A stretch of DNA of 54,188 bases. Source: Oculina patagonica (Eukaryota). The notes below the pieces were generated by a model that was not told the origin of the DNA, ran no database searches, and was given only the letters and a program-made list of their open reading frames with translations. Within the stretch, counting starts at the first letter, position 1; each line of letters starts with the position of its first letter. The stretch covers positions 21,647,813 through 21,702,000 of the forward strand of contig NC_135770.1 of assembly GCF_052425735.1 (NCBI RefSeq), in the 5' to 3' direction. This document shows positions 1 to 54,188 of the stretch, piece after piece. A program made the translations under genes and the position numbers.

Positions 1-24
1 CAGAAATCGGGATTCCACTGTAGC

Positions 25-118
25 AATGATTAAGGTGGTGGAACTAATGATGGTAGTTCTTGTGATGGTGGTAGTAGTGTGGAGGTGGTGGTTGGGGTTG
101 TGGTGATGGTGATGGTGC
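25..118. repeat. Imperfect (GGT/GAT)n microsatellite
   Basis: ggtggtggaactaatgatggtagt...gtggtgatggtgatggtg, lying in an intron. Confidence 0.6.
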
Positions 119-296
119 CTGGTCACCCAAATCAATGGTTGTCATGGGATAATTTAAGTAGTGATGTTAAGTACTAAAAAAGGAATCCCATAGAACGAAT
201 GGCGTACGTGTGAGCTTCAACAAACGGTAAATTTAATGCTAGTTGTGTAAGAAGGTAAACACTGGAAAGCTCACTTTTTAAATCGTCGAAAATTAC

Positions 297-3200
297 CTTT
301 CCCAAAGAGTGCGGAAGCCACTCTGTCACGTAAATATCGACAAATCCGTCTTGATCAAAATCACCAACGTTTGGCGTCATTCCAGAAAGCTTTCGTTTGT
401 CACTTGTTTGCAGGGAGCAGTTTCTTTGCATAGCTTCTTCTTTAAAGCGGCCTCCATAGTTAATATAAAGGTAATGCCTGGTATCACCGACTGTTGTCAC
501 ATACAGGTCTAAATCTCCGTCCTGGTCAACGTCTGCCCAGACTACACCATTGGCGAGGGAGCTGGGTCCAATACCTGTGTCTTCTGTGACGTCAGTGAAA
601 GTTCCATCACCTGGGACATACAATTAAAAGAATGTTTATGCAAGGTACAGGCTAAGATCGGCTTTACAGCAGACAGCATAGGTGAGGATCATGAGTTTGT
701 CTAATTGGCTATACGGCCGAGATTTGTCTTTTACACTGGTTAGTATTGTAATTTTTCCTTCTTGCAAAAAATTCAGAGCACATTTGGGAATGTTGAAAGA
801 TTGCACTACAAAAGAAAAGAAGTTTTCTATTATATTTTGAAATGAACCCAAATTTTACTTAATAATACACCAAGCAGTGTTTTGTTGTATTTTTTTATTC
901 AAAATTGCTCACGACAGGGACGGACGCAGAGTTTTTTATATGTGGACAGGGGTGGTTCAGTACAAAAATATCAGCCAATATACACCCAATCCACCCCATC
1001 TTAGCTTAATCTGCAAGACTCGGTATATAGCTCAGTTGGTAGAGCAAGGCACCGGTATTGCGGAGGTCATGAGTTAGAATCCCGTTTAGCCTTGAAATTT
1101 TTTAAGGCCAAAAAAGCAATTGCTTAAATTACTTGCACATTGCGAGAATAATTTCATTCATTTCAAAAGATTTTAAAAACCCTAAATTGAACTACATATT
1201 CACCTTGCAATCACATTTTCTTCCAAGAACGCGATGTTTACGATATTAATAATGAGGCAAACATTAAGGTCATCAAAAAGCAATCAGAACTCACCGTTGT
1301 TTTTGTACAGCACGCTCTTGTCGTGAAACACAGTAAAGTAAATATCCTCCAGTCCGTCTCCATCGTAATCACCCACCGCCGCTCCGCCAGTCATGTGTTC
1401 AGGTGTACAGTATTGTCCCACAATCCTCTCTGGCTGAGACGAGTTTTGAGAAGGTATTACCACATCAAACACACAGTGAGGACTGAGAGCACTGCTGGTA
1501 CGATGAACATGGTGGAATCCAGCTTGCTACAAGGAAAGAAATTTAACGTCAATAACATTCTACTTTATCTACTTTTCTTTTCTTTTAAAGAGGAAGGAGT
1601 ACACGATAAGGACGTTGTTGTATCGTTATAGATTAAACATATATTTAGCTAATTCTATCTATCCGATAACTTCGCATTGCTACTTTAAGATATTTCAATA
1701 TTTTGGCGATTTATGTATAATTATAAAATTCGCTTTGATGGTTCCGAGTTTTCATCAATCAATTGAATTTTTCACAAATTTTTATGTAAGTAGGCTCGAT
1801 GTAGCTCCGGCGTTAATGTATTTGCCGCTTTTGCGGGGTCTTTCATCATCTTAAAATATCAATGACGTAAAGACATTTATTATATATATAGCAAGAATTT
1901 TGGGCAATAAATCTTTCAAATAGAATTCTATATTTGCTTTATTTCACATGTGAGAAAAGCGATACGTCCAATCAGCTTTGCGTATAGCTTTCTTCACAAA
2001 TATAACCAATCAGCATCTAGAGTAGAACGACTCGACCAATGAAAGCGCGAGAAATCGCGAGAACTCAAATGGTTTCCAACGAGGTTAGCGTTGAGGAAAC
2101 AGCGAGAGGCAAGTTTGCTCTCGACGGCAGTTTATGTTTTGAAAACATGGCTACACGTTTCCGTTTCTTTGCAAAACTTACTTTTTATAAAGAACTTTAT
2201 GAAAGGCAGTTCAAGCTTACAGTAGCATGCTTAACAAACCTAAAGAATACAGTAATGGTACTGAATCAATCCGCAAATGCGAAGTGAAGACAAACATGCA
2301 AGTGTCGACTTTCTTCGGACAACACCTCCGCAGACTTTCTAAGAATATTCAAGCACTCTTGGGAACGCCCTGGTAAAGTAAATTGCATTTTTGAATGTGT
2401 ATTTACGTCGTAATTATTGTTTAAATCACCGGCTTCTTGTGTTATCACAATTTGTTCAAAATTCACCAGTTGATTCGCCAGTAGTTTATTCGCTTGTGGC
2501 GACGTTTCCTTGATGCGATGCGATGCGAATTGAAAGGTTCTTCTTTCAAAATATAACGCAGTGTGTTTATTTAACTGAAGTTTTTGACTAGGAGAGTTTG
2601 TCGCCAGTATTTTTTTTTATATTTAATCATGGCGTAGATAAATAGGGAATTCGCTTGAAAAGCGTTGTCCATTTTAAAGCTTTGTTTTTCCTCGAGCTGC
2701 TGCGAAATTAATAACTGTAACAAACTTAGAAAAATCGCGTAAGGTTTACAATGGTTTAGTCCTCGATATATGTAATAAACAAATTACAGCATAGAAAGTG
2801 CTTTGTACGGATTTCATTCACTCGTTGCAGAACTTTGGAAAACTCACTCATTCGCTACGCTCATTCGTTCGCCTTTTCTCAAGTTTTGCAACTCGTGAAT
2901 AAAAATCCGTACGTTGCACTTTCTATGAAGTAACCTTTATATATTGGAGTATTTACCAAAAGATTATTCCATTCGCGCTTATTGGATAAGCGCTGATCCT
3001 AACCAACGAGGCGCTTTTCCGAAAAGTGACGCGGTTCGCGGGAAAATTATAGACAAATGTATGGGAAATTAAAAACATGACTGAGCGCTTTCTAGCCTGG
3101 CTGCATCCTTCAAACTTAGCGAATAAAAACTTTTGCCAAGTATCTTAACTTTACAATTCATAAGTTGTCCAGAATTCGATTTTTGTAAAAGATATTTGCC

Positions 3201-4181
3201 GTCGGATTCCCATACAAACACTGTAATTTCTTCCCGCTTTGCCTACCCGTCAAGATGGCGTCGAAAACCGTGATAAGGCCTATTGTAATACTTTTCGCTT
3301 GTTAGTTGCACTCCAGAGAAGCAGCGATCAAGAAAGAAATTGTTGTTTTAGCGCCTTTAGTGAATTCGTTAAAAGTCGACAGTTAAAGTTTATCACTGCA
3401 AAAAATTATTAGCAAATTTACTTACTTCAGTTGCTGAGTTCCAAAAGTGTGAATTACCTAAAAGTTTGTGTTTTCATCTTTCCAAACGTTTCGTAAGCTT
3501 AAGTAAACGCCTTCTCTCCTATTTAGGGGTTGCAATTAATTCTCATCGCTTTTAAATTTACAGTCTTGCCAAATGTTGTCCAACCGAATTACGTTTTTTA
3601 ATATAACACCGATTGTTTCCTTTGTTTACATAAACCCGAGAAAAGTGTAGGAAATAAGAACATTATGTTATCGAAAAATGTTACGGTTTCGTTACGTATA
3701 CCCTTGGCATTTTACACTTTTAACTTAGCTCATGAATTCAAACTGTTCTCTAATTCCCCCTCCCCCCTACGAGATATATCTTTTAATTCCCCTGTTATAT
3801 CCCTTCTCTTAGTTCCCCCACCCGGTAGACAAGATATCGTTTAAGTCACATCAGCAAATAAAAACTGAATAGTACCTGGTGTACTTCTTCAAACTTTGAG
3901 TTTTGTCCAAGATGATCTGCATATTTATTTTGCCTCGTCAATTTCTCTTCCTTGCAGCTTTCAAAAGGTAGATTGAAAGCCATGTCATTTGCCAGAACCT
4001 CAAGCCTTTCTAAGCTCACTTTTTGGGTCCACTGCGCCCTGCTATCGTCCACACGATGTGCTTTGCTATAACTTCCATCTCGCACTTCGTACCAATCGGG
4101 AGTAGAAATTATCGTTGGCGAGGAGGCAGAAGAAATGCCGATAAGGAATAAAAACACAAGGGCACTGAAGGTAAATGCCAT
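297..4181 (-). CDS. Secreted FG-GAP-repeat protein, CRTAC1/ASPIC-UnbV-like; 5' three coding exons, gene runs off the left edge
   Basis: Exons 4181-3876 (ATG, signal peptide MAFTFSALVFLFLIGISSA), 1526-1295 and 610-297 join in frame with GT-AG boundaries (phases 0, 1, 0). Repeated Ca-binding FG-GAP-type motifs: GAAVGDYDGDGLEDIYFT, GVVWADVDQDGDLDLYVT, VGDFDQDGFVDIYVT, plus NNGDGTFTDVT. An acceptor at 4214-4216 implies a 5'UTR intron. Confidence 0.85.
1019..1140 (+). mobile_element. tRNA-derived SINE, degenerate
   Basis: A-box TAGCTCAGTTGGTAGAGC and B-box-like GAGTTAGAATCCC followed by a non-tRNA tail; no acceptor stem; intronic. Confidence 0.7.
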
Positions 4182-7100
4182 TTTAAAAGCCACGTTCTTC
4201 GTCAGATGTGCTTCTGTAGAAACAAAAAAGGAAGACGAACCGTCAAATGTTATTATGGTACTTTGGGTGAAGAACTTAAAACATAACTTGCCTTAAGGAC
4301 TTTTTTTTTAATGTTTACACAAGTGTTTAACCTGTTAACGAGTTCTCCTACAAATACAATATACAAACAGCACATACCAATACCTTTATGAACATAAACA
4401 CCAAGGAAGAGGGAGGGAATGGGCCGGTTCCGATTTCAATAGTTATCGCTATGACGCAACTTCCACTCCTACTGTTCTGTTCAGTGGGTTTTAATAATAG
4501 CGCTAAACGTTCTCACCGCCTGTAGTGCGCGGTGAAGATGAATTATTGCTTTAATTGTATCTCAAAAACTTGCTTAAGGCATTTTGACAGCAAGTGACAC
4601 TTGCCACACGAAAAATTAATTTGACTTGGTAGGTCACCCTTAAAGAGCTATGAAGATACGTATGGTTGCGAAATGGAAGATTGCGATACCGTATTCTATG
4701 CATGAAAAGGAGCCAATTAAATTCAGAGTTGATATCGTGTGTCAAAGTTGTGGTGTTTTTGCGGTTTTCTGCAAGTTTATTTTTAGATATCTGTCCCTAA
4801 GGCAAAGTGGTCTATTTGATTAACAGAGGAAGTTGGACGTTATCGGCTCGTTTTCTGTCCACTGATTGTTTTATGGTTAATGACAGTCGTCTGGCAATGC
4901 AGGTCCGCACAATGAAATTATGCTCACACTTAAATGACGCAATAAAATTCTTAAACGTATCTTTTAAAAAAAACGCATTTCAACGAGCGAAATTAAATGT
5001 TGACAATACGAAAGATCTAGAATAGCCCAGTCTTTTCATTGTCCCTGACTGTAGATGAACATCAATAAACCGTGACATGCAGTGAAGTTAAGTAAAAGGC
5101 TACAAACTACTCAGACTGTCTAAGAAAGATGATAGCTTTTGATTTACACAATAGAAGATCGAGGCTCATTCGACTTAATAAAATGCTTGAGGTTTCTGCT
5201 CACTTTATTGTTTCTAGATGCGATAACCTTTTCTATACAATTCAAACCACAATCTTTCTGGGTACATGAGCACAATTAGCGTATAGCATGTATTCCTTGA
5301 GCTAATTTCTTTGCGCGATATGTATACTTTTTATGAAAACTGGAGCATTGGATAATGTATTTCTAAAGCTTTGATTGGCTTTACGGCCGGCCATTAGATA
5401 TCAGCCGTTATTCCATGCCCGACAAACATGGTTGACAAATATCGTCTTCTGGTCTTTTTAGCAAGATTAACTGATATTTCGCGGTTGCTTTTAATAAAAC
5501 AAATTTTCAACTTGCGAAATGATTATAGCCAACCCGATTGGCTATCTGACATCTCATATCAAACGCGCGCTCTCTGAATAACATACGTTAAAATACATCA
5601 GTTATTTAACAGGAAGCTATATTGAGTTGACAAAAAAATATTGACCATGTAACCTAGCAATAAAATGCTTCAGTAGATTAAAATAGTAACTTGACTCATC
5701 TAAAAACGATATTTACCCTTGAACTTTGTTCAGCAGAACTTTCGTTTAGCTATTGATCATTCTCGGGTCCTTTTCTTTAACAAAAGAAAAGGCACGCCTA
5801 CCTTATTTCCAAGACAATGTCATTATGTAGCCTACGAGAAAAATTTGAAAATGAAAATTCCAGATAAATCCATTAACAAACTTTTGTGGACTTGTAACAG
5901 TCTACGGACTTCAAAAACAGTTTAAAATTTTACACTGTCCTCTGTGAACATTAGAAACATTTAACTATTGACCAACCACTTGAACAAATGAAAGCATTCC
6001 TCCACAACAATGAAGGTACAACTTGGAACCTTTGACTGATCTATCGAAACGCCTGTAGCATTATAGGTCCTATATGATAATGTCATATTGATCACGTATA
6101 TGTTTGCAAATAATGGATCTGTCGTGGAATTGGGTGCTTATTAATAAAAAAAACTGCTCTTCTGTTAGACAATGGAAAACCTGCGAATCCTAATTGTACA
6201 TCCTTAGTGAAGTAATATACGATTTTGACAACATTGATAAAATTTAAACATCGCAAAGCACTAAAAAAGCAAGTAAGGAACTTTTATATGAATGGTCAAA
6301 TTTGAGGATTTCGATCACAGACTAAAGTTCAAATCACATTGCATGACTTTCATAAGTAAGAACACCAGGAGGGAGGCGGAAGCCAGCAGATATGCATTCC
6401 GCAAACAGCGAGACTTGCATTTACAAAAATTAATTCATTCATCGGCAAAAAACGCCGAAACTGTCGAAAGATTTGGCAAAAATGTCAATTAAAAATATGA
6501 AAGTTTTAAACTGTTTAATTACATTCTTCAAAAAAGAATAGCTTGGCGTCTAAAAGTCTAGCAATAGTAGAAAATCCGAAACTGTGGTCTTCAAAACGGA
6601 CGGCAGACAACAAAAACGTCACAGTCCACCTAGCTTTCGTATTTTGTTTCCTTTCTAGCTGTGCTCAAAGATGAGGCCTTTGATTTTGGCTTTTTAACGG
6701 ATCTCTAACAAACAGCCCACTAACAAGTCAATACATTTAACAAAATGTGAGAAATGTTGTCCCTACGACTTTACATCATCGTGCTTTCAGTTCAATTCAC
6801 ACACAAGAACCACCAGACCACCCAATCATACAAAAGTTAATTAGTGGCTTCACCAGGGTTGATATGTACATGTGTTGCTATATCCTTATAGATTGCAAAA
6901 CTTCAAAAAACTGCGGCGTTGAATGTCAATTCTAGAATGATTTCAGGAAACTAAGACACACCTGTATAACATAGGAAACCCTCACTCAAAAACTGGCGGG
7001 ACCCACCCTGAAGTCGGCCCTTGGCAAAAGATGACGATGGTGGAAGTGGGTTGTAAGATGGACAAACTTAACTCTATTCGGCTCACGTTCGTTCGGTTCC

Positions 7101-7923
7101 AGGTCATTAGCTTGGGGGCCATTGATACAAGATTGCTAAACCTGTCATTTTTTGCTGTTTAATTAACTCTCTTTGGTAAGTAAAAAAAGGACAAGTGAAA
7201 AAGGTCTCACGTGAATGCCTCTCTACCCTTCGTAGTAACAATAGCGCAAACAACAGGAACAATACCCTTAGCCCCAAAAACCATAGCAACCACTAAACAA
7301 GAAAATCAGTAGAATTACAAGCTTACGAGAGCTGTTACACTACTGCGTATCACACGCCAACCAAATTTTCCGGGAGTGCCCGCTCCCCGGATCTAAGTGC
7401 ACGTGTTTAATACATTTCCACGTTTCAGTTTGAATTCGTGCTTTTTATTTTTTAAAGACACGCGACAGAAGTGAACTTTACGGGTGACAGAGCAAAATTC
7501 AAAGTCGGCTATCGATCATAATGACAATACATGTCCAAACAACTAGATCGTAATTTAATAACATTTCTTTGTTGTTTCGACTGTGTCGGCTCACCCATGC
7601 ACAGTGCCGGCTCATTATGGAGGTTATAAACACACAGCAGTGTAGTAATAAAAATATATTCATTAGAACATTCCCGCAACATTCAGCGTTTCTAATAATT
7701 ACCGATTTTTTGTGAGTTGTCTTTGTTCTTAACATCTACAAAAAAATTTCTTGAGAAGGAGGTCAAACTCTTTTGAAGCAAGAGCAAACTTTAAGGTGGG
7801 TTATGCCTTTTTATTCTAATTCGTACATCAGAGATTCTTTTACCTTATAAATCTTTTTTTCCTCATTTGTTATCTTGCTGTAGAAGCAGCTTTGTTCAAG
7901 TTAAGTAAAGAAAGTGACTGACG

Positions 7924-10900
7924 ATGGTTTTAAAAAAAGCAACAGACGTCTGGTTTCTCATTCTTCTTATTTCAATCTCTGTCAACACTGTGGCAACTCA
8001 GTGCCAGGGCGGAAGAAGTATAGGACCTGTTCCAAGTGTAACAGATGAAAGGTAAAAAGTGAGAATCGTTGATAGTTTACAAAAGTATTCACTCATTTTA
8101 ATACCAAACTCTAATTTGGTTGATAAGGAAAAATAACGATAGCAAGCAAAACTTAAAATCGGTTTTTGACGAAGGTTCTGAAGCGCCTGAAAACTGTAAT
8201 AACCAAGATGTCGCATTATATTCAACCGAGCATGTTATGGGTGTTTCGAAGCTTTTTGCATGCAAAGGACTTATTCCTTATTCTTTACTCCTGAATGTTA
8301 GCAAAAAATGTCATTACGTAAAAACTGGATGACGAAACATGTCGAAACTAGAACACTGGGTTAGTTCAGGATTGAATTTAGGGTCGGTGGTTGATAGTTG
8401 GCGTATAATGGCAACCTGATTGCGGTTTTGTGCTAGTTGCTGGTGAATGCGGGTTACGGTTTGCAATTTTATGGGGGTTCCGGGGTGTTGCAGGGTGTAG
8501 CAACGTTTCTGGTTTTAGTTAACATCGCAAACAGTATCGAAATGAAAGAAAGGGAAAGCTTGGTTCTTGTATGACCGTGACATCCAACCAAGGGCTCTGC
8601 TTCACGTAAAACGAAGTTTTCTCGACGTCCTTTGCAAAATAGTGCAAATAGCTCTATCTCTCCGGCTTGATCTGTACCGTTCTACGGTTCTTTAAGCCTT
8701 CATGTGCGAATTAGTAAATGTGTTCAGTGAAACAAATGATGGCTGGGAACATGCTAGAGAAAAAAAAATCCCTTGGTGCGACTTGAAACTTATGCCCCTT
8801 AACATCAGTAGGTTTGCTTTGTATTTACAGATCTCTCAAAACTAGAGGCCAAACGAATCAATCACTTTTATATATGTGTTTACCTGACCTCTGTCAAGTT
8901 TGGAGCAAACAAATTGTTATTAAGAATGAAAGGTCTCGCTGTAGCAACTATTTTTGGCTTTTCATTCGTTTAATCATATGATTCAACCAATTTGGCGTAC
9001 TCGTATGAGGTAATAATCGCCTCAATTCTGCTTCAAAACAAATCTGGAGCTTGTAATCTAAAAGGCTTTTGCATTCGTTAAAACTTTATGGCATCATATG
9101 TCTGCGTTAAGGTCTGCATTACAACAGACACTAGTATAGTAATAATGAAGTAAAATTCGTGAAATGCCGCAAACTTCCAAACAAAGTAAGCACAAAAATA
9201 GCAATACGCCCTCCGAACATACGAGCGCCCGCATGTTCGACTCAAAAATCCCTGCGATAATAATGCCCCCTGCCCGGGCCCGGGGGCCCCTGCCCCTTCC
9301 AGATCCCCCATATTAATTCGTACGCTTATGTGGTTTAGTACGCCGTATACGAAGGTTCGTGTTTCATATTGAACCTTGAAATTTCTAAGACACAAGGATC
9401 TCACCCAAATACAAGCCCATCTTTTTCAAGACGCACTTCCAGGCCGAATGGTACATGTGTTGCACGGCAAAAAGCGGTCTGAGTAAATGCCAAAATAGAA
9501 GACTGTGTGGATGCTATTGATCGTTATTATCCTACACGGGCAAGTCCGCACCGGTACGTTGTCTCCTTCTTCGACCGGTCTAGAGCTCCCTTCTCTACTT
9601 TTACCGCGCCAGAAAAGAGGGATCGATGACTAGTATTAGACTAGCATCTCTAAGCTAGTTTCTCGCAGGTCAGAAACCACTGAGATGCGACATGTTATTT
9701 CCATCCTCTCTCTACTTATCTTCCTAATAAAGTCTATCTCAGGACAACTTTAGGTTTTCTTATAGTATATGTGGTTTAAAAATCTACGGTTGTGTCGCTT
9801 TACCTTTACGACTGTGTTATATGGTCAGCACATTTCATACATGTCTTCATTAAACAGACCGTTGGCTACATAGTCGCAGTAGATCTTGCAAAAGACGCCC
9901 ATTTTAAAAACCATTTTTAATTAACTTTTACTAGTTGCTATTCGATGATCCTTCACTGAGCTAAAGCCCATTCACATCATATGAAGCACAGACTTTACAT
10001 TGCAGTTGTTGTCCGTGTATTGAGGCCACATAAACTGATAGGAATAATGTTTCAGCTAAACCTAATTAACCTTAATCTTTTTCTAGTGTGTTTCTTAACA
10101 CCGCTGTATTTACTGATTGGGTGGGGCAACTGTTTTTAATGTGACAAGTAACAAAGCTCTTGTAGCCAGCCAATCAAACATGCGGTAACCTGCAGTTGGC
10201 GCATGCACTCATAGCGGACCTATTGTTTTCCTTCACAGGCGCCTCGATGGTATATCGAATAACAAAGATCACGTGTTTTGGGGCGCTGCACTGGAGGACG
10301 TGGCACGTGACGCACCAGCCCAGTACGCTGACGGCATCGCTCTGCCTGCGGGCGCTTGCACACCTGAGCAAAGGCGAACAGGAAACTGTAAATACGTTAA
10401 CGCAATTAATGGACTAGGCTCTAACAGACCCTCGCCTAGAAAGATCAGCAATGAGCTCTTTCAACAGGTAAGCCACTCAGGGAATGTTTGCAGTACTTAT
10501 GTTCAATTTTTCACGTCTCAAGATCAGATCTTAAATTACCTTTACCTGATGATCTCAAAAGAAACTCAACAAATGAATTTAAGAATAAGACGCTAACTAA
10601 AGTGATTTCTGTTGTCTTGCAGATTGAATCCAAAATAAGCGCTCGACGACTCAGTGATTTTCATCCAAATTTTGGACAGGTAATTTATTGTACATATAAA
10701 AATCAGTTATTCAGTCAGATTTTTTCTTAGGTCCTACAGTCAGTATATCGGTTAGTTCAGTCAGTCATTCAGTCGGCCTGTCAATTAGTGGGTCAGTCGG
10801 TCTGTCGATTAGTCGGTCAGTCTGTCTGTCTGTCAGTCAGTCAGTCAGTATGTCTGTCAATTAGTCGGTCGGTCAGTCAGTCAGTCAGTCAATCAGTCAT

Positions 10901-13900
10901 CAATTAATTAGCTAGTTCTCTGTATTTTTGCAAAAAGGAAATGCATATCGTTTTGTGTGTGATGATGAATGGGTAGAAGAAGGGCTGACTTATTACGCCT
11001 ACGGTGAGATCGAATGTAAAATAGTTGAATTAATAGTTGACATAATGGGTCCTTCTTATATTTTCTGACATGTTTGATGACTATTTTATCAGCCGCTGGG
11101 CGTCAGTACAGTAAAGGCCACAATAATAACTTTAGAAGAGACGTATGCTATTACGTGCTATTAGCTCCTTGCTCCAATGTTATAATACGGCGTTAGCAAG
11201 GTGGTTTATGGCTTTTTTCTGTCTTTTCTCTATTAGTTCTTGGCGCACGACACGGATTTATCAAGCACGCTGGCAAGTCGTGACTTTGCAGATGTTTTTA
11301 GTGATGTATGGCTGCCTATTGAAGTTCCAAAGGTCAGTTCTGAGCTCTTCCTAATTATGGCAACTAAGGTGAATATAGTTATAAACAATAGCTTGTATTT
11401 AGCGCAAAAATATGCACTGCTATTTGTCCGCAGACATTGCAGCAGGATTCTACAGTATTTGTTCCGAGAAGCGAACCTTTTCTCGAGAGAAAGCAGCTCG
11501 AGGAAAACTGTTTATTCGTTTATTAAAAAACATCATACATTATGCCCGTCATAAAGCCCCGAAGACAAATATGTTTGCACGTATTCTAAAACCTTTGGTT
11601 GGCCGCGTTTTTAGAACGAGCAATATACAGCCAGTCTTTCGTCCCCTTGAGGGAAGTTTATTTTTTACCTGAATTACTATTTTCTTTATGCTTTTTATGG
11701 GGCGCGTTTTGTTGGGGGCATTAATTATTTTTGTCTTGGGGGCTGTTTGACCGGTTACCCAGGAAACTGACTTATACATGGTAGGCACCATGTCTTTCGA
11801 TCAGTTTGCAAATTCGGGAAAAACACTTACCACTATTCAGCGATCATTCCAAACGGTCTATTCCGGCAAATGATGACCTGGAACTATGGGGATAGTAAAA
11901 TCACATACATAAGCAAAATAGGTTTCGATCTTGAACCCTCAGTATTCTCAAAAGAATTGATCGAGCTATAGATAAACTTGTGTCTAAAATATGTTTTTCT
12001 TTCTTGTCTTTTTCAATGCAGGGAGATATTCACTTTGACCGTCAAAATAAAGGCAACGTTTACCTTCCTTTTGTGCGAACGATCTTTAACAGGTTTGAGA
12101 ACTTTTTTCCAACTTTTGGTCAGTAATATGTATGGGGACTCCACAAAATTTAATAATTAATGCAAAATGTAATAGTCACCCAAAATGCAATAACTTTTGA
12201 CGAAAAATGTAATAAACTAACGGTACGCAAGATGTATTAAATTTGACGCAAATTGTAATAACTTCAGTTTTGTCCTAGCTCGATGGGGCAGTACACATAT
12301 GAACATCTATGCTTGGAAACGACAAACGCCAGACTTTTCTGATAACTGAGGCAATTGGGAAGCGCCAAAAGGGGGGTTAAATTTGGAAGTCTAGTCAGGA
12401 AAGAAACACTTCTTCATACTAACTTGTGAAAGGAACATGTCGCCTGTCAGTCAGTCAGATCATTGCTGTCAAGAGGGTGAATAAGCGTACGCAAATCCGC
12501 CGGTCCTTTATGAATCCGTACTTGAATCCGTCGATCTACAAAAATTAAATTCACAAATCCGAATCAACGAATTATTTCACAGCTGCTTTGTTTAAGATTG
12601 TGTTTTAGCAAAATTTTTATTAAACAAGACTGCAAATATGATCATACTATGTGAAGCGTAGACTTTGCGAGACGCCAACAGCTGGCCACGGTTTCAATCC
12701 TGCTCTATCGGTTCTAGTTGTGTTGGTGTCTCCCAAAGTCTACTTTTTCACGTAGTATGATCAGCCTTGCAGTCTTGTTTGTGATTTCATTTTATTGCTG
12801 AATAGATCTCTCAGCAGATCTTACGCATAGCAACATTTTCGTTTGCGGTCCCCTGCGGCCTTAGTCTTATTTTTTTATTGCCGTTTTTTAATTAATCCTT
12901 TTTGAGACCATTTTGATCATATTGTTTTCTGTTAGTACTTCGAAGGTTCCAGGTGTATCTTCATCGCTCGGCAAACCTTCAATATTCAACTTTGCTGGAA
13001 GGGGCTTCATACTTGTACAATTTGCTATCTAGTCATGTGATCGATGACGTGAACAATGTGATTGATTGGTCTCATTTGTCAAACTGAAGATTTAACATTT
13101 TTCGTCAAATTTATTATGTTTTGCGTTACTTAAGTTTATTACATTTTGTGTCAAAAGTTATTTCATTTTGGGTAACCGTGATTATTACATTTTGCGTCAA
13201 AAAGTTATTACAGTTTGAGTTACTGTTACCATTTGCGTCAATTCTTACATTTTGTGACGTAACGGGAAAAGAGTATGAAGGCTGGTCTTTACTTAGCATA
13301 GGTACAATCATAATCACAAGCACACATCAGCATACGCACATAATAAGGACGGATACGCGTATTCTTGTTATGCTGTCTTTACCATGAAATAGCATAAACA
13401 CAAGAAAACAAAACTGTTCGTTTTTCTAGTTATTATGCTTAAAGGGGAATCTTTGTTTACAAAATTTGTCTCATTAGCATATGCGCTTCACTTAATTGCT
13501 GATCGAGCTACAAACATATCAATTCTGAATATTGAAAGTACATGGTACGATTAATTTTCCGTGACGCAGGTTTAAAAACTTGATATTTTACAAAGATTGT
13601 ATGGGCTCATCAGCGCTTTTGCCACCCAGAAATTGTGCAGTTTTTGAACGCTTATATCTCCTTGAATATTGCACACAAATAGCTATAAATTTCGTACATA
13701 GCATGATGCCTTCTCTACGCAGAAGTGTGCTTACGAAGCAAACAATGACGTCAGCAAAGATCGCCCTATTCCTATTGAGGACAGCATAAGAAAAAAGAGG
13801 GCATGGAGTATGATCGGTCTTTTTATGAACTTATGCTAATATTCTTGTACTTGTTCTTATGCCTGTTGAAAAACCAGCCTTGATGCAAGAGTATCAAGGC

Positions 13901-14285
13901 GGAGCCTCCTCTGCATGAAATATTTTTTTCTCAAGCAGTATTTGGCTAAATATCGTTAATTATCTCTCTTCCATCAGATGCACCGGCCGCAGTACTAACA
14001 CGTCCCGACAACAAGTTAACAAACTCACGTCGTACATTGATGGTTCTGTCGTGTACGGCGAAACAGAAGCACGGAACAAGGCGTTACGAGAATTCAAAGA
14101 TGGAAAGATGAAAGTCGGACTTGGGGAACTTTTACCAGTAAGTTACAAAACTAATTTTAAGGCCTGGCTAAACTAGGAAACATTGTTGCGGACGCAAATG
14201 TTTCCCAGTTTAGCCACCCGAGAAACATATGTTTCGGAAACAAATTTTGCTTCACGGAAACAAAAAATGTTTCTGACTCAAGTCA

Positions 14286-14318
<33 letters not shown>

Positions 14319-17300
14319 TCCCGAAACATATGTTGCCCAGTTTAGCCACCCTGGAAACAATGTTGACTAGTTCATGCGCATGCGTGACAGTTTGTTCCCG
14401 GAACATTGTTGCCTAGTTTAGCCACCCGGGCAGCAAAACATTTTCCTTGCTCCCCGCTAATTTAGCCACCTAGGAAACATGACAAGGAACAATGTTTCCG
14501 CAACAATGTTTCCTAGTTAAGCCAGGCCTTAGAACAAAGCCAAGTGTACGTAGATTAATAGGTGGTTTGCATGCGACGTCATAAAATTTAAAATTTAAAA
14601 TCGCGAGGTCTCCTGAATTTTTATCGACACAAGAATGAAGTTAACCTAGAAATGTTTCTTTTTGCAAGTTCTCAGTCCTACAGATTCTTTTTTTGGAAAA
14701 CAAAGCATTTTGAATTTTCGAATTTTGACCCTGCGTGACACGAAGAAAGTGCCCGCGAAAAAGCTGTCTGAGCGAAAAATAGTCTTAGGAGATGTGTTAT
14801 GCGCATGTATACTAGCTAGCGAGCGAAGAGAAAGCACTTTCATTGCAAAAGGAAAGTTTACATGGTTTGGCTGATTTGCGGCCGCCGTGCAACGAAGCTC
14901 GATTTCGGCAAATAACTCAGAGACCTGAGACTGAGAATTTTTTCATGTGTTAGTCTTTTATAACATTTCACTTTCTTGGCTTCTTTCATTGAAGGGTTTC
15001 TAATTTATTTGACAATAAAAAATACTGAAAAGAGAAACTGCGGTAGTTGGGTGAACGAAAAAGGTTATTGTCCACTTTCTAACGTTTTCGCAAACAGGAA
15101 AACACAGAGGCTTTGTCGAATGACAACCCCGTTGGTCGTGATACAAGCCGTCTGGTGGCTGCAGGGGACTCAAGAGCCAATGAACAGCCAGGACTGATTG
15201 CACTTCACACTCTCTTTGTGCGGGAACACAACCGGCTTTGTGATGAATACAAAAGCAAAAATCCACAGGTAAATTTTAAAAATTGCATTAAATTGTTTCC
15301 CTCTTGATTTTGCTTCATGCGCAAGATCAACTCAATTGGAGCGTTGGAACTCCTAGGTAGTATCAAACAGTATTATTCTTCAGTCTCTGAAAAAGCCTAA
15401 CAATAACTTCTTGTATGCAACTTGTGTTAATTCTTTTTTACTCCCCAGGCTAGTGATGAACAGATATTTCAGGCCGCGCGTCGACTGGTAGCTGCTGAGA
15501 TCCAGGCCATCACGTTCCGTGAATACTTGCCAGCAGCTTTAGGGAGCACCCAATACATACCTCCTTATCAGGGGTACAATAAGAGCATAAACGTTGGTAT
15601 GAGCAACATGATGACAACAGCAGCTTTCAGGTAATTCAAATCTAAACATTTAAACACACTCCTTTTGGTCCTTATGGCCCTAGTCCATCTAAAACTTGCA
15701 ATCCTGCCTAGGTATTAACTATCGACATCACATGACTCAATACTCTGAAGCTGAGGGGGGTGGCATCAACTGATGACTAACTGGCCAAATTTTGGTGTAA
15801 ACTGCCCCAAAGTTTATGAAACCAGTAAAAAGTCCAGAATGGCAACATATTCTTTACTCATGTCTCTTTTGTAAAGCCATAACATGCGAAATCTAATATT
15901 TTAATAATATTAAGTACTTTGGAAACCCTCGTTCACAATAGAAGGCGATCTTTTCTTTTGTCGCACTGATTGACGTTCGAATTTAGCGCCAGCGGCGCAG
16001 CTAAAGTCTTAGTAATGTCGTTGCAGTTTGGGCGATGGTCGCCTTAAATATCCCAAGAACTATCAAAACCAAACACAAAGTTGCAGCTAAAAAAAGCATC
16101 TCATAATCAAATTGGCCATGGCTGCCAAGCCTCCCGAGTACATCTTCCACATTTATAGGCTTAAACCAATCAACACACACTTGACTGTCAATGCAATGTT
16201 TAATGATAATCATTTTGTGATACATGTGTTTTATTTAAGATTCGGACACAGTCAAGTCAACACTCACTTGTGGCGGTTTGAAGAGGATGGTACGATGTCT
16301 CATTACGGACACCTCGCTCTTAGAGACGCCTACTTTTCCCCTGAAAGAGTGTCGAGGGAGGGAGGAATAGAGCCTCTCTTTAGAGGTGCGGTCAGACAAG
16401 CTGCACAAGAAGTCGACTTGGAGGTTAGTAGTATAATGAGCATTTATAATTACTCATACCTTCCCCTTAGAGCAATTATCAATTGAGTGTCGTAAAACCA
16501 AAACCAAAGTTATTACTCTGGCCAATCAGAAACGACATTGACAATCCAGTGAACCAATCAAAAGTCGAAGCAAAAAGAAGTAGCTGACGCGAAGCGCGGG
16601 AAACCGTGCGCGAGCGAGTCACGATTGGTTTTGGTTTTAGTTCTGATTGTTCGAGAAAGTGGCGCGAGATTTTTAAAACCAATCACTGAGTGTAGTGATG
16701 CAAAACCAAAGCAAACGCAAATTACTTTCGACACTCAAGTGAAAACCGCTCTAAAGTGTAGTGCACGAGACATTGCCTTTCTCGTTAATAAGGTGCAACC
16801 TCTCTTTGCATGATTTTTTCACATTTCGTCATACCGAATCTGAATGTAAACAAGGAAGCTGGTCAAAATAATTATAATGGACCCTTCAATTTTTTTCACA
16901 CGGTTTGATATTGGCCATGTTGCGAAAAACTGTCGATACCACTGAAAAGAGCACATTAACTGATTAACGAATACAAATGAAAAATAAAAGTAAAGTAAAT
17001 AAGCGAAGTTAGTTGTGAGTAGTGTCTTGTAACATCGCAAAGGAAATTTTACTTGTTCGCTGGTGGGCAAGTTTGTACCCCAGCATACAAACGTTTATAA
17101 AATTACCTGACTTTGTAGAACCATGCTGTCGCTTTTTTGCAAGAAATGACTATCTAACCTGGCCATTTTACTGATTTTAAGGTATTCTTTCCAGCATCAG
17201 GTCCATAGATTTTCGTTAGTTGGGCAATATCTAAAGTTGAAAAAAAGATAAAAACGGCGAAAGGATCTATTCTGAAACACCTCAAGGTGAAAGTCTAAGA

Positions 17301-19308
17301 ACATGAATGAAAAGTGTCCCCTTTACTAGTGATTGCAAGTGCAGTACTTTTGTGTAGCAAAGGACCAAGAAATCTCTTTAAGAGAAGTGTCGCTTTACTG
17401 GAGACTAGAATGAAGCGTTCATTTGTGTGTGTCTGTATCCCCTATAGAATCATTCCTATAATAGAAGAAGGCTTGAAACCGGTTGGTTTGATATTAAGGC
17501 TTTTTGTAATATTAGCGTATACAGTGTATTGATATCCTTTTACTACTGTATTATCCAGATGGTGGACGACATGCGGAACGCTTTGTTTCCGTCTGGTCGG
17601 GAACTTGGTGAAGATTTAGCGGCCAGGAACATACAGCGTGGAAGAGATCATGGCTTACCAGATTACAACACTGCGAGAAAGGCGCTTGGTTTGAAAGGTT
17701 AGTGTCCGTAAAATTTACTTACTATTCAAAATGTCCTCAAGAGGCTTATTTGGCTAAGGTGATTGAAATGTCACTTAATTCTAAGTAGATCCTTACCGGA
17801 GCCTTTGCTCGTTTGAAGTAAAAGCCTTTTATTTTCTTGAAGGACTCAGCAGTTTTTCAGAAATCACCAAAGATTCTAAGGTTGCTAAGAAGATGGAGGA
17901 TCTTTACCATGACATAAACAATGTTGACTTGTGGGTTGGAGGCTTGGCTGAGGACCACGAGAGTGACAGTGAACTGGGACCGACTTTCAGGGCGTAAGTT
18001 GAACAACGTAAATGAGCCACTCTTTTAAGCCCGCCAAGCCTAAAAAAAAAACATTAAAATTCACTCAACAGTCGACCTTTGCCCATTCATTATAAGAGAC
18101 GGACCATCATCATCTTTTTGGAGGGGGGGCGCGGAGGGGAATCAAAATTTTAACACAAACAATTTTTTTCAGTGTCGTTGTCTGTGCAAACATTTTTTTT
18201 CGGCTGCATCTTTCTGCTGCCAAAGTTTTTTGATAACTGCAAACAATTTATTTTGGCTTTTTTGCTTTTGCAAACAATTTACTTCAGGATTTTCGATTCC
18301 CCCCCCCCCCCCCCCCCATCCCAAAACACTAATGGTCCGCCCCTTACTTTTGAGCTTAATGACCGTGCCTTCAAATAAAAAGAGTTGTCAATCGTCACCA
18401 GCTCAGCCAGTCAGAAAGGAGTGCGTTTAATGCAGGTTTTTAAACTAATAGAATTTTAATGTCCCATCTGATTACTGAAATTTGACTAATTAGTTTGTTT
18501 TAAATATTGCATTTACAGAGAACTCCGATTGTAAATGTAATGCCGAGCAATTCCGTTTTTCTTGCAGAATTATAATGCGTAATTTCTTGAGAATCAGAGA
18601 TGGCGACAGGTTCTGGTATGAACGTTATCTTACCAAGGAGGTAAATAACTGTTAAGATTTTGTTTCCGAACTTTTTCATGTATCACTACATGTGCTACAA
18701 ATAGTCACACAACCACGTAACTAAGTTTTCATTGAAAGCTTAAGATATATACTGAATTTTCGATTTACTTTCATGCATTGAAAACGATCACAGCCTTCCA
18801 TTGTTTTTGTGTGGATGAAAGACGAAAAGATATCGAAAAAGATGCGATATAGATGAAAATTGAAATGAATTTGTAACCGTTAAACCGTTGTTCTGTTACT
18901 AGTTCCAACGACTAATTCAACCAGTATCCACACTGTTTCTTTGCTTCTCATTTACAGGAAACCGACAAGGTCCATTCCCTTACGCTGGGAAAGATCATCC
19001 GCCTGAATACTGGGTTCAAAAGCGCGCCAGATAACGTGTTTTTCTCCACGGATTACTGCGCAAGCGTGAAAGATTTTCAATGCGTGCCGAAAATGGAAGA
19101 AAGTTCTCCAGTAACTGAGGCCAGCACCAGTAACACCGTGAGAAATGCTTTAATAGCGATAAGTGTTGTCATGTTTGTGGTCTTGATAATACTTATTGCC
19201 CTGCTGATACGCTCCTGTATTCGTTCACGGCAAAAAAGGAAAGTTACCCCGGTCAAGGCGGTAGAAGCTCACACCAATGACGATGTTGCAGTGTATGATA
19301 TTTCGTAA
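7924..19308 (+). CDS. Animal haem peroxidase (peroxidase-cyclooxygenase superfamily), type I membrane protein, ~663 aa
   Basis: 13 phase-compatible GT-AG exons: 7924-8051, 10239-10467, 10623-10679, 11237-11332, 12022-12092, 13978-14137, 15098-15268, 15449-15630, 16240-16423, 17559-17697, 17843-17993, 18568-18640, 18958-19308 (1992 nt). Signal peptide, [18 protein letters not shown], distal-His [44 protein letters not shown], proximal-His [40 protein letters not shown] helix [21 protein letters not shown]. Confidence 0.93.
10737..10900. repeat. (TCAG/TCGG/TCTG)n tetranucleotide microsatellite
   Basis: cagtcagtcagtcagt... in peroxidase intron 3. Confidence 0.85.
12621..12781. mobile_element. 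Small inverted-repeat element (MITE-like)
   Basis: aaacaagactgcaaatatgatcatactatgtgaa ... ttcacgtagtatgatcagccttgcagtcttgttt are imperfect reverse complements. Confidence 0.55.
13278..13882. mobile_element. Degenerate TIR element
   Basis: aaggctggtcttttac..agcata at the left end and ttatgcctgttgaaaaaccagcctt at the right end. Confidence 0.4.
14161..14528. mobile_element. MITE, PIF/Harbinger-like
   Basis: ~32-bp TIRs ggcctggctaaactaggaaacattgttgcgga / tccgcaacaatgtttcctagttaagccaggcc, flanked by TAA/TTA; internal agtttagccacc repeats. Confidence 0.85.
16468..16754. mobile_element. MITE-like inverted-repeat element
   Basis: ttagagc..tcaattgagtgtcgtaaa at the left end versus tttcgacactcaagtgaaaaccgctctaa at the right end. 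Confidence 0.7.
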
Positions 19309-20429
19309 TTTGCTGATATGCGGCTGTAAGCTTAAAAAATTCAGTCGGGGGAAACAACGGCTTTTTTTTTTCTTTGCAAATCTTCGTTTAAGCTCTCGCA
19401 AAGTTTCCGATTTTTATTATCCAATCAAAGAATAGCACGAGCACTTGAATAAACTCCGAAAGTTGTCGCACCATCATAGTGAGATCAGTTGCTAAGCAGC
19501 TTCGAGACGGGTACTGCGGGCTCAGTCCTGTCTCGGAGACCGACTCGACGCAATCAATCGGCATTTTTTTCCTCCGACTGCATTGGCCGAAAGCCATTGT
19601 GAAAATGTAAAAAATATAAATGCACTTAGGGTATTGTTTTGTCTCGTACGATTTTTTAGTTTAAAGTGCATTTCATTTCGAAATGATAGTTTCATCTGCA
19701 TTTTCTTTGTTCAAGATTTATTATCATATTCTTTAAACAAAGAAAAATATCAATCAAACAAGTTTGAAATCTTTTTGACTTTTGACTAAGTCCATTGCAT
19801 GACCTTATAAAGCAAGTCTTAAAATATTCTACTTCGTAAATCGTGGCGTCGAATTCCAAAGTCGCGCTCTCCATAAGCAGCGACTTCCCGAAAGTTACAG
19901 TAGTTTTGGTACCCTTTTAATAAATCCCCTAAGTAAAAGACCCCTCGTAAAACAACCCCCTAGAAGTGAACGCACAGTTGAAAATCTTACACATTGCGAT
20001 ATGCAAAACTTAAAGCGTGTAACCGATTTACCCATTCCCCCTTGCCATAGAAACGGCAGGAATTCAAGAATAGCGAAGCGCGCGAGTGACGTCATGACTC
20101 AGACAAGACTCAGACAAACAAACCAGAATGGCGGACGATTTTCCCAAAGCACATTCTAAAACAGCAGATATTACTAAAACACTTTATTAAAACGAAAACT
20201 TCGCCTAGTTTCCCTCTATTTCTCTCAGAGCACGCTGATGTTTTCTGAGCCTCGTTCGGGGTATAATCATTTGCATTCTATTTTTAGCCCTCGCGCTGAA
20301 CAAAAGTGCAATATTAATAGTTGTAGACTATTATTCCAAAAGTATTTATTTTTCACTTTAATTCCATTCCAAATTGTATAATTTTGAAGATAACCGTGAA
20401 TCTGGGTTTCTAGCCTATGTGATATATAT

Positions 20430-20746
20430 ACATTTATACCATGCCATAGAAAATACAGCCAATCAGAATACAGGAAAGCCGTTGTATATTCGACAGTATT
20501 CAACCCAACCTTCCCATCGTGCGCTGCGATCTTATTCTCGATGAAATTTAGTGAGCGTATTTTCTATGGCATGGTATAAAATAGTTACACAACACTTTCT
20601 CGTGGTATACTATGGAATATCCCACTTGTCACTTGTATTTTCTTCGTATACACACTCGCCTAAAGGCTCGTGTGTATACCGAGAAAATACAAGTGACTCG
20701 TGGGATATTCCATAGTATACCACTCGAAAGCGTTGCATAACTAGTA
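20430..20746. repeat. Dispersed repeat made of two adjacent hairpins
   Basis: tttataccatgccatagaaaatac / gtatttctatggcatggtataaa and tggtatactatggaatatcccac..gtcacttgtattttct / agaaaatacaagtgactcgtgggatattccatagtatacca. Confidence 0.7.
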
Positions 20747-21842
20747 TATATTTAGTTTTTTACATGTTCATATGTAATTATGATAGTGTCCAAGGAGCTG
20801 TAGCAAAGTAACGCGCAAGTCATCAAAAGAACTTGGTTAGGTACAAAAAAATGCACGAAAGACACAAATGACTTTTTTTAAAAAACCACGGATAGTAAAT
20901 GCCGTTGTAACAAAATCGAATCTAACATATCTCAATTTGGTCATTTGTAAAGTCCTCTTTTGCCTTACATGAAAGCAAGTTACATTTTCATTTTATGGCA
21001 AAAAGAAAGCGGGCTTTGGAGACGAGATTGCAGTAACTCTTCTAACAAAAAGAGCTACGCATTCGCGTTATCGAGCTACAGAACTTTAAAAGCGGGTAAC
21101 AATAACACTTCAAAAGTGATAAAAACACTGAAGCCGTAACACAACTTCATAGTCTTTAAATAAATAAATCAAGATGACAATCTGGAAATCAACAGATGAC
21201 CAGTATTTGGGTCGCAATGTCATCTAACGAATTTAGAAACTGTAAATATCTGAGATTGTCGTATTCTCATAAAAATATTCGAACTTGCACACGAGAAATA
21301 AAACGAGTGACGCACTTGACTAGACTACTTTTTGCTAGTTTAACTTCTCAACTTCTCCCTCCATCCGCTACTTGACCAGTATGTTTCACGCACTAGCGGA
21401 AACAAAGGTGGTAAAAAGAGGGTCAAATCCAGTAGGGCCTTTCTTGCTTAAGTAGGGGGAGGGAGCATCGAAGGTGTGCCCTTTCCTGCTCCAACAAGGA
21501 CAAGGGGGGGGGGGGGGGGTGGGATTGGAGGCTAACATTTTTAAGCTCTCCAGGCCTCATGCTTTTCAGCATGAGGCGAGTGTGGGAACCCCAGATTCGC
21601 CACTCGATGACATCATGGCATTTTGGAATTTAGATTGGCAAACCCCCAAACCGCTAACTCTTTGACTACTCACTTGTCAAAAAGCAACTTAAGTATAACT
21701 AGTTTTCGACCACATACAAAATTCTCCCAGTGCGAATTGACGAAACTGTACCATCACCTGTATGGAGAATTTAGATGATAGGCTTACGACTAAGAGAAGA
21801 GGTTCAAAAGTCTTAGTCTGAGTCGATATGCAAATGGGGACA

Positions 21843-24800
21843 TTATTCTGAAGAGCAGGTCTCCTGATGTACTGTTGGCGACACAGCTAAAGTGAAAAGT
21901 TTTTGTAGCTTATCCTTATGAACTGGGTGAAATGGTTGACCATCCACTGACATTTCTCTCTTCTGGGAAATTCCATCGCACACTCCAAGCCGAACAATAC
22001 ATTTAAGTATTTCTTCCTCCTGGAAAAAAACAAGCCATTTTAAATTACATTTTATAGTTGCAGAATTTCAGACCAAAAGTAAATGCTTTAACACAAAAAA
22101 TTTAAAACCTGGGACAAACGAGGATGAGAGTTGATGAGTGTTCAAATTCTCGCTCTCGTTTGGCTTTGAAGCTCTCATGCACTCTCATTGACTTTGAACG
22201 TGCTCAAAGTTTTCATGAAAGTCGATGAGAGTTTTCTCTCGTTTGGCCCGAGTTGTTCAAAGTCGATGAGAGTTGGTGAAAACTCTCATGAGAGTCAACT
22301 CTCATCGTTGTTTTGCCCGGGTTTTACACTCAATAATTTCTTACTTACTTTTCGCGGAATTCTAGATTAGAATCACGAAACAAGTGTGAACGGTAACGCA
22401 GTGTCGTGTTGTGTTAGTGAACCGCTTCAACACGAACGGCAAGCAGTGAGAGAGTTGCTTTTTACAGTTTATTACTGAGAGAATAAACGGATGAAGGGCC
22501 AAGCCCGAAACGTTTGATATTTTTGTAGTGATCTTGGCACTACTGTTTAACATTAAATAATAAATAATTTACACAACCAAGTACAACGCAACCTATGAAC
22601 TGTTTACCTTCGATTACAAGTAATTAAGATCATTACCGTTTTCACTGTATTTAGGACGTCCTCTTTAGAAATAACTCTGACTGTCCCAACTCCTCGTCTA
22701 GCATACCGCGAGTGCACTGGACACTGATTTAAGATGTACAGTGCTGCCACCAAAGCCGATGCACCCCAGTTAGACACGCCCGCGGTGATCAAATGGTCAG
22801 TGGTAACCGCACTGGCTATTTGTTGTCCGTTTTCAATGTGATCAATGACCTGTGTGTGGACTTTTCCCATCCCGATCTCATTTCCACCATCACCGATTCC
22901 TACAGTGGAAATCTTTTCTGACTTATAGGCTGAAAATAAAAAAAATCATATTTAAGAAGGGGTCATCATTGAGGGAGTTCGAAGTAAAAACTATTGCTGA
23001 ATTGGCGGCCGACTTTAAACGTCTGGTTCACAAGAAAGATTCTCAATTGACTATCAAATTAAAGGGACATGGTCAGCGTTCTTACCGCGCTGACCTGGAC
23101 ACTAGTTTTCACGTTTTGAAAAAAAAGTCCACGGTGGACTTTTTTCAAAAAGAACCTTCAGAAATCTGCTTCAATCTTCTCAGTGATTCACTAAATAGGA
23201 AAATTTAGAAAAAAAACACTGAGAAGATTGAAGCAGATTTCTGAAGGTTCTCTACGCGTATTTTTGATTTCGGGTTAAGGTGGACTTTTTTCAAAACGTG
23301 AAAACTAGTGTCCAGGTCAGCGCGGTCTGAACGCTGACCATGTCCCTTTAAAATTCGCGTTTCCTTTGGTTTTGTGCTTGGCTAGCTCTTATAACTGATT
23401 TTACAATGTGTAACTTATTATAACGACTCTGAGCAAACCCAAAATCAATTTTGACTGGCTTACACACGTTGTCTCGCGCTTGAAAAAAAAAAAATGATGC
23501 GAGTAACAACTGAGTCATTGCGTTACTTGAGTACGTCCTTTAACTTTCAAACCAATCTCGTTCGTTCTCGTTCGTTTCGTCACTGATCAGTAGAAACAGA
23601 TGTTCTGGGAACGAGATTGGTATTACACGTGAAGATATGAACACGAGCACTAGGTTTGAAATGTCGTACACGTAATTCGATTGCTAAAGGGATCTTGGAA
23701 GGGCCCTAAAAGCCTGATGGTCCCGTCTACAAGGTCACCGCACCTCCTTAACAAAGTACGAGCTTATTATTACCTTGAATGAAAACTTCATCAACTGGAC
23801 TGACTTTACAAACATCGGATAAGTCTCTAGCTTTCATCGTCATGTAACGTCCCTCTTCTGTCCTGCTAATCGCTTCTATGGCAACCAAAGCGTCAAACTT
23901 GGGGCTCATTTGATGCGCTGCATCGTGGAACAGGAGTTTCTCAGCAGCTGCCCTAACTCCACCTGAGCCATGCGTTCTTTCGGGTGTGAACTCCACAACA
24001 GACACGTCGTTCTCCAAAAAAGTTTTTACAAGCTCCTGCACTAATTTCAGGTGGTAGTAACTTGCAATAAACGTCACCTCCTTTCCAAGAGCTTTGAGGG
24101 CTTTGCCCATTGCGATCGCCCCTAAAGGACCATCAGTTTCATCCGGAAACTCCTCCTTGGTGTTACAAGGGAAGCCGAAATGTATGGCCACAGACGAAGC
24201 GTGAGACAACACAAGCGCGGCCTTCAGGAGCTCATCAGGTATGTGAAGCTTCGCGACACCCCTTTTCCCGATGTCTTCCTGAATCTCGGTCTCCAGGCAA
24301 CGGATTGTGTTAATGACTTTTTCAGACAACAGAGAAGCAGTAAAGGGTTTTTCCTTTATTGTCACCACCCGTGGCTGTGTATCAGTATCAATGGACGGAT
24401 TACTATCACGAAATTCTTTGACTGTTCTATCGCACTCAACAAGTCGCTCCATGTCGTCAGTAAAGGCCAGTGGTAAACCTGTAGAGAAAAAATAATAGGG
24501 TAGTGTAATATCAGGAGTCCACAACCCACTTATTGACCTGGAAAGATCACAATCTTTACCGGTGAAAACAATCTCTTCTCGTCGGTTATTGGCCTTTTGC
24601 GACCAAGAAAGGTGCACATCCCCACCTAAAGTAACTAAAAGTGTATGAAATTTAGAGAATAGAATTTGGTGAGTGCATATTTCGTCTAGAAATGTTTCCA
24701 CTACAGATGATGACGTACTATACATTATGACGAGGGAATTTAGTCGTGGTGTCGAAACAGCCGCAATCTTAACTTGGAATCCGCCATCACAAACTTCTTG

Positions 24801-27800
24801 CCTTTTTTATGCAGACAAAAAAACATCGAAACTGGCTCGAAAGTAATAAAGTGTAATAAAAAGATACTAAAACGCTAAAAATGTATACAAGGTTACAAAC
24901 AATAGACGGAATCGGCTAATGTGTTAATGTATCCTTGTTTCCACCCAATTCATACGTACCACGTGATGGTTTTTTTAGGGAGGTTACAACTGTACAATTT
25001 CTTACACGAAGCTGAGTGTATGGGAATATGTACGAACAGAACAATTGTAATCTCCCAAATGAATCATCACATGATCTGTATTAACCTTAGCCGAATCTGT
25101 CTATGATGCCACCTTTGTAAACAGAAGCAACAGGCGAATGTTTTTCTTGGGAAACAGTTAAAAATATTGGAGGAGGGTTTTTTAAAACTTTCCGAGCCAA
25201 CGATCATTCTATAAAACACAGAGTCCGAATCTAATGATTGTTTTGTTATAAATTGTCACAAAGAAAAACGCGTTCAAAAACTTCGAATTCTGAGAAAAAC
25301 AAAATGACGCAATTGATGAAAATATTACATGAAAGATTATCTTGTCATGGATGTCAGTCATTCGAAGTGCTGATTATTGATTTGTGCTTACACATAAAAT
25401 TAGCATATGTGTTCAAACGCACTAAAATTAAAATTAACCTTTTCAATGATGTCATTTATAAATTTCAACGATTAAACAATAGAGGCTATTTCTGATCTAG
25501 TTCTGTCAGTATTTCAATACTGCTAATAAAAACTAGATTTATATTTAGTTCTTCTTTTCATTCGTCAAGAGTTTCATGAAAGTAAAACGAAAATTATTGC
25601 AGCCGTTCTTATCTTATTGACCCGCTTTAGAACGAAGAGAAAAGGGACTTTCCCTTTCGCAAATATTTTCAACCTTTATTTACTTTCTTAGAATCATGAA
25701 TATTTCATTTTTTCTAGACAAGCAAATGTTGTGATCGCGTGGCCTGATGTCGCCGTTTCGGTTTCACCGACGAAAATCGATTCTCTGTCTGTCTCTTAGC
25801 TTCGACTTAACTCTGTAGATTTTAAAAACGGAGCCTGAAACTTTGGCATGGGTTCAAAAGAATCACCTCATTCTTGTGGCACGAAGAAAGCCGCCGACAG
25901 AAGGAGGTCGAATTTTTTCTGGTATGCGATTGACTCACTTATTGCACATGGCCATCTTGTTTTATCAGCAAATGCTAAAAATATCCGATATCCTCCGAGG
26001 AAAATCTCGCTAATATGACATATACTAAAACCCGAAACAACGAAACGAAACCACCGAAAGGTCTGCAGTCTGCCTGCACACCGGTTAGCTTGAATATAAA
26101 CGCTTAGGTTTACGATGAGCTCTCGATTATGGTAATGAGTTTCGCTTGTCTCGGCCGTTTCGGTCGTTTTGGCGCGGATTTTGTTTTGGTGGCTTCGCTC
26201 GTTTCGGTGGTTCCGTTTCGTTGTTTCGGGTTATACTTTTAATACATGGCATGTAGTTCATGTCCACAAATATGAACTGTTGCAGGAACGAACGGCAAGA
26301 AACCGGAACGTACCATGCAGACAACTCAGAGAACTGAGCCGAGTCAGAATAAAACTGAGCCAAATCGGCAACCATGCAAAGAGACAACTATAAGTTGCTA
26401 TAAACGAGGAATTATTTTTATATGTACACAATGAATGACCTTCCGTCACAGTCCAGAGAGCCAGAATTATCGAACGAAACGGTTGAAGTTCTTCCATTAG
26501 AACCAAAAGCTGAAGGGCGGGAGCTTTGCAGCGATGTGAATACATTATTTACGTTTTCTCTCGACGAGTCAACCTCAGTAGTTGCGGAGGCGAAAATCGA
26601 CACAGAATCTAACACGTTGAACATCCTTCTCACGAACTGCAACCTCGTGACAGTCGGACGGTCAGACACCCAACAACTCAAATGTAATTGTCATTTACAA
26701 GAGGAGAACAAATGTGTTAGCAACAGTGACAATGAGGTTCGGTCAGACAGTGCATCGAAGACTGCAGATTCTGCAAATCGCAGCCTTGGAGGGCGTAAGC
26801 CAACAGAATACCAATTGCAGCATTTTAATGAAGCAGCAGAAGACTGCAAACCGGTTGACTCGGATGAGATAGTGGGGAGCGTCGAGCCATTGTTGCCTTT
26901 GATCAAAAAGCAAGGATATCTTAACGGATCACAATGTGAGAGAATCATGGAACAACTTGAGATTTTACAGGACAATGGAAAATTTGGAGAGCATGAGGGT
27001 CTTGTCACATCATATCTCTGTCGTTGTGGGGAAGAAAAGAATTCTGACTTGGAATTGGCATTAAGAATTGAGCGCGGAGTGGCATTTTCTTATCACAAAG
27101 AGTTCAAAAACAGCAAGCGTATGTTCACCTCAGTCATAAAATCAGACAAAGAGCTTAGAAATCCGAATATTTTAATTGCAAGAGCGTACTTTTTACTTGT
27201 CGCTGACTATAGAAGTAAAAAGGTCATAAAACTCTCCCCGCTCTTTGAATTTCTTAGACGCAGCGAGTTTTTACTTCAAAACCACGACTCGCCAGAGGAC
27301 TGGGCCGAATTGTATTACAACTACGGCTCTGTATGGTTGGTTTACATGAGCATGATCCCGGATGATGAGAGGAATGCGCAAGCGCGAAACACTGCTCGGG
27401 GGAATGCAAGATACTACTATGAGCAGGCGATTTCTTTCTGCAAGAAAGATCCACGATTGAGAGTTCAAATAAAGAAGCAAACATACATTCATCTTAAACT
27501 GGCTGCACTACTACTCGACTGCAGTTCGAAAGCCGCCCGAACTCGTCAAAAAGTCATTCCACCAACTGACATCAAGGAGGCTAAAGAACATCTGGATTTC
27601 GTACAGTACAAACTTGGCGTTTGTTTACCGCTAGGTACTCGTGTGCAGCTTTTAAAAACTCGTTCGGATCAATTTTATCGTCAGGAAATATTTCAGCTAG
27701 CCAAAGAAACAGCCGAAGATGCGTTACAGATCGCTTTGTCCAACGAATTTTACACCGAAATAGACACTCTACGGGAAAGAATTGACTTTCTTGACAAATT

Positions 27801-30800
27801 GTGTGAGGAAGGAATCAAAGTGATTGCTATAAAAGAAATCTCAAGTTCCAGCAGTGAAATATGTTGTAGCGAATCTGCAGAATCTGAGTAGGAGATTAAA
27901 AAGATAAATCAGAATTTAATTAGTGGATAAGATTTATTTAAATTTTGCGAGAAATAAATCACCCACAAGAAATACTTCAAGAAATTCTCGGGAGTATTTC
28001 CAAAGAATTCCTGTGAAATTCGGCACACACTTTCACGTTATAATAAAAAGACAACAACTTAGTTGCTCTCCCTCTCCTCTCTCCCTTTCTCTACATTTCT
28101 CTTTTCCCTCTTTATGGTCTGGATTTTTTTGGCAAATTTTGGAAATAATCTGTATTCCAATTTGGTAAAAAAAAAAAAACCCTCAAGATAAAGACATTAA
28201 ACAAAAGATGTGATCAAGAAGACAGGCGGCGTGGCCAAGTGTTTTAGCTTGATAGCGCTGAATTTAAAATCAGTCTCCATCTTGCCATTATCTGAATATT
28301 TCCCTCTGTAGTAACTGATATACTAAAGCTCACATTTTATTCGATGGTTTTACTGATTATACGCGTGGATAGTTAACGAGTTTCGTCGTATTTTTCCGAG
28401 CCCGCAGTGGCAAGGAAAAATGCTCCAAAATGAAGCACGACAGTGTAATACGGAATAGTTATTTAGCAGAGGGCATGTACTAAGTCACGCCATTCAGAAC
28501 GTTCTTGGGCTAATCCAGCAATCTTTTGCCAATCCGACAGAATTTGGCGCTGTTCCCACCATCGGTCGAATAATAATGTTAGTATGTATAAAGCAAAAAT
28601 AAGCCGACATAAATTTTCATTTATACGTTTAATTCAATTCCTGCAGATGTATCGTTATATCTAAGCTTAGAAGATCAACAATATTAAAAAGACATATTTC
28701 AGCATAGCTATAATTCTATGAATTATTAAAACGGAAGTGGTTTCAATAGTGAAACTGATGTATCTGTCACACTGGCGCACCCTTGGAAAAGGGACTTTCC
28801 CTTACAAAACTTTCGAAACTTTTTTTCACTTATGAGATTAATTTACATAATAAAAATATAAAACATGAATATATTATTTTCTCTGCGTGCACATTTTCTC
28901 AACGTTTTTCTCGACGTTTTGCATCTACAAGAAGGCAGCTTGACAAGCAGCTAGAAGAAGATATTCGAAACACGCGTTTTAATAGTAGTCGTGAAGAAAT
29001 TTTAGTCGACAAATGCATGCAAAACAATTTGGCCTCAATTCAAAACAATAACACGAATGCTTAAAATAGAATATGAATGGCATCAAAGAGGCACTAGTCT
29101 TCGCACGATCACAAACAGCGATGGCGGACCTTGCCAGACAGAACGTACTACACGTCCACAAATATGATCTGTTGCAGGAATAAACGGCAAGAAACAGGAA
29201 CGGATCTTACGGACAACTGAACAACCAAACAAACAACCACAAGTTGTTAAAAACAAGGTGTTATCTTCATGTGTACACAATGACAAACCTTCCCCCACAG
29301 TCCGGAGAGCAATATTCATCGAACGAAACGGTTGAAGTTCTTCCAAGAGAGCCTATAAAAGCTGAAGGGCAAGAGTCTCGCAGCCATGTGAACACATTAT
29401 TTACGTTTCTTCTCGACGGTCCAGCCTCAGTTACTGCTGAAGCAAAACTCGACACAGAATCTAACACGCTGAACATCCTTGTCACGAACTGCAATCTCGT
29501 CACAGTTGGACAGTCAAATCCTCAACAACTCAAATATAATTGTTGTTTACAAGAGGAACACAAATGTGTTAGCAACATTGACAATGAGGTTCGGTCAGAC
29601 AGTGCTCCGAAGACTGCAGATTCCGCAGATCGCAGCCTTGGGGGACGTTTAAATCAAGCAGCACAAGACTGCAAACCGGTTGACTCGGATGAGATAGTGG
29701 TGAGCGTCGAGCCATTGTTGCCTTTGATCAAAAAGCAAGGATATCTTAACGGATTACAATGTGAGAGAATCATGGAACAACTTGAGATTTTACAGGACAA
29801 TGGAAAGTTTGCAGAGCATGAAGGTCTTGTCAAGTCATATCTCCATCGTTGTGGGGAAGAAAAGAATTCTGACTTAGAAATGGCATTAAAAATAGAGCGC
29901 GGAGTGGCATTTTCTTATCACAAAGAGTTCAAAAACAGCAAGCGTATGTTCACCTCGGTCATAAAATCAGACAAAGAGCTCAGAAATCCGAATATTTTGG
30001 TTGCAAGAGCGTACTTTTTACTTGTGGCTGACTATAGAAATAAGAAGGTCGTTAAACTCTCTCCGCTCTTTGAATTTCTTAGACGGAGCGAGTTTTTCCT
30101 TCAAAACCACGAGTCGCCAGAGGACTGGGCCGAGTTGTATTACAACTATGGCTCTGTTTGGCGGGTTTACATGAGCATGATCCCGGATGATGAAAGGAAT
30201 GCGCAAGCGCGAAACACTGCCAGAGGAAATGCAAGATACTATTATGAGCAGGCAATTTCTTTCTGCAAGAAAGATCCACGATTGAGAGTTCAGATAAAGA
30301 AACAAACATACATTCATCTTAAACTGGCTGCACTACTACTCGACTGCAGTTCGACAGCCGCCCGAACTCGTCAAAAACTTATTACACCTGTTGACATCAA
30401 AGAGGCAAAAGATCATCTGGATTTTGTACAGTACAAACTTGGCGTTTGTTTGCCGTTAGGCACACGTGTGCAGCTTTTAAAAACTCGCTCGGATCAATTT
30501 TATCGTCAGCAAATATACCAGCTAGCCAAAGAAACAGCCGAAGAAGCGTTACAGATCGCTTTGTCCAACGAATTTTACACCGACATAGACCCCCTACGGG
30601 AAAGAATTGACTTTCTTGACAAACTGTGTGAGGAAAGAATCAGAGTGATTGCTATAAAAGAAATCTCAAGTTCCAGCAGTGAAATATGTTGCAGCGAATC
30701 TGCAGAATCCGAGTAGGAGATCAAAAAAAATAAATCAGAATTTAATTAGTGGATAAGATTTCTTTAAATTTTGCAAGAAATAAATCACCCAGAAGAAATA

Positions 30801-33800
30801 CTTCAAGGAATTCTCGGGAAGTCAAATGAATTATCGAGAATTCTCGTGAAAATTTTCAAAGAATTCCTGTGAAATTCGGCACACACTTTCACGTTATAAT
30901 AAAGAGACAACAACTTAGTTGCCCTCCCTGTCTTCCTTTCCTTTTTGCCCCGTCTCCCTTAAGTACCCTTTCTCTACATTTCTCTTTCCCCTCTTTACGG
31001 TCCGGATTTTTTGGTAAATTTTGAAAATAATGCGTATCCCAATTTGATAAAAAAAATCCCTTAAGATAGCGACATTAAACAAAAGATGTGATCCAAGTAG
31101 AGAGGCGGCGTGGCCTAGTGTTTCAGCTTGATGGCACTGAATATAAACTCTGTGGGTCCCTTGTTCATAGTCTCCATGCTGCCATTATCTGAATATTTCC
31201 CTCCTCAGTAACTGAAATACTTACAGCTTATTCGATGGTTTAACAGATAATACGCTTGGATATTTTACGAGATGAGAAATATTTTTCCGAGCCCGCAGGG
31301 GCAAGGGAAAATGCTCCAAAATGGGGCACTACAGTGTATTAATACGGAATGCTGTCTTAGCCACGTAGATCCTTGAAGAAGCAGAGGGCATGCACAAAGT
31401 CACGCCATTCAGTGATCTCGGGCTGATCTAGCAATCCTTTGCCATCCAACCGAATTTGGCGCAGTTCCCACCATCAGTCAAATAATAATGTTACAAGTAT
31501 GTGTAAAGCGAAACTAATAAGCCGGCATAAAGTTTCATTTATGTTTAATTCAATTCCTGCAGCTGTGTCGTTCAGCTTCTCTTAAATAAAAGGCAAAGAT
31601 CAAACCCAATAAAAAGACATATTTCAGTATAACTTTTATTCTGTGACTTATTTATCATTCTTCAACAGTTTGAAACAATGCAAACGGAAGTGGCTTGCAG
31701 AAGTGAAACTGATGTATCCGTCGCTCTAGCGCACCCCTGTAGTAGGGACTTCCCCTTACAAAACTTTCAAAACATTTTTCATACAGATATTATTATAAAA
31801 CATGAATATCTTATTTTCGCTGCGTGCAAGGTTTCTCGAATGTTCTCTAGATAGCCATGTTTTGCTTCTACTAGGAAAGAAGCTCTGTGTACAGCGAATA
31901 CCGAAGAAATTCGAAACACACGTTTTAGAAGTCGTGAGAGATTTTTCGGCGACGAAATGTATGCAAAACACTTTGGCTTCAATTCAAAACAATTACAGGG
32001 CGCCAAATAGAACACTGTCCTACTGAATCCATTAAGTTGACACAATGAGGAATAGTTCTGAACAGCGAGGCGAAGCTCCAAGACGAGCGAAACGAAGATT
32101 CATCCGTACGCGGAACTGAAGTATCTTTAAAGCAACCCATGCCTGAAGGGCAACCAGGTGGTTTCAACGGCGTGTTATTCAAGCTTTCTCCAGACGAATC
32201 GAACTCGATAATCGCGGAAGCAAACCTTGACGCACAAACAAAGACGTTGAACATAATTCTCAGGGAATGGAACGCCGTTTTAGTCGGCAACTCAAAAGCC
32301 GGACAAGTTGAGAATAATTGTCATTTGGATAACAAACAAAGTCCACAGCAAAAACTACAAAAACGTTCCTTCGAAGATGACCTTCAGGCTGACAGCGGTA
32401 CAAAAGAACAGTATTGCAGTGAACAACAAAAGACAATAATAAAAGAAGACGAATACCAACTGCAGCCTTTTAATGAGGCAAACACGCTCTGCAAACAGGC
32501 TCCGCCGCTTGAAGTTGTCGTGGATGTCGAGCCACAGTTACCTTTGATCAAAATACAAGGATATCTAAACGGACCACAATGCGAGGAAATCATGGAACAG
32601 CTTCAAGGTCTACAAGACGATGGAGAGTTTGAAAAACATGAATGTTTGGTTACTTCGTACCTAGACACTTTTGCTTTCAAAAACAATACTGACATGGCAT
32701 TAGCCTTGAAAATTGAGCTCGGAGTCGCTTGTTCATACCACAAAGATTTCAAACACAGCAAACGCCTTTTTACATCAGTAATAAACTATGATCGCATTTC
32801 TCAGCTAAGAAATGCAAACATTTTACTAGCCAGAGCCTACTATCGACTCGTACAAGACTTTAGATATCGAAAAAATAGGAAACTGTCCTCTCTTTTTCAC
32901 TGCATGGAAAAAAGTGAGTTTTTACTGCAAAACCACGACTCGCCGGAGGACTGGGCCGAGGTGTATTACAACTATGGCTCACTTTGGTTAGCGTATATGA
33001 GCATCATTCCGGATGACGAGAGAAATGCGCAGGCGCGAGACGACGCCAGGAGAAAGGCGAAAAATTACTTCGAAATGTCAATTGAATCCTGTAAAAAAGA
33101 TCCTCGATTGAGAGTGCAGATTAAAAAACAGATATACGGTCACCTTCGAGTCGCTGCGGTGTTACTTGACTGCACCTCAACTGTCGCCCGAATTCGAAGA
33201 AAAGTCATTTCCCAACAAGATATTGAAGATGCGAGAAAACACCTTAATATTTTGGAGCACCAACTTAGCAGCAACATTCCTCGAGGTACACGCGTGCAGA
33301 TTTTAAAAATGCGTTCTGATCAATACTATCGCCAAGGACCAGCAATGTATCAACTGGCCAAAGAAACTGCTCAGGAAGCTTTTAGAATTGCACTATGTCA
33401 TGGATTTAACACTGAACTGGAATCGCTTCAAGAGCGAATTGATTTTCTCGATCAGTTGTGCGAAGAAGCAGTGTGCAAAGAAAGGATAACGGTGCTCGTT
33501 GATAGTGATAGTGAAACTTCTGGTAACGACGCCAGCTGTGAAACAAGCGGCAGTGAAAACTGAAAAAAAAAATGTAAAAAAAGCCAGACCCCAGTTGCTA
33601 AAGAGACTTCAAACTGTCCATAAACATAAACTACAGTTGAACCTCGCTAATTCGAACTCGGTTATTTCGAATTCCCCGTTAATTCGAACTAAAACCCGTT
33701 TCCCTTGGATTTGCCCTTCAGTCATTTACTATCGGCTATTTCGAACTCCCGCTATTTCGAACTATTTCGAACTCCCGCTATTTCGAACTATTTTTTGTTT

Positions 33801-36800
33801 CCCCTGACGGTTCGAAATAGCGGGGTTCAACTGTAATTCTATACTATTACAATTTAATGTAAGCTGGAAAGGGAATAATAAAATTACAATTCCAAGAATC
33901 GAAAGTGTTCTGCAAAAAAAATTTGAATGGTATTCATAATTCGTTAAGGGACTTTCCCTTTTACCAACTGAAGTTATTACAGTTTTATTCTTAATATTTA
34001 ATGCCTCGGATAGCAATATATTCTCCAAGATTTCTCACAACTGGTTTGATTGCGTCTTCGGCGTCGCTTTCGTTTATGCTGTTTTTTTACATGTTCACTA
34101 TGAATTACTTTTGCCAGGCTGAGTTTGTCACTTTTTGATGTGTAGGCGAGTCTCTTTTTACAATTGTTTTACTAGCATAATCGCTTCAGTCTCTTATCCA
34201 GCTTTCCTTGGAAAGTTGCGCCAAACGTGTTTCAAAACAATTTTTGTGTGACGCGGGTGAGGTTGAATTTCGTAATCCAGATCTCTAAATGAAACATCAC
34301 AGGAATTCAACAACTGAGTTCTAAATACATACACTAATGCCCTTGGCTACAACCTTTTTTTTCTTTAATCAGTCAATGAGCTTAAATTATTTTGTAGGTC
34401 TAGAGGCGACCCTTTCCAAATATTGGAAGATCATAAAAAACACAACCACAATTTCTTTTCCCAAGAATCGGGAAACAAGATGCAAAAAGATGCTATAAAT
34501 ATGTTAAAAGCTGATGTTGCAACATAATTTTAAGAAAGGTCTTATTTCATTTTCTTTTTTTATGTATCAGTCAATTCCAAGCGAGATCACCCCCCCCCCC
34601 CCCCCAACCCCCTGGCATTTGACCGCTACTGAAGCCCAGATAGTAAGGAATTTGATCGAACAGAAGCCCGGATGGTCGGGCATTTGACCGAATGACCGAC
34701 ATTGACAATGAGGTTCGGTCAGACAGTGCTCCGAAGACTGCAGATTCCGCAGATCGCAGCCTTGGGGGACGTTTAAATCAAGCAGCACAAGACTGCAAAC
34801 CGGTTGACTCGGATGAGATAGTGGTGAGCGTCGAGCCATTGTTGCCTTTGATCAAAAAGCAAGGATATCTTAACGGATTACAATGTGAGAGAATCATGGA
34901 ACAACTTGAGATTTTACAGGACAATGGAAAGTTTGCAGAGCATGAAGGTCTTGTCAGGTCATATCTCCATCGTTGTGGGGAAGAAAAGAATTTTGACTTA
35001 GAAATGGCATTAAAAATAGAGCGCGGAGTGGCATTTTCTTATCACAAAGAGTTCAAAAACAGCAAGCGTATGTTCACCTCGGTCATAAAATCAGACAAAG
35101 AGCTCAGAAATCCGAATATTTTGGTTGCAAGAGCGTACTTTTTACTTGTGGCTGACTATAGAAATAAGAAGGTCGTTAAACTCTCTCCGCTCTTTGAATT
35201 TCTTAGACGGAGCGAGTTTTTCCTTCAAAACCACGAGTCGCCAGAGGACTGGGCCGAGTTGTATTACAACTATGGCTCTGTTTGGCGGGTTTACATGAGC
35301 GTGATCCCGGATGATGAAAGGAATGCGCAAGCGCGAAACACTGCCAGGGGAAATGCAAGATACTATTATGAGCAGGCAATTTCTTTCTGCAAGAAAGATC
35401 CACGATTGAGAGTTCAGATAAAGAAACAAACATACATTCATCTTAAACTGGCTGCACTACTACTCGACTGCAGTTCGACAGCCGCCCGAACTCGTCAAAA
35501 ACTTATTACACCTGTTGACATCAAGGAGGCTAAAGAACATCTGGATTTCGTACAGTACAAACTTGGCGTTTGTTTGCCGTTAGGCACACGTGTGCAGCTT
35601 TTAAAAACTCGCTCGGATCAATTTTATCGTCAGCAAATATACCAACTAGCCAAAGAAACAGCCGAAGAAGCGTTACAGATTGCTTTGTCCAACGAATTTT
35701 ACACCGACATAGACCCCCTACGGGAAAGAATTGATTTTCTTGACAAACTGTGTGAGAAAAGAATCAAAGTGATTGCTATAAAAGAAATCTCAAGTTCCAG
35801 CAGTGAAATATGTTGCAGCGAATCTGCAGAATCCGAGTAGGAGATCAAAAAAGATAAATCAGAATTTAATTAGTGGATAAGATTTATTTAAATTTTGCAA
35901 GAAATAAATCACCCAGAAGAAATACTTCAAGGAATTCTCGGGAAGTCAAATGAATTATCGAGAATTCTCGTGAAAATTTTCAAAGAATTCCTGTGAAATT
36001 CGGCACACACTTTCACGTTATAATAAAGAGACAACAACTTAGTTGCCCTCCCTGTCTTCCTTTCCTTTTTGCCCCGTCTCCCTTAAGTACCCTTTCTCTA
36101 CATTTCTCTTTCCCCTCTTTACGGTCCGGATTTTTTGGTAAATTTTGAAAATAATGCGTATCCCAATTTGATAAAAAAAATCCCTTAAGATAGCGACATT
36201 AAACAAAAGATGTGATCCAAGTAGAGAGGCGGCGTGGCCTAGTGTTTCAGCTTGATGGCACTGAATATAAACTCTGTGGGTCCCTTGTTCATAGTCTCCA
36301 TGCTGCCATTATCTGAATATTTCCCTCCTCAGTAACTGAAATACTTACAGCTTATTCGATGGTTTAACAGATAATACGCTTGGATATTTTACGAGATGAG
36401 AAATATTTTTCCGAGCCCGCAGGGGCAAGGGAAAATGCTCCAAAATGGGGCACTACAGTGTATTAATACGGAATGCTGTCTTAGCCACGTAGATCCTTGA
36501 AGAAGCAGAGGGCATGCACAAAGTCACGCCATTCAGTGATCTCGGGCTGATCTAGCAATCCTTTGCCATCCAACCGAATTTGGCGCAGTTCCCACCATCA
36601 GTCAAATAATAATGTTACAAGTATGTGTAAAGCGAAACTAATAAGCCGGCATAAAGTTTCATTTATGTTTAATTCAATTCCTGCAGCTGTGTCGTTCAGC
36701 TTCTCTTAAATAAAAGGCAAAGATCAACAACAATAAAAAGACATATTTCAGTATAACTTTTATTCTGTGACTTATTTATCATTCTTCAACAGTTTGAAAC

Positions 36801-39800
36801 AATGCAAACGGAAGTGGCTTGCAGAAGTGAAACTGATGTATCCGTCGCTCTAGCGCACCCCTGTAGTAGGGACTTCCCCTTACAAAACTTTCAAAACATT
36901 TTTCATACAGATATTATTATAAAACATGAATATCTTATTTTCGCTGCGTGCAAGGTTTCTCGAATGTTCTCTAGATAGCCATGTTTTGCTTCTACTAGGA
37001 AAGAAGCTCTGTGTACAGCGAATACCGAAGAAATTCGAAACACACGTTTTAGAAGTCGTGAGAGATTTTTCGGCGACGAAATGTATGCAAAACACTTTGG
37101 CTTCAATTCAAAACAATTACACGGGCGCCTAAAATAGAACACTGTCCTACTGAATCCAGTAAGTTGACATCAATGAGGCATTATAGTTCGCATGAACAGC
37201 GATGGCGAAGCTTCCAAGACCGAGCGAAACGAAGATTTCATCCGTACGCGGAACTGAAGTATCTTTAAAGCAACCCATGCCTGAAGGGCAACCATGTGGT
37301 TTCAACGGCGTGTTATTCAAGCTTTCTCCAGACGAATCGAACTCGATAATCGCGGAAGCAAACCTTGACGCACAAACAAAGACGTTGAACATAATTCTCA
37401 GGGAATGGAACGCCGTTTTAGTCGGCAACTCAAAAGCCGAACAAGTTAAGAATAATTGTCATTTGGATAACAAACAAAGTCCACAGCAAAAACTACAAAA
37501 ACGTTCCTTCGAAGATGACCTTCAGGCTGACAGCGGTCCAAAAGAACAGTATTGCATTGAACAACAAAAGACAATAATAAAAGAAGACGAATACCAACTG
37601 CAGCCTTTAAATGAGGCAAACACGCTCTGCAAACAGGCTCCGCCGAGTGAAGTTGTCGTGGATGTCGAGCCACAGTTACCTTTGATCAAAATACAAGGAT
37701 ATCTTAACGGACCGGAATGCGAGCACATCATGGAACAACTTCAAAGTCTACTAGACGATGGAGAGTTTGAAAAACATGAATGTTTGGTTACTTCGTACCT
37801 AAACACTTTTGTTTTCAAAAACAATACTGACATGGCATTAGCCTTGAAAATTGAGCGCGGAGTCGCTTGTTCATACCACAAAGATTTCAAACACAGCAAA
37901 CGCCTTTTTACATCAGTAATAAACTATGATAGCATTTCTCAGCTAAGAAATGCAAACATATTACTAGCCAGAGCCTACTATCGACTCGTACAAGACTTTA
38001 GATATCGAAAAAATAGGAAACTGTCCGCTCTTTTTCACTGCATGGAAAAAAGTGAGTTTTTACTGCAAAACCACGACTCGCCGGAGGACTGGGCCGAGGT
38101 GTATTACAACTATGGCTCACTTTGGTTAGCGTATATGAGCATCATCCCGGATGATGAAAGAAATGCGCAGGCGCGAGACGACGCCAGGAGAAAGGCGAGA
38201 TATTACTTCGAAATGACAATTGAATCCTGCAAGAAAGATCCCCGATTGAGAGTGCAGATAAAATTACAGACTTTTGGTCACCTACGAGTGGCCGCTGTGT
38301 TACTTGACTGCACCTCAACTGTCGCCCGAATTCGAAGAAAACTGATTCCCCAACAAGATATTGAAGATGCGAGAAGGCATCTAGATATTTTGGAGCACCA
38401 TCTAAGCAGCAACATTCCTCGAGGTACACGCGTACAGATTTTGAAAGCGCGTTCTGATCAATACTATCGCCAAGGACCAGGCATGTATCAACTGGCCAAA
38501 GAAACTGCTCAGGAAGCTTTGAGAATTGCACGTTGCCGTGGATTTAACACTGAACTGGAATCGCTTCAAGAGCGAATCGATTTTCTCGATCAGTTGTGCG
38601 AAGAAGCAGTGTGCAAAGAAAGAATTACATTGCTTGTTGATAGTGAAACTTCTGGTAACGACGCCAGCTGCGAAACAAGCGGCAGTGAAACTGAAAAGAA
38701 ATAAAAATGCCACACTCCAGGGTTTTTTTTATACCATCAATGAAAGTAACAGTTTGCTAAAGAGACTTCAAAGTGTCCAAAAACATTCAATAATTCTATA
38801 CTATTACCATTTAATGTTAGCTGGAAAGGACAATAATTTAATCACAATTCATAATTAATTTAGGGACTTTCCCTGTAACCCAAGTCAGTCACGGCTGGCT
38901 GAAAATATTCAAACAAATAAAGTTTTTGAATATGATTCATAATTAATTCAGGGCTTTCTCTTTTACCCAAGTCAGTCACCGCTGGCTATTTTGTTGAACC
39001 TTTTTTGAAATATTCAAACAAATAAAGTTTTTGAATATGATTCATAATTAATTCAGGGCTTTCTCTTTTACCCAAGTCAGTCACCGCTGGCTATTTTGTT
39101 GAACCTTTTTTGAAATATTCAAACAAATAAAGTTTTTGAATATGATTCATAATTAATTCAGGGACTTTCTCTTTTACCCAAGTCAGTCACGGCTGGCTAT
39201 TTTGTTGATCCTTTATTCATTTATTCAAGAAAATGTCAAAACATAATATCATACTTCCCACCCCTTGCCTCCAGCTTTCCCTGCCCCCCACCCCCCTATC
39301 ACCCCACCCTACCGAACACACTCCCCTAATTTCCAATTACTACTAGTTCTATGACTTATTTATTCCGAAAGTGGTTTTAAGTGGTGAAACTGATGTATCT
39401 GTCACACTGGCGCACACTTGGAAAAGGGACTTTCCCTTACAAAACTTTCGAAACCTTTTTTCACTTATGAGATTAATTTGCATTATACAGATATAAAACA
39501 TGAATATATTATTTTCTCTGCATGCACATTTTCTCAATTAAGTTTTCTCTGGATAGCGACGTTTTGCTTCTACTAAAAAAGCAGTTCTGCGTACGGCGAA
39601 AAAGAAATTGGATTAAGAAATTAAACCCACGTTTTAGAAGTCGTGAAGGATTTTTCGTCGACAAATGTATGCAAAACACTTTGGCTTCAATTCAAAACAA
39701 TTACACGGACACTTAAAATAGAATACTGTACGATCGAATTGAGTTAGTTGACATCAAAGAGGCATAAGTCTTCGCACGAACAGCGATGGAAAACCTCCCA

Positions 39801-42800
39801 AGACAGAGCGAAACGAAGATTTCATACGACCGCGAAACTGAAGCACCTTTAAACCAATCCCAGCCCGAAGGACAACAAACTTGCAGTGGTCTCGTATTCA
39901 AGTTTTCTCCAGACGATTCAGCGTCGATAATCGCTGAGGCAAACCTTGACGCACAAACAAGTACGTTGAACATAATTTTCAAGAAGTGGAACACCGTATT
40001 AGTTGGCAACTCAAACGCTGGACAAGTTGACTGTAATTGTCATTTTGACAACAAGCAGAGTCCACAGCAAAAACGTTCCTTCGACAAAGAAATTCAGTCA
40101 GACAGCGGTCCAAAGGAAGAGTATTGTGAACAACAGAAGACAATAACAAAAGACGAAGAATACCAACTGCAGCCTTTTTTGAATGAGGCAAACAGGCTCT
40201 GTAAAGAGGCTCCACCAGATGAAATTGTTGTTGATGTCGAGCCACAGTTACCTTTAATCAAAATACAAGGATATCTCAACGGATCGCATTGCGAGCAAAT
40301 CGCTGAACAACTTGAAGGTCTACAAGACGATGGACAGTTTGATAAACATGATCGTTTGGTTACTTCGTACTTGAACCATTCATCGTGCAAAGACATGGAA
40401 TTAAGCTTAAAAATTGAGCGCGGCGTGGCCTTTTCTTACCAGAAAAAATTCAAACAGAGCAAACGCGTTTTTACATCAGTAAAAAACTTTGATACCATCT
40501 CTCAGGTAAGAAATGCAAACATTTTACTAGCCAGAGCCTACTATCGACTCGTACAAGACTTTAGATATCGAAAAAATAAGAAACTATCCGCTCTTTTTTA
40601 CTGCATGGAAAAAAGTGAGTTTTTACTGCAAAACCACGACTCGCCGGAGGACTGGGCCGAAGTGTATTACAACTATGGCTCACTTTGGTTAGCGTATATG
40701 AGCATCATTCCGGATGACGAGAGAAATGCGCAGGCGCGAGACGACGCCAGGAGAAAGGCGAGATATTACTTCGAAATGTCAATTGAATCCTGTAAAAAAG
40801 ATCCTCGATTGAGAGTGCAGATTAAAAAACAGATATACGGTCACCTTCGAGTCGCTGCAGTGTTACTTGACTGCACCTCAACTGTCGCCCGAATTCGAAG
40901 AAAAGTCATTCCTCAGCAAGATATTGAAGATGCGAGAAAACACCTTAATATTTTGGAGCACCGACTTAGCAGCAACATTCCTCGAGGTACACACGTACAG
41001 ATTTTGAAAACGCGTTCTGACCAATACTATCGCCAAGGACCAGGCATGTATCAACTGGCCAAAGAAACTGCTCAGGAAGCTTTGAGAATTGCACGTTGCC
41101 ATGGATTTAACACTGAACTGGAATCGCTTCAAGAGCGAATCGATTTTCTTGATCAGTTGTGCGAAGAAGCAGTGTGCAAAGAAAGGATAACGGTGCTCGT
41201 TGATGGTGATGCTGAAACTTCTGGTAACGACGCCAGCTGTGAAACAAGCGGCAGTGAAAACTGAAAAAAAAAATGTAAAAAAAGCCAGACCCCAGTTGCT
41301 AAAGAGACTTCAAACTGTCCATAAACATAAACTAATTCTATACTATTACAATTTAATGTTAGCTGGAAAGGGAATAATAAAATTACAATTCCAAGAATCG
41401 AAAGTGTTCTGCAAAAAAAAATATGAATGGTATTCATAATTCATTAAGGGACTATCCCTTTTACCAAATAATAATAATAATAATAATTACGAATTTGTTG
41501 TGCGCAAATTCCATACGTAAATGTTCAAATGCGCATTACAAAAAAACAAAAAGTTAAAATTACAGCTTAAAAATTAAAATTCTTAAAAACTAAGTTATAG
41601 GTTGAAAATTACAACTGAAGTTATTACACCCCTCAGTAACAGATCCAGTGGAATCTTAATCCTCGCCGGGTTTGTTAGGGGAAAAAATCACTGGGTTGGC
41701 CAAATTTCCACTGGGTCGGCTTATTTTCGACTAGGTTTTTGTAATAGGTTTATTCCATGAGGGACTCCTGGTTTATTCGCGTACGATAAAAACATGGGCA
41801 ATTGTGGAGAATGCGGGGTTTTCTATTACTTTTTTCCGCCCGCAAAGAGGCTGCTTTATAGTGACTAAACTGAAGTGAGAAAAGAAGAGTGTTGCAAGCA
41901 GTAGCGTAGCGAGGATTTTTTCAGAGGTACGCACAGTTTTTAAAATCATCCTCTACTGCACCCCGCCCCCTTCAAATCTGGACGCTATTGCTTTGCAGTA
42001 TTTTCTTTATCATCAGCCTAATGACACCATGTTGTATACTGAAGGCCTGTAGGAACGAATTTGAACCGAGGGCCCCAAAGTTTGCATTGTGATGAGATAT
42101 TATGGGCCGAAAGGCTTGTCGATGTCCGGGGGGGGGGGGCATCATCCCCTGGGAATATTTAAAAATTTTGATACGTTCTATAAATGCCATTCGTCGCATT
42201 GAGCAACCCCTATCGAAGTGCTTTTTCTTGACAATTTCGCTCCCGAATGGCTTTCCGTTCCGGAACTAGAACTGCTGGTAGAACTTTCTATAGCTTTCGA
42301 CTTTTGTAGAAACTGTTGTTTTTTTGTTGGTTTATTCGTTTTCAAAAATACGCTGGGGTTTTCAATTCACACTGCACAGTCACTGCACAGTCGCTGGGTA
42401 CTGGGGAGGCTAAATTTTCACTGGGAAGGGGAAAAATCCACTGAGTCGGGTTCCGCTGGGTCTGTTACAAAGGGGTGTTTTATTCTTATTATTTAATGAC
42501 TCGGATAGCAATATATTCTCCAAGATTTCTCACAAGTGGTTTGATTGCGTCTTCGGCGTCGCTTTCGTTTATGCTGTTTTTTTACATGTTCACTATGAAT
42601 TACTTTCACCAGCCTGAGTTTGTCACTTTTTGATGTGTAGGCGAGTCTCTTTTTACAATTGTTTTATTAGCATAATCGCTTCAGTCTCTTATCCAGCTTT
42701 CCTTGGAAAGTTGCGCCAAACGTGTTTCAAAACAATTTTTGTGTGACGCGGGTGAGGCTGAATTTCTGAATCCAGATCTCTAAATGAAACATCACAGGAA

Positions 42801-45800
42801 TTCAACAACTGAGTTCTAAATACATACACTAATGCCCTTGGCTACAACCTGATTTGACTTGTAATCAGTCAATGAGCTTAAATTATTTGTAGGTCTAGAG
42901 GCGACCCTTTCCAAATATTGGAAGATAATAAAAACACAACCACAATTTCTTTTCCCAAGAATCGGTAAAAAAAAAAGATGCAAAAAGATGCTATAAATAT
43001 GTTAAAAGCTGATGTTGCAACATAATTAAGTTAAGAAAGGTCTTATTTCATTTTCTTTTTTTATGTATCAGTCAATTCCAAGCGAGATCATCCCCCCCGG
43101 CCAACCCCCGGGCATTTGATCGCTACTGAAGCCCAGATAGTGGGGAATTTGATCGAACAGAAGCCCGGATGGTTGGACATTTGACCGAATAACCGTTGTC
43201 ACAAAATGTGTTATTAACTATTTAAAGCGCTAGCGAGCTCAAGCGCGTGAAGTTAGTATTTGGTTACGTTAATGTAAAGTACCTAGTTTCAACGTACCGT
43301 ATTTTCTCGATTAAACGCCCACGGCGTTTATTTCAAACTTGGCCCGATAGGGCCGGCGTTTATTTGAATTCAGGAGTTTTTTCAAGCCCTATGTTTCTAA
43401 GAAACGATTTTTATTCATTATTTTTGGCAGCTTTATAATTAGACATTGTTTTAAAATCATATTAAACCTTTAAAAATTGTTTAAGGGGTTTATTTTCAAA
43501 TACAACTTGGAGACCCGGCGTTTATTCGGGGCCCGGCGTTTAATCGAGAAAATACGGTATCTATCTTTTCCTATTAAAATTGGCTGATAAATAGGGCAGG
43601 AGTGTCCGTTTAGACCAAGTGTTAACGATAAGGTAACTGGTTGTTAGCGAATCCGCTCGTACTCGTAGGCAAAACGACTGCAATTCAACGAGAAAACCGA
43701 CTCACAATGACATTTCAGCCCCGACTGGTGGGGCATTTGACCATGCAACTGGCCCACATAGTGGGGAATTTGAACAGACATTTTGAAAAAAGACAAATGC
43801 CCGGGGGTTTGCCCGGGGGGGGGGGATGATCTCGCTTGGAATTGACTGACACATTTTACGTAAGGTTTCAATGGTCTGACCTCTTTCAATAAGGTATGAA
43901 ATTACTTGGGACCCAGCGCGGTTTAGTAATGAACTTTTTCAGCAATCAACATTTTACTTCCAATCTACAACAGTTTCAAAAAAGAAAAGCGGAGTTTATG
44001 GTAGAATTAGAAAAATAATGCCGATAACTCTTTCATACACTGAAGCGGAAAAGCGGCGTTTTACCTTTCAGAGCTTTCGAAACCTTTGTTTACTTGTTTG
44101 TTTTTTGTAGCTCGACTTACATGCAAATATCAATCATAAATATTTCAATCAGTTCTCTGCGTGCAAGTTTTCATGTAAGAAGCTCTGGCTTGAATTCAAA
44201 ACATTCCTCGGGGTATTAAAGTATGTTAACAAGTATCCGATGTCCTCGGAGATGATCTGGCAACACAGGCGCCTGAACTAGAACAAAACTGAACCGAATC
44301 GCGAACCAAAGATAGCCTGTGTACAGCCGTCCCACACAGGCTAACCAAAGGCAACTGAGCTGACAACAAAGACTGGTACTGTATCTTCATACATGAACCT
44401 TCAACGCAGACCGGAATGGAGGTTTCATCCGACCGCGGAACAGAGGTAACTTTAGAGCAACCCAAAACTGAAGGACAGCAATCTTCCAGCGATCTCAACA
44501 CCGCGTTATTTACGTTTCCTCTCAACGATTCTTCCTCGATAATTGCCGAAGCAAACCTCGACGCACAAACAAAGACGTTGAACGTGACTCTAAGAAACTG
44601 GAACGCAGTTTTAGTCGGCCACTCAAACAATGAACTTGACTGTATTCCTCATTTGCATCTAGACCATAAGCAAAATGCACCGCACAAATGTTTCAACGAA
44701 ACCCTTCAGGCTGACAGCGGTCCAAAGAAAGAGTTTTGCAATGAACAACAAAAGACAATAATAAAAGATGAACAAGAATACCAACTGCAGCCTTTTAGTG
44801 GGGCAAATAGACTCTACAAACAGGCTCTGTCGGGAGAAATTGTTGTTGATGTTGAGCCACAGTTACCTTTGATCAAAATACAAGGATATCTCAACGGATC
44901 GCAATGCGAGGAAATCATGGAACAACTTGAACGTTTACAAGACGATGGACAGTTTGAAAAACATGATCATCTGGTTGCTTCGTACCTAAACCGTTTTGCG
45001 TGCAGAAACAATACTGATATGGCATTAGCCTTGAAAATTGAGCGCGGAGTGGCTTTCTCTTACCAAAAAGAACACAAACAAAGCAAGCGACTTTTGACCT
45101 CAGTAATAAAATCTGACACAATTTCTAAGCTTAGAAATCCAAACATTTTATTGGCAAGAGCCTACTGTCGACTCGTTCAAGACTACAGATATAGAAAAAG
45201 TACGAAACTATCCGCTCTTTTTCATTGGGTGAGAAAAAGCGAGTTATTATTGCAAAACCATGAATCGCCTGCGGATTGGTCTGAAGTGTATTACAACTAT
45301 GGCTCACTTTGGTTAGCGTATATGAGAAAGATCCCAGATGACGAGAGAAATTCGCAGGCGCGAGACGATGCTCTAAGAAAGGCGAGATATTACTTCGAAA
45401 TGACAATCGAATCAGGCAAGAAAGATCCCCGATTGAGAGTGCAAATTAATAAACAGATATATGGTCACCTACGAGTCGCTGCTGTGTTACTTGACTGCAC
45501 CTCAACTGTCGCCCGAATTCGAAGAAAAGTCCTTCCCCAACAAGATATTGAAGACGCGAGAAAACACCTGGATATTTTGGAGCACCAACTTAGCAGCAAC
45601 ATTCCTCGAGGTACACGCGTACAGATTTTGAAAGCGCGTTCTGATCAATACTATCGCCAAGGACCAGGCATGTATCAACTGGCCAAAGAAACTGCTCAGG
45701 AAGCTTTGAGAATTGCACGATGTTATGGATTTAACACTGAACTTGATTCGCTTCAAGAGCGAATCGATTTTCTCGATTAGTTGTGTGAAGAAGAAGTGTG

Positions 45801-48800
45801 CAAAGAGAGGATTACATTGCTCGTTGAAAGTGACACTGAAACTGGTAACAATGCCAGCTGTGAAACAAGCGGCAGTGAAACTGAAAAGAAACTGGAAAAA
45901 CAGCCAGACCCCGGGTTACGAAAAGATAAAGTTTGAGACAATTTGCTAAAGTGACCTAAAATTTTCCATAAACATACCCTAATCCTATTTTTTTACAATT
46001 TAGTGTTAGCTGGAAAGGACAATAACTTAATCACAATTCCAAGCAATCAAAAGTGTACTGGGACAAAAATTGAATGAGTTATAATTATTAAATAAACTGC
46101 GGTTGTTTACTGGGATTTTGACCACAGGCAGACCACCTTATGTGTTCGTGGTTAGTAATCGTTCACATATACATAGGACGAACAAAAGAAATATGTTGAA
46201 ATCTATGAGAGTTATGAATAAGGCCCTGAAAATTACATTTCTAAATGAATCTCGTTCTAAATATTTCAATAAACGTGATTTAAATGTTTATCGACTCGTG
46301 TGTGGTGTTTGTTTGCGTTTCTGGGCCGTATTAATCGTTTTTGTCCTATCTTACGTTCGGCCGAAGGCCGGTAAGAGGAGAAAAGATATCTAGTTGAACA
46401 CTCGAAGATGAATTTCATATCTCCGCGCAACCAGTATTATATTCTCTATTTAATTCAGGGACTTTCCCTTTTACCCAAGTCAGCCATGGCTGGCTATTTT
46501 GTTGATCCTTTATTTGAAATATTCAAACAAATAAAGATTTTGAATATGATTGATAATTAATTCAGGGACTTTCCCTTTTACCAAAGTCAGTCATGGCTGG
46601 CTATTTTGTTGATCCTTTATTTGAAATATTCAAATCATTTATCCAAACAAATATACGTAAGAATCATGCGCCTCGGATAGTAATATATTTGACTGCGTGG
46701 CGTCGCTTTTGTTTTTGCTCTTTATGTTGGCTGCATGCTTACTATAACTTTTCGCCAATTTGCGTTTTTATAGAACGAAAGAAATGCGCTTGCGTGTTGG
46801 TTGGTGGAAAACGCTTGCGTGTTAGTTTAGTGTTTATCTAAATCGATTTTTTTATGGAGAACTAGACTGTTCCTCTTGAATCACGATATTGCATACAAGA
46901 TCGTGAAAATTGGACAAGGTAGGACTAGCAATGTTCTTTTAAGTATGTTTGGTATATGAGGCATCTAGGTAGTAAATGAAAAAGTGGCTAAGCTCGACTC
47001 CTGTTGAGAGATCTCGAATTTTTTTCCGAGAAACTTGTGTCAACCGAGGCCACCCCAATAAAATGTTTCGTTTTCCATCGCCCCGTCTCTTGTGATGGTG
47101 GGTGGTCAGTGGGTCGGATGAGTGGTGAGGTTCGACTCCCTGCTTACAGAACTTGAATTTTTTTTCCGTATACCTTGTGTCACTGCCTGGCTTACTGAAT
47201 ACATCTTTCTTATATTTCTACAAAGCATACATAACCAAACTTCTTTTAATATCAATAAAGTTTATCAAGTTGACAATGGATGGGAATAGAGCCGAAATCG
47301 TTAATGTGCGATCGTGATTCTCTTGATGTACGAATGGATTCTCATGACAAAAATTGAGAGAAATGTACGGTAGTAAGTAAGGAGAAAATTAAATTTCGAG
47401 ACAGGACTAAAAGGCTTGAGTAGAAATTGCTTAGAGCTGTCAAAGGCAAGCATTACAACAATGACAGACTTCAGAACGTGATTTAGTATTCAGGGACTTT
47501 CCCTTTGAACAAATTTATATACAAATACCGTAATTTATCCAAACAGATCATGCTAGTCATGTGCTTAGCAGGTGTTTTGAATGTTTTTTTCTTTTTAAAA
47601 AAAAAAAAAAAATATTCTTCTAAAACCTGCCAATTTTGTTTATTTGCTCTTTGGGAAAAACACTCATTAGCTAGTCGAGAAAGAGTGATTTCTTTGAGAA
47701 ATAAAATATCTACGAAGCTTATAAGATCCTATTAAAAGAAATGTTTTATGGAGCACTGAAATTTTCTCTTTCAAAACCGAATGCTAGACAACATGGCGTA
47801 TACAAGGGAAGATATATGATATTTTAATTTGTTTGGCGAGGTAAAAATCCGTGCCATGAAGGCTTTTTAACATTTGCATACGCAAAAAAATAAATTGTAC
47901 AAACGGTTTTATCACGGCAAGAAAACAAAAAGCATGGTTCAAAAGTATCCCGAGAAAACAAAGACTGTCTGCCGTTGCGCTTTTATTTCCAACCATTTCT
48001 ACTTGCGCCCGGAAAGTGGTAACTACGTAAGAACCAATGAAAGACACTACATGGATTTCTGTTGCCTTGAGTTATCATTATAGAATTTTTTTCGAATATT
48101 GAACGTCCCATTCTTTGATGGGAGGCGCGGTGGCCTAATGGTTAGAGCGCCGGACTCCGGATCGAGCTGTCCGAGTTCGAGCCCCGGCCGGGGTCACTTG
48201 TTTTGTGTTCTTGGGCAAGACACTTTAACTCTCATAGTGCCTCTCTCCACCCAGGTGTATAAATGGGTACCGGCGACATAATGCTGGGGGGGGGGGGGAA
48301 CCCTGCAATGGACTAGCATCCCATTCAGGGGGGAGTAGAAATATTCCTAGCCGCTTAATGCTACGGAAACCGGGATAAGCTCCGGCAGTGTGGGCCGCTT
48401 GGCTCGTGGCTTCTCCTTCATTCTTTGAGGATGGCTAAAAAGAGCGTGCGACGAGAGGAGTCTTTCAACCAGCTACAATGTACGCAAATACTGAATGCCT
48501 GGAGAGGAGGATGCTCTCTATGGTGAACTATGGTGAACTGGGGAGTCCGCCGGCGCGATAAGGGTACATTTTTCAGGTTGGGGGTGTATAAAAGGGCAGG
48601 AATTTTACGAGGTTAAGTATAGAAAAGGCTAGGAAAAACTGGCTTTTTAAAATATCTCAAACAGACGCTCCTACTGGCTGATTAAAGATAATGGGTAAGG
48701 GTTTGCACCTCGGGGCGAAGCCCACGCGTGTAAAACTTTTTTGAGTAACCCCCCCCCCCCCCCACCACGGGATTGAATGGCTGTTAGTAACACTAATTTT

Positions 48801-51800
48801 GGGCTTCATTATCTTACTTTCTGCAGCAGAAAGAGAGATTTTCTTTGACTTCAGCAAGAGTTAACACACGGGAAAGTTTTAATCACATGGACATGACACA
48901 CCGCCAGACATATGTACCACACAACTACGTAAGGCGGGACAGTCGTCGAATAAAATTGAAGTTTTTCCACGGCAGCTGAAGACGGACGAACAAGAACCTT
49001 TCAGGTGCATGCCAACGTCATTCGAATTGCCTACTAACCATTCAAACACACCAACAGCAGTACCTGCAAAAACAAATGTGGACCCGCAGCAGAGTGCGTC
49101 CTACTTGCATTGCCGAAGCAACCTGGGACACGCTTAAAAACACGTTGACATTAACCTTGAAGGGCTGTTATGCAGTTGTTGTTGGCAAGTCAGCTACAGT
49201 ACAGTGTCAAAGTAACCGCTGTGATCTTTGTTCGCATGGAGGGCAAATCCAAAGCAGTTCTTTTGACGGCAAGAAAGTTCAAACCACCAGTGACTCCAAG
49301 ATAGTGGATAGTAGTATTGTAGAACGAACAGAAATGTCAGCAAAGTAAGATAGAAAACATAGTCATGAATGTGAAGAGTCTCAAAAGCAAACCCCGAGCG
49401 CTGAATCTCTAGGTTTGGATGCCGAACTATCGTTGCCTTTGATTAAGAAACAAGGATATCTTAAGGGATCACAATGCGAGCGAATCATGGAACAACTTGA
49501 GATTTTACAAGACAATGGAAAGTTTGAACAACATAAGCGTTTGGTCAATTCATACCTTAACCGTTGTGAAGACAGGAAAAGCACTAACATAGGATTAACA
49601 AGAGAAACCCAACAACATCTAAATGAAGAACACGGCGCCCAATGCGAACAAGTGCTGAAGAAACTTGAACTTCTACAGAACAAAGGAAAACTCAACAAAG
49701 ACGTCGAGCATTTGTTCTCTTTATACTCACGGCTATGTCGAGAAAGGGAAAATGCTGACATGGAAATATCCCTCGTAATCGAACAGGGGGTATCGTTCAT
49801 GTACCAGAAAGAATTCAAGAAGAGCAAGCTCTTTCTAACTTCAGTGATAGATTTCGGCAGCTATTGCCAGTTAAGAAACCCAGCCATTTTAATTGCGAGA
49901 GCGAATTTTCTGTTGGTGGAAAACCATACACATATGTATGACAAAGATAAGAAAATTCAGTTCCTATTAAAATGTCTGGAGCACAGCGAAGACTTGTTAC
50001 AACACCACGATTCACCAGAGGACTAGGCCGAGTTATATTACAATTATGGTTCAGATTGGTTGGCTATCATGAGTGCGATCCCGGATGACGAGAGGCGTGC
50101 GCAGGCGCGAAAGCACGCTCGAGAAAAAGCGAGATTTTACTACGAGCGAGCAATTGCTTTCTGCAAGAAGGATCCCAGATTGAGAGTTCAGATCAAGAAG
50201 CTGACATACTGCCACTTAGGAGCTGCAGCAGTACTTCTCGACTGCACATCAACTGCATCACGAACGCGGCGGCAGAAACACATCACTCTTAACGATGTCA
50301 AAGATGCGCAAAGCCATCTGGACTTTGTGGAGCGCGTACTGGGCAACAACCTCCCATTAGGATCACGCATGCACCTCTACAAGACGCGCTCCGATCAATA
50401 CCATCGTCAAGATTTCTATCAACTGGCTAAGGACACTGCCGAGAATGCGTTACAGATTGCTTCCATCAATGGATTTAAAACGGAACTAGTCACGCTACAA
50501 GAGCGAATCAATTTCCTACAGTAAATGTTTGGAAGAAGATATCCGCCTGATGGCGGATAACAGTGAGGACTCAAATTCTGACAACGATGCAAGTTCTGAA
50601 ACATCTTGCAGCTAAACAAACATCAAACTCGTTAGCTTCTTATAAAAACCCGTTGGGTGCAAAAACTGGAAAAATTATGCTCAAACACCAAGCGGGCACC
50701 CAACGAACTAATTTGTCAGAATTCATCAGGAACTACAGTGGCCATGAATAAGAGCAAACCAACCAATAAAAATTCTTAAAATAATTGTGAAAAAGAAAAG
50801 CGCCCCCAAAGGGAAACGTGGTTCCTTCCTTTTTTTAGGGGGGGGGGGACGGCCAGGGAAAAGCCCCACAGCAGAAGGAAACGGAACACACCCAGGCAGG
50901 AGGAACCCCCGCCCCGGAGCCCAGACCAGCCAGGAGCCGGAGCGAAAGGGGGCCGACGCGGCACGGAAGCCCGCCCCCACCCCCACCCTAGGGTGCCCCT
51001 AACTTCCTAACGTTAATTCGACAAAACAAAAAGATAAAATGTACTCACCAGCGGATCTTATGGCCAAATGACTTGTTAAGCTAGAGGCCCAAAACACAGG
51101 AACAATACCATCCATATCAGACGGATCTCCATATTCCGGTCGATTGATGTCTTTTATCCCAATAACAGATGGATCTCCAATGTGTATCGGTGCTCCATGC
51201 AGAGCTCCCAAACGCGAGGTAACAGCGACCGTCCTTTCCAACAGTTGTTTAGGAATCGGATGCATGCATACCACCAATGGACAGCTAAACGGTCCCGCCT
51301 CTTTAGCTTGGATGTTTGTCTTGTACTGGGAGACGGCACGTTTCTTGTCCGCGCTTTGCACGGGAATTTTAGCAGCCAGGAGCTCTTTCTCTATGTGGCT
51401 GCTTATAGAGCCGATATAAAATGTAACCATGTCATTCCAGGGGAACTGCTCGAGATCTGCTACACGGCTGTCGTGAAGGCCATTCTTCAGGACGAAGTAG
51501 GAAGGCAGGAGCGTTCTACAGAAGAGGTGATCACGGTTATCAAATTATAACAAGCTTCAGCAGGTACAGAGAATGGAGAGAGGACTTATTCACGACTTTC
51601 TCGGCCTAAGCGGCCCGTTGTTGCCAGCCACCATTAAACCATTCTGAGTCACGACTGACCGAAAATGCCCGGACTCTGGGGACGAGTTGAAGTCACGATA
51701 CTTTGTACGAGCGCGTCCACGCGGAGATCCCCCATTAGCTCCTCCCGCAAGGGACAGCTTGTTTATTTCATGCACGTTTGAGGGGAGGGGGTGGGGTGGC

Positions 51801-51868
51801 AGGCACTTACTAGAGACTTGTTTTATAAATTATTGTGATAAAAATAGTTGCTCCTCTTTTGTGTTTCG

Positions 51869-51910
<42 letters not shown>

Positions 51911-53396
51911 GGGGAGGGGTTGGTAAATTTAACTAAACGCCAGTAAATGCTATATTCTTTCTTGAGTACAAATACCGGTAATATTTCCCCTAAAGCTCGC
52001 GAGTACTGTATGTAAATTTTTATGTATCTAACGCCCCGATTGGTTTATAGTAAACGCGCACTGGTAATTCATTATTTTGTTTTGTTGCAGAGAAAATTAA
52101 ATCATGCACTTTTATTTAAGTCAAAGTCACTTTGCTGTATTACAAATAGGAGAAATCTAGCATAAAAGTGTTCCTTGCAGTCCTCAATCTACTAACCGTA
52201 ACTGGTACTTCTTAGTTTGTTAGCGCGGTTATAAATCAGTTTTTTTCTTGTATACATTCAATAACAAGTGTTAAACGGGTGAACTGTAGCCTGCATCAAG
52301 CTGTAATCCACCTATGAGGTAATTTGTTTTATGTTTTAAGACTCGTTTTTTTTATACAATATAACCTTCAGAATGCTTGCTTATCTAGGGCGTATGCATC
52401 TTCAAAGCGAAAATAAGCATAAAATTATTTCATTTTTTTTTTAGTTTTATACAGTAACATGTTTTTTATGATTTCGAAATAGCGTCTTTTGCCTAACGGA
52501 ATTAGTGCATTGTAAAACTAATCTTTGGTTATGTTCAAAGTAAAGAGTGCTTTGTTGGAGTTGTTCTGTCTGTCCTATTAGTGTCCGAAGATTTTATTTC
52601 CTGTAACAGATCCCGACCTTCCCGCAGCCAGCAAGTGTTTTCCCAGGTTTGCAGTGCCATCCTAATATTGACAAAATCCCAGCCTAAAAACTTAATAAAT
52701 TTAAAATATTTAGCAGCTCCTGATTTAAGGGTAAATTTTCTGATCCAAAAAAGGGAGGGGTGTTTGAGAAGGCGGAGAGGGGGCTTATTTGAATTCGAAA
52801 ATGAAAGGCATGCTACTCTCTACAAAGTAGTCTCCTTCACAGCCATTAGCCGTCACGCAACACTTTCCCCAGCCAAAGCGTTGCGTAACGACGCAATATG
52901 TATCAACACTGAGAAGTCCATCATAGCATCACCATCAAATTACTAAATTTGATGTGGGCAGCAAAAAAGCCGTGGACACCGCTAGAAAGACAACCATTCC
53001 TCGAATGAAATATCGCAAATTATTCAAATTATTTCTGGGCTGTACAACACGCTTGCCGAATCGAATGCATGGCTCTATATAGTTAAATTACGCTAGCTAG
53101 TTAGGAATTTTTTTTACATACCTAATGTCTGCATCACCAGCAAGACTTGCTGCTGTTGTTTCCCCCGGTTTACTGCGGTAAAGTAAAGGACATGTCCCCT
53201 TGTTTAACTCACAAAACCTCTCAAAATGTTCACTGTACGCCGATGGAAGCATGAGCACATTGGCGTGCAAGCGGCTTTCACATGAACGCGATGTGTTCAG
53301 GTGTTTTGCTGCCATAGCAGTGCTTGCGATCTTATTTGCTTTCGCTAAAGTAAAGCGCTGTATTACAGAATACAACACCACTTTGGTCAACCTCAT
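21843..53396 (-). CDS. DGLUCY: D-glutamate cyclase-like protein (DUF1445 + DUF4392 architecture), ~638 aa, paralog 1
   Basis: 5 phase-compatible GT-AG exons: 53396-53122, 51515-51049, 24478-23774, 22929-22637, 22019-21843 (1917 nt, TAA). Motifs: ANVLMLP..FERFCELNKGTCPLL, DADIRT, YKTNI..AGPFSCPLVVCMHP, HGAPIHIGDPSVIGIKDI..PEYGD, VPVFWA, ETDGPLGA, GIGDGGNEIGMGK, GVSNWG, DGIS....SVDG. The basic, acid-poor N-terminus resembles a mitochondrial presequence. The exon 2/3 junction reads LAIRSA-G-LPLAFT. Confidence 0.88.
22103..22326. mobile_element. MITE
   Basis: aaacctgggacaaacgaggatgagagttga / tcaactctcatcgttgttttgcccgggttt imperfect TIRs; internal gatgagagtt repeats. Confidence 0.7.
23059..23351. 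mobile_element. Palindromic MITE with TTAA ends (Kolobok/piggyBac-type target)
   Basis: ~70-bp TIRs ttaaagggacatggtcagcgttc... / ...gaacgctgaccatgtccctttaa and an inner 34-bp inverted pair agaaccttcagaaatctgcttcaatcttctcagtg. Confidence 0.85.
25644..25654 (+). promoter_or_regulatory. Canonical NF-kB site upstream of array copy 1
   Basis: GGGACTTTCCC; the IRF-like GAAAGTAAAACGAAA lies at 25578-25592. Confidence 0.6.
26025..26240. mobile_element. MITE-like inverted repeat upstream of copy 1
   Basis: aacccgaaacaacgaaacgaaaccaccgaaa / tttcggtggttccgtttcgttgtttcgggtt. Confidence 0.7.
26422..27891 (+). CDS. Array copy 1 (type A): single-ORF TPR-like protein with RHIM-like N-terminal motif, 489 aa
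   Basis: Uninterrupted ORF with 7 paralogs in the window; TPR-like WAELYYNYGSVW...ARYYYEQAI; motif LNILLTNCNLVTVG. Confidence 0.85.
   Translation: MYTMNDLPSQSREPELSNETVEVLPLEPKAEGRELCSDVNTLFTFSLDESTSVVAEAKIDTESNTLNILLTNCNLVTVGRSDTQQLKCNCHLQEENKCVSNSDNEVRSDSASKTADSANRSLGGRKPTEYQLQHFNEAAEDCKPVDSDEIVGSVEPLLPLIKKQGYLNGSQCERIMEQLEILQDNGKFGEHEGLVTSYLCRCGEEKNSDLELALRIERGVAFSYHKEFKNSKRMFTSVIKSDKELRNPNILIARAYFLLVADYRSKKVIKLSPLFEFLRRSEFLLQNHDSPEDWAELYYNYGSVWLVYMSMIPDDERNAQARNTARGNARYYYEQAISFCKKDPRLRVQIKKQTYIHLKLAALLLDCSSKAARTRQKVIPPTDIKEAKEHLDFVQYKLGVCLPLGTRVQLLKTRSDQFYRQEIFQLAKETAEDALQIALSNEFYTEIDTLRERIDFLDKLCEEGIKVIAIKEISSSSSEICCSESAESE
28732..28825 (+). promoter_or_regulatory. Conserved promoter module (ETS-like + IRF-like + kB) upstream of copy 2
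   Basis: CGGAAGTG, AGTGAAACTGA, GGGACTTTCCC (28791-28801); homologous modules at 31685-31770, 36809-36894 and 39366-39460. Confidence 0.6.
29280..30716 (+). CDS. Array copy 2 (type A), ~478 aa
   Basis: ATG at 29280 aligns with the second ATG of copy 1; close paralog of copy 1. Confidence 0.85.
   Translation: MTNLPPQSGEQYSSNETVEVLPREPIKAEGQESRSHVNTLFTFLLDGPASVTAEAKLDTESNTLNILVTNCNLVTVGQSNPQQLKYNCCLQEEHKCVSNIDNEVRSDSAPKTADSADRSLGGRLNQAAQDCKPVDSDEIVVSVEPLLPLIKKQGYLNGLQCERIMEQLEILQDNGKFAEHEGLVKSYLHRCGEEKNSDLEMALKIERGVAFSYHKEFKNSKRMFTSVIKSDKELRNPNILVARAYFLLVADYRNKKVVKLSPLFEFLRRSEFFLQNHESPEDWAELYYNYGSVWRVYMSMIPDDERNAQARNTARGNARYYYEQAISFCKKDPRLRVQIKKQTYIHLKLAALLLDCSSTAARTRQKLITPVDIKEAKDHLDFVQYKLGVCLPLGTRVQLLKTRSDQFYRQQIYQLAKETAEEALQIALSNEFYTDIDPLRERIDFLDKLCEERIRVIAIKEISSSSSEICCSESAESE
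32139..33563 (+). CDS. Array copy 3 (type B), 474 aa as assembled; true start probably near 32069
   Basis: Long ORF; the N-terminal half matches copy 5 while the C-terminus and 3' flank match copy 6; the upstream ATG region is disrupted by several 1-nt deletions. Confidence 0.82.
   Translation: MPEGQPGGFNGVLFKLSPDESNSIIAEANLDAQTKTLNIILREWNAVLVGNSKAGQVENNCHLDNKQSPQQKLQKRSFEDDLQADSGTKEQYCSEQQKTIIKEDEYQLQPFNEANTLCKQAPPLEVVVDVEPQLPLIKIQGYLNGPQCEEIMEQLQGLQDDGEFEKHECLVTSYLDTFAFKNNTDMALALKIELGVACSYHKDFKHSKRLFTSVINYDRISQLRNANILLARAYYRLVQDFRYRKNRKLSSLFHCMEKSEFLLQNHDSPEDWAEVYYNYGSLWLAYMSIIPDDERNAQARDDARRKAKNYFEMSIESCKKDPRLRVQIKKQIYGHLRVAAVLLDCTSTVARIRRKVISQQDIEDARKHLNILEHQLSSNIPRGTRVQILKMRSDQYYRQGPAMYQLAKETAQEAFRIALCHGFNTELESLQERIDFLDQLCEEAVCKERITVLVDSDSETSGNDASCETSGSEN
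33634..33833. mobile_element. Tc1/mariner-type MITE with TA target duplication
   Basis: TA|cagttgaacctcgctaattcgaa ... ttcgaaatagcggggttcaactg|TA; the paralogous flank at ~41333 has an empty site with a single TA. Confidence 0.9.
34561..34693 (+). mobile_element. Left end of a TIR element, truncated at the duplication junction
   Basis: Matches 43062-43190 (tatgtatcagtcaattccaagcgagatca...atttgaccgaat), then switches abruptly to copy-2-like coding sequence. Confidence 0.8.
34692..35840 (+). CDS. Array copy 4 (type A), 5'-truncated, 382 aa; lacks the RHIM-like motif and the native promoter, possibly a pseudogene
   Basis: Near-identical to copy 2 from IDNEVRSD onward; its ATG is created at the junction. 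Confidence 0.65.
   Translation: MTDIDNEVRSDSAPKTADSADRSLGGRLNQAAQDCKPVDSDEIVVSVEPLLPLIKKQGYLNGLQCERIMEQLEILQDNGKFAEHEGLVRSYLHRCGEEKNFDLEMALKIERGVAFSYHKEFKNSKRMFTSVIKSDKELRNPNILVARAYFLLVADYRNKKVVKLSPLFEFLRRSEFFLQNHESPEDWAELYYNYGSVWRVYMSVIPDDERNAQARNTARGNARYYYEQAISFCKKDPRLRVQIKKQTYIHLKLAALLLDCSSTAARTRQKLITPVDIKEAKEHLDFVQYKLGVCLPLGTRVQLLKTRSDQFYRQQIYQLAKETAEEALQIALSNEFYTDIDPLRERIDFLDKLCEKRIKVIAIKEISSSSSEICCSESAESE
37202..38704 (+). CDS. Array copy 5 (type B), 500 aa
   Basis: Uninterrupted ORF; LNIILREWNAVLVGNS, DLQADSG, WAEVYYNYGSLW. Confidence 0.85.
   Translation: MAKLPRPSETKISSVRGTEVSLKQPMPEGQPCGFNGVLFKLSPDESNSIIAEANLDAQTKTLNIILREWNAVLVGNSKAEQVKNNCHLDNKQSPQQKLQKRSFEDDLQADSGPKEQYCIEQQKTIIKEDEYQLQPLNEANTLCKQAPPSEVVVDVEPQLPLIKIQGYLNGPECEHIMEQLQSLLDDGEFEKHECLVTSYLNTFVFKNNTDMALALKIERGVACSYHKDFKHSKRLFTSVINYDSISQLRNANILLARAYYRLVQDFRYRKNRKLSALFHCMEKSEFLLQNHDSPEDWAEVYYNYGSLWLAYMSIIPDDERNAQARDDARRKARYYFEMTIESCKKDPRLRVQIKLQTFGHLRVAAVLLDCTSTVARIRRKLIPQQDIEDARRHLDILEHHLSSNIPRGTRVQILKARSDQYYRQGPGMYQLAKETAQEALRIARCRGFNTELESLQERIDFLDQLCEEAVCKERITLLVDSETSGNDASCETSGSETEKK
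38848..39225 (+). repeat. ~105-bp tandem repeat (3-4 units), each unit with a kB or kB-like site
   Basis: Unit attcataattaattcaggg(a)ctttc..ttttacccaagtcagtcac.gctggctattttgttga...; sites at 38863, 38951, 39056 and 39161. Confidence 0.85.
39786..41264 (+). CDS. Array copy 6 (type B), 492 aa
   Basis: Uninterrupted ORF; LNIIFKKWNTVLVGNSN, EIQSDSG. Confidence 0.85.
   Translation: MENLPRQSETKISYDRETEAPLNQSQPEGQQTCSGLVFKFSPDDSASIIAEANLDAQTSTLNIIFKKWNTVLVGNSNAGQVDCNCHFDNKQSPQQKRSFDKEIQSDSGPKEEYCEQQKTITKDEEYQLQPFLNEANRLCKEAPPDEIVVDVEPQLPLIKIQGYLNGSHCEQIAEQLEGLQDDGQFDKHDRLVTSYLNHSSCKDMELSLKIERGVAFSYQKKFKQSKRVFTSVKNFDTISQVRNANILLARAYYRLVQDFRYRKNKKLSALFYCMEKSEFLLQNHDSPEDWAEVYYNYGSLWLAYMSIIPDDERNAQARDDARRKARYYFEMSIESCKKDPRLRVQIKKQIYGHLRVAAVLLDCTSTVARIRRKVIPQQDIEDARKHLNILEHRLSSNIPRGTHVQILKTRSDQYYRQGPGMYQLAKETAQEALRIARCHGFNTELESLQERIDFLDQLCEEAVCKERITVLVDGDAETSGNDASCETSGSEN
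41627..42477. mobile_element. Non-autonomous TIR element
   Basis: cacccctcagtaacagatccagtggaa / ttccgctgggtctgttacaaaggggtg; absent from the paralogous flank at ~33980. Confidence 0.75.
43062..43855. mobile_element. TIR element containing a nested MITE
   Basis: atgtatcagtcaattccaagcgagatcatccccccc / gggggggatgatctcgcttggaattgactgacacat. Confidence 0.8.
43294..43559. mobile_element. Tc1/pogo-type MITE with TA ends, nested in the element above
   Basis: taccgtattttctcgattaaacgcc / ggcgtttaatcgagaaaatacggta. Confidence 0.85.
44416..45780 (+). CDS. Array copy 7 (divergent type B), 454 aa; a premature stop removes the acidic tail
   Basis: TAG at 45778-45780 where paralogs have CAG; the homologous tail LCEEEVCKERITLLVESDTETGNNASCETSGSETEK continues in frame downstream. 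Confidence 0.78.
   Translation: MEVSSDRGTEVTLEQPKTEGQQSSSDLNTALFTFPLNDSSSIIAEANLDAQTKTLNVTLRNWNAVLVGHSNNELDCIPHLHLDHKQNAPHKCFNETLQADSGPKKEFCNEQQKTIIKDEQEYQLQPFSGANRLYKQALSGEIVVDVEPQLPLIKIQGYLNGSQCEEIMEQLERLQDDGQFEKHDHLVASYLNRFACRNNTDMALALKIERGVAFSYQKEHKQSKRLLTSVIKSDTISKLRNPNILLARAYCRLVQDYRYRKSTKLSALFHWVRKSELLLQNHESPADWSEVYYNYGSLWLAYMRKIPDDERNSQARDDALRKARYYFEMTIESGKKDPRLRVQINKQIYGHLRVAAVLLDCTSTVARIRRKVLPQQDIEDARKHLDILEHQLSSNIPRGTRVQILKARSDQYYRQGPGMYQLAKETAQEALRIARCYGFNTELDSLQERIDFLD
46450..46635 (+). repeat. Two units of the ~107-bp kB-containing repeat
   Basis: GGGACTTTCCC at 46458 and 46565; same unit as 38848-39225. Confidence 0.8.
48120..48410 (+). mobile_element. tRNA-derived SINE with a CORE-like domain, near full length
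   Basis: A-box TGGCCTAATGG, B-box GAGTTCGAGCC, then TGTGTTCTTGGGCAAGACACTTTAACTCTC...TGCCTC...TGTATAAATGGG, resembling the MIR/CORE segment. Confidence 0.85.
48887..50615 (+). pseudogene. Array copy 8 (most divergent), disrupted
   Basis: Homology from SSNKIEVFPRQLK to DASSETSCS*; in-frame stops at 49346-49348, 50024-50026 (TAG for conserved TGG) and 50522-50524, plus frameshifts near both ends. Confidence 0.85.
51872..51909. repeat. Poly(T) tract
   Basis: ~38 consecutive T. Confidence 0.8.
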
Positions 53397-53560
53397 TTAG
53401 GACGCGAGTTGTTGTACGGACGGTGCATTTTATATTTATATTCTGTGTGGTCAGTGTTGGTTTGCGTGACAAACAACAGCAAAGTCACGTGAAGTCACGT
53501 GGAATGACAGTGTTTTGGTCACATGTCTGGCATACGTTGGCATGCGCACGTCACTGAATT
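53397..53560. promoter_or_regulatory. Compact bidirectional promoter with tandem E-boxes
   Basis: AAGTCACGTG AAGTCACGTG at 53482-53501, between the divergent DGLUCY-like start codons. Confidence 0.6.
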
Positions 53561-53648
53561 TGGTCACGAAAATATTGCTTCGTCTTTGCAGTCAGAGTTG
53601 AACCTGTTGCCAGTAATTTTCTGTTACAAGTTTTTTCCAACAAAGAGT

Positions 53649-53914
53649 ATGTCTTCGAAACGAAGTGAGCCCGTTGGTAAATGGACGCCATCAGAGGCAA
53701 GGTACGAATTTCGAACTAACCCAGATTTGGAGGGGTCATCGACTTCTGGATACTGTATGGGATATCTTCAAGCTAATTTAGCGATTCTTCCCTCTTCTCT
53801 GGCGGATGAATTTGAGCAGTTCTGCGAGTTAAACAAAGCTCCATGTCCGTTGCTCTACAGAAGCAAATGTGGTGAACTATCAGCTGGAATTCTGGCCCAG
53901 GAGTCTGATGTAAG
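53649..53914 (+). CDS. DGLUCY: D-glutamate cyclase-like paralog 2, first coding exon; gene runs off the right edge
   Basis: TPSEARYEFR...TSGYCMGYLQANLAILPSSLADEFEQFCELNKAPCPLL...SDVR with a phase-2 donor AG|GTACAT at the same position as in paralog 1; an alternative in-frame ATG is at 53523. Confidence 0.88.
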
Positions 53915-54188
53915 GTACATGTATGATGAATGATAACAAGAAAAATCCACGACTGCGTCCCCCCCCCCCCCCCGGCCAGGAAAAAGAAATTAATAATGGT
54001 AATAGGACTGAGTGGATCGATTCGGTCTGTAATCATATGAGTGACTAACAAAATCGGACAACTGCTAAGCGGAAGTCCGATTTTTTAATCACGAGAATTG
54101 GACGAAGCGAAGTCCTCTTATATTAATCAAACTATGACAGAACTCGAGAAACAAACAAACTTTACCGGTAAAATGGATTAAAGTCTTT

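Follow-up and report, generated by a model that had tools for sequence, protein, structure and literature searches.

A tandem array of transcribed TPR genes with a candidate RHIM-derived motif and conserved kB sites, nested in a coral D-glutamate cyclase intron

The window analysed here is the whole of a 54,188-nt stretch of Oculina patagonica DNA (GCF_052425735.1 NC_135770.1:21647813-21702000), with positions counted from its first letter. Between 26.4 and 50.5 kb it carries a tandem array of eight paralogous ORFs, all on the plus strand, of which five are intact, one is 5'-truncated (copy 4, c4), one is cut by a nonsense codon (c7) and one is a pseudogene (c8). The array lies antisense within an intron of a D-glutamate cyclase gene, between two minus-strand exons. 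The copies and the flanking host exons are as follows:

23748..24725, minus strand: host exon, GLUCM-like C-terminal domain of D-glutamate cyclase (PF14336, E 5.1e-33)
26422..27891, plus strand: copy 1 (c1), 489 aa, intact, subfamily A; supported by ORF, RNA contigs and dN/dS
29280..30716, plus strand: copy 2 (c2), intact, subfamily A; supported by ORF and RNA contigs
32139..33563, plus strand: copy 3 (c3), 474 aa, intact, subfamily B
34692..35840, plus strand: copy 4 (c4), 382 aa, 5'-truncated
37202..38704, plus strand: copy 5 (c5), 500 aa, intact, subfamily B; the copy used for modelling
39786..41264, plus strand: copy 6 (c6), 492 aa, intact, subfamily B
44416..45891, plus strand: copy 7 (c7), ORF to 45780, with a single in-frame stop (45778-45780) after ..RIDFLD
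49076..50524, plus strand: copy 8 (c8), pseudogene, third subfamily
50999..51430, minus strand: host exon, D-glutamate cyclase domain (PF07286, E 4.8e-41)

The copies share a common layout: the N-terminus is variable apart from one conserved beta-prone motif, a linker with a D-S site follows, and a helical domain of ~330 aa leads into a tail that is acidic and rich in Ser. The mechanical ORF of copy 2 begins at a TTG (29244), but the likely ATG is at 29280; the start Met of copy 3 is the equivalent of M26 in copy 5. Copy 4 is 98% identical to copy 2 and lacks the RHIM-like N-terminus, its ORF beginning just 5' of the linker D-S site and being preceded by unrelated sequence with poly-C and a 32-bp repeat. 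The stop in copy 7 removes the C-terminal tail, and in-frame homology runs on to 45891. Copy 8 lacks a tail, is interrupted by two in-frame stops and carries the first repeat twice through an internal duplication. The first-pass annotation had described eight paralogous single-ORF genes of shared layout within an intron; the ORFs and their alignment agree with this, and the D-glutamate cyclase exons on either side (PF07286, PF14336) establish the nesting. Its tally of eight copies also stands; what inactivates c7 and c8 is nonsense codons, not deletion or frameshift.

At first reading the family was not recognised as a named one, and this stands: no Pfam model matches it in a search of the window proteins, every member in public databases is called 'uncharacterized protein' and a literature search found no paper mentioning these genes. 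It had also proposed checking for a transposon-encoded family and for synteny in other cnidarian genomes. No transposon domains were found in the array, and the family, its promoter module and its nesting are conserved across coral genera. The D-glutamate cyclase nesting is common to locus L001 and the Pocillopora locus L005, and in Pocillopora two family genes lie within the span of the annotated D-glutamate cyclase gene, whose product has 619 aa.

Transcription was assessed for c1, c2 and c5 from unstranded assembler contigs of two studies. All three are transcribed: contigs cover the ORFs and short UTRs, and coverage of the spacers is zero. The contigs run over 26370-27921 for copy 1, with its flanks uncovered, over 29280-30831 for copy 2 and over 37006-38900 for copy 5, with none at 36728-36941 or 38975-39081. 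No splice joints are present in the contigs over these three copies and no intron was seen. The dN/dS comparison across copies that the first-pass annotation had called for gives values of 0.09-0.3 in the helical/TPR domain, which signify purifying selection, and 0.4-0.66 in the N-terminus; copies 1 and 2 differ with a dN/dS of 0.26, and every comparison among intact copies falls well below 1. Such strong constraint on the TPR domain speaks against a direct sensor of pathogen ligands.

Several features of the proteins can be placed on the DNA, mostly for copy 5:

26608-26670, plus strand: copy 1 counterpart of the copy 5 motif
37382..37432, plus strand: candidate RHIM-derived motif of copy 5, TLNIILREWNAVLVGNS, residues 61-77
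37520..37546, plus strand: linker motif L-Q-A-D-S-G-P-K of copy 5 (psi-x-x-D-S-x-P-K, divided between D and S)
37709..38647, plus strand: TPR superhelix of copy 5, residues 170-482, 14 helices, AlphaFold2 pLDDT >90
38612..38701, plus strand: C-terminal tail of copy 5: the hydrophobic core ITLLVD, then a cluster of Ser and acidic residues

The AlphaFold2 model of copy 5 contains one superhelix of ~7 TPR repeats. Foldseek matches it to LGN, KLC and CTPR TPR structures in the PDB (E 3e-4, probability 1.0), and VIA structural comparison gives a best Z of 23, for APPBP2, within a series of APPBP2, TSK, Rap/NprR, APC5, LGN and IFIT that spans Z 23-17. The family profile matches TPR chains in the PDB (E 5e-5 to 5e-4). 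Among 85 relatives, TPR_12 is matched by 16 and TPR_MalT by nine; Pfam TPR models do not match the window proteins. The TPR-like fold proposed at first reading is thus borne out by AlphaFold2, Foldseek and VIA. The accompanying comparison with vertebrate IFITs is sound for gene organisation only and fails for kinship of fold or sequence, since IFIT1 and IFIT5 rank ~41 among the structural matches (Z 17, versus 23 for the best). As modelled, the helical domain is a generic TPR superhelix, not a specifically IFIT-like one.

The N-terminal motif was described at first reading as RHIM-like; the resemblance is clearer for the family as a whole than for the window copies, which taken alone are only weakly similar to a RHIM. 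In the window, the core is V-(L/T)-V-G, with VLVG in c3, c5, c6 and c7 and VTVG in c1 and c2; copy 8 has VVVG. The RHIM tetrad (I/V)-Q-(I/V/L/C)-G is absent from the window copies, which have no core Gln, and the Gly is the sole invariant column in motif alignment A3. Relatives sharing the TPR domain, however, carry VQVG, VQLG, MQIG or TQIG cores, then N, at the aligned position, and some carry two motifs. The distant relatives with canonical RHIM cores are corals and probable cnidarians. Because the segments in A3 were anchored by eye, which could bias the alignment, a regex test of the N-regions was also run: [IV]Q[IVL]G occurs in eight of 80 representatives at 50% identity (0.8 expected) and [IVL]x[IVL]GxxN in 25 of the 80 (1.7 expected).

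In hhalign, the family-wide motif profile aligns to the human RIPK3 RHIM, whose sequence was verified in PDB 7dac, with a probability of 89%, P 2e-6 and the tetrads in register. The score of 20.6 is reached by none of 300 shuffles (mean 6.6, maximum 13.5). The scleractinian (window) clade alone scores 12.9 against RIPK3 (P 0.006), within the shuffle range. With hmmscan at E <=10, the Pfam RHIM HMM (PF12721) matches neither the window N-termini nor eight relatives with canonical cores, a result to be read with the weakness of HMMER filters for motifs of ~20 aa; an HMMER profile of the motif searched against the PDB did not retrieve RIPK chains. In a Branchiostoma relative a Death domain fills the N-terminal slot, and the same exchange of RHIM and Death domain has been described for amphioxus RHIM proteins (Kajava 2014, PMC4262963). 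The tree places the Q-less clade within a set of Q-bearing ones and so indicates that the core Gln was lost secondarily in the scleractinian clade. AlphaFold2 places a small three-stranded beta-sheet (pLDDT ~80) at residues 38-67 of copy 5, just before the motif, so that the motif could be the edge strand of a small domain. Residues 72-145 have pLDDT <50.

The linker is disordered and ~80 aa long, and its psi-x-x-D-S-x-P-K site is partly conserved. The extended motif occurs in nine of 33 clade members, spread over three subclades; for the bare tetrapeptide these members show no enrichment (13 of 33, versus 7.3 expected). In copy 5 the motif falls in a stretch with pLDDT <50, and by pattern only it is a putative caspase-type site. 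The tail pattern is found in 26 of the 33 clade members and would, again by pattern only, be a SIM-like or CK2-type phospho-cluster.

Perfect kB sites had been reported between the genes, and they are both real and conserved. The consensus GGGRNWYYCC occurs 14 times in the window, versus 2.3 expected, and none of 100 shuffles reaches this count. Ten of the 14 sites are GGGACTTYCC on the gene strand, within or adjoining the array, and the array sites form two distinct conserved modules, class A and class B:

36809..36924, plus strand: class A promoter module of copy 5, with CGGAAGTG, AGTGAAAC, the kB site GGGACTTCCC (36869-36878) and TATAAAA (36918-36924)
25644, 28791, 31745 and 39426, plus strand: class A kB equivalents
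38863..39228, plus strand: class B intergenic element, with the kB site GGGACTTTCC (38863-38872) and, after it, a 105-bp tandem repeat of 3.1 copies whose kB sites are decayed
33948, 46458, 46565 and 47493: other class B kB sites

A compact, TATA-containing promoter fronts each gene and includes a conserved kB site. In copy 5 this site lies ~75 bp upstream of the inferred start, and the first RNA contig runs from 37006; the other copies have equivalents. The class A module is also found upstream of family genes in loci L001, L002, L004 and L008. For many copies the spacer holds a second element with a kB site, and all six exact metagenome-contig matches to the class B element fall between tandem family genes. 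The kB copies within the window all descend from duplication, but GGGACTTYCC also occurs 14 times (0.32 expected) across 107 kb of other corals' loci, where it adjoins family genes in sense orientation. These corals number at least four, with Pocillopora, Orbicella and Desmophyllum among them. NF-kB of cnidarians recognises canonical kB sites (PMC5700166). GGGACTTYCC also includes a GGAA core usable by other factors. Some copies have an IRF-like GAAGTGAAAC beside the kB site; the ETS element is not enriched (three matches, 1.05 expected), leaving the ETS-IRF part of the 'enhanceosome' proposed at first reading without statistical support.

An alternative that we think unlikely, though it carries appreciable weight, sees these proteins as TPR scaffolds whose N-terminus forms a small beta domain and which take no part in amyloid or RHIM signalling. 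V-x-V-G would then be an ordinary strand or a homo-oligomerisation element serving a non-immune process (proteostasis, trafficking or stress), and GGGACTTYCC would serve a factor other than NF-kB, or NF-kB acting in development or symbiosis. This account is consistent with the predicted sheet adjoining the motif, the unmatched Pfam RHIM model, the Gln-less cores of the window clade, the strong constraint seen in the TPR-domain dN/dS and the generic scaffolds (APPBP2, APC5 and LGN) at the top of the structural matches. It sits poorly with the relatives, in which canonical RHIM cores whose flanks also match are strongly enriched at the homologous position, and with the Death domain that one of them has in the same slot. 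In addition, lineage-specific expansion with pseudogenes and kB sites shared across genera typify inducible defence, not housekeeping.

We give very little weight to the idea that the array is a cnidarian counterpart of the vertebrate IFIT cluster, encoding nucleic-acid sensors whose TPR domains bind foreign RNA. Clustered genes with no intron in the copies checked, inducible-looking promoters in which GAAGTGAAAC sometimes accompanies kB, and the Z of 17 for IFIT1 and IFIT5 invite this comparison, but IFITs rank behind many unrelated TPR proteins, Pfam and PDB searches show no IFIT sequence similarity and the single superhelix of the model does not have the multi-subdomain IFIT pocket. The IRF-like sites of the array, moreover, are duplication copies, and the lack of ETS enrichment also speaks against it. 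Most improbable of all is a decaying or selfish duplicated segment with no organismal function, transcribed only as part of the host-gene intron. Such a segment might be suspected from the damage to three of eight copies, the intronic location and the unstranded nature of the RNA contigs; yet dN/dS is well below 1 in all intact-copy comparisons, unspliced host pre-mRNA would not give RNA confined to ORFs and short UTRs with empty spacers, family, promoter module and nesting are shared by coral genera, and transposon domains were not found.

The reading that we favour, with moderate confidence that applies to it as a whole, is of a birth-and-death tandem array of transcribed genes in a stony coral, whose N-terminal beta-strand motif descends from the RHIM and may take part in amyloid-type assembly, whose TPR superhelix is of the peptide-binding type, and whose conserved proximal kB sites mark the family as probable, presumably inducible, NF-kB targets. 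The proteins would then be NF-kB-target, RHIM-derived adaptors or feedback modulators.

Like the family, vertebrate RHIM proteins (RIPK1, RIPK3, TRIF and ZBP1) and those reported from invertebrates by Kajava et al. 2014 (PMC4262963) have a short beta-arch motif, hydrophobic-x-hydrophobic ... (V/I)-Q-(V/I/L)-G-x-x-N, which precedes a folded domain and is interchangeable with a Death domain in paralogs; ZBP1, like some family relatives, has two copies. The sequence around the motif is disordered in RHIM proteins and may be so in the family. RIPK1 homologs are reported to be absent from cnidarians (PMC12119088). The family differs from RHIM proteins in having no kinase, TIR or Z-alpha domain, the partner being a previously unnamed TPR-type domain, and in the L, T or V that replaces the core Gln in the window clade. 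For the Drosophila IMD pathway, Kleino and colleagues are said in 2017 to have placed cRHIMs in PGRP-LC/LE and IMD, with Pirk as a Relish-induced inhibitor. These cRHIMs resemble the family motif in being divergent, with a non-canonical core, and in belonging to an NF-kB pathway, as the family probably does; Pirk, an NF-kB-induced modulator of amyloid assembly, offers a possible parallel. There is no homology beyond the motif, and the family lacks PGRP and death domains. IMD undergoes caspase cleavage in its linker, a parallel to the putative psi-x-x-D-S-x-P-K site, although cleavage there would split the motif from the TPR domain and not expose a tested IAP-binding end.

The peptide-binding TPR scaffolds APPBP2, LGN/Pins, kinesin light chain and Rap/NprR share the ~7-repeat TPR superhelix (VIA Z 18-23, Foldseek probability 1.0) but only 8-14% sequence identity, and Pfam TPR models do not reach the window proteins. 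Vertebrate IFIT clusters resemble the array as tandem, compact TPR genes (no intron seen in c1, c2 and c5) with inducible-looking promoters, yet they are not the nearest fold match and have no sequence relationship; IFITs also have no RHIM, and their main control element is the ISRE rather than kB. Fungal and bacterial amyloid-signalling NLRs of the HET-s/NWD2 type (amyloid motif - NACHT - TPR/WD) likewise combine an N-terminal amyloid-type motif, predicted in the family, with C-terminal TPR repeats. In the family, however, no NTPase (NACHT/NB-ARC) separates the two, and no adjacent effector gene with a matching motif was found in the window.

Any immune role of the family is one that we infer. 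In the mechanism we propose, activation of NF-kB would induce the proteins, the TPR domain would dock a conserved host partner, perhaps a peptide, and the RHIM-derived strand would let the protein enter, lengthen or cap amyloid-type beta-sheet assemblies. Such assemblies may be nucleated by canonical RHIM proteins, among them the canonical RHIM-TPR paralogs of corals. Docking, co-assembly and induction would together make the proteins inducible adaptors or modulators of a death or immune signalosome, whether they promote or restrain it. We lean slightly toward feedback modulation, possibly like that of Drosophila Pirk, in view of the degenerate tetrad and the presumably kB-driven promoter. Genes of the RHIM-type/TPR kind fronted by kB sites suggest RHIM-style immune or cell-death signalling in cnidarians.

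The window contains eight ORFs that are paralogs of one another and share the + strand, and the layout described for them in the first-pass annotation (a variable N-terminus, an Asp-Ser linker site, a helical domain and a Ser-rich acidic tail) is borne out in an alignment of the copies. They are listed below with the exons that flank them.

Copies 1–8 (c1–c8) of the array and flanking exons
23748–24725, − strand, D-glutamate cyclase exon (PF14336, E 5e-33)
26422–27891, + strand, c1, intact
29280–30716, + strand, c2, intact
32139–33563, + strand, c3, intact
34692–35840, + strand, c4, starting immediately 5′ of the linker D-S site, with an unrelated poly-C run and 32-bp repeats upstream
37202–38704, + strand, c5, intact
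39786–41264, + strand, c6, intact
44416–45780, + strand, c7, one in-frame stop after ..RIDFLD, with in-frame homology on to 45891
49076–50524, + strand, c8, two in-frame stops, first repeat duplicated internally, no tail
50999–51430, − strand, D-glutamate cyclase exon (PF07286, E 5e-41)

Because the array sits between two minus-strand exons of the cyclase gene, the earlier claim that it is nested in an intron is correct. The same nesting is found in L001, a family locus on a contig of another coral, and at a Pocillopora verrucosa locus (L005), where two family genes lie within the span of the annotated cyclase gene (619 aa). Head-to-head ORFs at 53097–53396 (−) and 53523–53933 (+) both encode a D-glutamate-cyclase-like N-terminus (..FCELNK..CPLLYRSK..), which points to a further cyclase paralog in divergent orientation at 53097–53933; in L001, too, a + strand D-Glu_cyclase gene lies alongside the minus-strand one. 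At the other end of the window, an exon-like ORF with FG-GAP/VCBS repeats (174–623, −; PF13517, E 2e-13) belongs to an unrelated neighbouring gene.

The 32-bp repeats (ATTTGACCGAACAGAAGCCCAGATAGTAAGGA-like) follow the poly-C run at 34590–34692, abut the start of c4 and recur at 43113–43189, about 1.2 kb 5′ of c7; repeat and poly-C run probably mark an insertion or breakpoint that took off the c4 N-terminus. In the c8 pseudogene the duplicated first TPR repeat spans 49415–49830, where LPLIKKQGYL..LQDNGKF recurs as ..CEQVLKKLELLQNKGKL.

The window proteins have only sub-threshold DUF matches in Pfam and fall in no Pfam family, and phmmer against the PDB returned nothing relevant. About 140 close homologs were found, and all those with names are 'uncharacterized' scleractinian proteins (Desmophyllum, Orbicella, Pocillopora), in keeping with the initial failure to recognise a named family. 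An exhaustive phmmer search gave 147 representatives at 50% identity. Distant relatives have the helical domain alone in common, at 23–30% identity; the named ones among them are from Stylophora, Oculina, the sea anemones Actinostola and Actinia, and Branchiostoma. Structure searches bring in further unnamed proteins, which from their accessions are probably octocoral, hydrozoan, annelid and mollusc. The ESM Atlas yielded generic TPR clusters when searched by features and, by shape, an unnamed mollusc family cluster as best match. Two word-indexed searches, one with the relative P0153 and its TPR region and one with alignment A4, retrieved almost exclusively close relatives of the queries and no new domain architectures.

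An AlphaFold2 model of c5, built on a 109-sequence alignment, has a mean pLDDT of 78, rising above 90 over residues 170–482, which form 14 helices; residues 38–67 form a small sheet (pLDDT ~80) and residues 72–145 are disordered. Foldseek matched the model to LGN/Pins, kinesin light chain and consensus-TPR proteins in the PDB with probability 1.0, VIA-align ranked APPBP2 (Z 23), TSK (22), Rap proteins and APC5 (~20) and LGN (18–19) highly, and the family profile matches TPR chains at the sequence level. Pfam TPR_12 is matched by 16 of 85 relatives. The helical domain, as modelled, folds into a peptide-binding-type TPR superhelix; a TPR-like domain had been proposed in the first-pass annotation. 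Its further suggestion of a likeness to IFITs is not sustained in the fold: IFIT1/5 stand at rank ~41 with Z 17, and a specific kinship is unsupported.

The motif near the N-terminus of the window proteins reads T-L-N-I-x-L-x-x-x-N-x-V-(L/T)-V-G-x-S, and its Gly is the sole invariant position of the entire N-terminal region in the family alignment. At the aligned position, distant relatives that share the TPR domain carry textbook RHIM cores with matching flanks.

RHIM cores of distant relatives
P0153, ..VNVRADHVQVGQNNTMIVNL
P0136, ..IENLFLVQVGESN
P0138, ..VQLG
P0166, ..IYNVTSVFTQIGRRN
P0175 (Oculina), ..ARIMQIGRRN

Since these segments had been anchored by eye, we ran an unbiased regex count on the 80 representatives with at least 60 residues N-terminal to the TPR domain, with 500 shuffles. 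Of the 80, 8 contain the pattern [IV]Q[IVL]G (0.8 expected, shuffle maximum 4) and 25 contain [IVL]x[IVL]GxxN (1.7 expected, shuffle maximum 6). Three relatives have two motifs apiece, like ZBP1. Against the human RIPK3 RHIM, the sequence of which we confirmed in PDB entry 7dac, the family motif profile aligns in register with an hhalign probability of 89% (P 2e-6), and its score is 20.6, where 300 shuffled targets average 6.6 and reach 13.5 at most. The RHIM likeness noted on first reading is seen in the family-wide profile; the Pfam RHIM model reported nothing, and the window clade alone scores just 12.9 against RIPK3. Neither the HMMER motif profile nor the motif of a canonical relative retrieved RIPK chains from the PDB. 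The tree places the clade without Gln (38 rows, support 100/99) inside a set of clades that have it. We conclude that the window motif is probably a derived RHIM that has lost its Gln.

In P0247, a Branchiostoma relative (XP_078572111.1), the slot of the motif is taken by a Pfam Death domain (residues 99–169, 40.9 bits), and RHIMs of amphioxus proteins have been found in the usual place of death-fold domains (Kajava et al. 2014, PMC4262963). The helical domain defines a TPR-type domain family that is new; its N-terminal slot holds a RHIM or, in a single relative from amphioxus, a Death domain. The top AFDB cluster representative for the whole model, A0A210Q8E0 (876 aa; aligned residues 395–876, E 1.6e-11), presumably a scallop protein to judge by its accession, is automatically named 'Caspase-2'. 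This name of a gene model hints at a caspase–TPR fusion, which we treat as a lead, so that the new domain is possibly also paired with a caspase domain.

The linker site ψ-x-x-D-S-x-P-K (LQADSGPK, VRSDSAS, VQSDSAPK, IRSDSGP) is conserved in position in three subclades and absent from others. Cleavage by a caspase here is a reasonable hypothesis from the sequence; an enrichment of caspase tetrapeptides in the linker was rejected (13 of 33 versus 7.3 expected, shuffle maximum 15). In the C-terminal 30 residues of the intact copies (38612–38701 in c5), a hydrophobic run (ITLLVD or IKVIAIKEI) precedes a Ser/Asp/Glu cluster, a pattern that 26 of 33 clade members share and that we would liken to phospho-regulated SUMO-interaction motifs or a CK2 cluster.

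Copies c1, c2 and c4 form subfamily A and c3, c5, c6 and c7 subfamily B, with c8 in a third; synonymous divergence between A and B is saturated. In the ML tree, subfamily A groups with a Desmophyllum protein, with a Pocillopora clade as sister, and subfamily B groups with other coral sequences. The subfamilies are therefore older than the genera, and the copies have undergone birth-and-death turnover. Pairwise Nei-Gojobori dN/dS, a check named at the outset, is 0.09–0.3 for the helical domain versus 0.4–0.66 for the N-terminal 148 residues. Together with the RNA contigs, this supports genuine genes that are used.

RNA-labelled runs from two studies yield contigs over c1 (26370–27921), c2 (29280–30831) and c5 (37006–38900), which are unstranded assembler products and hold no measure of induction. 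Depth in the spacers is zero and no splice joints are seen for these copies, a pattern that fits single-exon transcripts with short UTRs. Neither DNA contamination nor unspliced host pre-mRNA fits cover that is confined to the ORFs and short UTRs. Separately, 26019–26059 (GAAAC-rich) and 36351–36379 have word depths in the hundreds in all RNA runs, with many loose ends, and look like common short repeats that are not part of the family transcripts.

The description of the array as studded with kB sites is confirmed by counting: the window has 14 matches to GGGRNWYYCC versus 2.3 expected, and 10 of the 14 are GGGACTTYCC on the gene strand, with GGGACTTTCC and GGGACTTCCC as candidate NF-kB-binding sequences. 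The sites occur in two conserved contexts.

Contexts of the kB sites
Class A promoter: CGGAAGTG, AGTGAAAC, ~30 nt, kB site, ACTTTCGAAA, TATAAAA/CATGAATAT
36869–36878, kB site of the c5 class A promoter; 36918–36924, its TATA box; first RNA contig from 37006
Class B intergenic element: core ..TTCAGGGACTTTCCCTTTTACCAAAGTC..
38903–39228, tandem expansion of class B (105-bp repeat, 3.1 copies, 96% matches), kB 10-mer decayed to GGGCTTTCTC

The beginning of the first c5 RNA contig places the kB site ~75 bp 5′ of the inferred start. Both classes lie in sense orientation beside family genes in other corals, including Desmophyllum, Orbicella and Pocillopora, and 107 kb of such loci hold 14 strict sites versus 0.32 expected (100 shuffles gave at most 3). 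Class B has six exact matches in JGI metagenome contigs, every one of them between tandem family genes, so class B is not a dispersed repeat of transposon or satellite type. That a non-coding 10-mer is invariant between species whose proteins are just 40–55% identical argues for constraint. Canonical kB sites are bound by cnidarian NF-kB proteins (PMC5700166). The ETS element proposed earlier lacks statistical support, with 3 copies of CGGAAGTG versus 1.05 expected and 3 reached in 11 of 100 shuffles. An IRF-like pattern is enriched (28 versus 12), but many of its matches come from the kB flank read on the opposite strand or fall outside the array; the element is also present in L001 and not in Pocillopora, where TGACGTAA stands instead.

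We propose, with moderate confidence, that the array comprises NF-kB-target genes for RHIM-derived adaptors or modulators. Regulation by NF-kB is suggested by the sites; the TPR domain would bind a conserved host peptide, and the N-terminal strand would join or cap beta-sheet assemblies that canonical RHIM proteins nucleate; corals encode such proteins too, in the form of RHIM–TPR paralogs. The partner would be endogenous and conserved, rather than a pathogen ligand, because the TPR domain is strongly constrained and the N-terminus is changing faster. That the proteins are plain TPR scaffolds, with a small beta domain and a role outside immunity, seems unlikely to us. An IFIT-like RNA sensor is very improbable given the low standing of IFIT1/5 among the structural matches, and we give hardly any credence to a non-functional duplicated segment.

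RHIM signalling operates in vertebrate necroptosis and NF-kB pathways and in the insect IMD pathway, and is recognised in amphioxus by motif. Invertebrate RHIM proteins, chiefly of amphioxus, were noted in 2014 (PMC4262963), and no cnidarian homolog of RIPK1 was found in a survey of 2025 (PMC12119088). Literature searches by gene IDs, and on RHIM in corals and cnidarians, found no paper on the family or its genes. We rate as new here a RHIM-type adaptor on an unnamed TPR domain family, its derived motif, the conserved kB promoters and the conserved nested locus. Beyond the adaptor reading, we suggest tentatively that cnidarians, molluscs, annelids and amphioxus possess RHIM-based functional-amyloid signalling independent of RIP kinases, with the RHIM–TPR family as its core component, and that one stony-coral branch lost the Gln and expanded into kB-driven arrays of inducible modulators of this signalling. 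If true, the coupling of amyloid-templated innate immune or cell-death signalling to NF-kB would be older than the cnidarian–bilaterian split. Coral NF-kB has been implicated in symbiosis and bleaching (PMC5700166). A conserved family in reef corals with a RHIM or RHIM-derived motif on a TPR scaffold, behind conserved NF-kB sites, would offer a concrete, testable way into the questions of (i) whether animal innate immunity had amyloid-type signalling from its origin and (ii) how coral NF-kB acts on its targets, and coral NF-kB activity could be read out with the conserved kB promoter.

Follow-up and report, generated by a model that had tools for sequence, protein, structure and literature searches.

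The window analyzed here, a stretch of 54,188 nucleotides from Oculina patagonica (assembly GCF_052425735.1, contig NC_135770.1, positions 21,647,813 to 21,702,000 of the forward strand), contains eight tandem paralogs. In general, each protein runs from a disordered N-terminal tail through a beta motif of ≈40 residues and a disordered linker of 85 residues to a TPR solenoid of 310 residues. The motif block was present in seven of the eight copies, copy 4 being the one without it. The features, in window coordinates, are:

25727–25920, + strand: 5′ non-coding exon of copy 1, joined to 26285 by splicing
26422–27891, + strand: coding ORF of copy 1, 489 aa, in the order N-terminal tail, beta motif, disordered linker, TPR-like domain and acidic Ser-rich tail (ORF list; a 100%-identical public protein; ≈140 coral homologs; AF2 model)
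26542–26673, + strand: N-terminal beta motif block of copy 1, residues 41–84 (profile A3, E 1.6e-19; low entropy and dN; AF2 strands)
26614–26658, + strand: RHIM-like core of copy 1 (TLNILLTNCNLVTVG), contained in 26608–26670 and aligned by hhalign to the superfamily profile φ-N-φ ... V-Q-I-G-D-x-N
26674–26913, + strand: disordered linker of copy 1, residues 85–164 (pLDDT 27–44, high entropy, many gaps)
26734–26751, + strand: conserved x-x-(Q/R)-x-D-S site in the linker (homolog columns)
26914–27846, + strand: TPR-like alpha-solenoid of copy 1, residues 165–475 (14 helices, pLDDT >90; Foldseek)
29244–30716, + strand: ORF of copy 2; motif 29394–29522, core 29466–29510
32139–33563, + strand: ORF of copy 3; motif 32175–32297, core 32244–32288
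34692–35840, + strand: copy 4, a motif-less, 5′-truncated duplicate of copy 2 (blastn)
37202–38704, + strand: ORF of copy 5; motif 37313–37438, core 37382–37426
39786–41264, + strand: ORF of copy 6; motif 39897–40019, core 39963–40007
44416–45780, + strand: ORF of copy 7; motif 44503–44631, core 44575–44619
49109–50524, + strand: copy 8; motif 49109–49201 (TLTLTLKGCYAVVVGKS), core 49142–49186, profile E 2.8e-9

The array genes are real, expressed paralogs. A GT..AG joint from 25920 to 26285, skipping 364 nt, was seen in contigs assembled from each of the separate runs X1, X2 and X3, showing that the copy 1 gene is transcribed and spliced. When compared by blastn, copy 2 (29575–30716) and copy 4 (34699–35840) were 98.9% identical, with no homology upstream; copy 4 has no motif because the duplicate starts downstream of it. 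In copy 8, the TPR part is broken over two ORFs (49415–50026 and 50060–50524), with one TAG and one TAA stop in frame inside the match.

The AF2 model of residues 165–475 matched solved TPR superhelix domains. Foldseek returned LGN, KLC1, Rap and consensus TPR proteins at a probability of 1.0, with E-values from 2.7e-4 and TM-scores by target of up to 0.65. In AFDB, the matches included invertebrate proteins, and the top one was a scallop caspase that carries this domain as a fusion. No Pfam TPR model reached threshold in the window copies, and paralogs gave sub-threshold matches to TPR_12, TPR_2 and TPR_MalT. Pfam detected no NTPase domain (NACHT or NB-ARC) in the window proteins, in which the disordered linker fills the interval between the motif and the TPR domain. 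A protein-atlas feature search returned generic TPR clusters only.

Bases 26608–26670 (+ strand) encode SNTLNILLTNCNLVTVGRSDT, within the 489-aa ORF of copy 1. The original prediction had listed motif strings, each preceded by (I/V/T)AEAxxD, and these were found as quoted in seven copies. The block of copy 1 follows the pattern F-x-F ... S-x-I-AEA-x-x-D ... TLN-φ-x-L-x-NCN-x-V-x-VG-x-S, and the seven window copies share the consensus S-x-(I/V)-AEA-x-x-D ... T-L-N-φ-x-L-x-N-C/W-N-x-V-x-V-G-x-S. Pattern scanning in six frames and profile searching both put the number of motif copies in the window at exactly seven, and a profile search of the 529-Mb genome yielded no further convincing copy, the sole extra row being at chance level (E 2.15, 17.8 bits). 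The tetrads in the window read V-T-V-G, V-L-V-G or V-V-V-G, the core Gln being replaced by T, L or V, and the RHIM tetrad (I/V)-Q-(I/V/L/C)-G does not occur in these copies. Following the Gly, the array motif has a conserved Ser at G+2 and a Gln at G+6 instead of the usual G-x-x-N-x-φ; Asn at G+3 was found only in copies 2, 6 and 7 (three of the seven window copies) and in 32% of the homologs.

The block is present in most of ≈70 coral homologs, its rate of change is about half that of the flanks, and stony-coral homologs keep it down to ≈40% identity. Mean column entropy among 71 homologs was 1.88 bits over residues 41–81, compared to 2.3 in both flanks and 1.11 in the TPR domain. Among the six intact window copies, dN was 0.26 in the motif, 0.47–0.50 in the flanks and 0.15 in the TPR domain, while dN/dS in the motif was only slightly lower than in the flanks (0.41 versus 0.54). 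The conservation of the motif within a fast-diverging N-terminus, as originally proposed, is thus borne out to a modest degree, with entropy and dN below those of the flanks. The most conserved columns were T65, L66, N67, N72, V76, V78, G79 and S81. The Gly that ends the core is strictly conserved in the array: all six aligned window copies have it as G79, and copy 8 has one as well. It is present in 80% of the 71 homologs and gone in the other ≈20%, in two sub-branches (VLVSQ, VLVRQ and IVQQ types). The F-x-F and S-x-IAEA-x-x-D strands that precede the core are conserved along with it and are specific to the array family. A division of residues 42–64 and 65–87 into two HET-s-like pseudo-repeats was rejected, hhalign of the halves giving a probability of 0.15%.

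The TPR domain of the array defines a superfamily of 669 cluster representatives at E≤1e-3, the named members of which are anthozoan. Other branches, including ≈20 paralogs in the O. patagonica genome, have at their start motifs that are much closer to the canonical RHIM type, among them VNVYNNSGTVVVGDNNNV, IMQIGRRNV and CLQVGDDN. Paralogs in the same genome carry LVQVGSGGNV, IMQIGRRNV, CLQVGDDNRVV and VNFTNCNF..VVGDGNTVNNY, some proteins having two or three copies, and V-Q-V-G, M-Q-I-G or L-Q-V-G tetrads occur in the paralogs on contig C9 and in many superfamily members. Homology between the TPR domains of the array and those of the motif-bearing paralogs had E-values of 1e-41 to 1e-12. Of the 103 full-length representatives, 21 have the pattern N..φxφG-x-x-N-x-φ in their N-terminal 230 aa, where shuffling predicts 0.4, and none has it in the C-terminal 230 aa; the strict φQφG was found in 19 of the 103, against 3.1 expected. 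At the N-terminal end of the superfamily proteins, the motif class is thus enriched ≈50-fold, and the C-terminal end is free of it. Within one subfamily, in which 55 of 63 members have the motif, the "Q" position swaps between Q and V (TVQVG in P0343, TVVVG in P0170), which puts VTVG and VLVG within the natural range. Ten superfamily members that are long or lack the motif were scanned with Pfam, which revealed no death-fold, TIR or caspase domain in them, only TPR repeats and one weak SNaCT5 match.

We compared the array motif with RHIMs directly. The Pfam RHIM model, PF12721, has a curated cut-off of 20 bits. It gave no match to the window copies at E≤10, using either whole proteins or fragments of 39–63 aa, and the array loci were not listed in a genome-wide scan; the Pfam check suggested along with the original prediction therefore failed for all copies. 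Of the canonical relatives tested, only two scored, both below threshold (P0179, 11.7 bits; P0147, 12.9 bits). Two profiles, with lengths in the range of 27–44 columns, were then used: A5, from 60 superfamily RHIM-like motifs, and A3, from the array motif. They were aligned by hhalign with a probability of 84% and a score of 20.8, with V-T/L-V-G in register on V-Q-I-G. Column-shuffle nulls scored 6.7±1.8 (maximum 13.6) and 6.2±1.7 (maximum 16.2); none of 400 reached 20.8, which lies ≈8 SD above them. The motifs matched in register occupy corresponding N-terminal positions in TPR proteins that are themselves homologous. By position as well as by profile, the RHIM-like motifs of the paralogs are homologs of the array motif.

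When A5 was searched against 177,635 PDB sequences, the top three matches were the RIPK3 RHIM fibril constructs 7dac, 12kl and 7da4, and mouse 6jpd was also among the matches; the RIPK3 chains align with A5 on VNIYNCSGVQVGDNNYLT. These matches were individually non-significant (E 0.64–1.4), a D-amino-acid oxidase had a nearly equal score, and an LpxA hexapeptide-repeat protein was also matched. No RHIM was found in the PDB with A3. Its best match (E 1.4) fell on a ubiquitin-conjugating (E2) enzyme, in the strand W-x-x-x-I-x-G-x-P, and we judged this to be a chance beta-hairpin likeness.

Could the resemblance to RHIMs itself be due to chance? The block would then be a short, beta-prone, Gly-terminated strand pair, similar to a hexapeptide repeat, that is simply the least-diverged piece of a drifting N-terminus and has no role in assembly. 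The shortness of the motif, the failure of the Pfam model, PDB E-values of ≈1 in a list that includes LpxA and the oxidase, and a motif dN/dS little under that of the flanks are all compatible with such an origin. However, the retention of the block in distant stony-coral homologs, the enrichment in N-termini but not C-termini and the separation of the hhalign score from the shuffles all speak against it, and the four RIPK3 RHIM chains were the sole biologically coherent PDB matches, aligned exactly on the tetrad. We consider a chance resemblance very improbable.

It is instead highly probable that the array motif is related to the RHIM-like motif class and has diverged from it. The segment is best explained as the core of a ≈40-residue N-terminal beta motif of a diverged, Gln-less RHIM type, which in the superfamily takes the form φ-N-φ-x-N-x-x-G-x-φ-Q/V-φ-G-D-x-N-x-φ and heads TPR-domain proteins. 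The cryptic RHIM of the original prediction stands in part: the N-terminal position, the in-register profile and the RIPK3 matches favor it, whereas the Pfam model fails and the core Gln is absent. In our judgment, the array carries a new and degenerate form of a motif type that is already known.

For copy 1, AF2 predicted a confident three-stranded antiparallel sheet over residues 41–71, with strands at 40–46, 52–60 and 65–71. The sheet includes the AEA..D strand and the TLNILL strand, with the VTVG tetrad just beyond the assigned strands. A small beta-hairpin formed by the AEA..D segment had been offered as an alternative to a RHIM, and the model lends support to this alternative too. The predicted sheet is as compatible with a folded mini-domain as with a segment prone to amyloid. 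The sheet had a pLDDT of 76–81 in the full-length model and 87–89 when the N-terminal fragment was modeled alone, and both flanks (1–38 and 80–164) were below 50. Fold searches with the N-terminal model returned nothing meaningful (Foldseek E≥2.8; VIA Z≤3.7). A complex prediction with four copies of residues 36–92 scored 0.20, under the 0.32 mark, and so weighs neither for nor against assembly.

These models raise the question of whether the block is a mini-domain that folds by itself, in which NCN-VxVG packs on a beta meander of three antiparallel strands (41–46, 52–60 and 65–71). Such a domain would serve ordinary one-to-one protein binding and might be of RHIM-like ancestry with the amyloid property lost. 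The sheet is predicted confidently without the TPR domain, the family-specific F-x-F and S-x-IAEA-x-x-D strands are conserved along with the core, and the loss of the Gln and partial loss of the Gly fit a relaxed amyloid constraint. On the other hand, no known fold was matched (best Foldseek E 2.8; best VIA Z 3.7), a lone single-layer sheet of 32 residues, hydrophobic on one face, would probably be unstable, and covariation from a beta-arch can appear as hairpins in AF2. The profile-level tie to the RHIM-like motifs of the paralogs also remains. Overall, we regard such a mini-domain as rather unlikely, while giving it more weight than the other alternatives.

The motif might also act as an intramolecular ligand, docking in the groove of its own TPR domain to cause auto-inhibition until freed by ligand binding or by cleavage of the linker at x-x-x-D-S. 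The TPR domains of LGN, KLC1 and Rap, the types matched here, bind extended peptides in their groove. A long flexible tether separates the motif from the TPR domain and carries the conserved D-S site; of 58 ungapped homologs, 39 have the D (residue 109) and 46 have the S (residue 110). However, the pLDDT of the motif rises once the TPR domain is removed, which argues that its predicted fold is independent of TPR contacts. Docking of this kind, which is improbable in our estimate, would be compatible with the Gln-less RHIM-type reading rather than exclusive of it.

RHIM-based amyloid signalling operates in vertebrate necroptosis and NF-κB signalling and in the insect IMD pathway, and has fungal and bacterial relatives. 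RHIMs are short stretches amid disorder with a critical Gly (PMC4262963). The array motif resembles the vertebrate RHIMs of RIPK1, RIPK3, ZBP1 and TRIF in being a short beta motif, between flanks predicted to be disordered, in which a Gly ends the strand. Its N-C-x-x-V-x-V-G is in register with N-C-S-G-V-Q-V-G of RIPK3. It differs from them in its lack of a Pfam score, in having T, L or V for the core Gln with G-x-x-N-x-φ only partly kept, in its two additional conserved upstream strands, and in its placement ahead of a TPR domain in proteins that have neither a kinase nor a TIR, Z-alpha or death domain. TRIF combines a TPR-like helical domain and a RHIM in one protein.

Divergent invertebrate RHIMs (Branchiostoma families; the Drosophila PGRP-LC/LE/IMD cRHIM; Kajava et al. 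2014, PMC4262963) stand where a death-fold domain would otherwise be, and two or three of them may occur together. Like these, the array motif has a divergent consensus and sits in the interaction-domain slot of immune-type, repeat-bearing architectures, and several coral superfamily members also have two or three copies of the motif. Unlike them, the array proteins have no NACHT or death domain, and their variant is more degenerate. Cnidarian RHIM–TPR proteins are not named in the text of that paper (PMC4262963), and cnidarians have been reported to be without RIPK1-type RHIM proteins (PMC12119088). No description of a coral RHIM-like–TPR family was found in the literature on RHIM with coral, Nematostella or TPR, or under the LOC names of the homologs.

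The array proteins share with fungal HET-s/NWD2 and the PP motif of HELLP/PNT1 a short N-terminal motif on a protein ending in TPRs, PNT1 being an NB-ARC–TPR protein. RHIMs and the fungal PP motifs on NB-ARC–TPR receptors have in common a G-φ-Q-φ-G core in which N/Q and G are conserved, and a core of this type, with its conserved N and G, is a further likeness (PMC7885112). In contrast to fungal NWD2/HET-S and bacterial BASS, the array has no NB-ARC/NACHT oligomerization domain, nor an adjacent effector gene of different architecture sharing the motif, the only carriers found being TPR-family paralogs. In the second repeat of HET-s, a hydrophobic residue occurs where Q is expected. The fold of residues 165–475 is like that of TPR scaffolds (LGN/Pins, kinesin light chain and the bacterial Rap/RRNPP receptors), at only 10–15% identity, and the known scaffolds have no N-terminal RHIM-like motif. 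Searches of the 529-Mb genome with A3 and A5, which as short profiles have limited sensitivity, placed the motif on no effector, kinase, death domain or other such architecture, only on helical or TPR-type paralogs. No RIPK-, TRIF- or IMD-type partner was found either.

How would such a protein work? We suggest that the TPR domain would be the sensor, binding a ligand or partner. Upon activation or clustering, the tethered N-terminal motifs would stack homotypically into an amyloid-like beta structure of the RHIM/HET-s type, which could nucleate a signalling complex of higher order, probably one that serves immunity or cell death. The degenerate array version, with V-T/L-V-G and two extra upstream strands, could be a lineage-specific, private assembly code, or it could cap or modulate the canonical RHIM-like paralogs. 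Whether the array motif acts by amyloid-like homotypic assembly is evenly balanced in our estimate, and the explanation as a whole, a Gln-less RHIM-type variant heading TPR proteins and working by such assembly, is favored by a very slight measure. More tentatively, and against the balance of probability, anthozoans may have an NLR-free form of amyloid signalling, in which hundreds of RHIM-like–TPR cytosolic sensors polymerize through their N-terminal motifs, and tandem arrays with private Gln-less variants are insulated from the canonical paralogs or cap and inhibit them. If true, RHIM-type amyloid signalling would go back to the base of the animal tree and would not depend on RIP kinases.

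A large, expressed RHIM-like–TPR family with anthozoans as its sole named sources would provide an early-branching animal test bed for three questions, concerning the age of amyloid-type immune signalling among animals, its ability to do without a kinase or NTPase, and the amount of drift of the core tetrad (Q to T, L or V) that is tolerated with assembly retained. Natural controls are at hand in the motif-less copy 4 and in the homolog sub-branches without the Gly. The genes of the array are candidates for a role in coral immunity, symbiosis control or the regulation of cell death.

The window has the ~40% GC content and sparse ORFs of eukaryotic DNA. Between 26.4 and 50.5 kb it carries eight paralogs, arranged head-to-tail on the + strand and each consisting essentially of one long ORF, whose nearest named homologs are found in the stony corals Desmophyllum, Orbicella and Pocillopora. 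The interval 26608–26670, in copy 1, translates as SNTLNILLTNCNLVTVGRSDT. A pattern scan and a profile search each recovered exactly the seven copies of this motif that had been predicted, with the predicted strings. The individually described ORFs are:

23748–24725, - strand: neighboring ORF, 325 aa, matching the D-glutamate cyclase-like C-terminal domain PF14336 (E 5e-33)
26422–27891, + strand: copy 1 ORF, 489 aa, containing 26608–26670
34692–35840: copy 4, a 5'-truncated, partial duplicate of copy 2 (98.9% identity), starting downstream of the motif
49109–50524: copy 8, with the motif kept and the helical part broken by in-frame stops

The neighboring ORF is unrelated to the array. Copy 4 retains an intact TPR ORF without the N-tail and motif; judged by its sequence identity, the duplication is very recent, and this copy may be a pseudogene of recent origin or a natural form without the motif. 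In copy 8, the first helical repeats are seemingly doubled (two LPLIKKQGYL-type and EQHLNEEHG... segments), as they also are in ~550-aa homologs from other corals.

Contigs of three sequencing runs contain a GT..AG joint (25920 to 26285) leading into the copy 1 ORF, showing that transcription of copy 1 starts in a non-coding exon upstream and that its transcript is spliced. The 5'-UTR intron (25921–26284, 364 nt), especially 25974–26160, contains a CGAAAC-rich simple or dispersed repeat. Contig depth over this repeat was 20- to 300-fold above its neighbors in all four runs, which marks it as a high-copy element.

AlphaFold2, run on copy 1 with a 71-sequence alignment, predicted the following organization:

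Residues 1–38: disordered N-tail
Residues 40–71: three beta strands (pLDDT 76–81)
Residues 72–80: segment including V-T-V-G (pLDDT 64)
Residues 80–164: disordered tether (pLDDT ~30)
Residues 165–475: 14-helix solenoid (pLDDT >90)
After residue 475: acidic Ser-rich tail

No Pfam family reached threshold in the array proteins. By structure comparison, the solenoid matched the TPR domains of LGN/Pins, kinesin light chain and Rap receptors, and in the AlphaFold DB it matched uncharacterized proteins from corals, anemones, a hydrozoan, an annelid and bivalves. For the whole model, the top AlphaFold DB match was residues 396–875 of scallop A0A210Q8E0. This protein bears the name caspase-2, and its C-terminal half is the TPR-like domain of the array proteins, which hints at a direct fusion of the domain to a death protease in bivalves. 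The tether contains a conserved site, x-x-(Q/R)-x-D-S (26734–26751), with equivalents in each copy (e.g., 32376–32402); among 58 ungapped homologs, the D was found in 39 and the S in 46 at the two aligned positions. The site looks like one of the caspase type. The C-terminus of every intact copy is an acidic tail rich in Ser, Glu and Cys (SSSSSEICCSESAESE or DSETSGNDASCETSGSEN; 27847–27888 in copy 1), reminiscent of a phospho-acceptor cluster.

The original prediction described the motif as conserved within a fast-diverging N-terminus. The conservation is real, but only moderate: column entropy was 1.88 bits in the block, compared with 2.3 on either side of it and 1.11 in the C-terminal domain, and dN among the window copies was 0.26, 0.47–0.50 and 0.15, respectively. 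The block, F-x-F ... D-S-x-S-x-I-A-E-A-x-x-D-T-x-x-K-T-L-N-φ-x-L-x-N-C/W-N-x-V-x-V-G-Q-S (φ, hydrophobic), can be seen in almost every full-length coral homolog, even at ~40% identity, and is sharpest at T65, L66, N67, N72, V76, V78, G79 and S81. Its hydrophobic positions alternate with variable ones in the pattern of two beta strands with the N-C/W-N turn between them.

The TPR domain has ~27 matches in the 529-Mb anthozoan genome to which the window belongs. About 20 are distant paralogs, single ORFs of 430–700 aa that lie in clusters on three contigs (loci L017–L025, L031–L039 and L043):

Contig C9: 14.73–15.10 Mb, 17.44 Mb and 25.92–25.94 Mb
Contig C12: 0.80 Mb
Contig C5: 26.43 Mb

Most of the distant paralogs that were read carry an N-terminal motif much nearer the textbook RHIM than that of the array: IYIVVSGHPLVQVGSGGNVL, NAIVLNV.DA.IMQIGR.NV, TVCLQVGDDNRVVF, VNFTNCNFYNSPPVVGDGNTVNNY and, in a protein with two or three copies, NVVIGDNSTIIV ... 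FITAIGDGNVIYV. The core types are LVQVG, IMQIG, CLQVG and VVIGDN, with two or three copies in some proteins. A middle region (GYLFRFHEPD...) is likewise conserved among several of them.

When the TPR-domain profile was run against 1.84 billion cluster representatives, 669 relatives were found at E ≤ 1e-3, the named ones being from Stylophora and Nematostella. The pattern N..φ-x-φ-G-x-x-N-x-φ occurred in the N-terminal 230 residues of 21 of 103 full-length representatives, against 0.4 expected by shuffling, and in the C-terminal 230 residues of none; strict φ-Q-φ-G occurred in 19 of the 103 (3.1 expected). One branch, with the motif kept in 55 of 63 members, reads (V/I)-N-(V/I)-Y-N-N-S-G-T-V-V-V-G-D-N-N-x-V, which is similar to the string VNIYNCSGVQVGDNNYLT of human RIPK3 from the PDB search, and alternates V and Q at the "Q" position (TVVVG vs. 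TVQVG).

A 27-column profile of 60 superfamily motifs (A5) was searched against all 177,635 distinct PDB sequences. The top three matches were the RIPK3 RHIM fibril constructs 7dac, 12kl and 7da4, aligned exactly across the tetrad; mouse 6jpd was also among the matches. Singly, the RIPK3 matches are non-significant (E 0.64–1.4), and D-amino-acid oxidase scores nearly equally. Since very few PDB chains are RHIMs, the top rank and in-register alignment are unlikely to be due to chance. The profile of the array's own motif (A3) aligned to A5 by hhalign with 84% probability and a score of 20.8. In this alignment, T-L-N-I-L-L falls on φ-x-φ-N-φ, and V-T-V-G-R-S falls on V-Q-I-G-D-x. The score was never reached in 400 column-shuffled controls (means 6.2–6.7, SD 1.7–1.8, maxima 13.6 and 16.2). 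In the array and its relatives, the motifs occupy the same N-terminal place, on a disordered tether before homologous TPR domains. Together, the two profile matches and the shared position make it considerably likelier than not, and in our judgment quite probable, that the array motif is a diverged relative of the RHIM-type motif.

The reading of the array motif as a cryptic RHIM, with VTVG/VLVG for VQVG, is supported in part, by way of its RHIM-like paralogs, but several results do not fit. The Pfam RHIM HMM, the check proposed with the original prediction, matched no window copy, and gave only 11.7 and 12.9 bits (cut-off 20) in two of the canonical relatives tested. The tetrad Gln is absent, Asn at Gly+3 is found in three of the seven window copies, and the Gly is lost entirely in two sub-branches of homologs. 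A3 alone did not find RHIM in the PDB, and neither A3 nor A5 found the motif on another kind of protein in the 529-Mb genome. By its sequence, the array motif is a further degenerate derivative of the superfamily's RHIM-type class and should not be classed as a Pfam RHIM member.

The alternative of a small beta module finds room in the AlphaFold2 models. With the TPR domain omitted, residues 41–71 were predicted as an antiparallel three-stranded sheet at a higher pLDDT of 87–89, which shows the prediction to be independent of TPR docking; fold searches matched this model to no known fold. The array family may have turned a RHIM-type motif into a small folded module. A complex prediction with four copies of residues 36–92 scored 0.20, under the 0.32 mark, and weighs neither for nor against assembly.

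In the most likely mechanism, the TPR solenoid would be the binding or sensing part and the motif, on its 85-residue flexible tether, the assembly part. When several molecules come together, their motifs would stack as a beta arcade of the RHIM/HET-s type and so nucleate a signaling complex. We give such putative amyloid-like homotypic assembly an even chance. The Gln-less variant with its two added strands may be the array's private assembly code, or may cap assemblies of the canonical paralogs, and the tether site could be a putative protease site separating motif from sensor.

Divergent invertebrate RHIMs, notably in Branchiostoma, have been described at the usual positions of death-fold domains, at times in two or three copies, flanked by disorder and with a critical Gly (Kajava et al., PMC4262963). 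Fungal PP and HET-s motifs lie N-terminal to NB-ARC/NACHT + TPR/WD receptors (PMC7885112), and a 2025 survey did not find RIPK1-type RHIM proteins in cnidarians (PMC12119088). Our literature searches found no paper describing RHIM-like–TPR proteins in corals or anemones. What is new here is that motifs of the RHIM-type class are joined to a TPR architecture lacking an NTPase; the named members with this architecture are exclusively anthozoan.

Follow-up and report, generated by a model that had tools for sequence, protein, structure and literature searches.

A coral-restricted tandem gene array in Oculina patagonica carries conserved candidate NF-kB sites in its promoters and spacers

In the coral Oculina patagonica, an array of eight tandem genes (G1 to G8) belonging to a family restricted to corals carries repeated copies of the 11-mer GGGACTTTCCC, which are probably conserved cis-regulatory sites through which a coral p50-type NF-kB homodimer would drive the array. 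Because four other corals keep this 11-mer while the surrounding DNA has drifted, we consider the sites to be very probably real switches, as judged from sequence comparison. We further infer binding of NF-kB to the sites, induction of the array by activation of the pathway (e.g., through a Toll-like receptor or STING), and an enhancer role of the elements in the spacers. Coordinates given here refer to the window, that is, the whole stretch of 54,188 nucleotides that was analyzed (contig NC_135770.1, positions 21,647,813 to 21,702,000).

The genes of the array lie on the + strand. G1 (26422-27891) is a single open reading frame (ORF) of 489 amino acids; G2 (29244-30716) encodes 490 amino acids, G5 (37202-38704), the copy used for the structure model, 500, and G6 (39786-41264) 492. 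In G3 (32139-33563; 474 amino acids), an in-frame TGA just upstream of the ORF makes the N terminus shorter than that of G5. G4 (34692-35840; 382 amino acids) is a 5'-truncated copy of G2 that arose by a 5.1-kb segmental duplication, and both the G3/G5 and the G2/G4 pairs derive from segmental duplication, with ∼99% identity. G7 (44416-45780; 454 amino acids) is shortened by a premature TAG, and G8 (49076-50524), in which a TAG and a TAA split the reading frame into three ORF fragments, is a probable pseudogene. Exons of a D-glutamate cyclase gene are found on the - strand on the low-coordinate side (23748-24725, GLUCM-like_C domain) and the high-coordinate side (50999-51430, D-Glu_cyclase domain), and the array appears to sit in an intron of this gene.

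The 10-mer GGGACTTTCC occurs eight times in the window, at 25644, 28791, 33948, 38863, 39426, 46458, 46565, and 47493, always on the + strand and exactly as listed in an earlier note on this DNA; dinucleotide shuffles contained 0.05 copies on average and never more than 2. Since a C follows in all eight cases, the real word is the 11-mer GGGACTTTCCC. Four variants with one mismatch, also on the + strand, were confirmed: GGGACTTCCCC at 31745 and 36869, which still satisfies the consensus GGGRNWYYCC, and GGGACTTTCTC at 39161 and GGGACTATCCC at 41448, each one base off it. The consensus is thus satisfied by the eight GGGACTTTCC words and two GGGACTTCCC words. Two further variants proposed earlier, at 38951 and 39056, had to be dropped as kB sites: both have the sequence GGGCTTTCTCT, the product of a one-base deletion and a substitution, fail the consensus, and are decayed copies within a 105-nt tandem repeat. 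All 12 sites with at most one mismatch lie on the gene strand between 25644 and 47503, inside the array, and no such match was found in the window outside 25.6 to 47.5 kb or on the - strand. At this threshold the sites are therefore confined to the array and to one strand, as had been claimed; only looser consensus matches occur below 25 kb, at 20614, 20702, and 21965, the first two being the arms of an unrelated inverted repeat. A scan against the genome background, which the earlier note had proposed, found 201 copies of GGGACTTTCCC in the 529-Mb genome, compared with 175 for the word reversed as a control; these 22 kb account for 8 of the GGGACTTTCCC copies.

The sites group into two module families. 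Module A represents a proximal promoter with a TATA box, and its kB site is located ∼50 to 65 nt upstream of that box (TATAAAA lies 49 to 66 nt downstream of the site in G2, G3, G5, and G6). It spans 28731-28870 in G2 (kB GGGACTTTCCC at 28791-28801 and TATAAAA at 28857, together with an ETS-like CGGAAGTGG at 28732 and GTGAAACTGA at 28749), 31685-31810 in G3 (variant GGGACTTCCCC at 31745-31755, TATAAAA at 31794), 36809-36935 in G5 (the same variant at 36869-36879, TATAAAA at 36918), and 39366-39510 in G6 (GGGACTTTCCC at 39426-39436, TATAAAA at 39492). Among these paralogs, the entire 95-nt block is conserved and the kB word is not singled out. G1 has a diverged copy of the module, which can be aligned with the g1 promoter of Orbicella; its GGGACTTTCCC, at 25644-25654, is located 778 nt upstream of the ATG and is followed on its 3' side by a core-promoter box, CATGAATAT, at 25695. 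A decayed copy in G7 (44047-44172) has lost the TATA box and reads GGCGTTTTACC at the kB position, 44055. As an internal control, the promoter site is kept in all five copies with near-full-length ORFs (G1, G2, G3, G5, and G6; exact, or as GGGACTTCCCC in G3 and G5) and is absent from all three damaged copies, namely, the truncated G4, which is without module A, G7 with its premature stop, and the broken G8.

Module B is a conserved element located 150 to 800 nt downstream of stop codons. Behind G3 (33888-33958) it consists of the GAS/STAT-like AATTCCAAGAA at 33888 and the kB word GGGACTTTCCC at 33948-33958, and the first AATAAA after G3, at 33877, lies just 5' of it. Behind G5 (38863-39228) it forms the 105-nt tandem repeat, with units 96% alike that hold the exact site at 38863, the two decayed copies, and the one-mismatch site at 39161. 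Behind G6 (41387-41458), AATTCCAAGAA at 41387 precedes the variant GGGACTATCCC at 41448-41458, and behind G7 (46403-46621) two 107-nt units carry the exact sites at 46458 and 46565. An isolated 11-mer at 47493-47503, ∼1.6 kb upstream of the broken G8, has only a short module-B-like flank, with ATTCAGGGACTTTCCCTTTGA as the only sequence in common with module B. The earlier note had counted at least three contexts and argued that duplication alone does not explain the sites. We find only two: the site at 25644 can be aligned with promoter modules from other species, and the B and B' units are homologous. With no more than two module families, the number of sites within the window is accounted for by duplication; the core of the argument is nevertheless backed by comparative evidence. 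The modules do not represent a dispersed repeat or transposable element, because their matches in the 529-Mb genome are limited to C13:21.67-21.69 Mb, which is the array itself. This also disposes of a genome-wide repeat unrelated to the genes, the explanation that the earlier note had held against its own proposal.

Arrays of the family are also present in Orbicella faveolata, Desmophyllum pertusum, Pocillopora verrucosa, and an ENA coral; in the latter two they adjoin or lie within the D-Glu cyclase gene and are orthologous to the Oculina array. In these four corals, GGGACTT[TC]CCC is found upstream of ATGs, at a distance of 300 to 480 nt, and 3' flanks hold a kB site (GGGAATTTCCC in Pocillopora), the same two positions as here. 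The four loci contain 2 to 5 sites, versus 0.01 to 0.06 expected, and only about half of the family genes are flanked by a strict site. The flanks themselves are no longer alignable, which bears out the assertion that the sites persist while their surroundings diverge. Because the motif itself served as the anchor of alignments A3 and A4, their core-versus-flank identities are biased and were set aside in favor of a shared-k-mer test, which does not start from the motif and is free of anchoring bias. Only three strand-specific 11-mers are common to the noncoding DNA of the arrays in all five species: GGGACTTTCCC and GGACTTTCCCT, which are overlapping words of GGGACTTTCCCT, and the STAT/GAS-like AATTCCAAGAA, which adjoins the module-B site. 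Within module A, conservation across species is limited to the kB site and the core-promoter box; Orbicella, Desmophyllum, and Pocillopora have lost the ETS-like and IRF-half-like words located 40 to 60 nt from the kB site, the IRF-like word being conserved among close relatives only. Retention of the kB word in orthologous loci indicates that it is under purifying selection.

In four of the five species, the GAS/STAT-like word TTCCAAGAA adjoins the kB site of module B, and the ENA coral has the word without a strict kB site nearby. As the mark of a STAT (GAS) site we took a conserved TTCNNNGAA palindrome together with a STAT protein in the genome; a genome search with PF02864 (STAT_bind) gave no match, but the controls were silent too. 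An IFN-beta-type enhanceosome, in which ATF, IRF, and NF-kB sites are packed tightly and contiguously within ∼55 bp and all conserved, was rejected, with the accessory words lying 40 to 60 nt off and lost in three genera.

According to the mechanism that we propose, a p50-type NF-kB homodimer would bind GGGACTTTCCC and drive genes for proteins with a disordered N terminus and a TPR-like domain. Each near-full-length copy would rely on a compact module A, with the kB site ∼50 to 65 nt upstream of the TATA box and roughly at -70 to -95 from the start, joined in close relatives by the ETS-like and IRF-half-like words. In the spacers, just beyond the probable poly(A) signal, module B would pair a kB site with TTCCAAGAA; multiplied by 105-nt tandem duplication in two spacers, it would most likely act as a shared enhancer for neighboring genes.

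A suitable factor is encoded in the genome. Rel-homology (PF00554) matches above the curated cut-off lie at C4:57.03 Mb, and the recognition loop of this gene, RFRYPCEGPSHGG, is of the p50 type; a second, weaker Rel-homology match lies on C7. In p50 crystal structures, a histidine in the loop goes together with 5-bp half-sites and 11-bp homodimer sites. The exact sites in the array read GGGAC-T-TTCCC (5+1+5 bp), a geometry that the p50-type loop fits, and ortholog and paralog variants keep GGG...CCC 11 bp apart. The extra C with which the word always ends points to a p50-like homodimer instead of a p50/p65 heterodimer. Binding of cnidarian NF-kB to canonical kB sites, which the earlier note had mentioned as known, is documented in the literature by EMSA, binding arrays, and reporter assays (PMC10329013; bioRxiv 10.1101/640177). 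Cnidarian NF-kB also activates a promoter via kB sites (PMC10329013), and cnidarian-specific induced genes in Nematostella depend on NF-kB (bioRxiv 10.1101/2021.05.13.443009). The published cnidarian EMSA probe, GGGAATTCCC, differs from GGGACTTTCCC, and the probes used in the literature are related ones only. Our searches found no literature that pairs GGGACTTTCC with Nematostella or mentions LOC110050954, and a broad search for kB sites in coral promoters returned nothing specific.

A factor other than NF-kB may recognize GGGA...TCCC, in which case the word would be a functional conserved cis-element read by an NFAT-like second Rel-homology protein or by another coral factor, and NF-kB would not control the locus. 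Conservation indicates constraint and does not give the identity of the factor, the weaker match on C7 would be such a second protein, and TTTCC within the motif is the core of NFAT-type sites. We nevertheless regard this explanation as unlikely. The variants GGGACTTTCCC, GGGACTTCCCC, GGGAATTTCCC, and GGGGAATCCCC, the last being the different 11-mer found at -294 to -507 in distant paralogs on C9 (26 to 28% protein identity), all keep their GGG/CCC ends 11 bp apart, a spacing that corresponds to p50-homodimer geometry and is unlike a single GGAAA half-site, and the NF-kB of this genome carries a p50-type loop.

Contigs of runs that we guess to be RNA start at 36942 and 37006, with a start ∼25 nt past the G5 TATA box, and extend unspliced into the G5 ORF, whereas the stretch 36767-36933, which holds the kB site and the TATA box of G5, is without cover. 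If the guess is right, the kB sites would be located in the regulatory DNA of transcribed genes; both the position of the start site and the view that module B is untranscribed are provisional, because the runs are only guessed to be RNA and the sequences are contigs. A contig joint at 38643-41213 was rejected as a splice, being a chimera of paralogs. Since these probable RNA runs come without a known immune challenge, the array genes appear to be expressed at baseline, and NF-kB might bind the sites for constitutive or cell-type-specific expression, e.g., in an NF-kB-requiring lineage, rather than for immune induction. Nematostella cnidocytes reportedly are such a lineage, and a developmental role of NF-kB is established in Nematostella. 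However, the pairing with GAS-like and IRF/ETS-like words, like the fast turnover of genes that leaves pseudogenes behind, is seen more typically at inducible defense loci, and although neither is decisive, we hold a constitutive or cell-type-specific role in place of immune induction to be improbable. That the sites are functionless passengers of recent tandem duplication is very improbable and already largely refuted by the comparative data: although all in-window sites come from two duplicated module families, with high identity of both the segmental duplications and the 105-nt units, the same 11-mer occupies the same positions in four other corals with unalignable flanks, is among only three shared by all five species, and decays along with the promoter in the damaged G7.

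The 10-mer GGGACTTTCC is identical to the canonical kB element of Ig-kappa and the HIV-1 LTR. As with that element, the site is promoter-proximal and upstream of a TATA box, and a Rel-homology factor with a p50-type loop is encoded; as in the HIV LTR, several sites of one kind occur per locus, including tandem duplicates. Unlike the canonical element, the array word is always an 11-mer with a final C, and it occurs in a coral that has just one NF-kB gene. To our knowledge, hardly any direct targets of cnidarian NF-kB have been identified, and Nematostella TRAF3 is among the few validated ones. The TRAF3 promoter (PMC10329013) resembles the array in having several strong kB sites, there within 1 kb of the start site. 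Those sites, GGGAAAGCCCC, GGGAAACCCCC, and GGGGAACTCCC, differ from the array word, and TRAF3 is single-copy and conserved across animals, whereas the array is a coral-only tandem family whose support is comparative. NF-kB activity is central to current ideas on coral immunity, symbiosis, and bleaching. The compact 150-bp promoters with one deeply conserved site each, together with the candidate kB/GAS-like enhancer, could be used as NF-kB reporters or quantitative PCR (qPCR) markers in corals, and the locus points to an uncharacterized coral-only protein family as a likely component of the NF-kB response.

The IFIT and GBP clusters of vertebrates consist of tandem inducible defense genes with composite NF-kB/IRF/STAT promoters. 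The array resembles them in its tandem arrangement, in the fast birth and death of copies, and in its short TATA promoters with kB, IRF-like, and GAS-like words, and its predicted TPR-like fold is reminiscent of IFITs. It shows no relationship to IFIT in sequence or in specific fold, and IFIT or any other specific fold identity was rejected, the top-ranking structural matches being TPR solenoids of a generic kind. We know of no interferon system in cnidarians. It is conceivable, but in our view doubtful, that the array corresponds in corals to a cluster of interferon-stimulated genes. Its products would be lineage-restricted signaling or effector proteins, each having a TPR-like sensor domain and a putative RHIM-like N-terminal beta motif, and its transcription would be wired to combined input from NF-kB and STAT (and IRF/ETS) by a promoter-plus-enhancer architecture retained among stony corals; if so, the array would lend itself naturally to reading out innate immune activation in corals. 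Pfam detected no RHIM domain in the array proteins at E <= 0.1, and AF2 placed low-confidence strands at residues 37 to 67. A PDB sequence search with the array proteins returned noise only, and a Pfam search of the window proteins gave no TPR match; among homologs, a weak TPR_2 match was seen in 2 of 28, and a protein atlas search gave only weak TPR hints. In the AF2 model of G5, residues 1 to 166 are disordered and residues 167 to 483 form a TPR-like all-alpha solenoid, and this C-terminal domain (pLDDT, ∼90) matches the TPR domains of LGN, KLC, and TTC19 with TM scores of 0.4 to 0.6 at 10 to 13% identity.

A motif search for the exact kB word GGGACTTTCC returned eight matches in the window, all on the + strand, versus an average of 0.05, and never more than 2, in dinucleotide shuffles. 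These reproduce, position by position, the exact sites of an earlier note, which from the sequence alone had claimed an NF-kB site cluster at 25644-47503. Since C follows every exact site, the word that recurs is an 11-mer, GGGACTTTCCC. When one mismatch was allowed, four variants named in that note were also found, GGGACTTCCCC at 31745 and 36869, GGGACTTTCTC at 39161 and GGGACTATCCC at 41448; all 12 sites with at most one mismatch are confined to 25.6-47.5 kb and to the + strand, with none elsewhere in the 54-kb window. Two further proposed variants, at 38951 and 39056, did not hold up, as both read GGGCTTTCTCT and are decayed copies. Scanned against the genomic background, as had been suggested, GGGACTTTCCC occurs 201 times in the whole 529-Mb Oculina patagonica genome, close to the 175 occurrences of a reversed control word, and is thus not generally over-represented; it is concentrated here, with 8 of the 201 copies falling within these 22 kb of the array.

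The array (26.4-50.5 kb) consists of eight tandem + strand copies, G1 to G8, of a single-ORF gene encoding ~480 aa. The ORF is complete in G1, G2, G5 and G6, and G3 lacks only the extreme N-terminus, behind an in-frame TGA. A recent segmental duplication of 5.1 kb copied the G2-G3 pair (29244-33563) into G4-G5 (34692-38704), with spacers 98.8% identical, and left G4 as a 5'-truncated copy whose N-terminus and promoter were cut off. G7 carries a premature TAG, and the ORF of G8 is interrupted by two stops. No Pfam family was found for the proteins, and their named homologs, annotated as uncharacterised, come from stony corals only (Desmophyllum, Orbicella and Pocillopora). In an AlphaFold model built with 28 homologs, the N-terminal third is disordered and the C-terminal domain is confidently all-alpha, its closest folds, by comparison of the predicted model, being generic TPR solenoids. 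According to the alignment consensus, an NxVxVG(Q/N)S stretch (26608-26670 and homologous positions) is nearly the sole conserved part of the disordered N-terminus; Pfam reported no RHIM domain there, and the AF2 model shows low-confidence strands only. Exons of a D-glutamate cyclase gene lie on the - strand on both sides of the array (23748-24725 and 50999-51430), so that all eight genes appear to reside within an intron of this opposite-strand gene. Since the family also lies inside the D-glutamate cyclase gene in Pocillopora verrucosa and adjoins it in an ENA coral assembly, this nesting looks old.

Self-comparison of the spacers revealed two module families. The first, module A, is a block of ~95 nt plus core promoter located 5' of G2, G3, G5 and G6, and contains an ETS-like CGGAAGTGG, the word GTGAAACTGA, the kB 11-mer and, 49-66 nt downstream of the latter, TATAAAA followed by CATGAATAT. 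The distance from kB site to ATG is 333-453 nt. Contigs of probable RNA runs start at 36942 and 37006 and continue unspliced into the G5 ORF, with zero depth over 36767-36933. This fits transcription starting ~25-30 nt past the TATA box, which would put the kB site at about -70 to -95, a placement that is not proven because contigs cannot define transcript ends. In the same self-comparison module A is absent at G4, and at G7 it is decayed yet recognisable, its TATA box gone and the kB word replaced by GGCGTTTTACC. The same CATGAATATTTCATT box follows the 25644 site, around which ~80 nt can be aligned to the promoter of a family member in Orbicella; the sites therefore fall into two contexts, not the three proposed earlier. 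The ETS-like and IRF-like neighbours of the kB site are kept only among the closest species, which does not support a strictly defined enhanceosome. Directly 5' of the G6 promoter lies a C-rich stretch (CCCTGCCCCCCACCCCCC..., 39245-39348) that is probably a high-copy repeat, since one run covers it to a depth of nearly 800 and numerous contigs end within it.

Module B follows G3, G5, G6 and G7, 159-785 nt beyond their stop codons. At G3 and G6 it begins directly past the first AATAAA, and in the spacers after G5 and G7 it is repeated in tandem as 105-107-nt units. The 47493 site has only a short module-B-like flank in common with it. The G3 3' flank also contains an insertion of ~200 nt (33634-33833), missing from the G6 flank, which looks like a miniature inverted-repeat transposon, with inverted ends CAGTTGAACC / GGTTCAACTG and 26-nt tandem repeats inside. 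Relative to the G3-G4 spacer, the G6-G7 spacer has ~1 kb of extra sequence (41470-42476), opening with an (AAT)n run directly past the module-B kB variant.

Four other genomes, retrieved via exact-protein look-ups, allowed us to follow the sites across corals. In the ENA coral, two ATGs are preceded by the 11-mer or its T-to-C variant, at distances of 301 and 371 nt, and one Orbicella gene has such a site 476 nt upstream. Module B can be aligned over ~100 nt 3' of stops in Orbicella, and also in Desmophyllum, where promoter-type sites are present too. Two Pocillopora genes are preceded, at 402 and 436 nt, by GGGACTT[TC]CCC within sequence that cannot otherwise be aligned, and the 3' flanks in this species carry GGGAATTTCCC in place of GGGACTTTCCC. 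Loci of the other species hold 2-5 matches versus 0.01-0.06 expected, about half of their family genes having a site under the strict pattern. Because these alignments were centred on the motif, we performed a separate k-mer test that makes no motif assumption. In the noncoding DNA of the array, the five species have only three strand-specific 11-mers in common, namely GGGACTTTCCC, the same word shifted by one base (GGACTTTCCCT), and AATTCCAAGAA. Sites persist while their flanks diverge, as the earlier note had stated. AATTCCAAGAA contains the GAS/STAT-type palindrome TTCCAAGAA and is found in the window at 33888-33898 and 41387-41397. In four of the five corals it neighbours the kB site of the 3' flank, 45-59 nt upstream of the module-B site in the window, Desmophyllum and Orbicella, and 113-128 nt downstream in Pocillopora.

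A candidate factor is encoded at 57.03 Mb of C4, another sequence of the same genome, by a Rel-homology gene whose recognition loop, RFRYPCEGPSHGG, is by its residues of the p50 type. In p50-DNA structures the loop histidine lengthens the half-site to 5 bp, and homodimers thus prefer 11-bp sites; all conserved kB variants observed here have this 11-bp geometry. IRF genes, at least six of them, are also encoded in the genome; a search for STAT (PF02864) gave no hit there, its controls giving none either. In published work, canonical kB probes are bound by cnidarian NF-kB (PMC10329013; bioRxiv 10.1101/640177), which also activates the Nematostella TRAF3 promoter via three kB sites (PMC10329013), and NF-kB-dependent, cnidarian-specific induced genes exist in Nematostella (bioRxiv 10.1101/2021.05.13.443009).

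Comparative genomics lends support to the functional role originally suggested for the kB elements, which are very probably functional cis-elements. We further consider it likely that the 11-mers are NF-kB homodimer sites, that module A would give each working copy NF-kB responsiveness, and that module B would act as a shared kB/GAS-like enhancer, with site number raised via tandem duplication. Both the identity of the factor as NF-kB and the inducibility of the array are what we infer; a different factor might read the 11-mer, or expression might depend on NF-kB and yet be constitutive or cell-type specific. Pure duplication as the source of the sites is largely excluded by the sites in other species and the k-mers shared by all five. 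We regard the array as a case of kB-driven promoters, a known class, at an uncharacterised coral-only gene family, and as a conserved, compact and testable candidate NF-kB target for coral immunology.

An origin of the sites from a dispersed repeat unrelated to these genes was rejected, as a 112-nt module-B unit and a 181-nt module-A stretch had no genome matches outside the array. Dozens of other GGGACTTTCCC copies belong to a second repeated module on C1 (4.12-4.95, 5.79-5.96 and 22.03-22.46 Mb), where the 11-mer lies ~20 nt from an ISRE-like AAAGTGAAACCAAAAGTGA, beside a splice-donor-like GGTAAG. This module is located 1-3 kb 5' of very large ORFs with TPR + CHAT domains, which form a further expanded family that may be wired like the array. 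Within the window, a long hairpin-forming inverted repeat (20590-20730), unrelated to the array, gives rise, through its two arms, to the pair of GGGATATTCC hits seen at 20614 and 20702. On C9, around 17 genes distantly paralogous to those of the array (23-29% identity) are grouped in two additional clusters, at 14.73-15.10 Mb and 25.92 Mb; four of these (26-28% protein identity) carry, 294-507 nt 5' of the ATG, the palindromic 11-mer GGGGAATCCCC, which differs from GGGACTTTCCC but keeps the same geometry.
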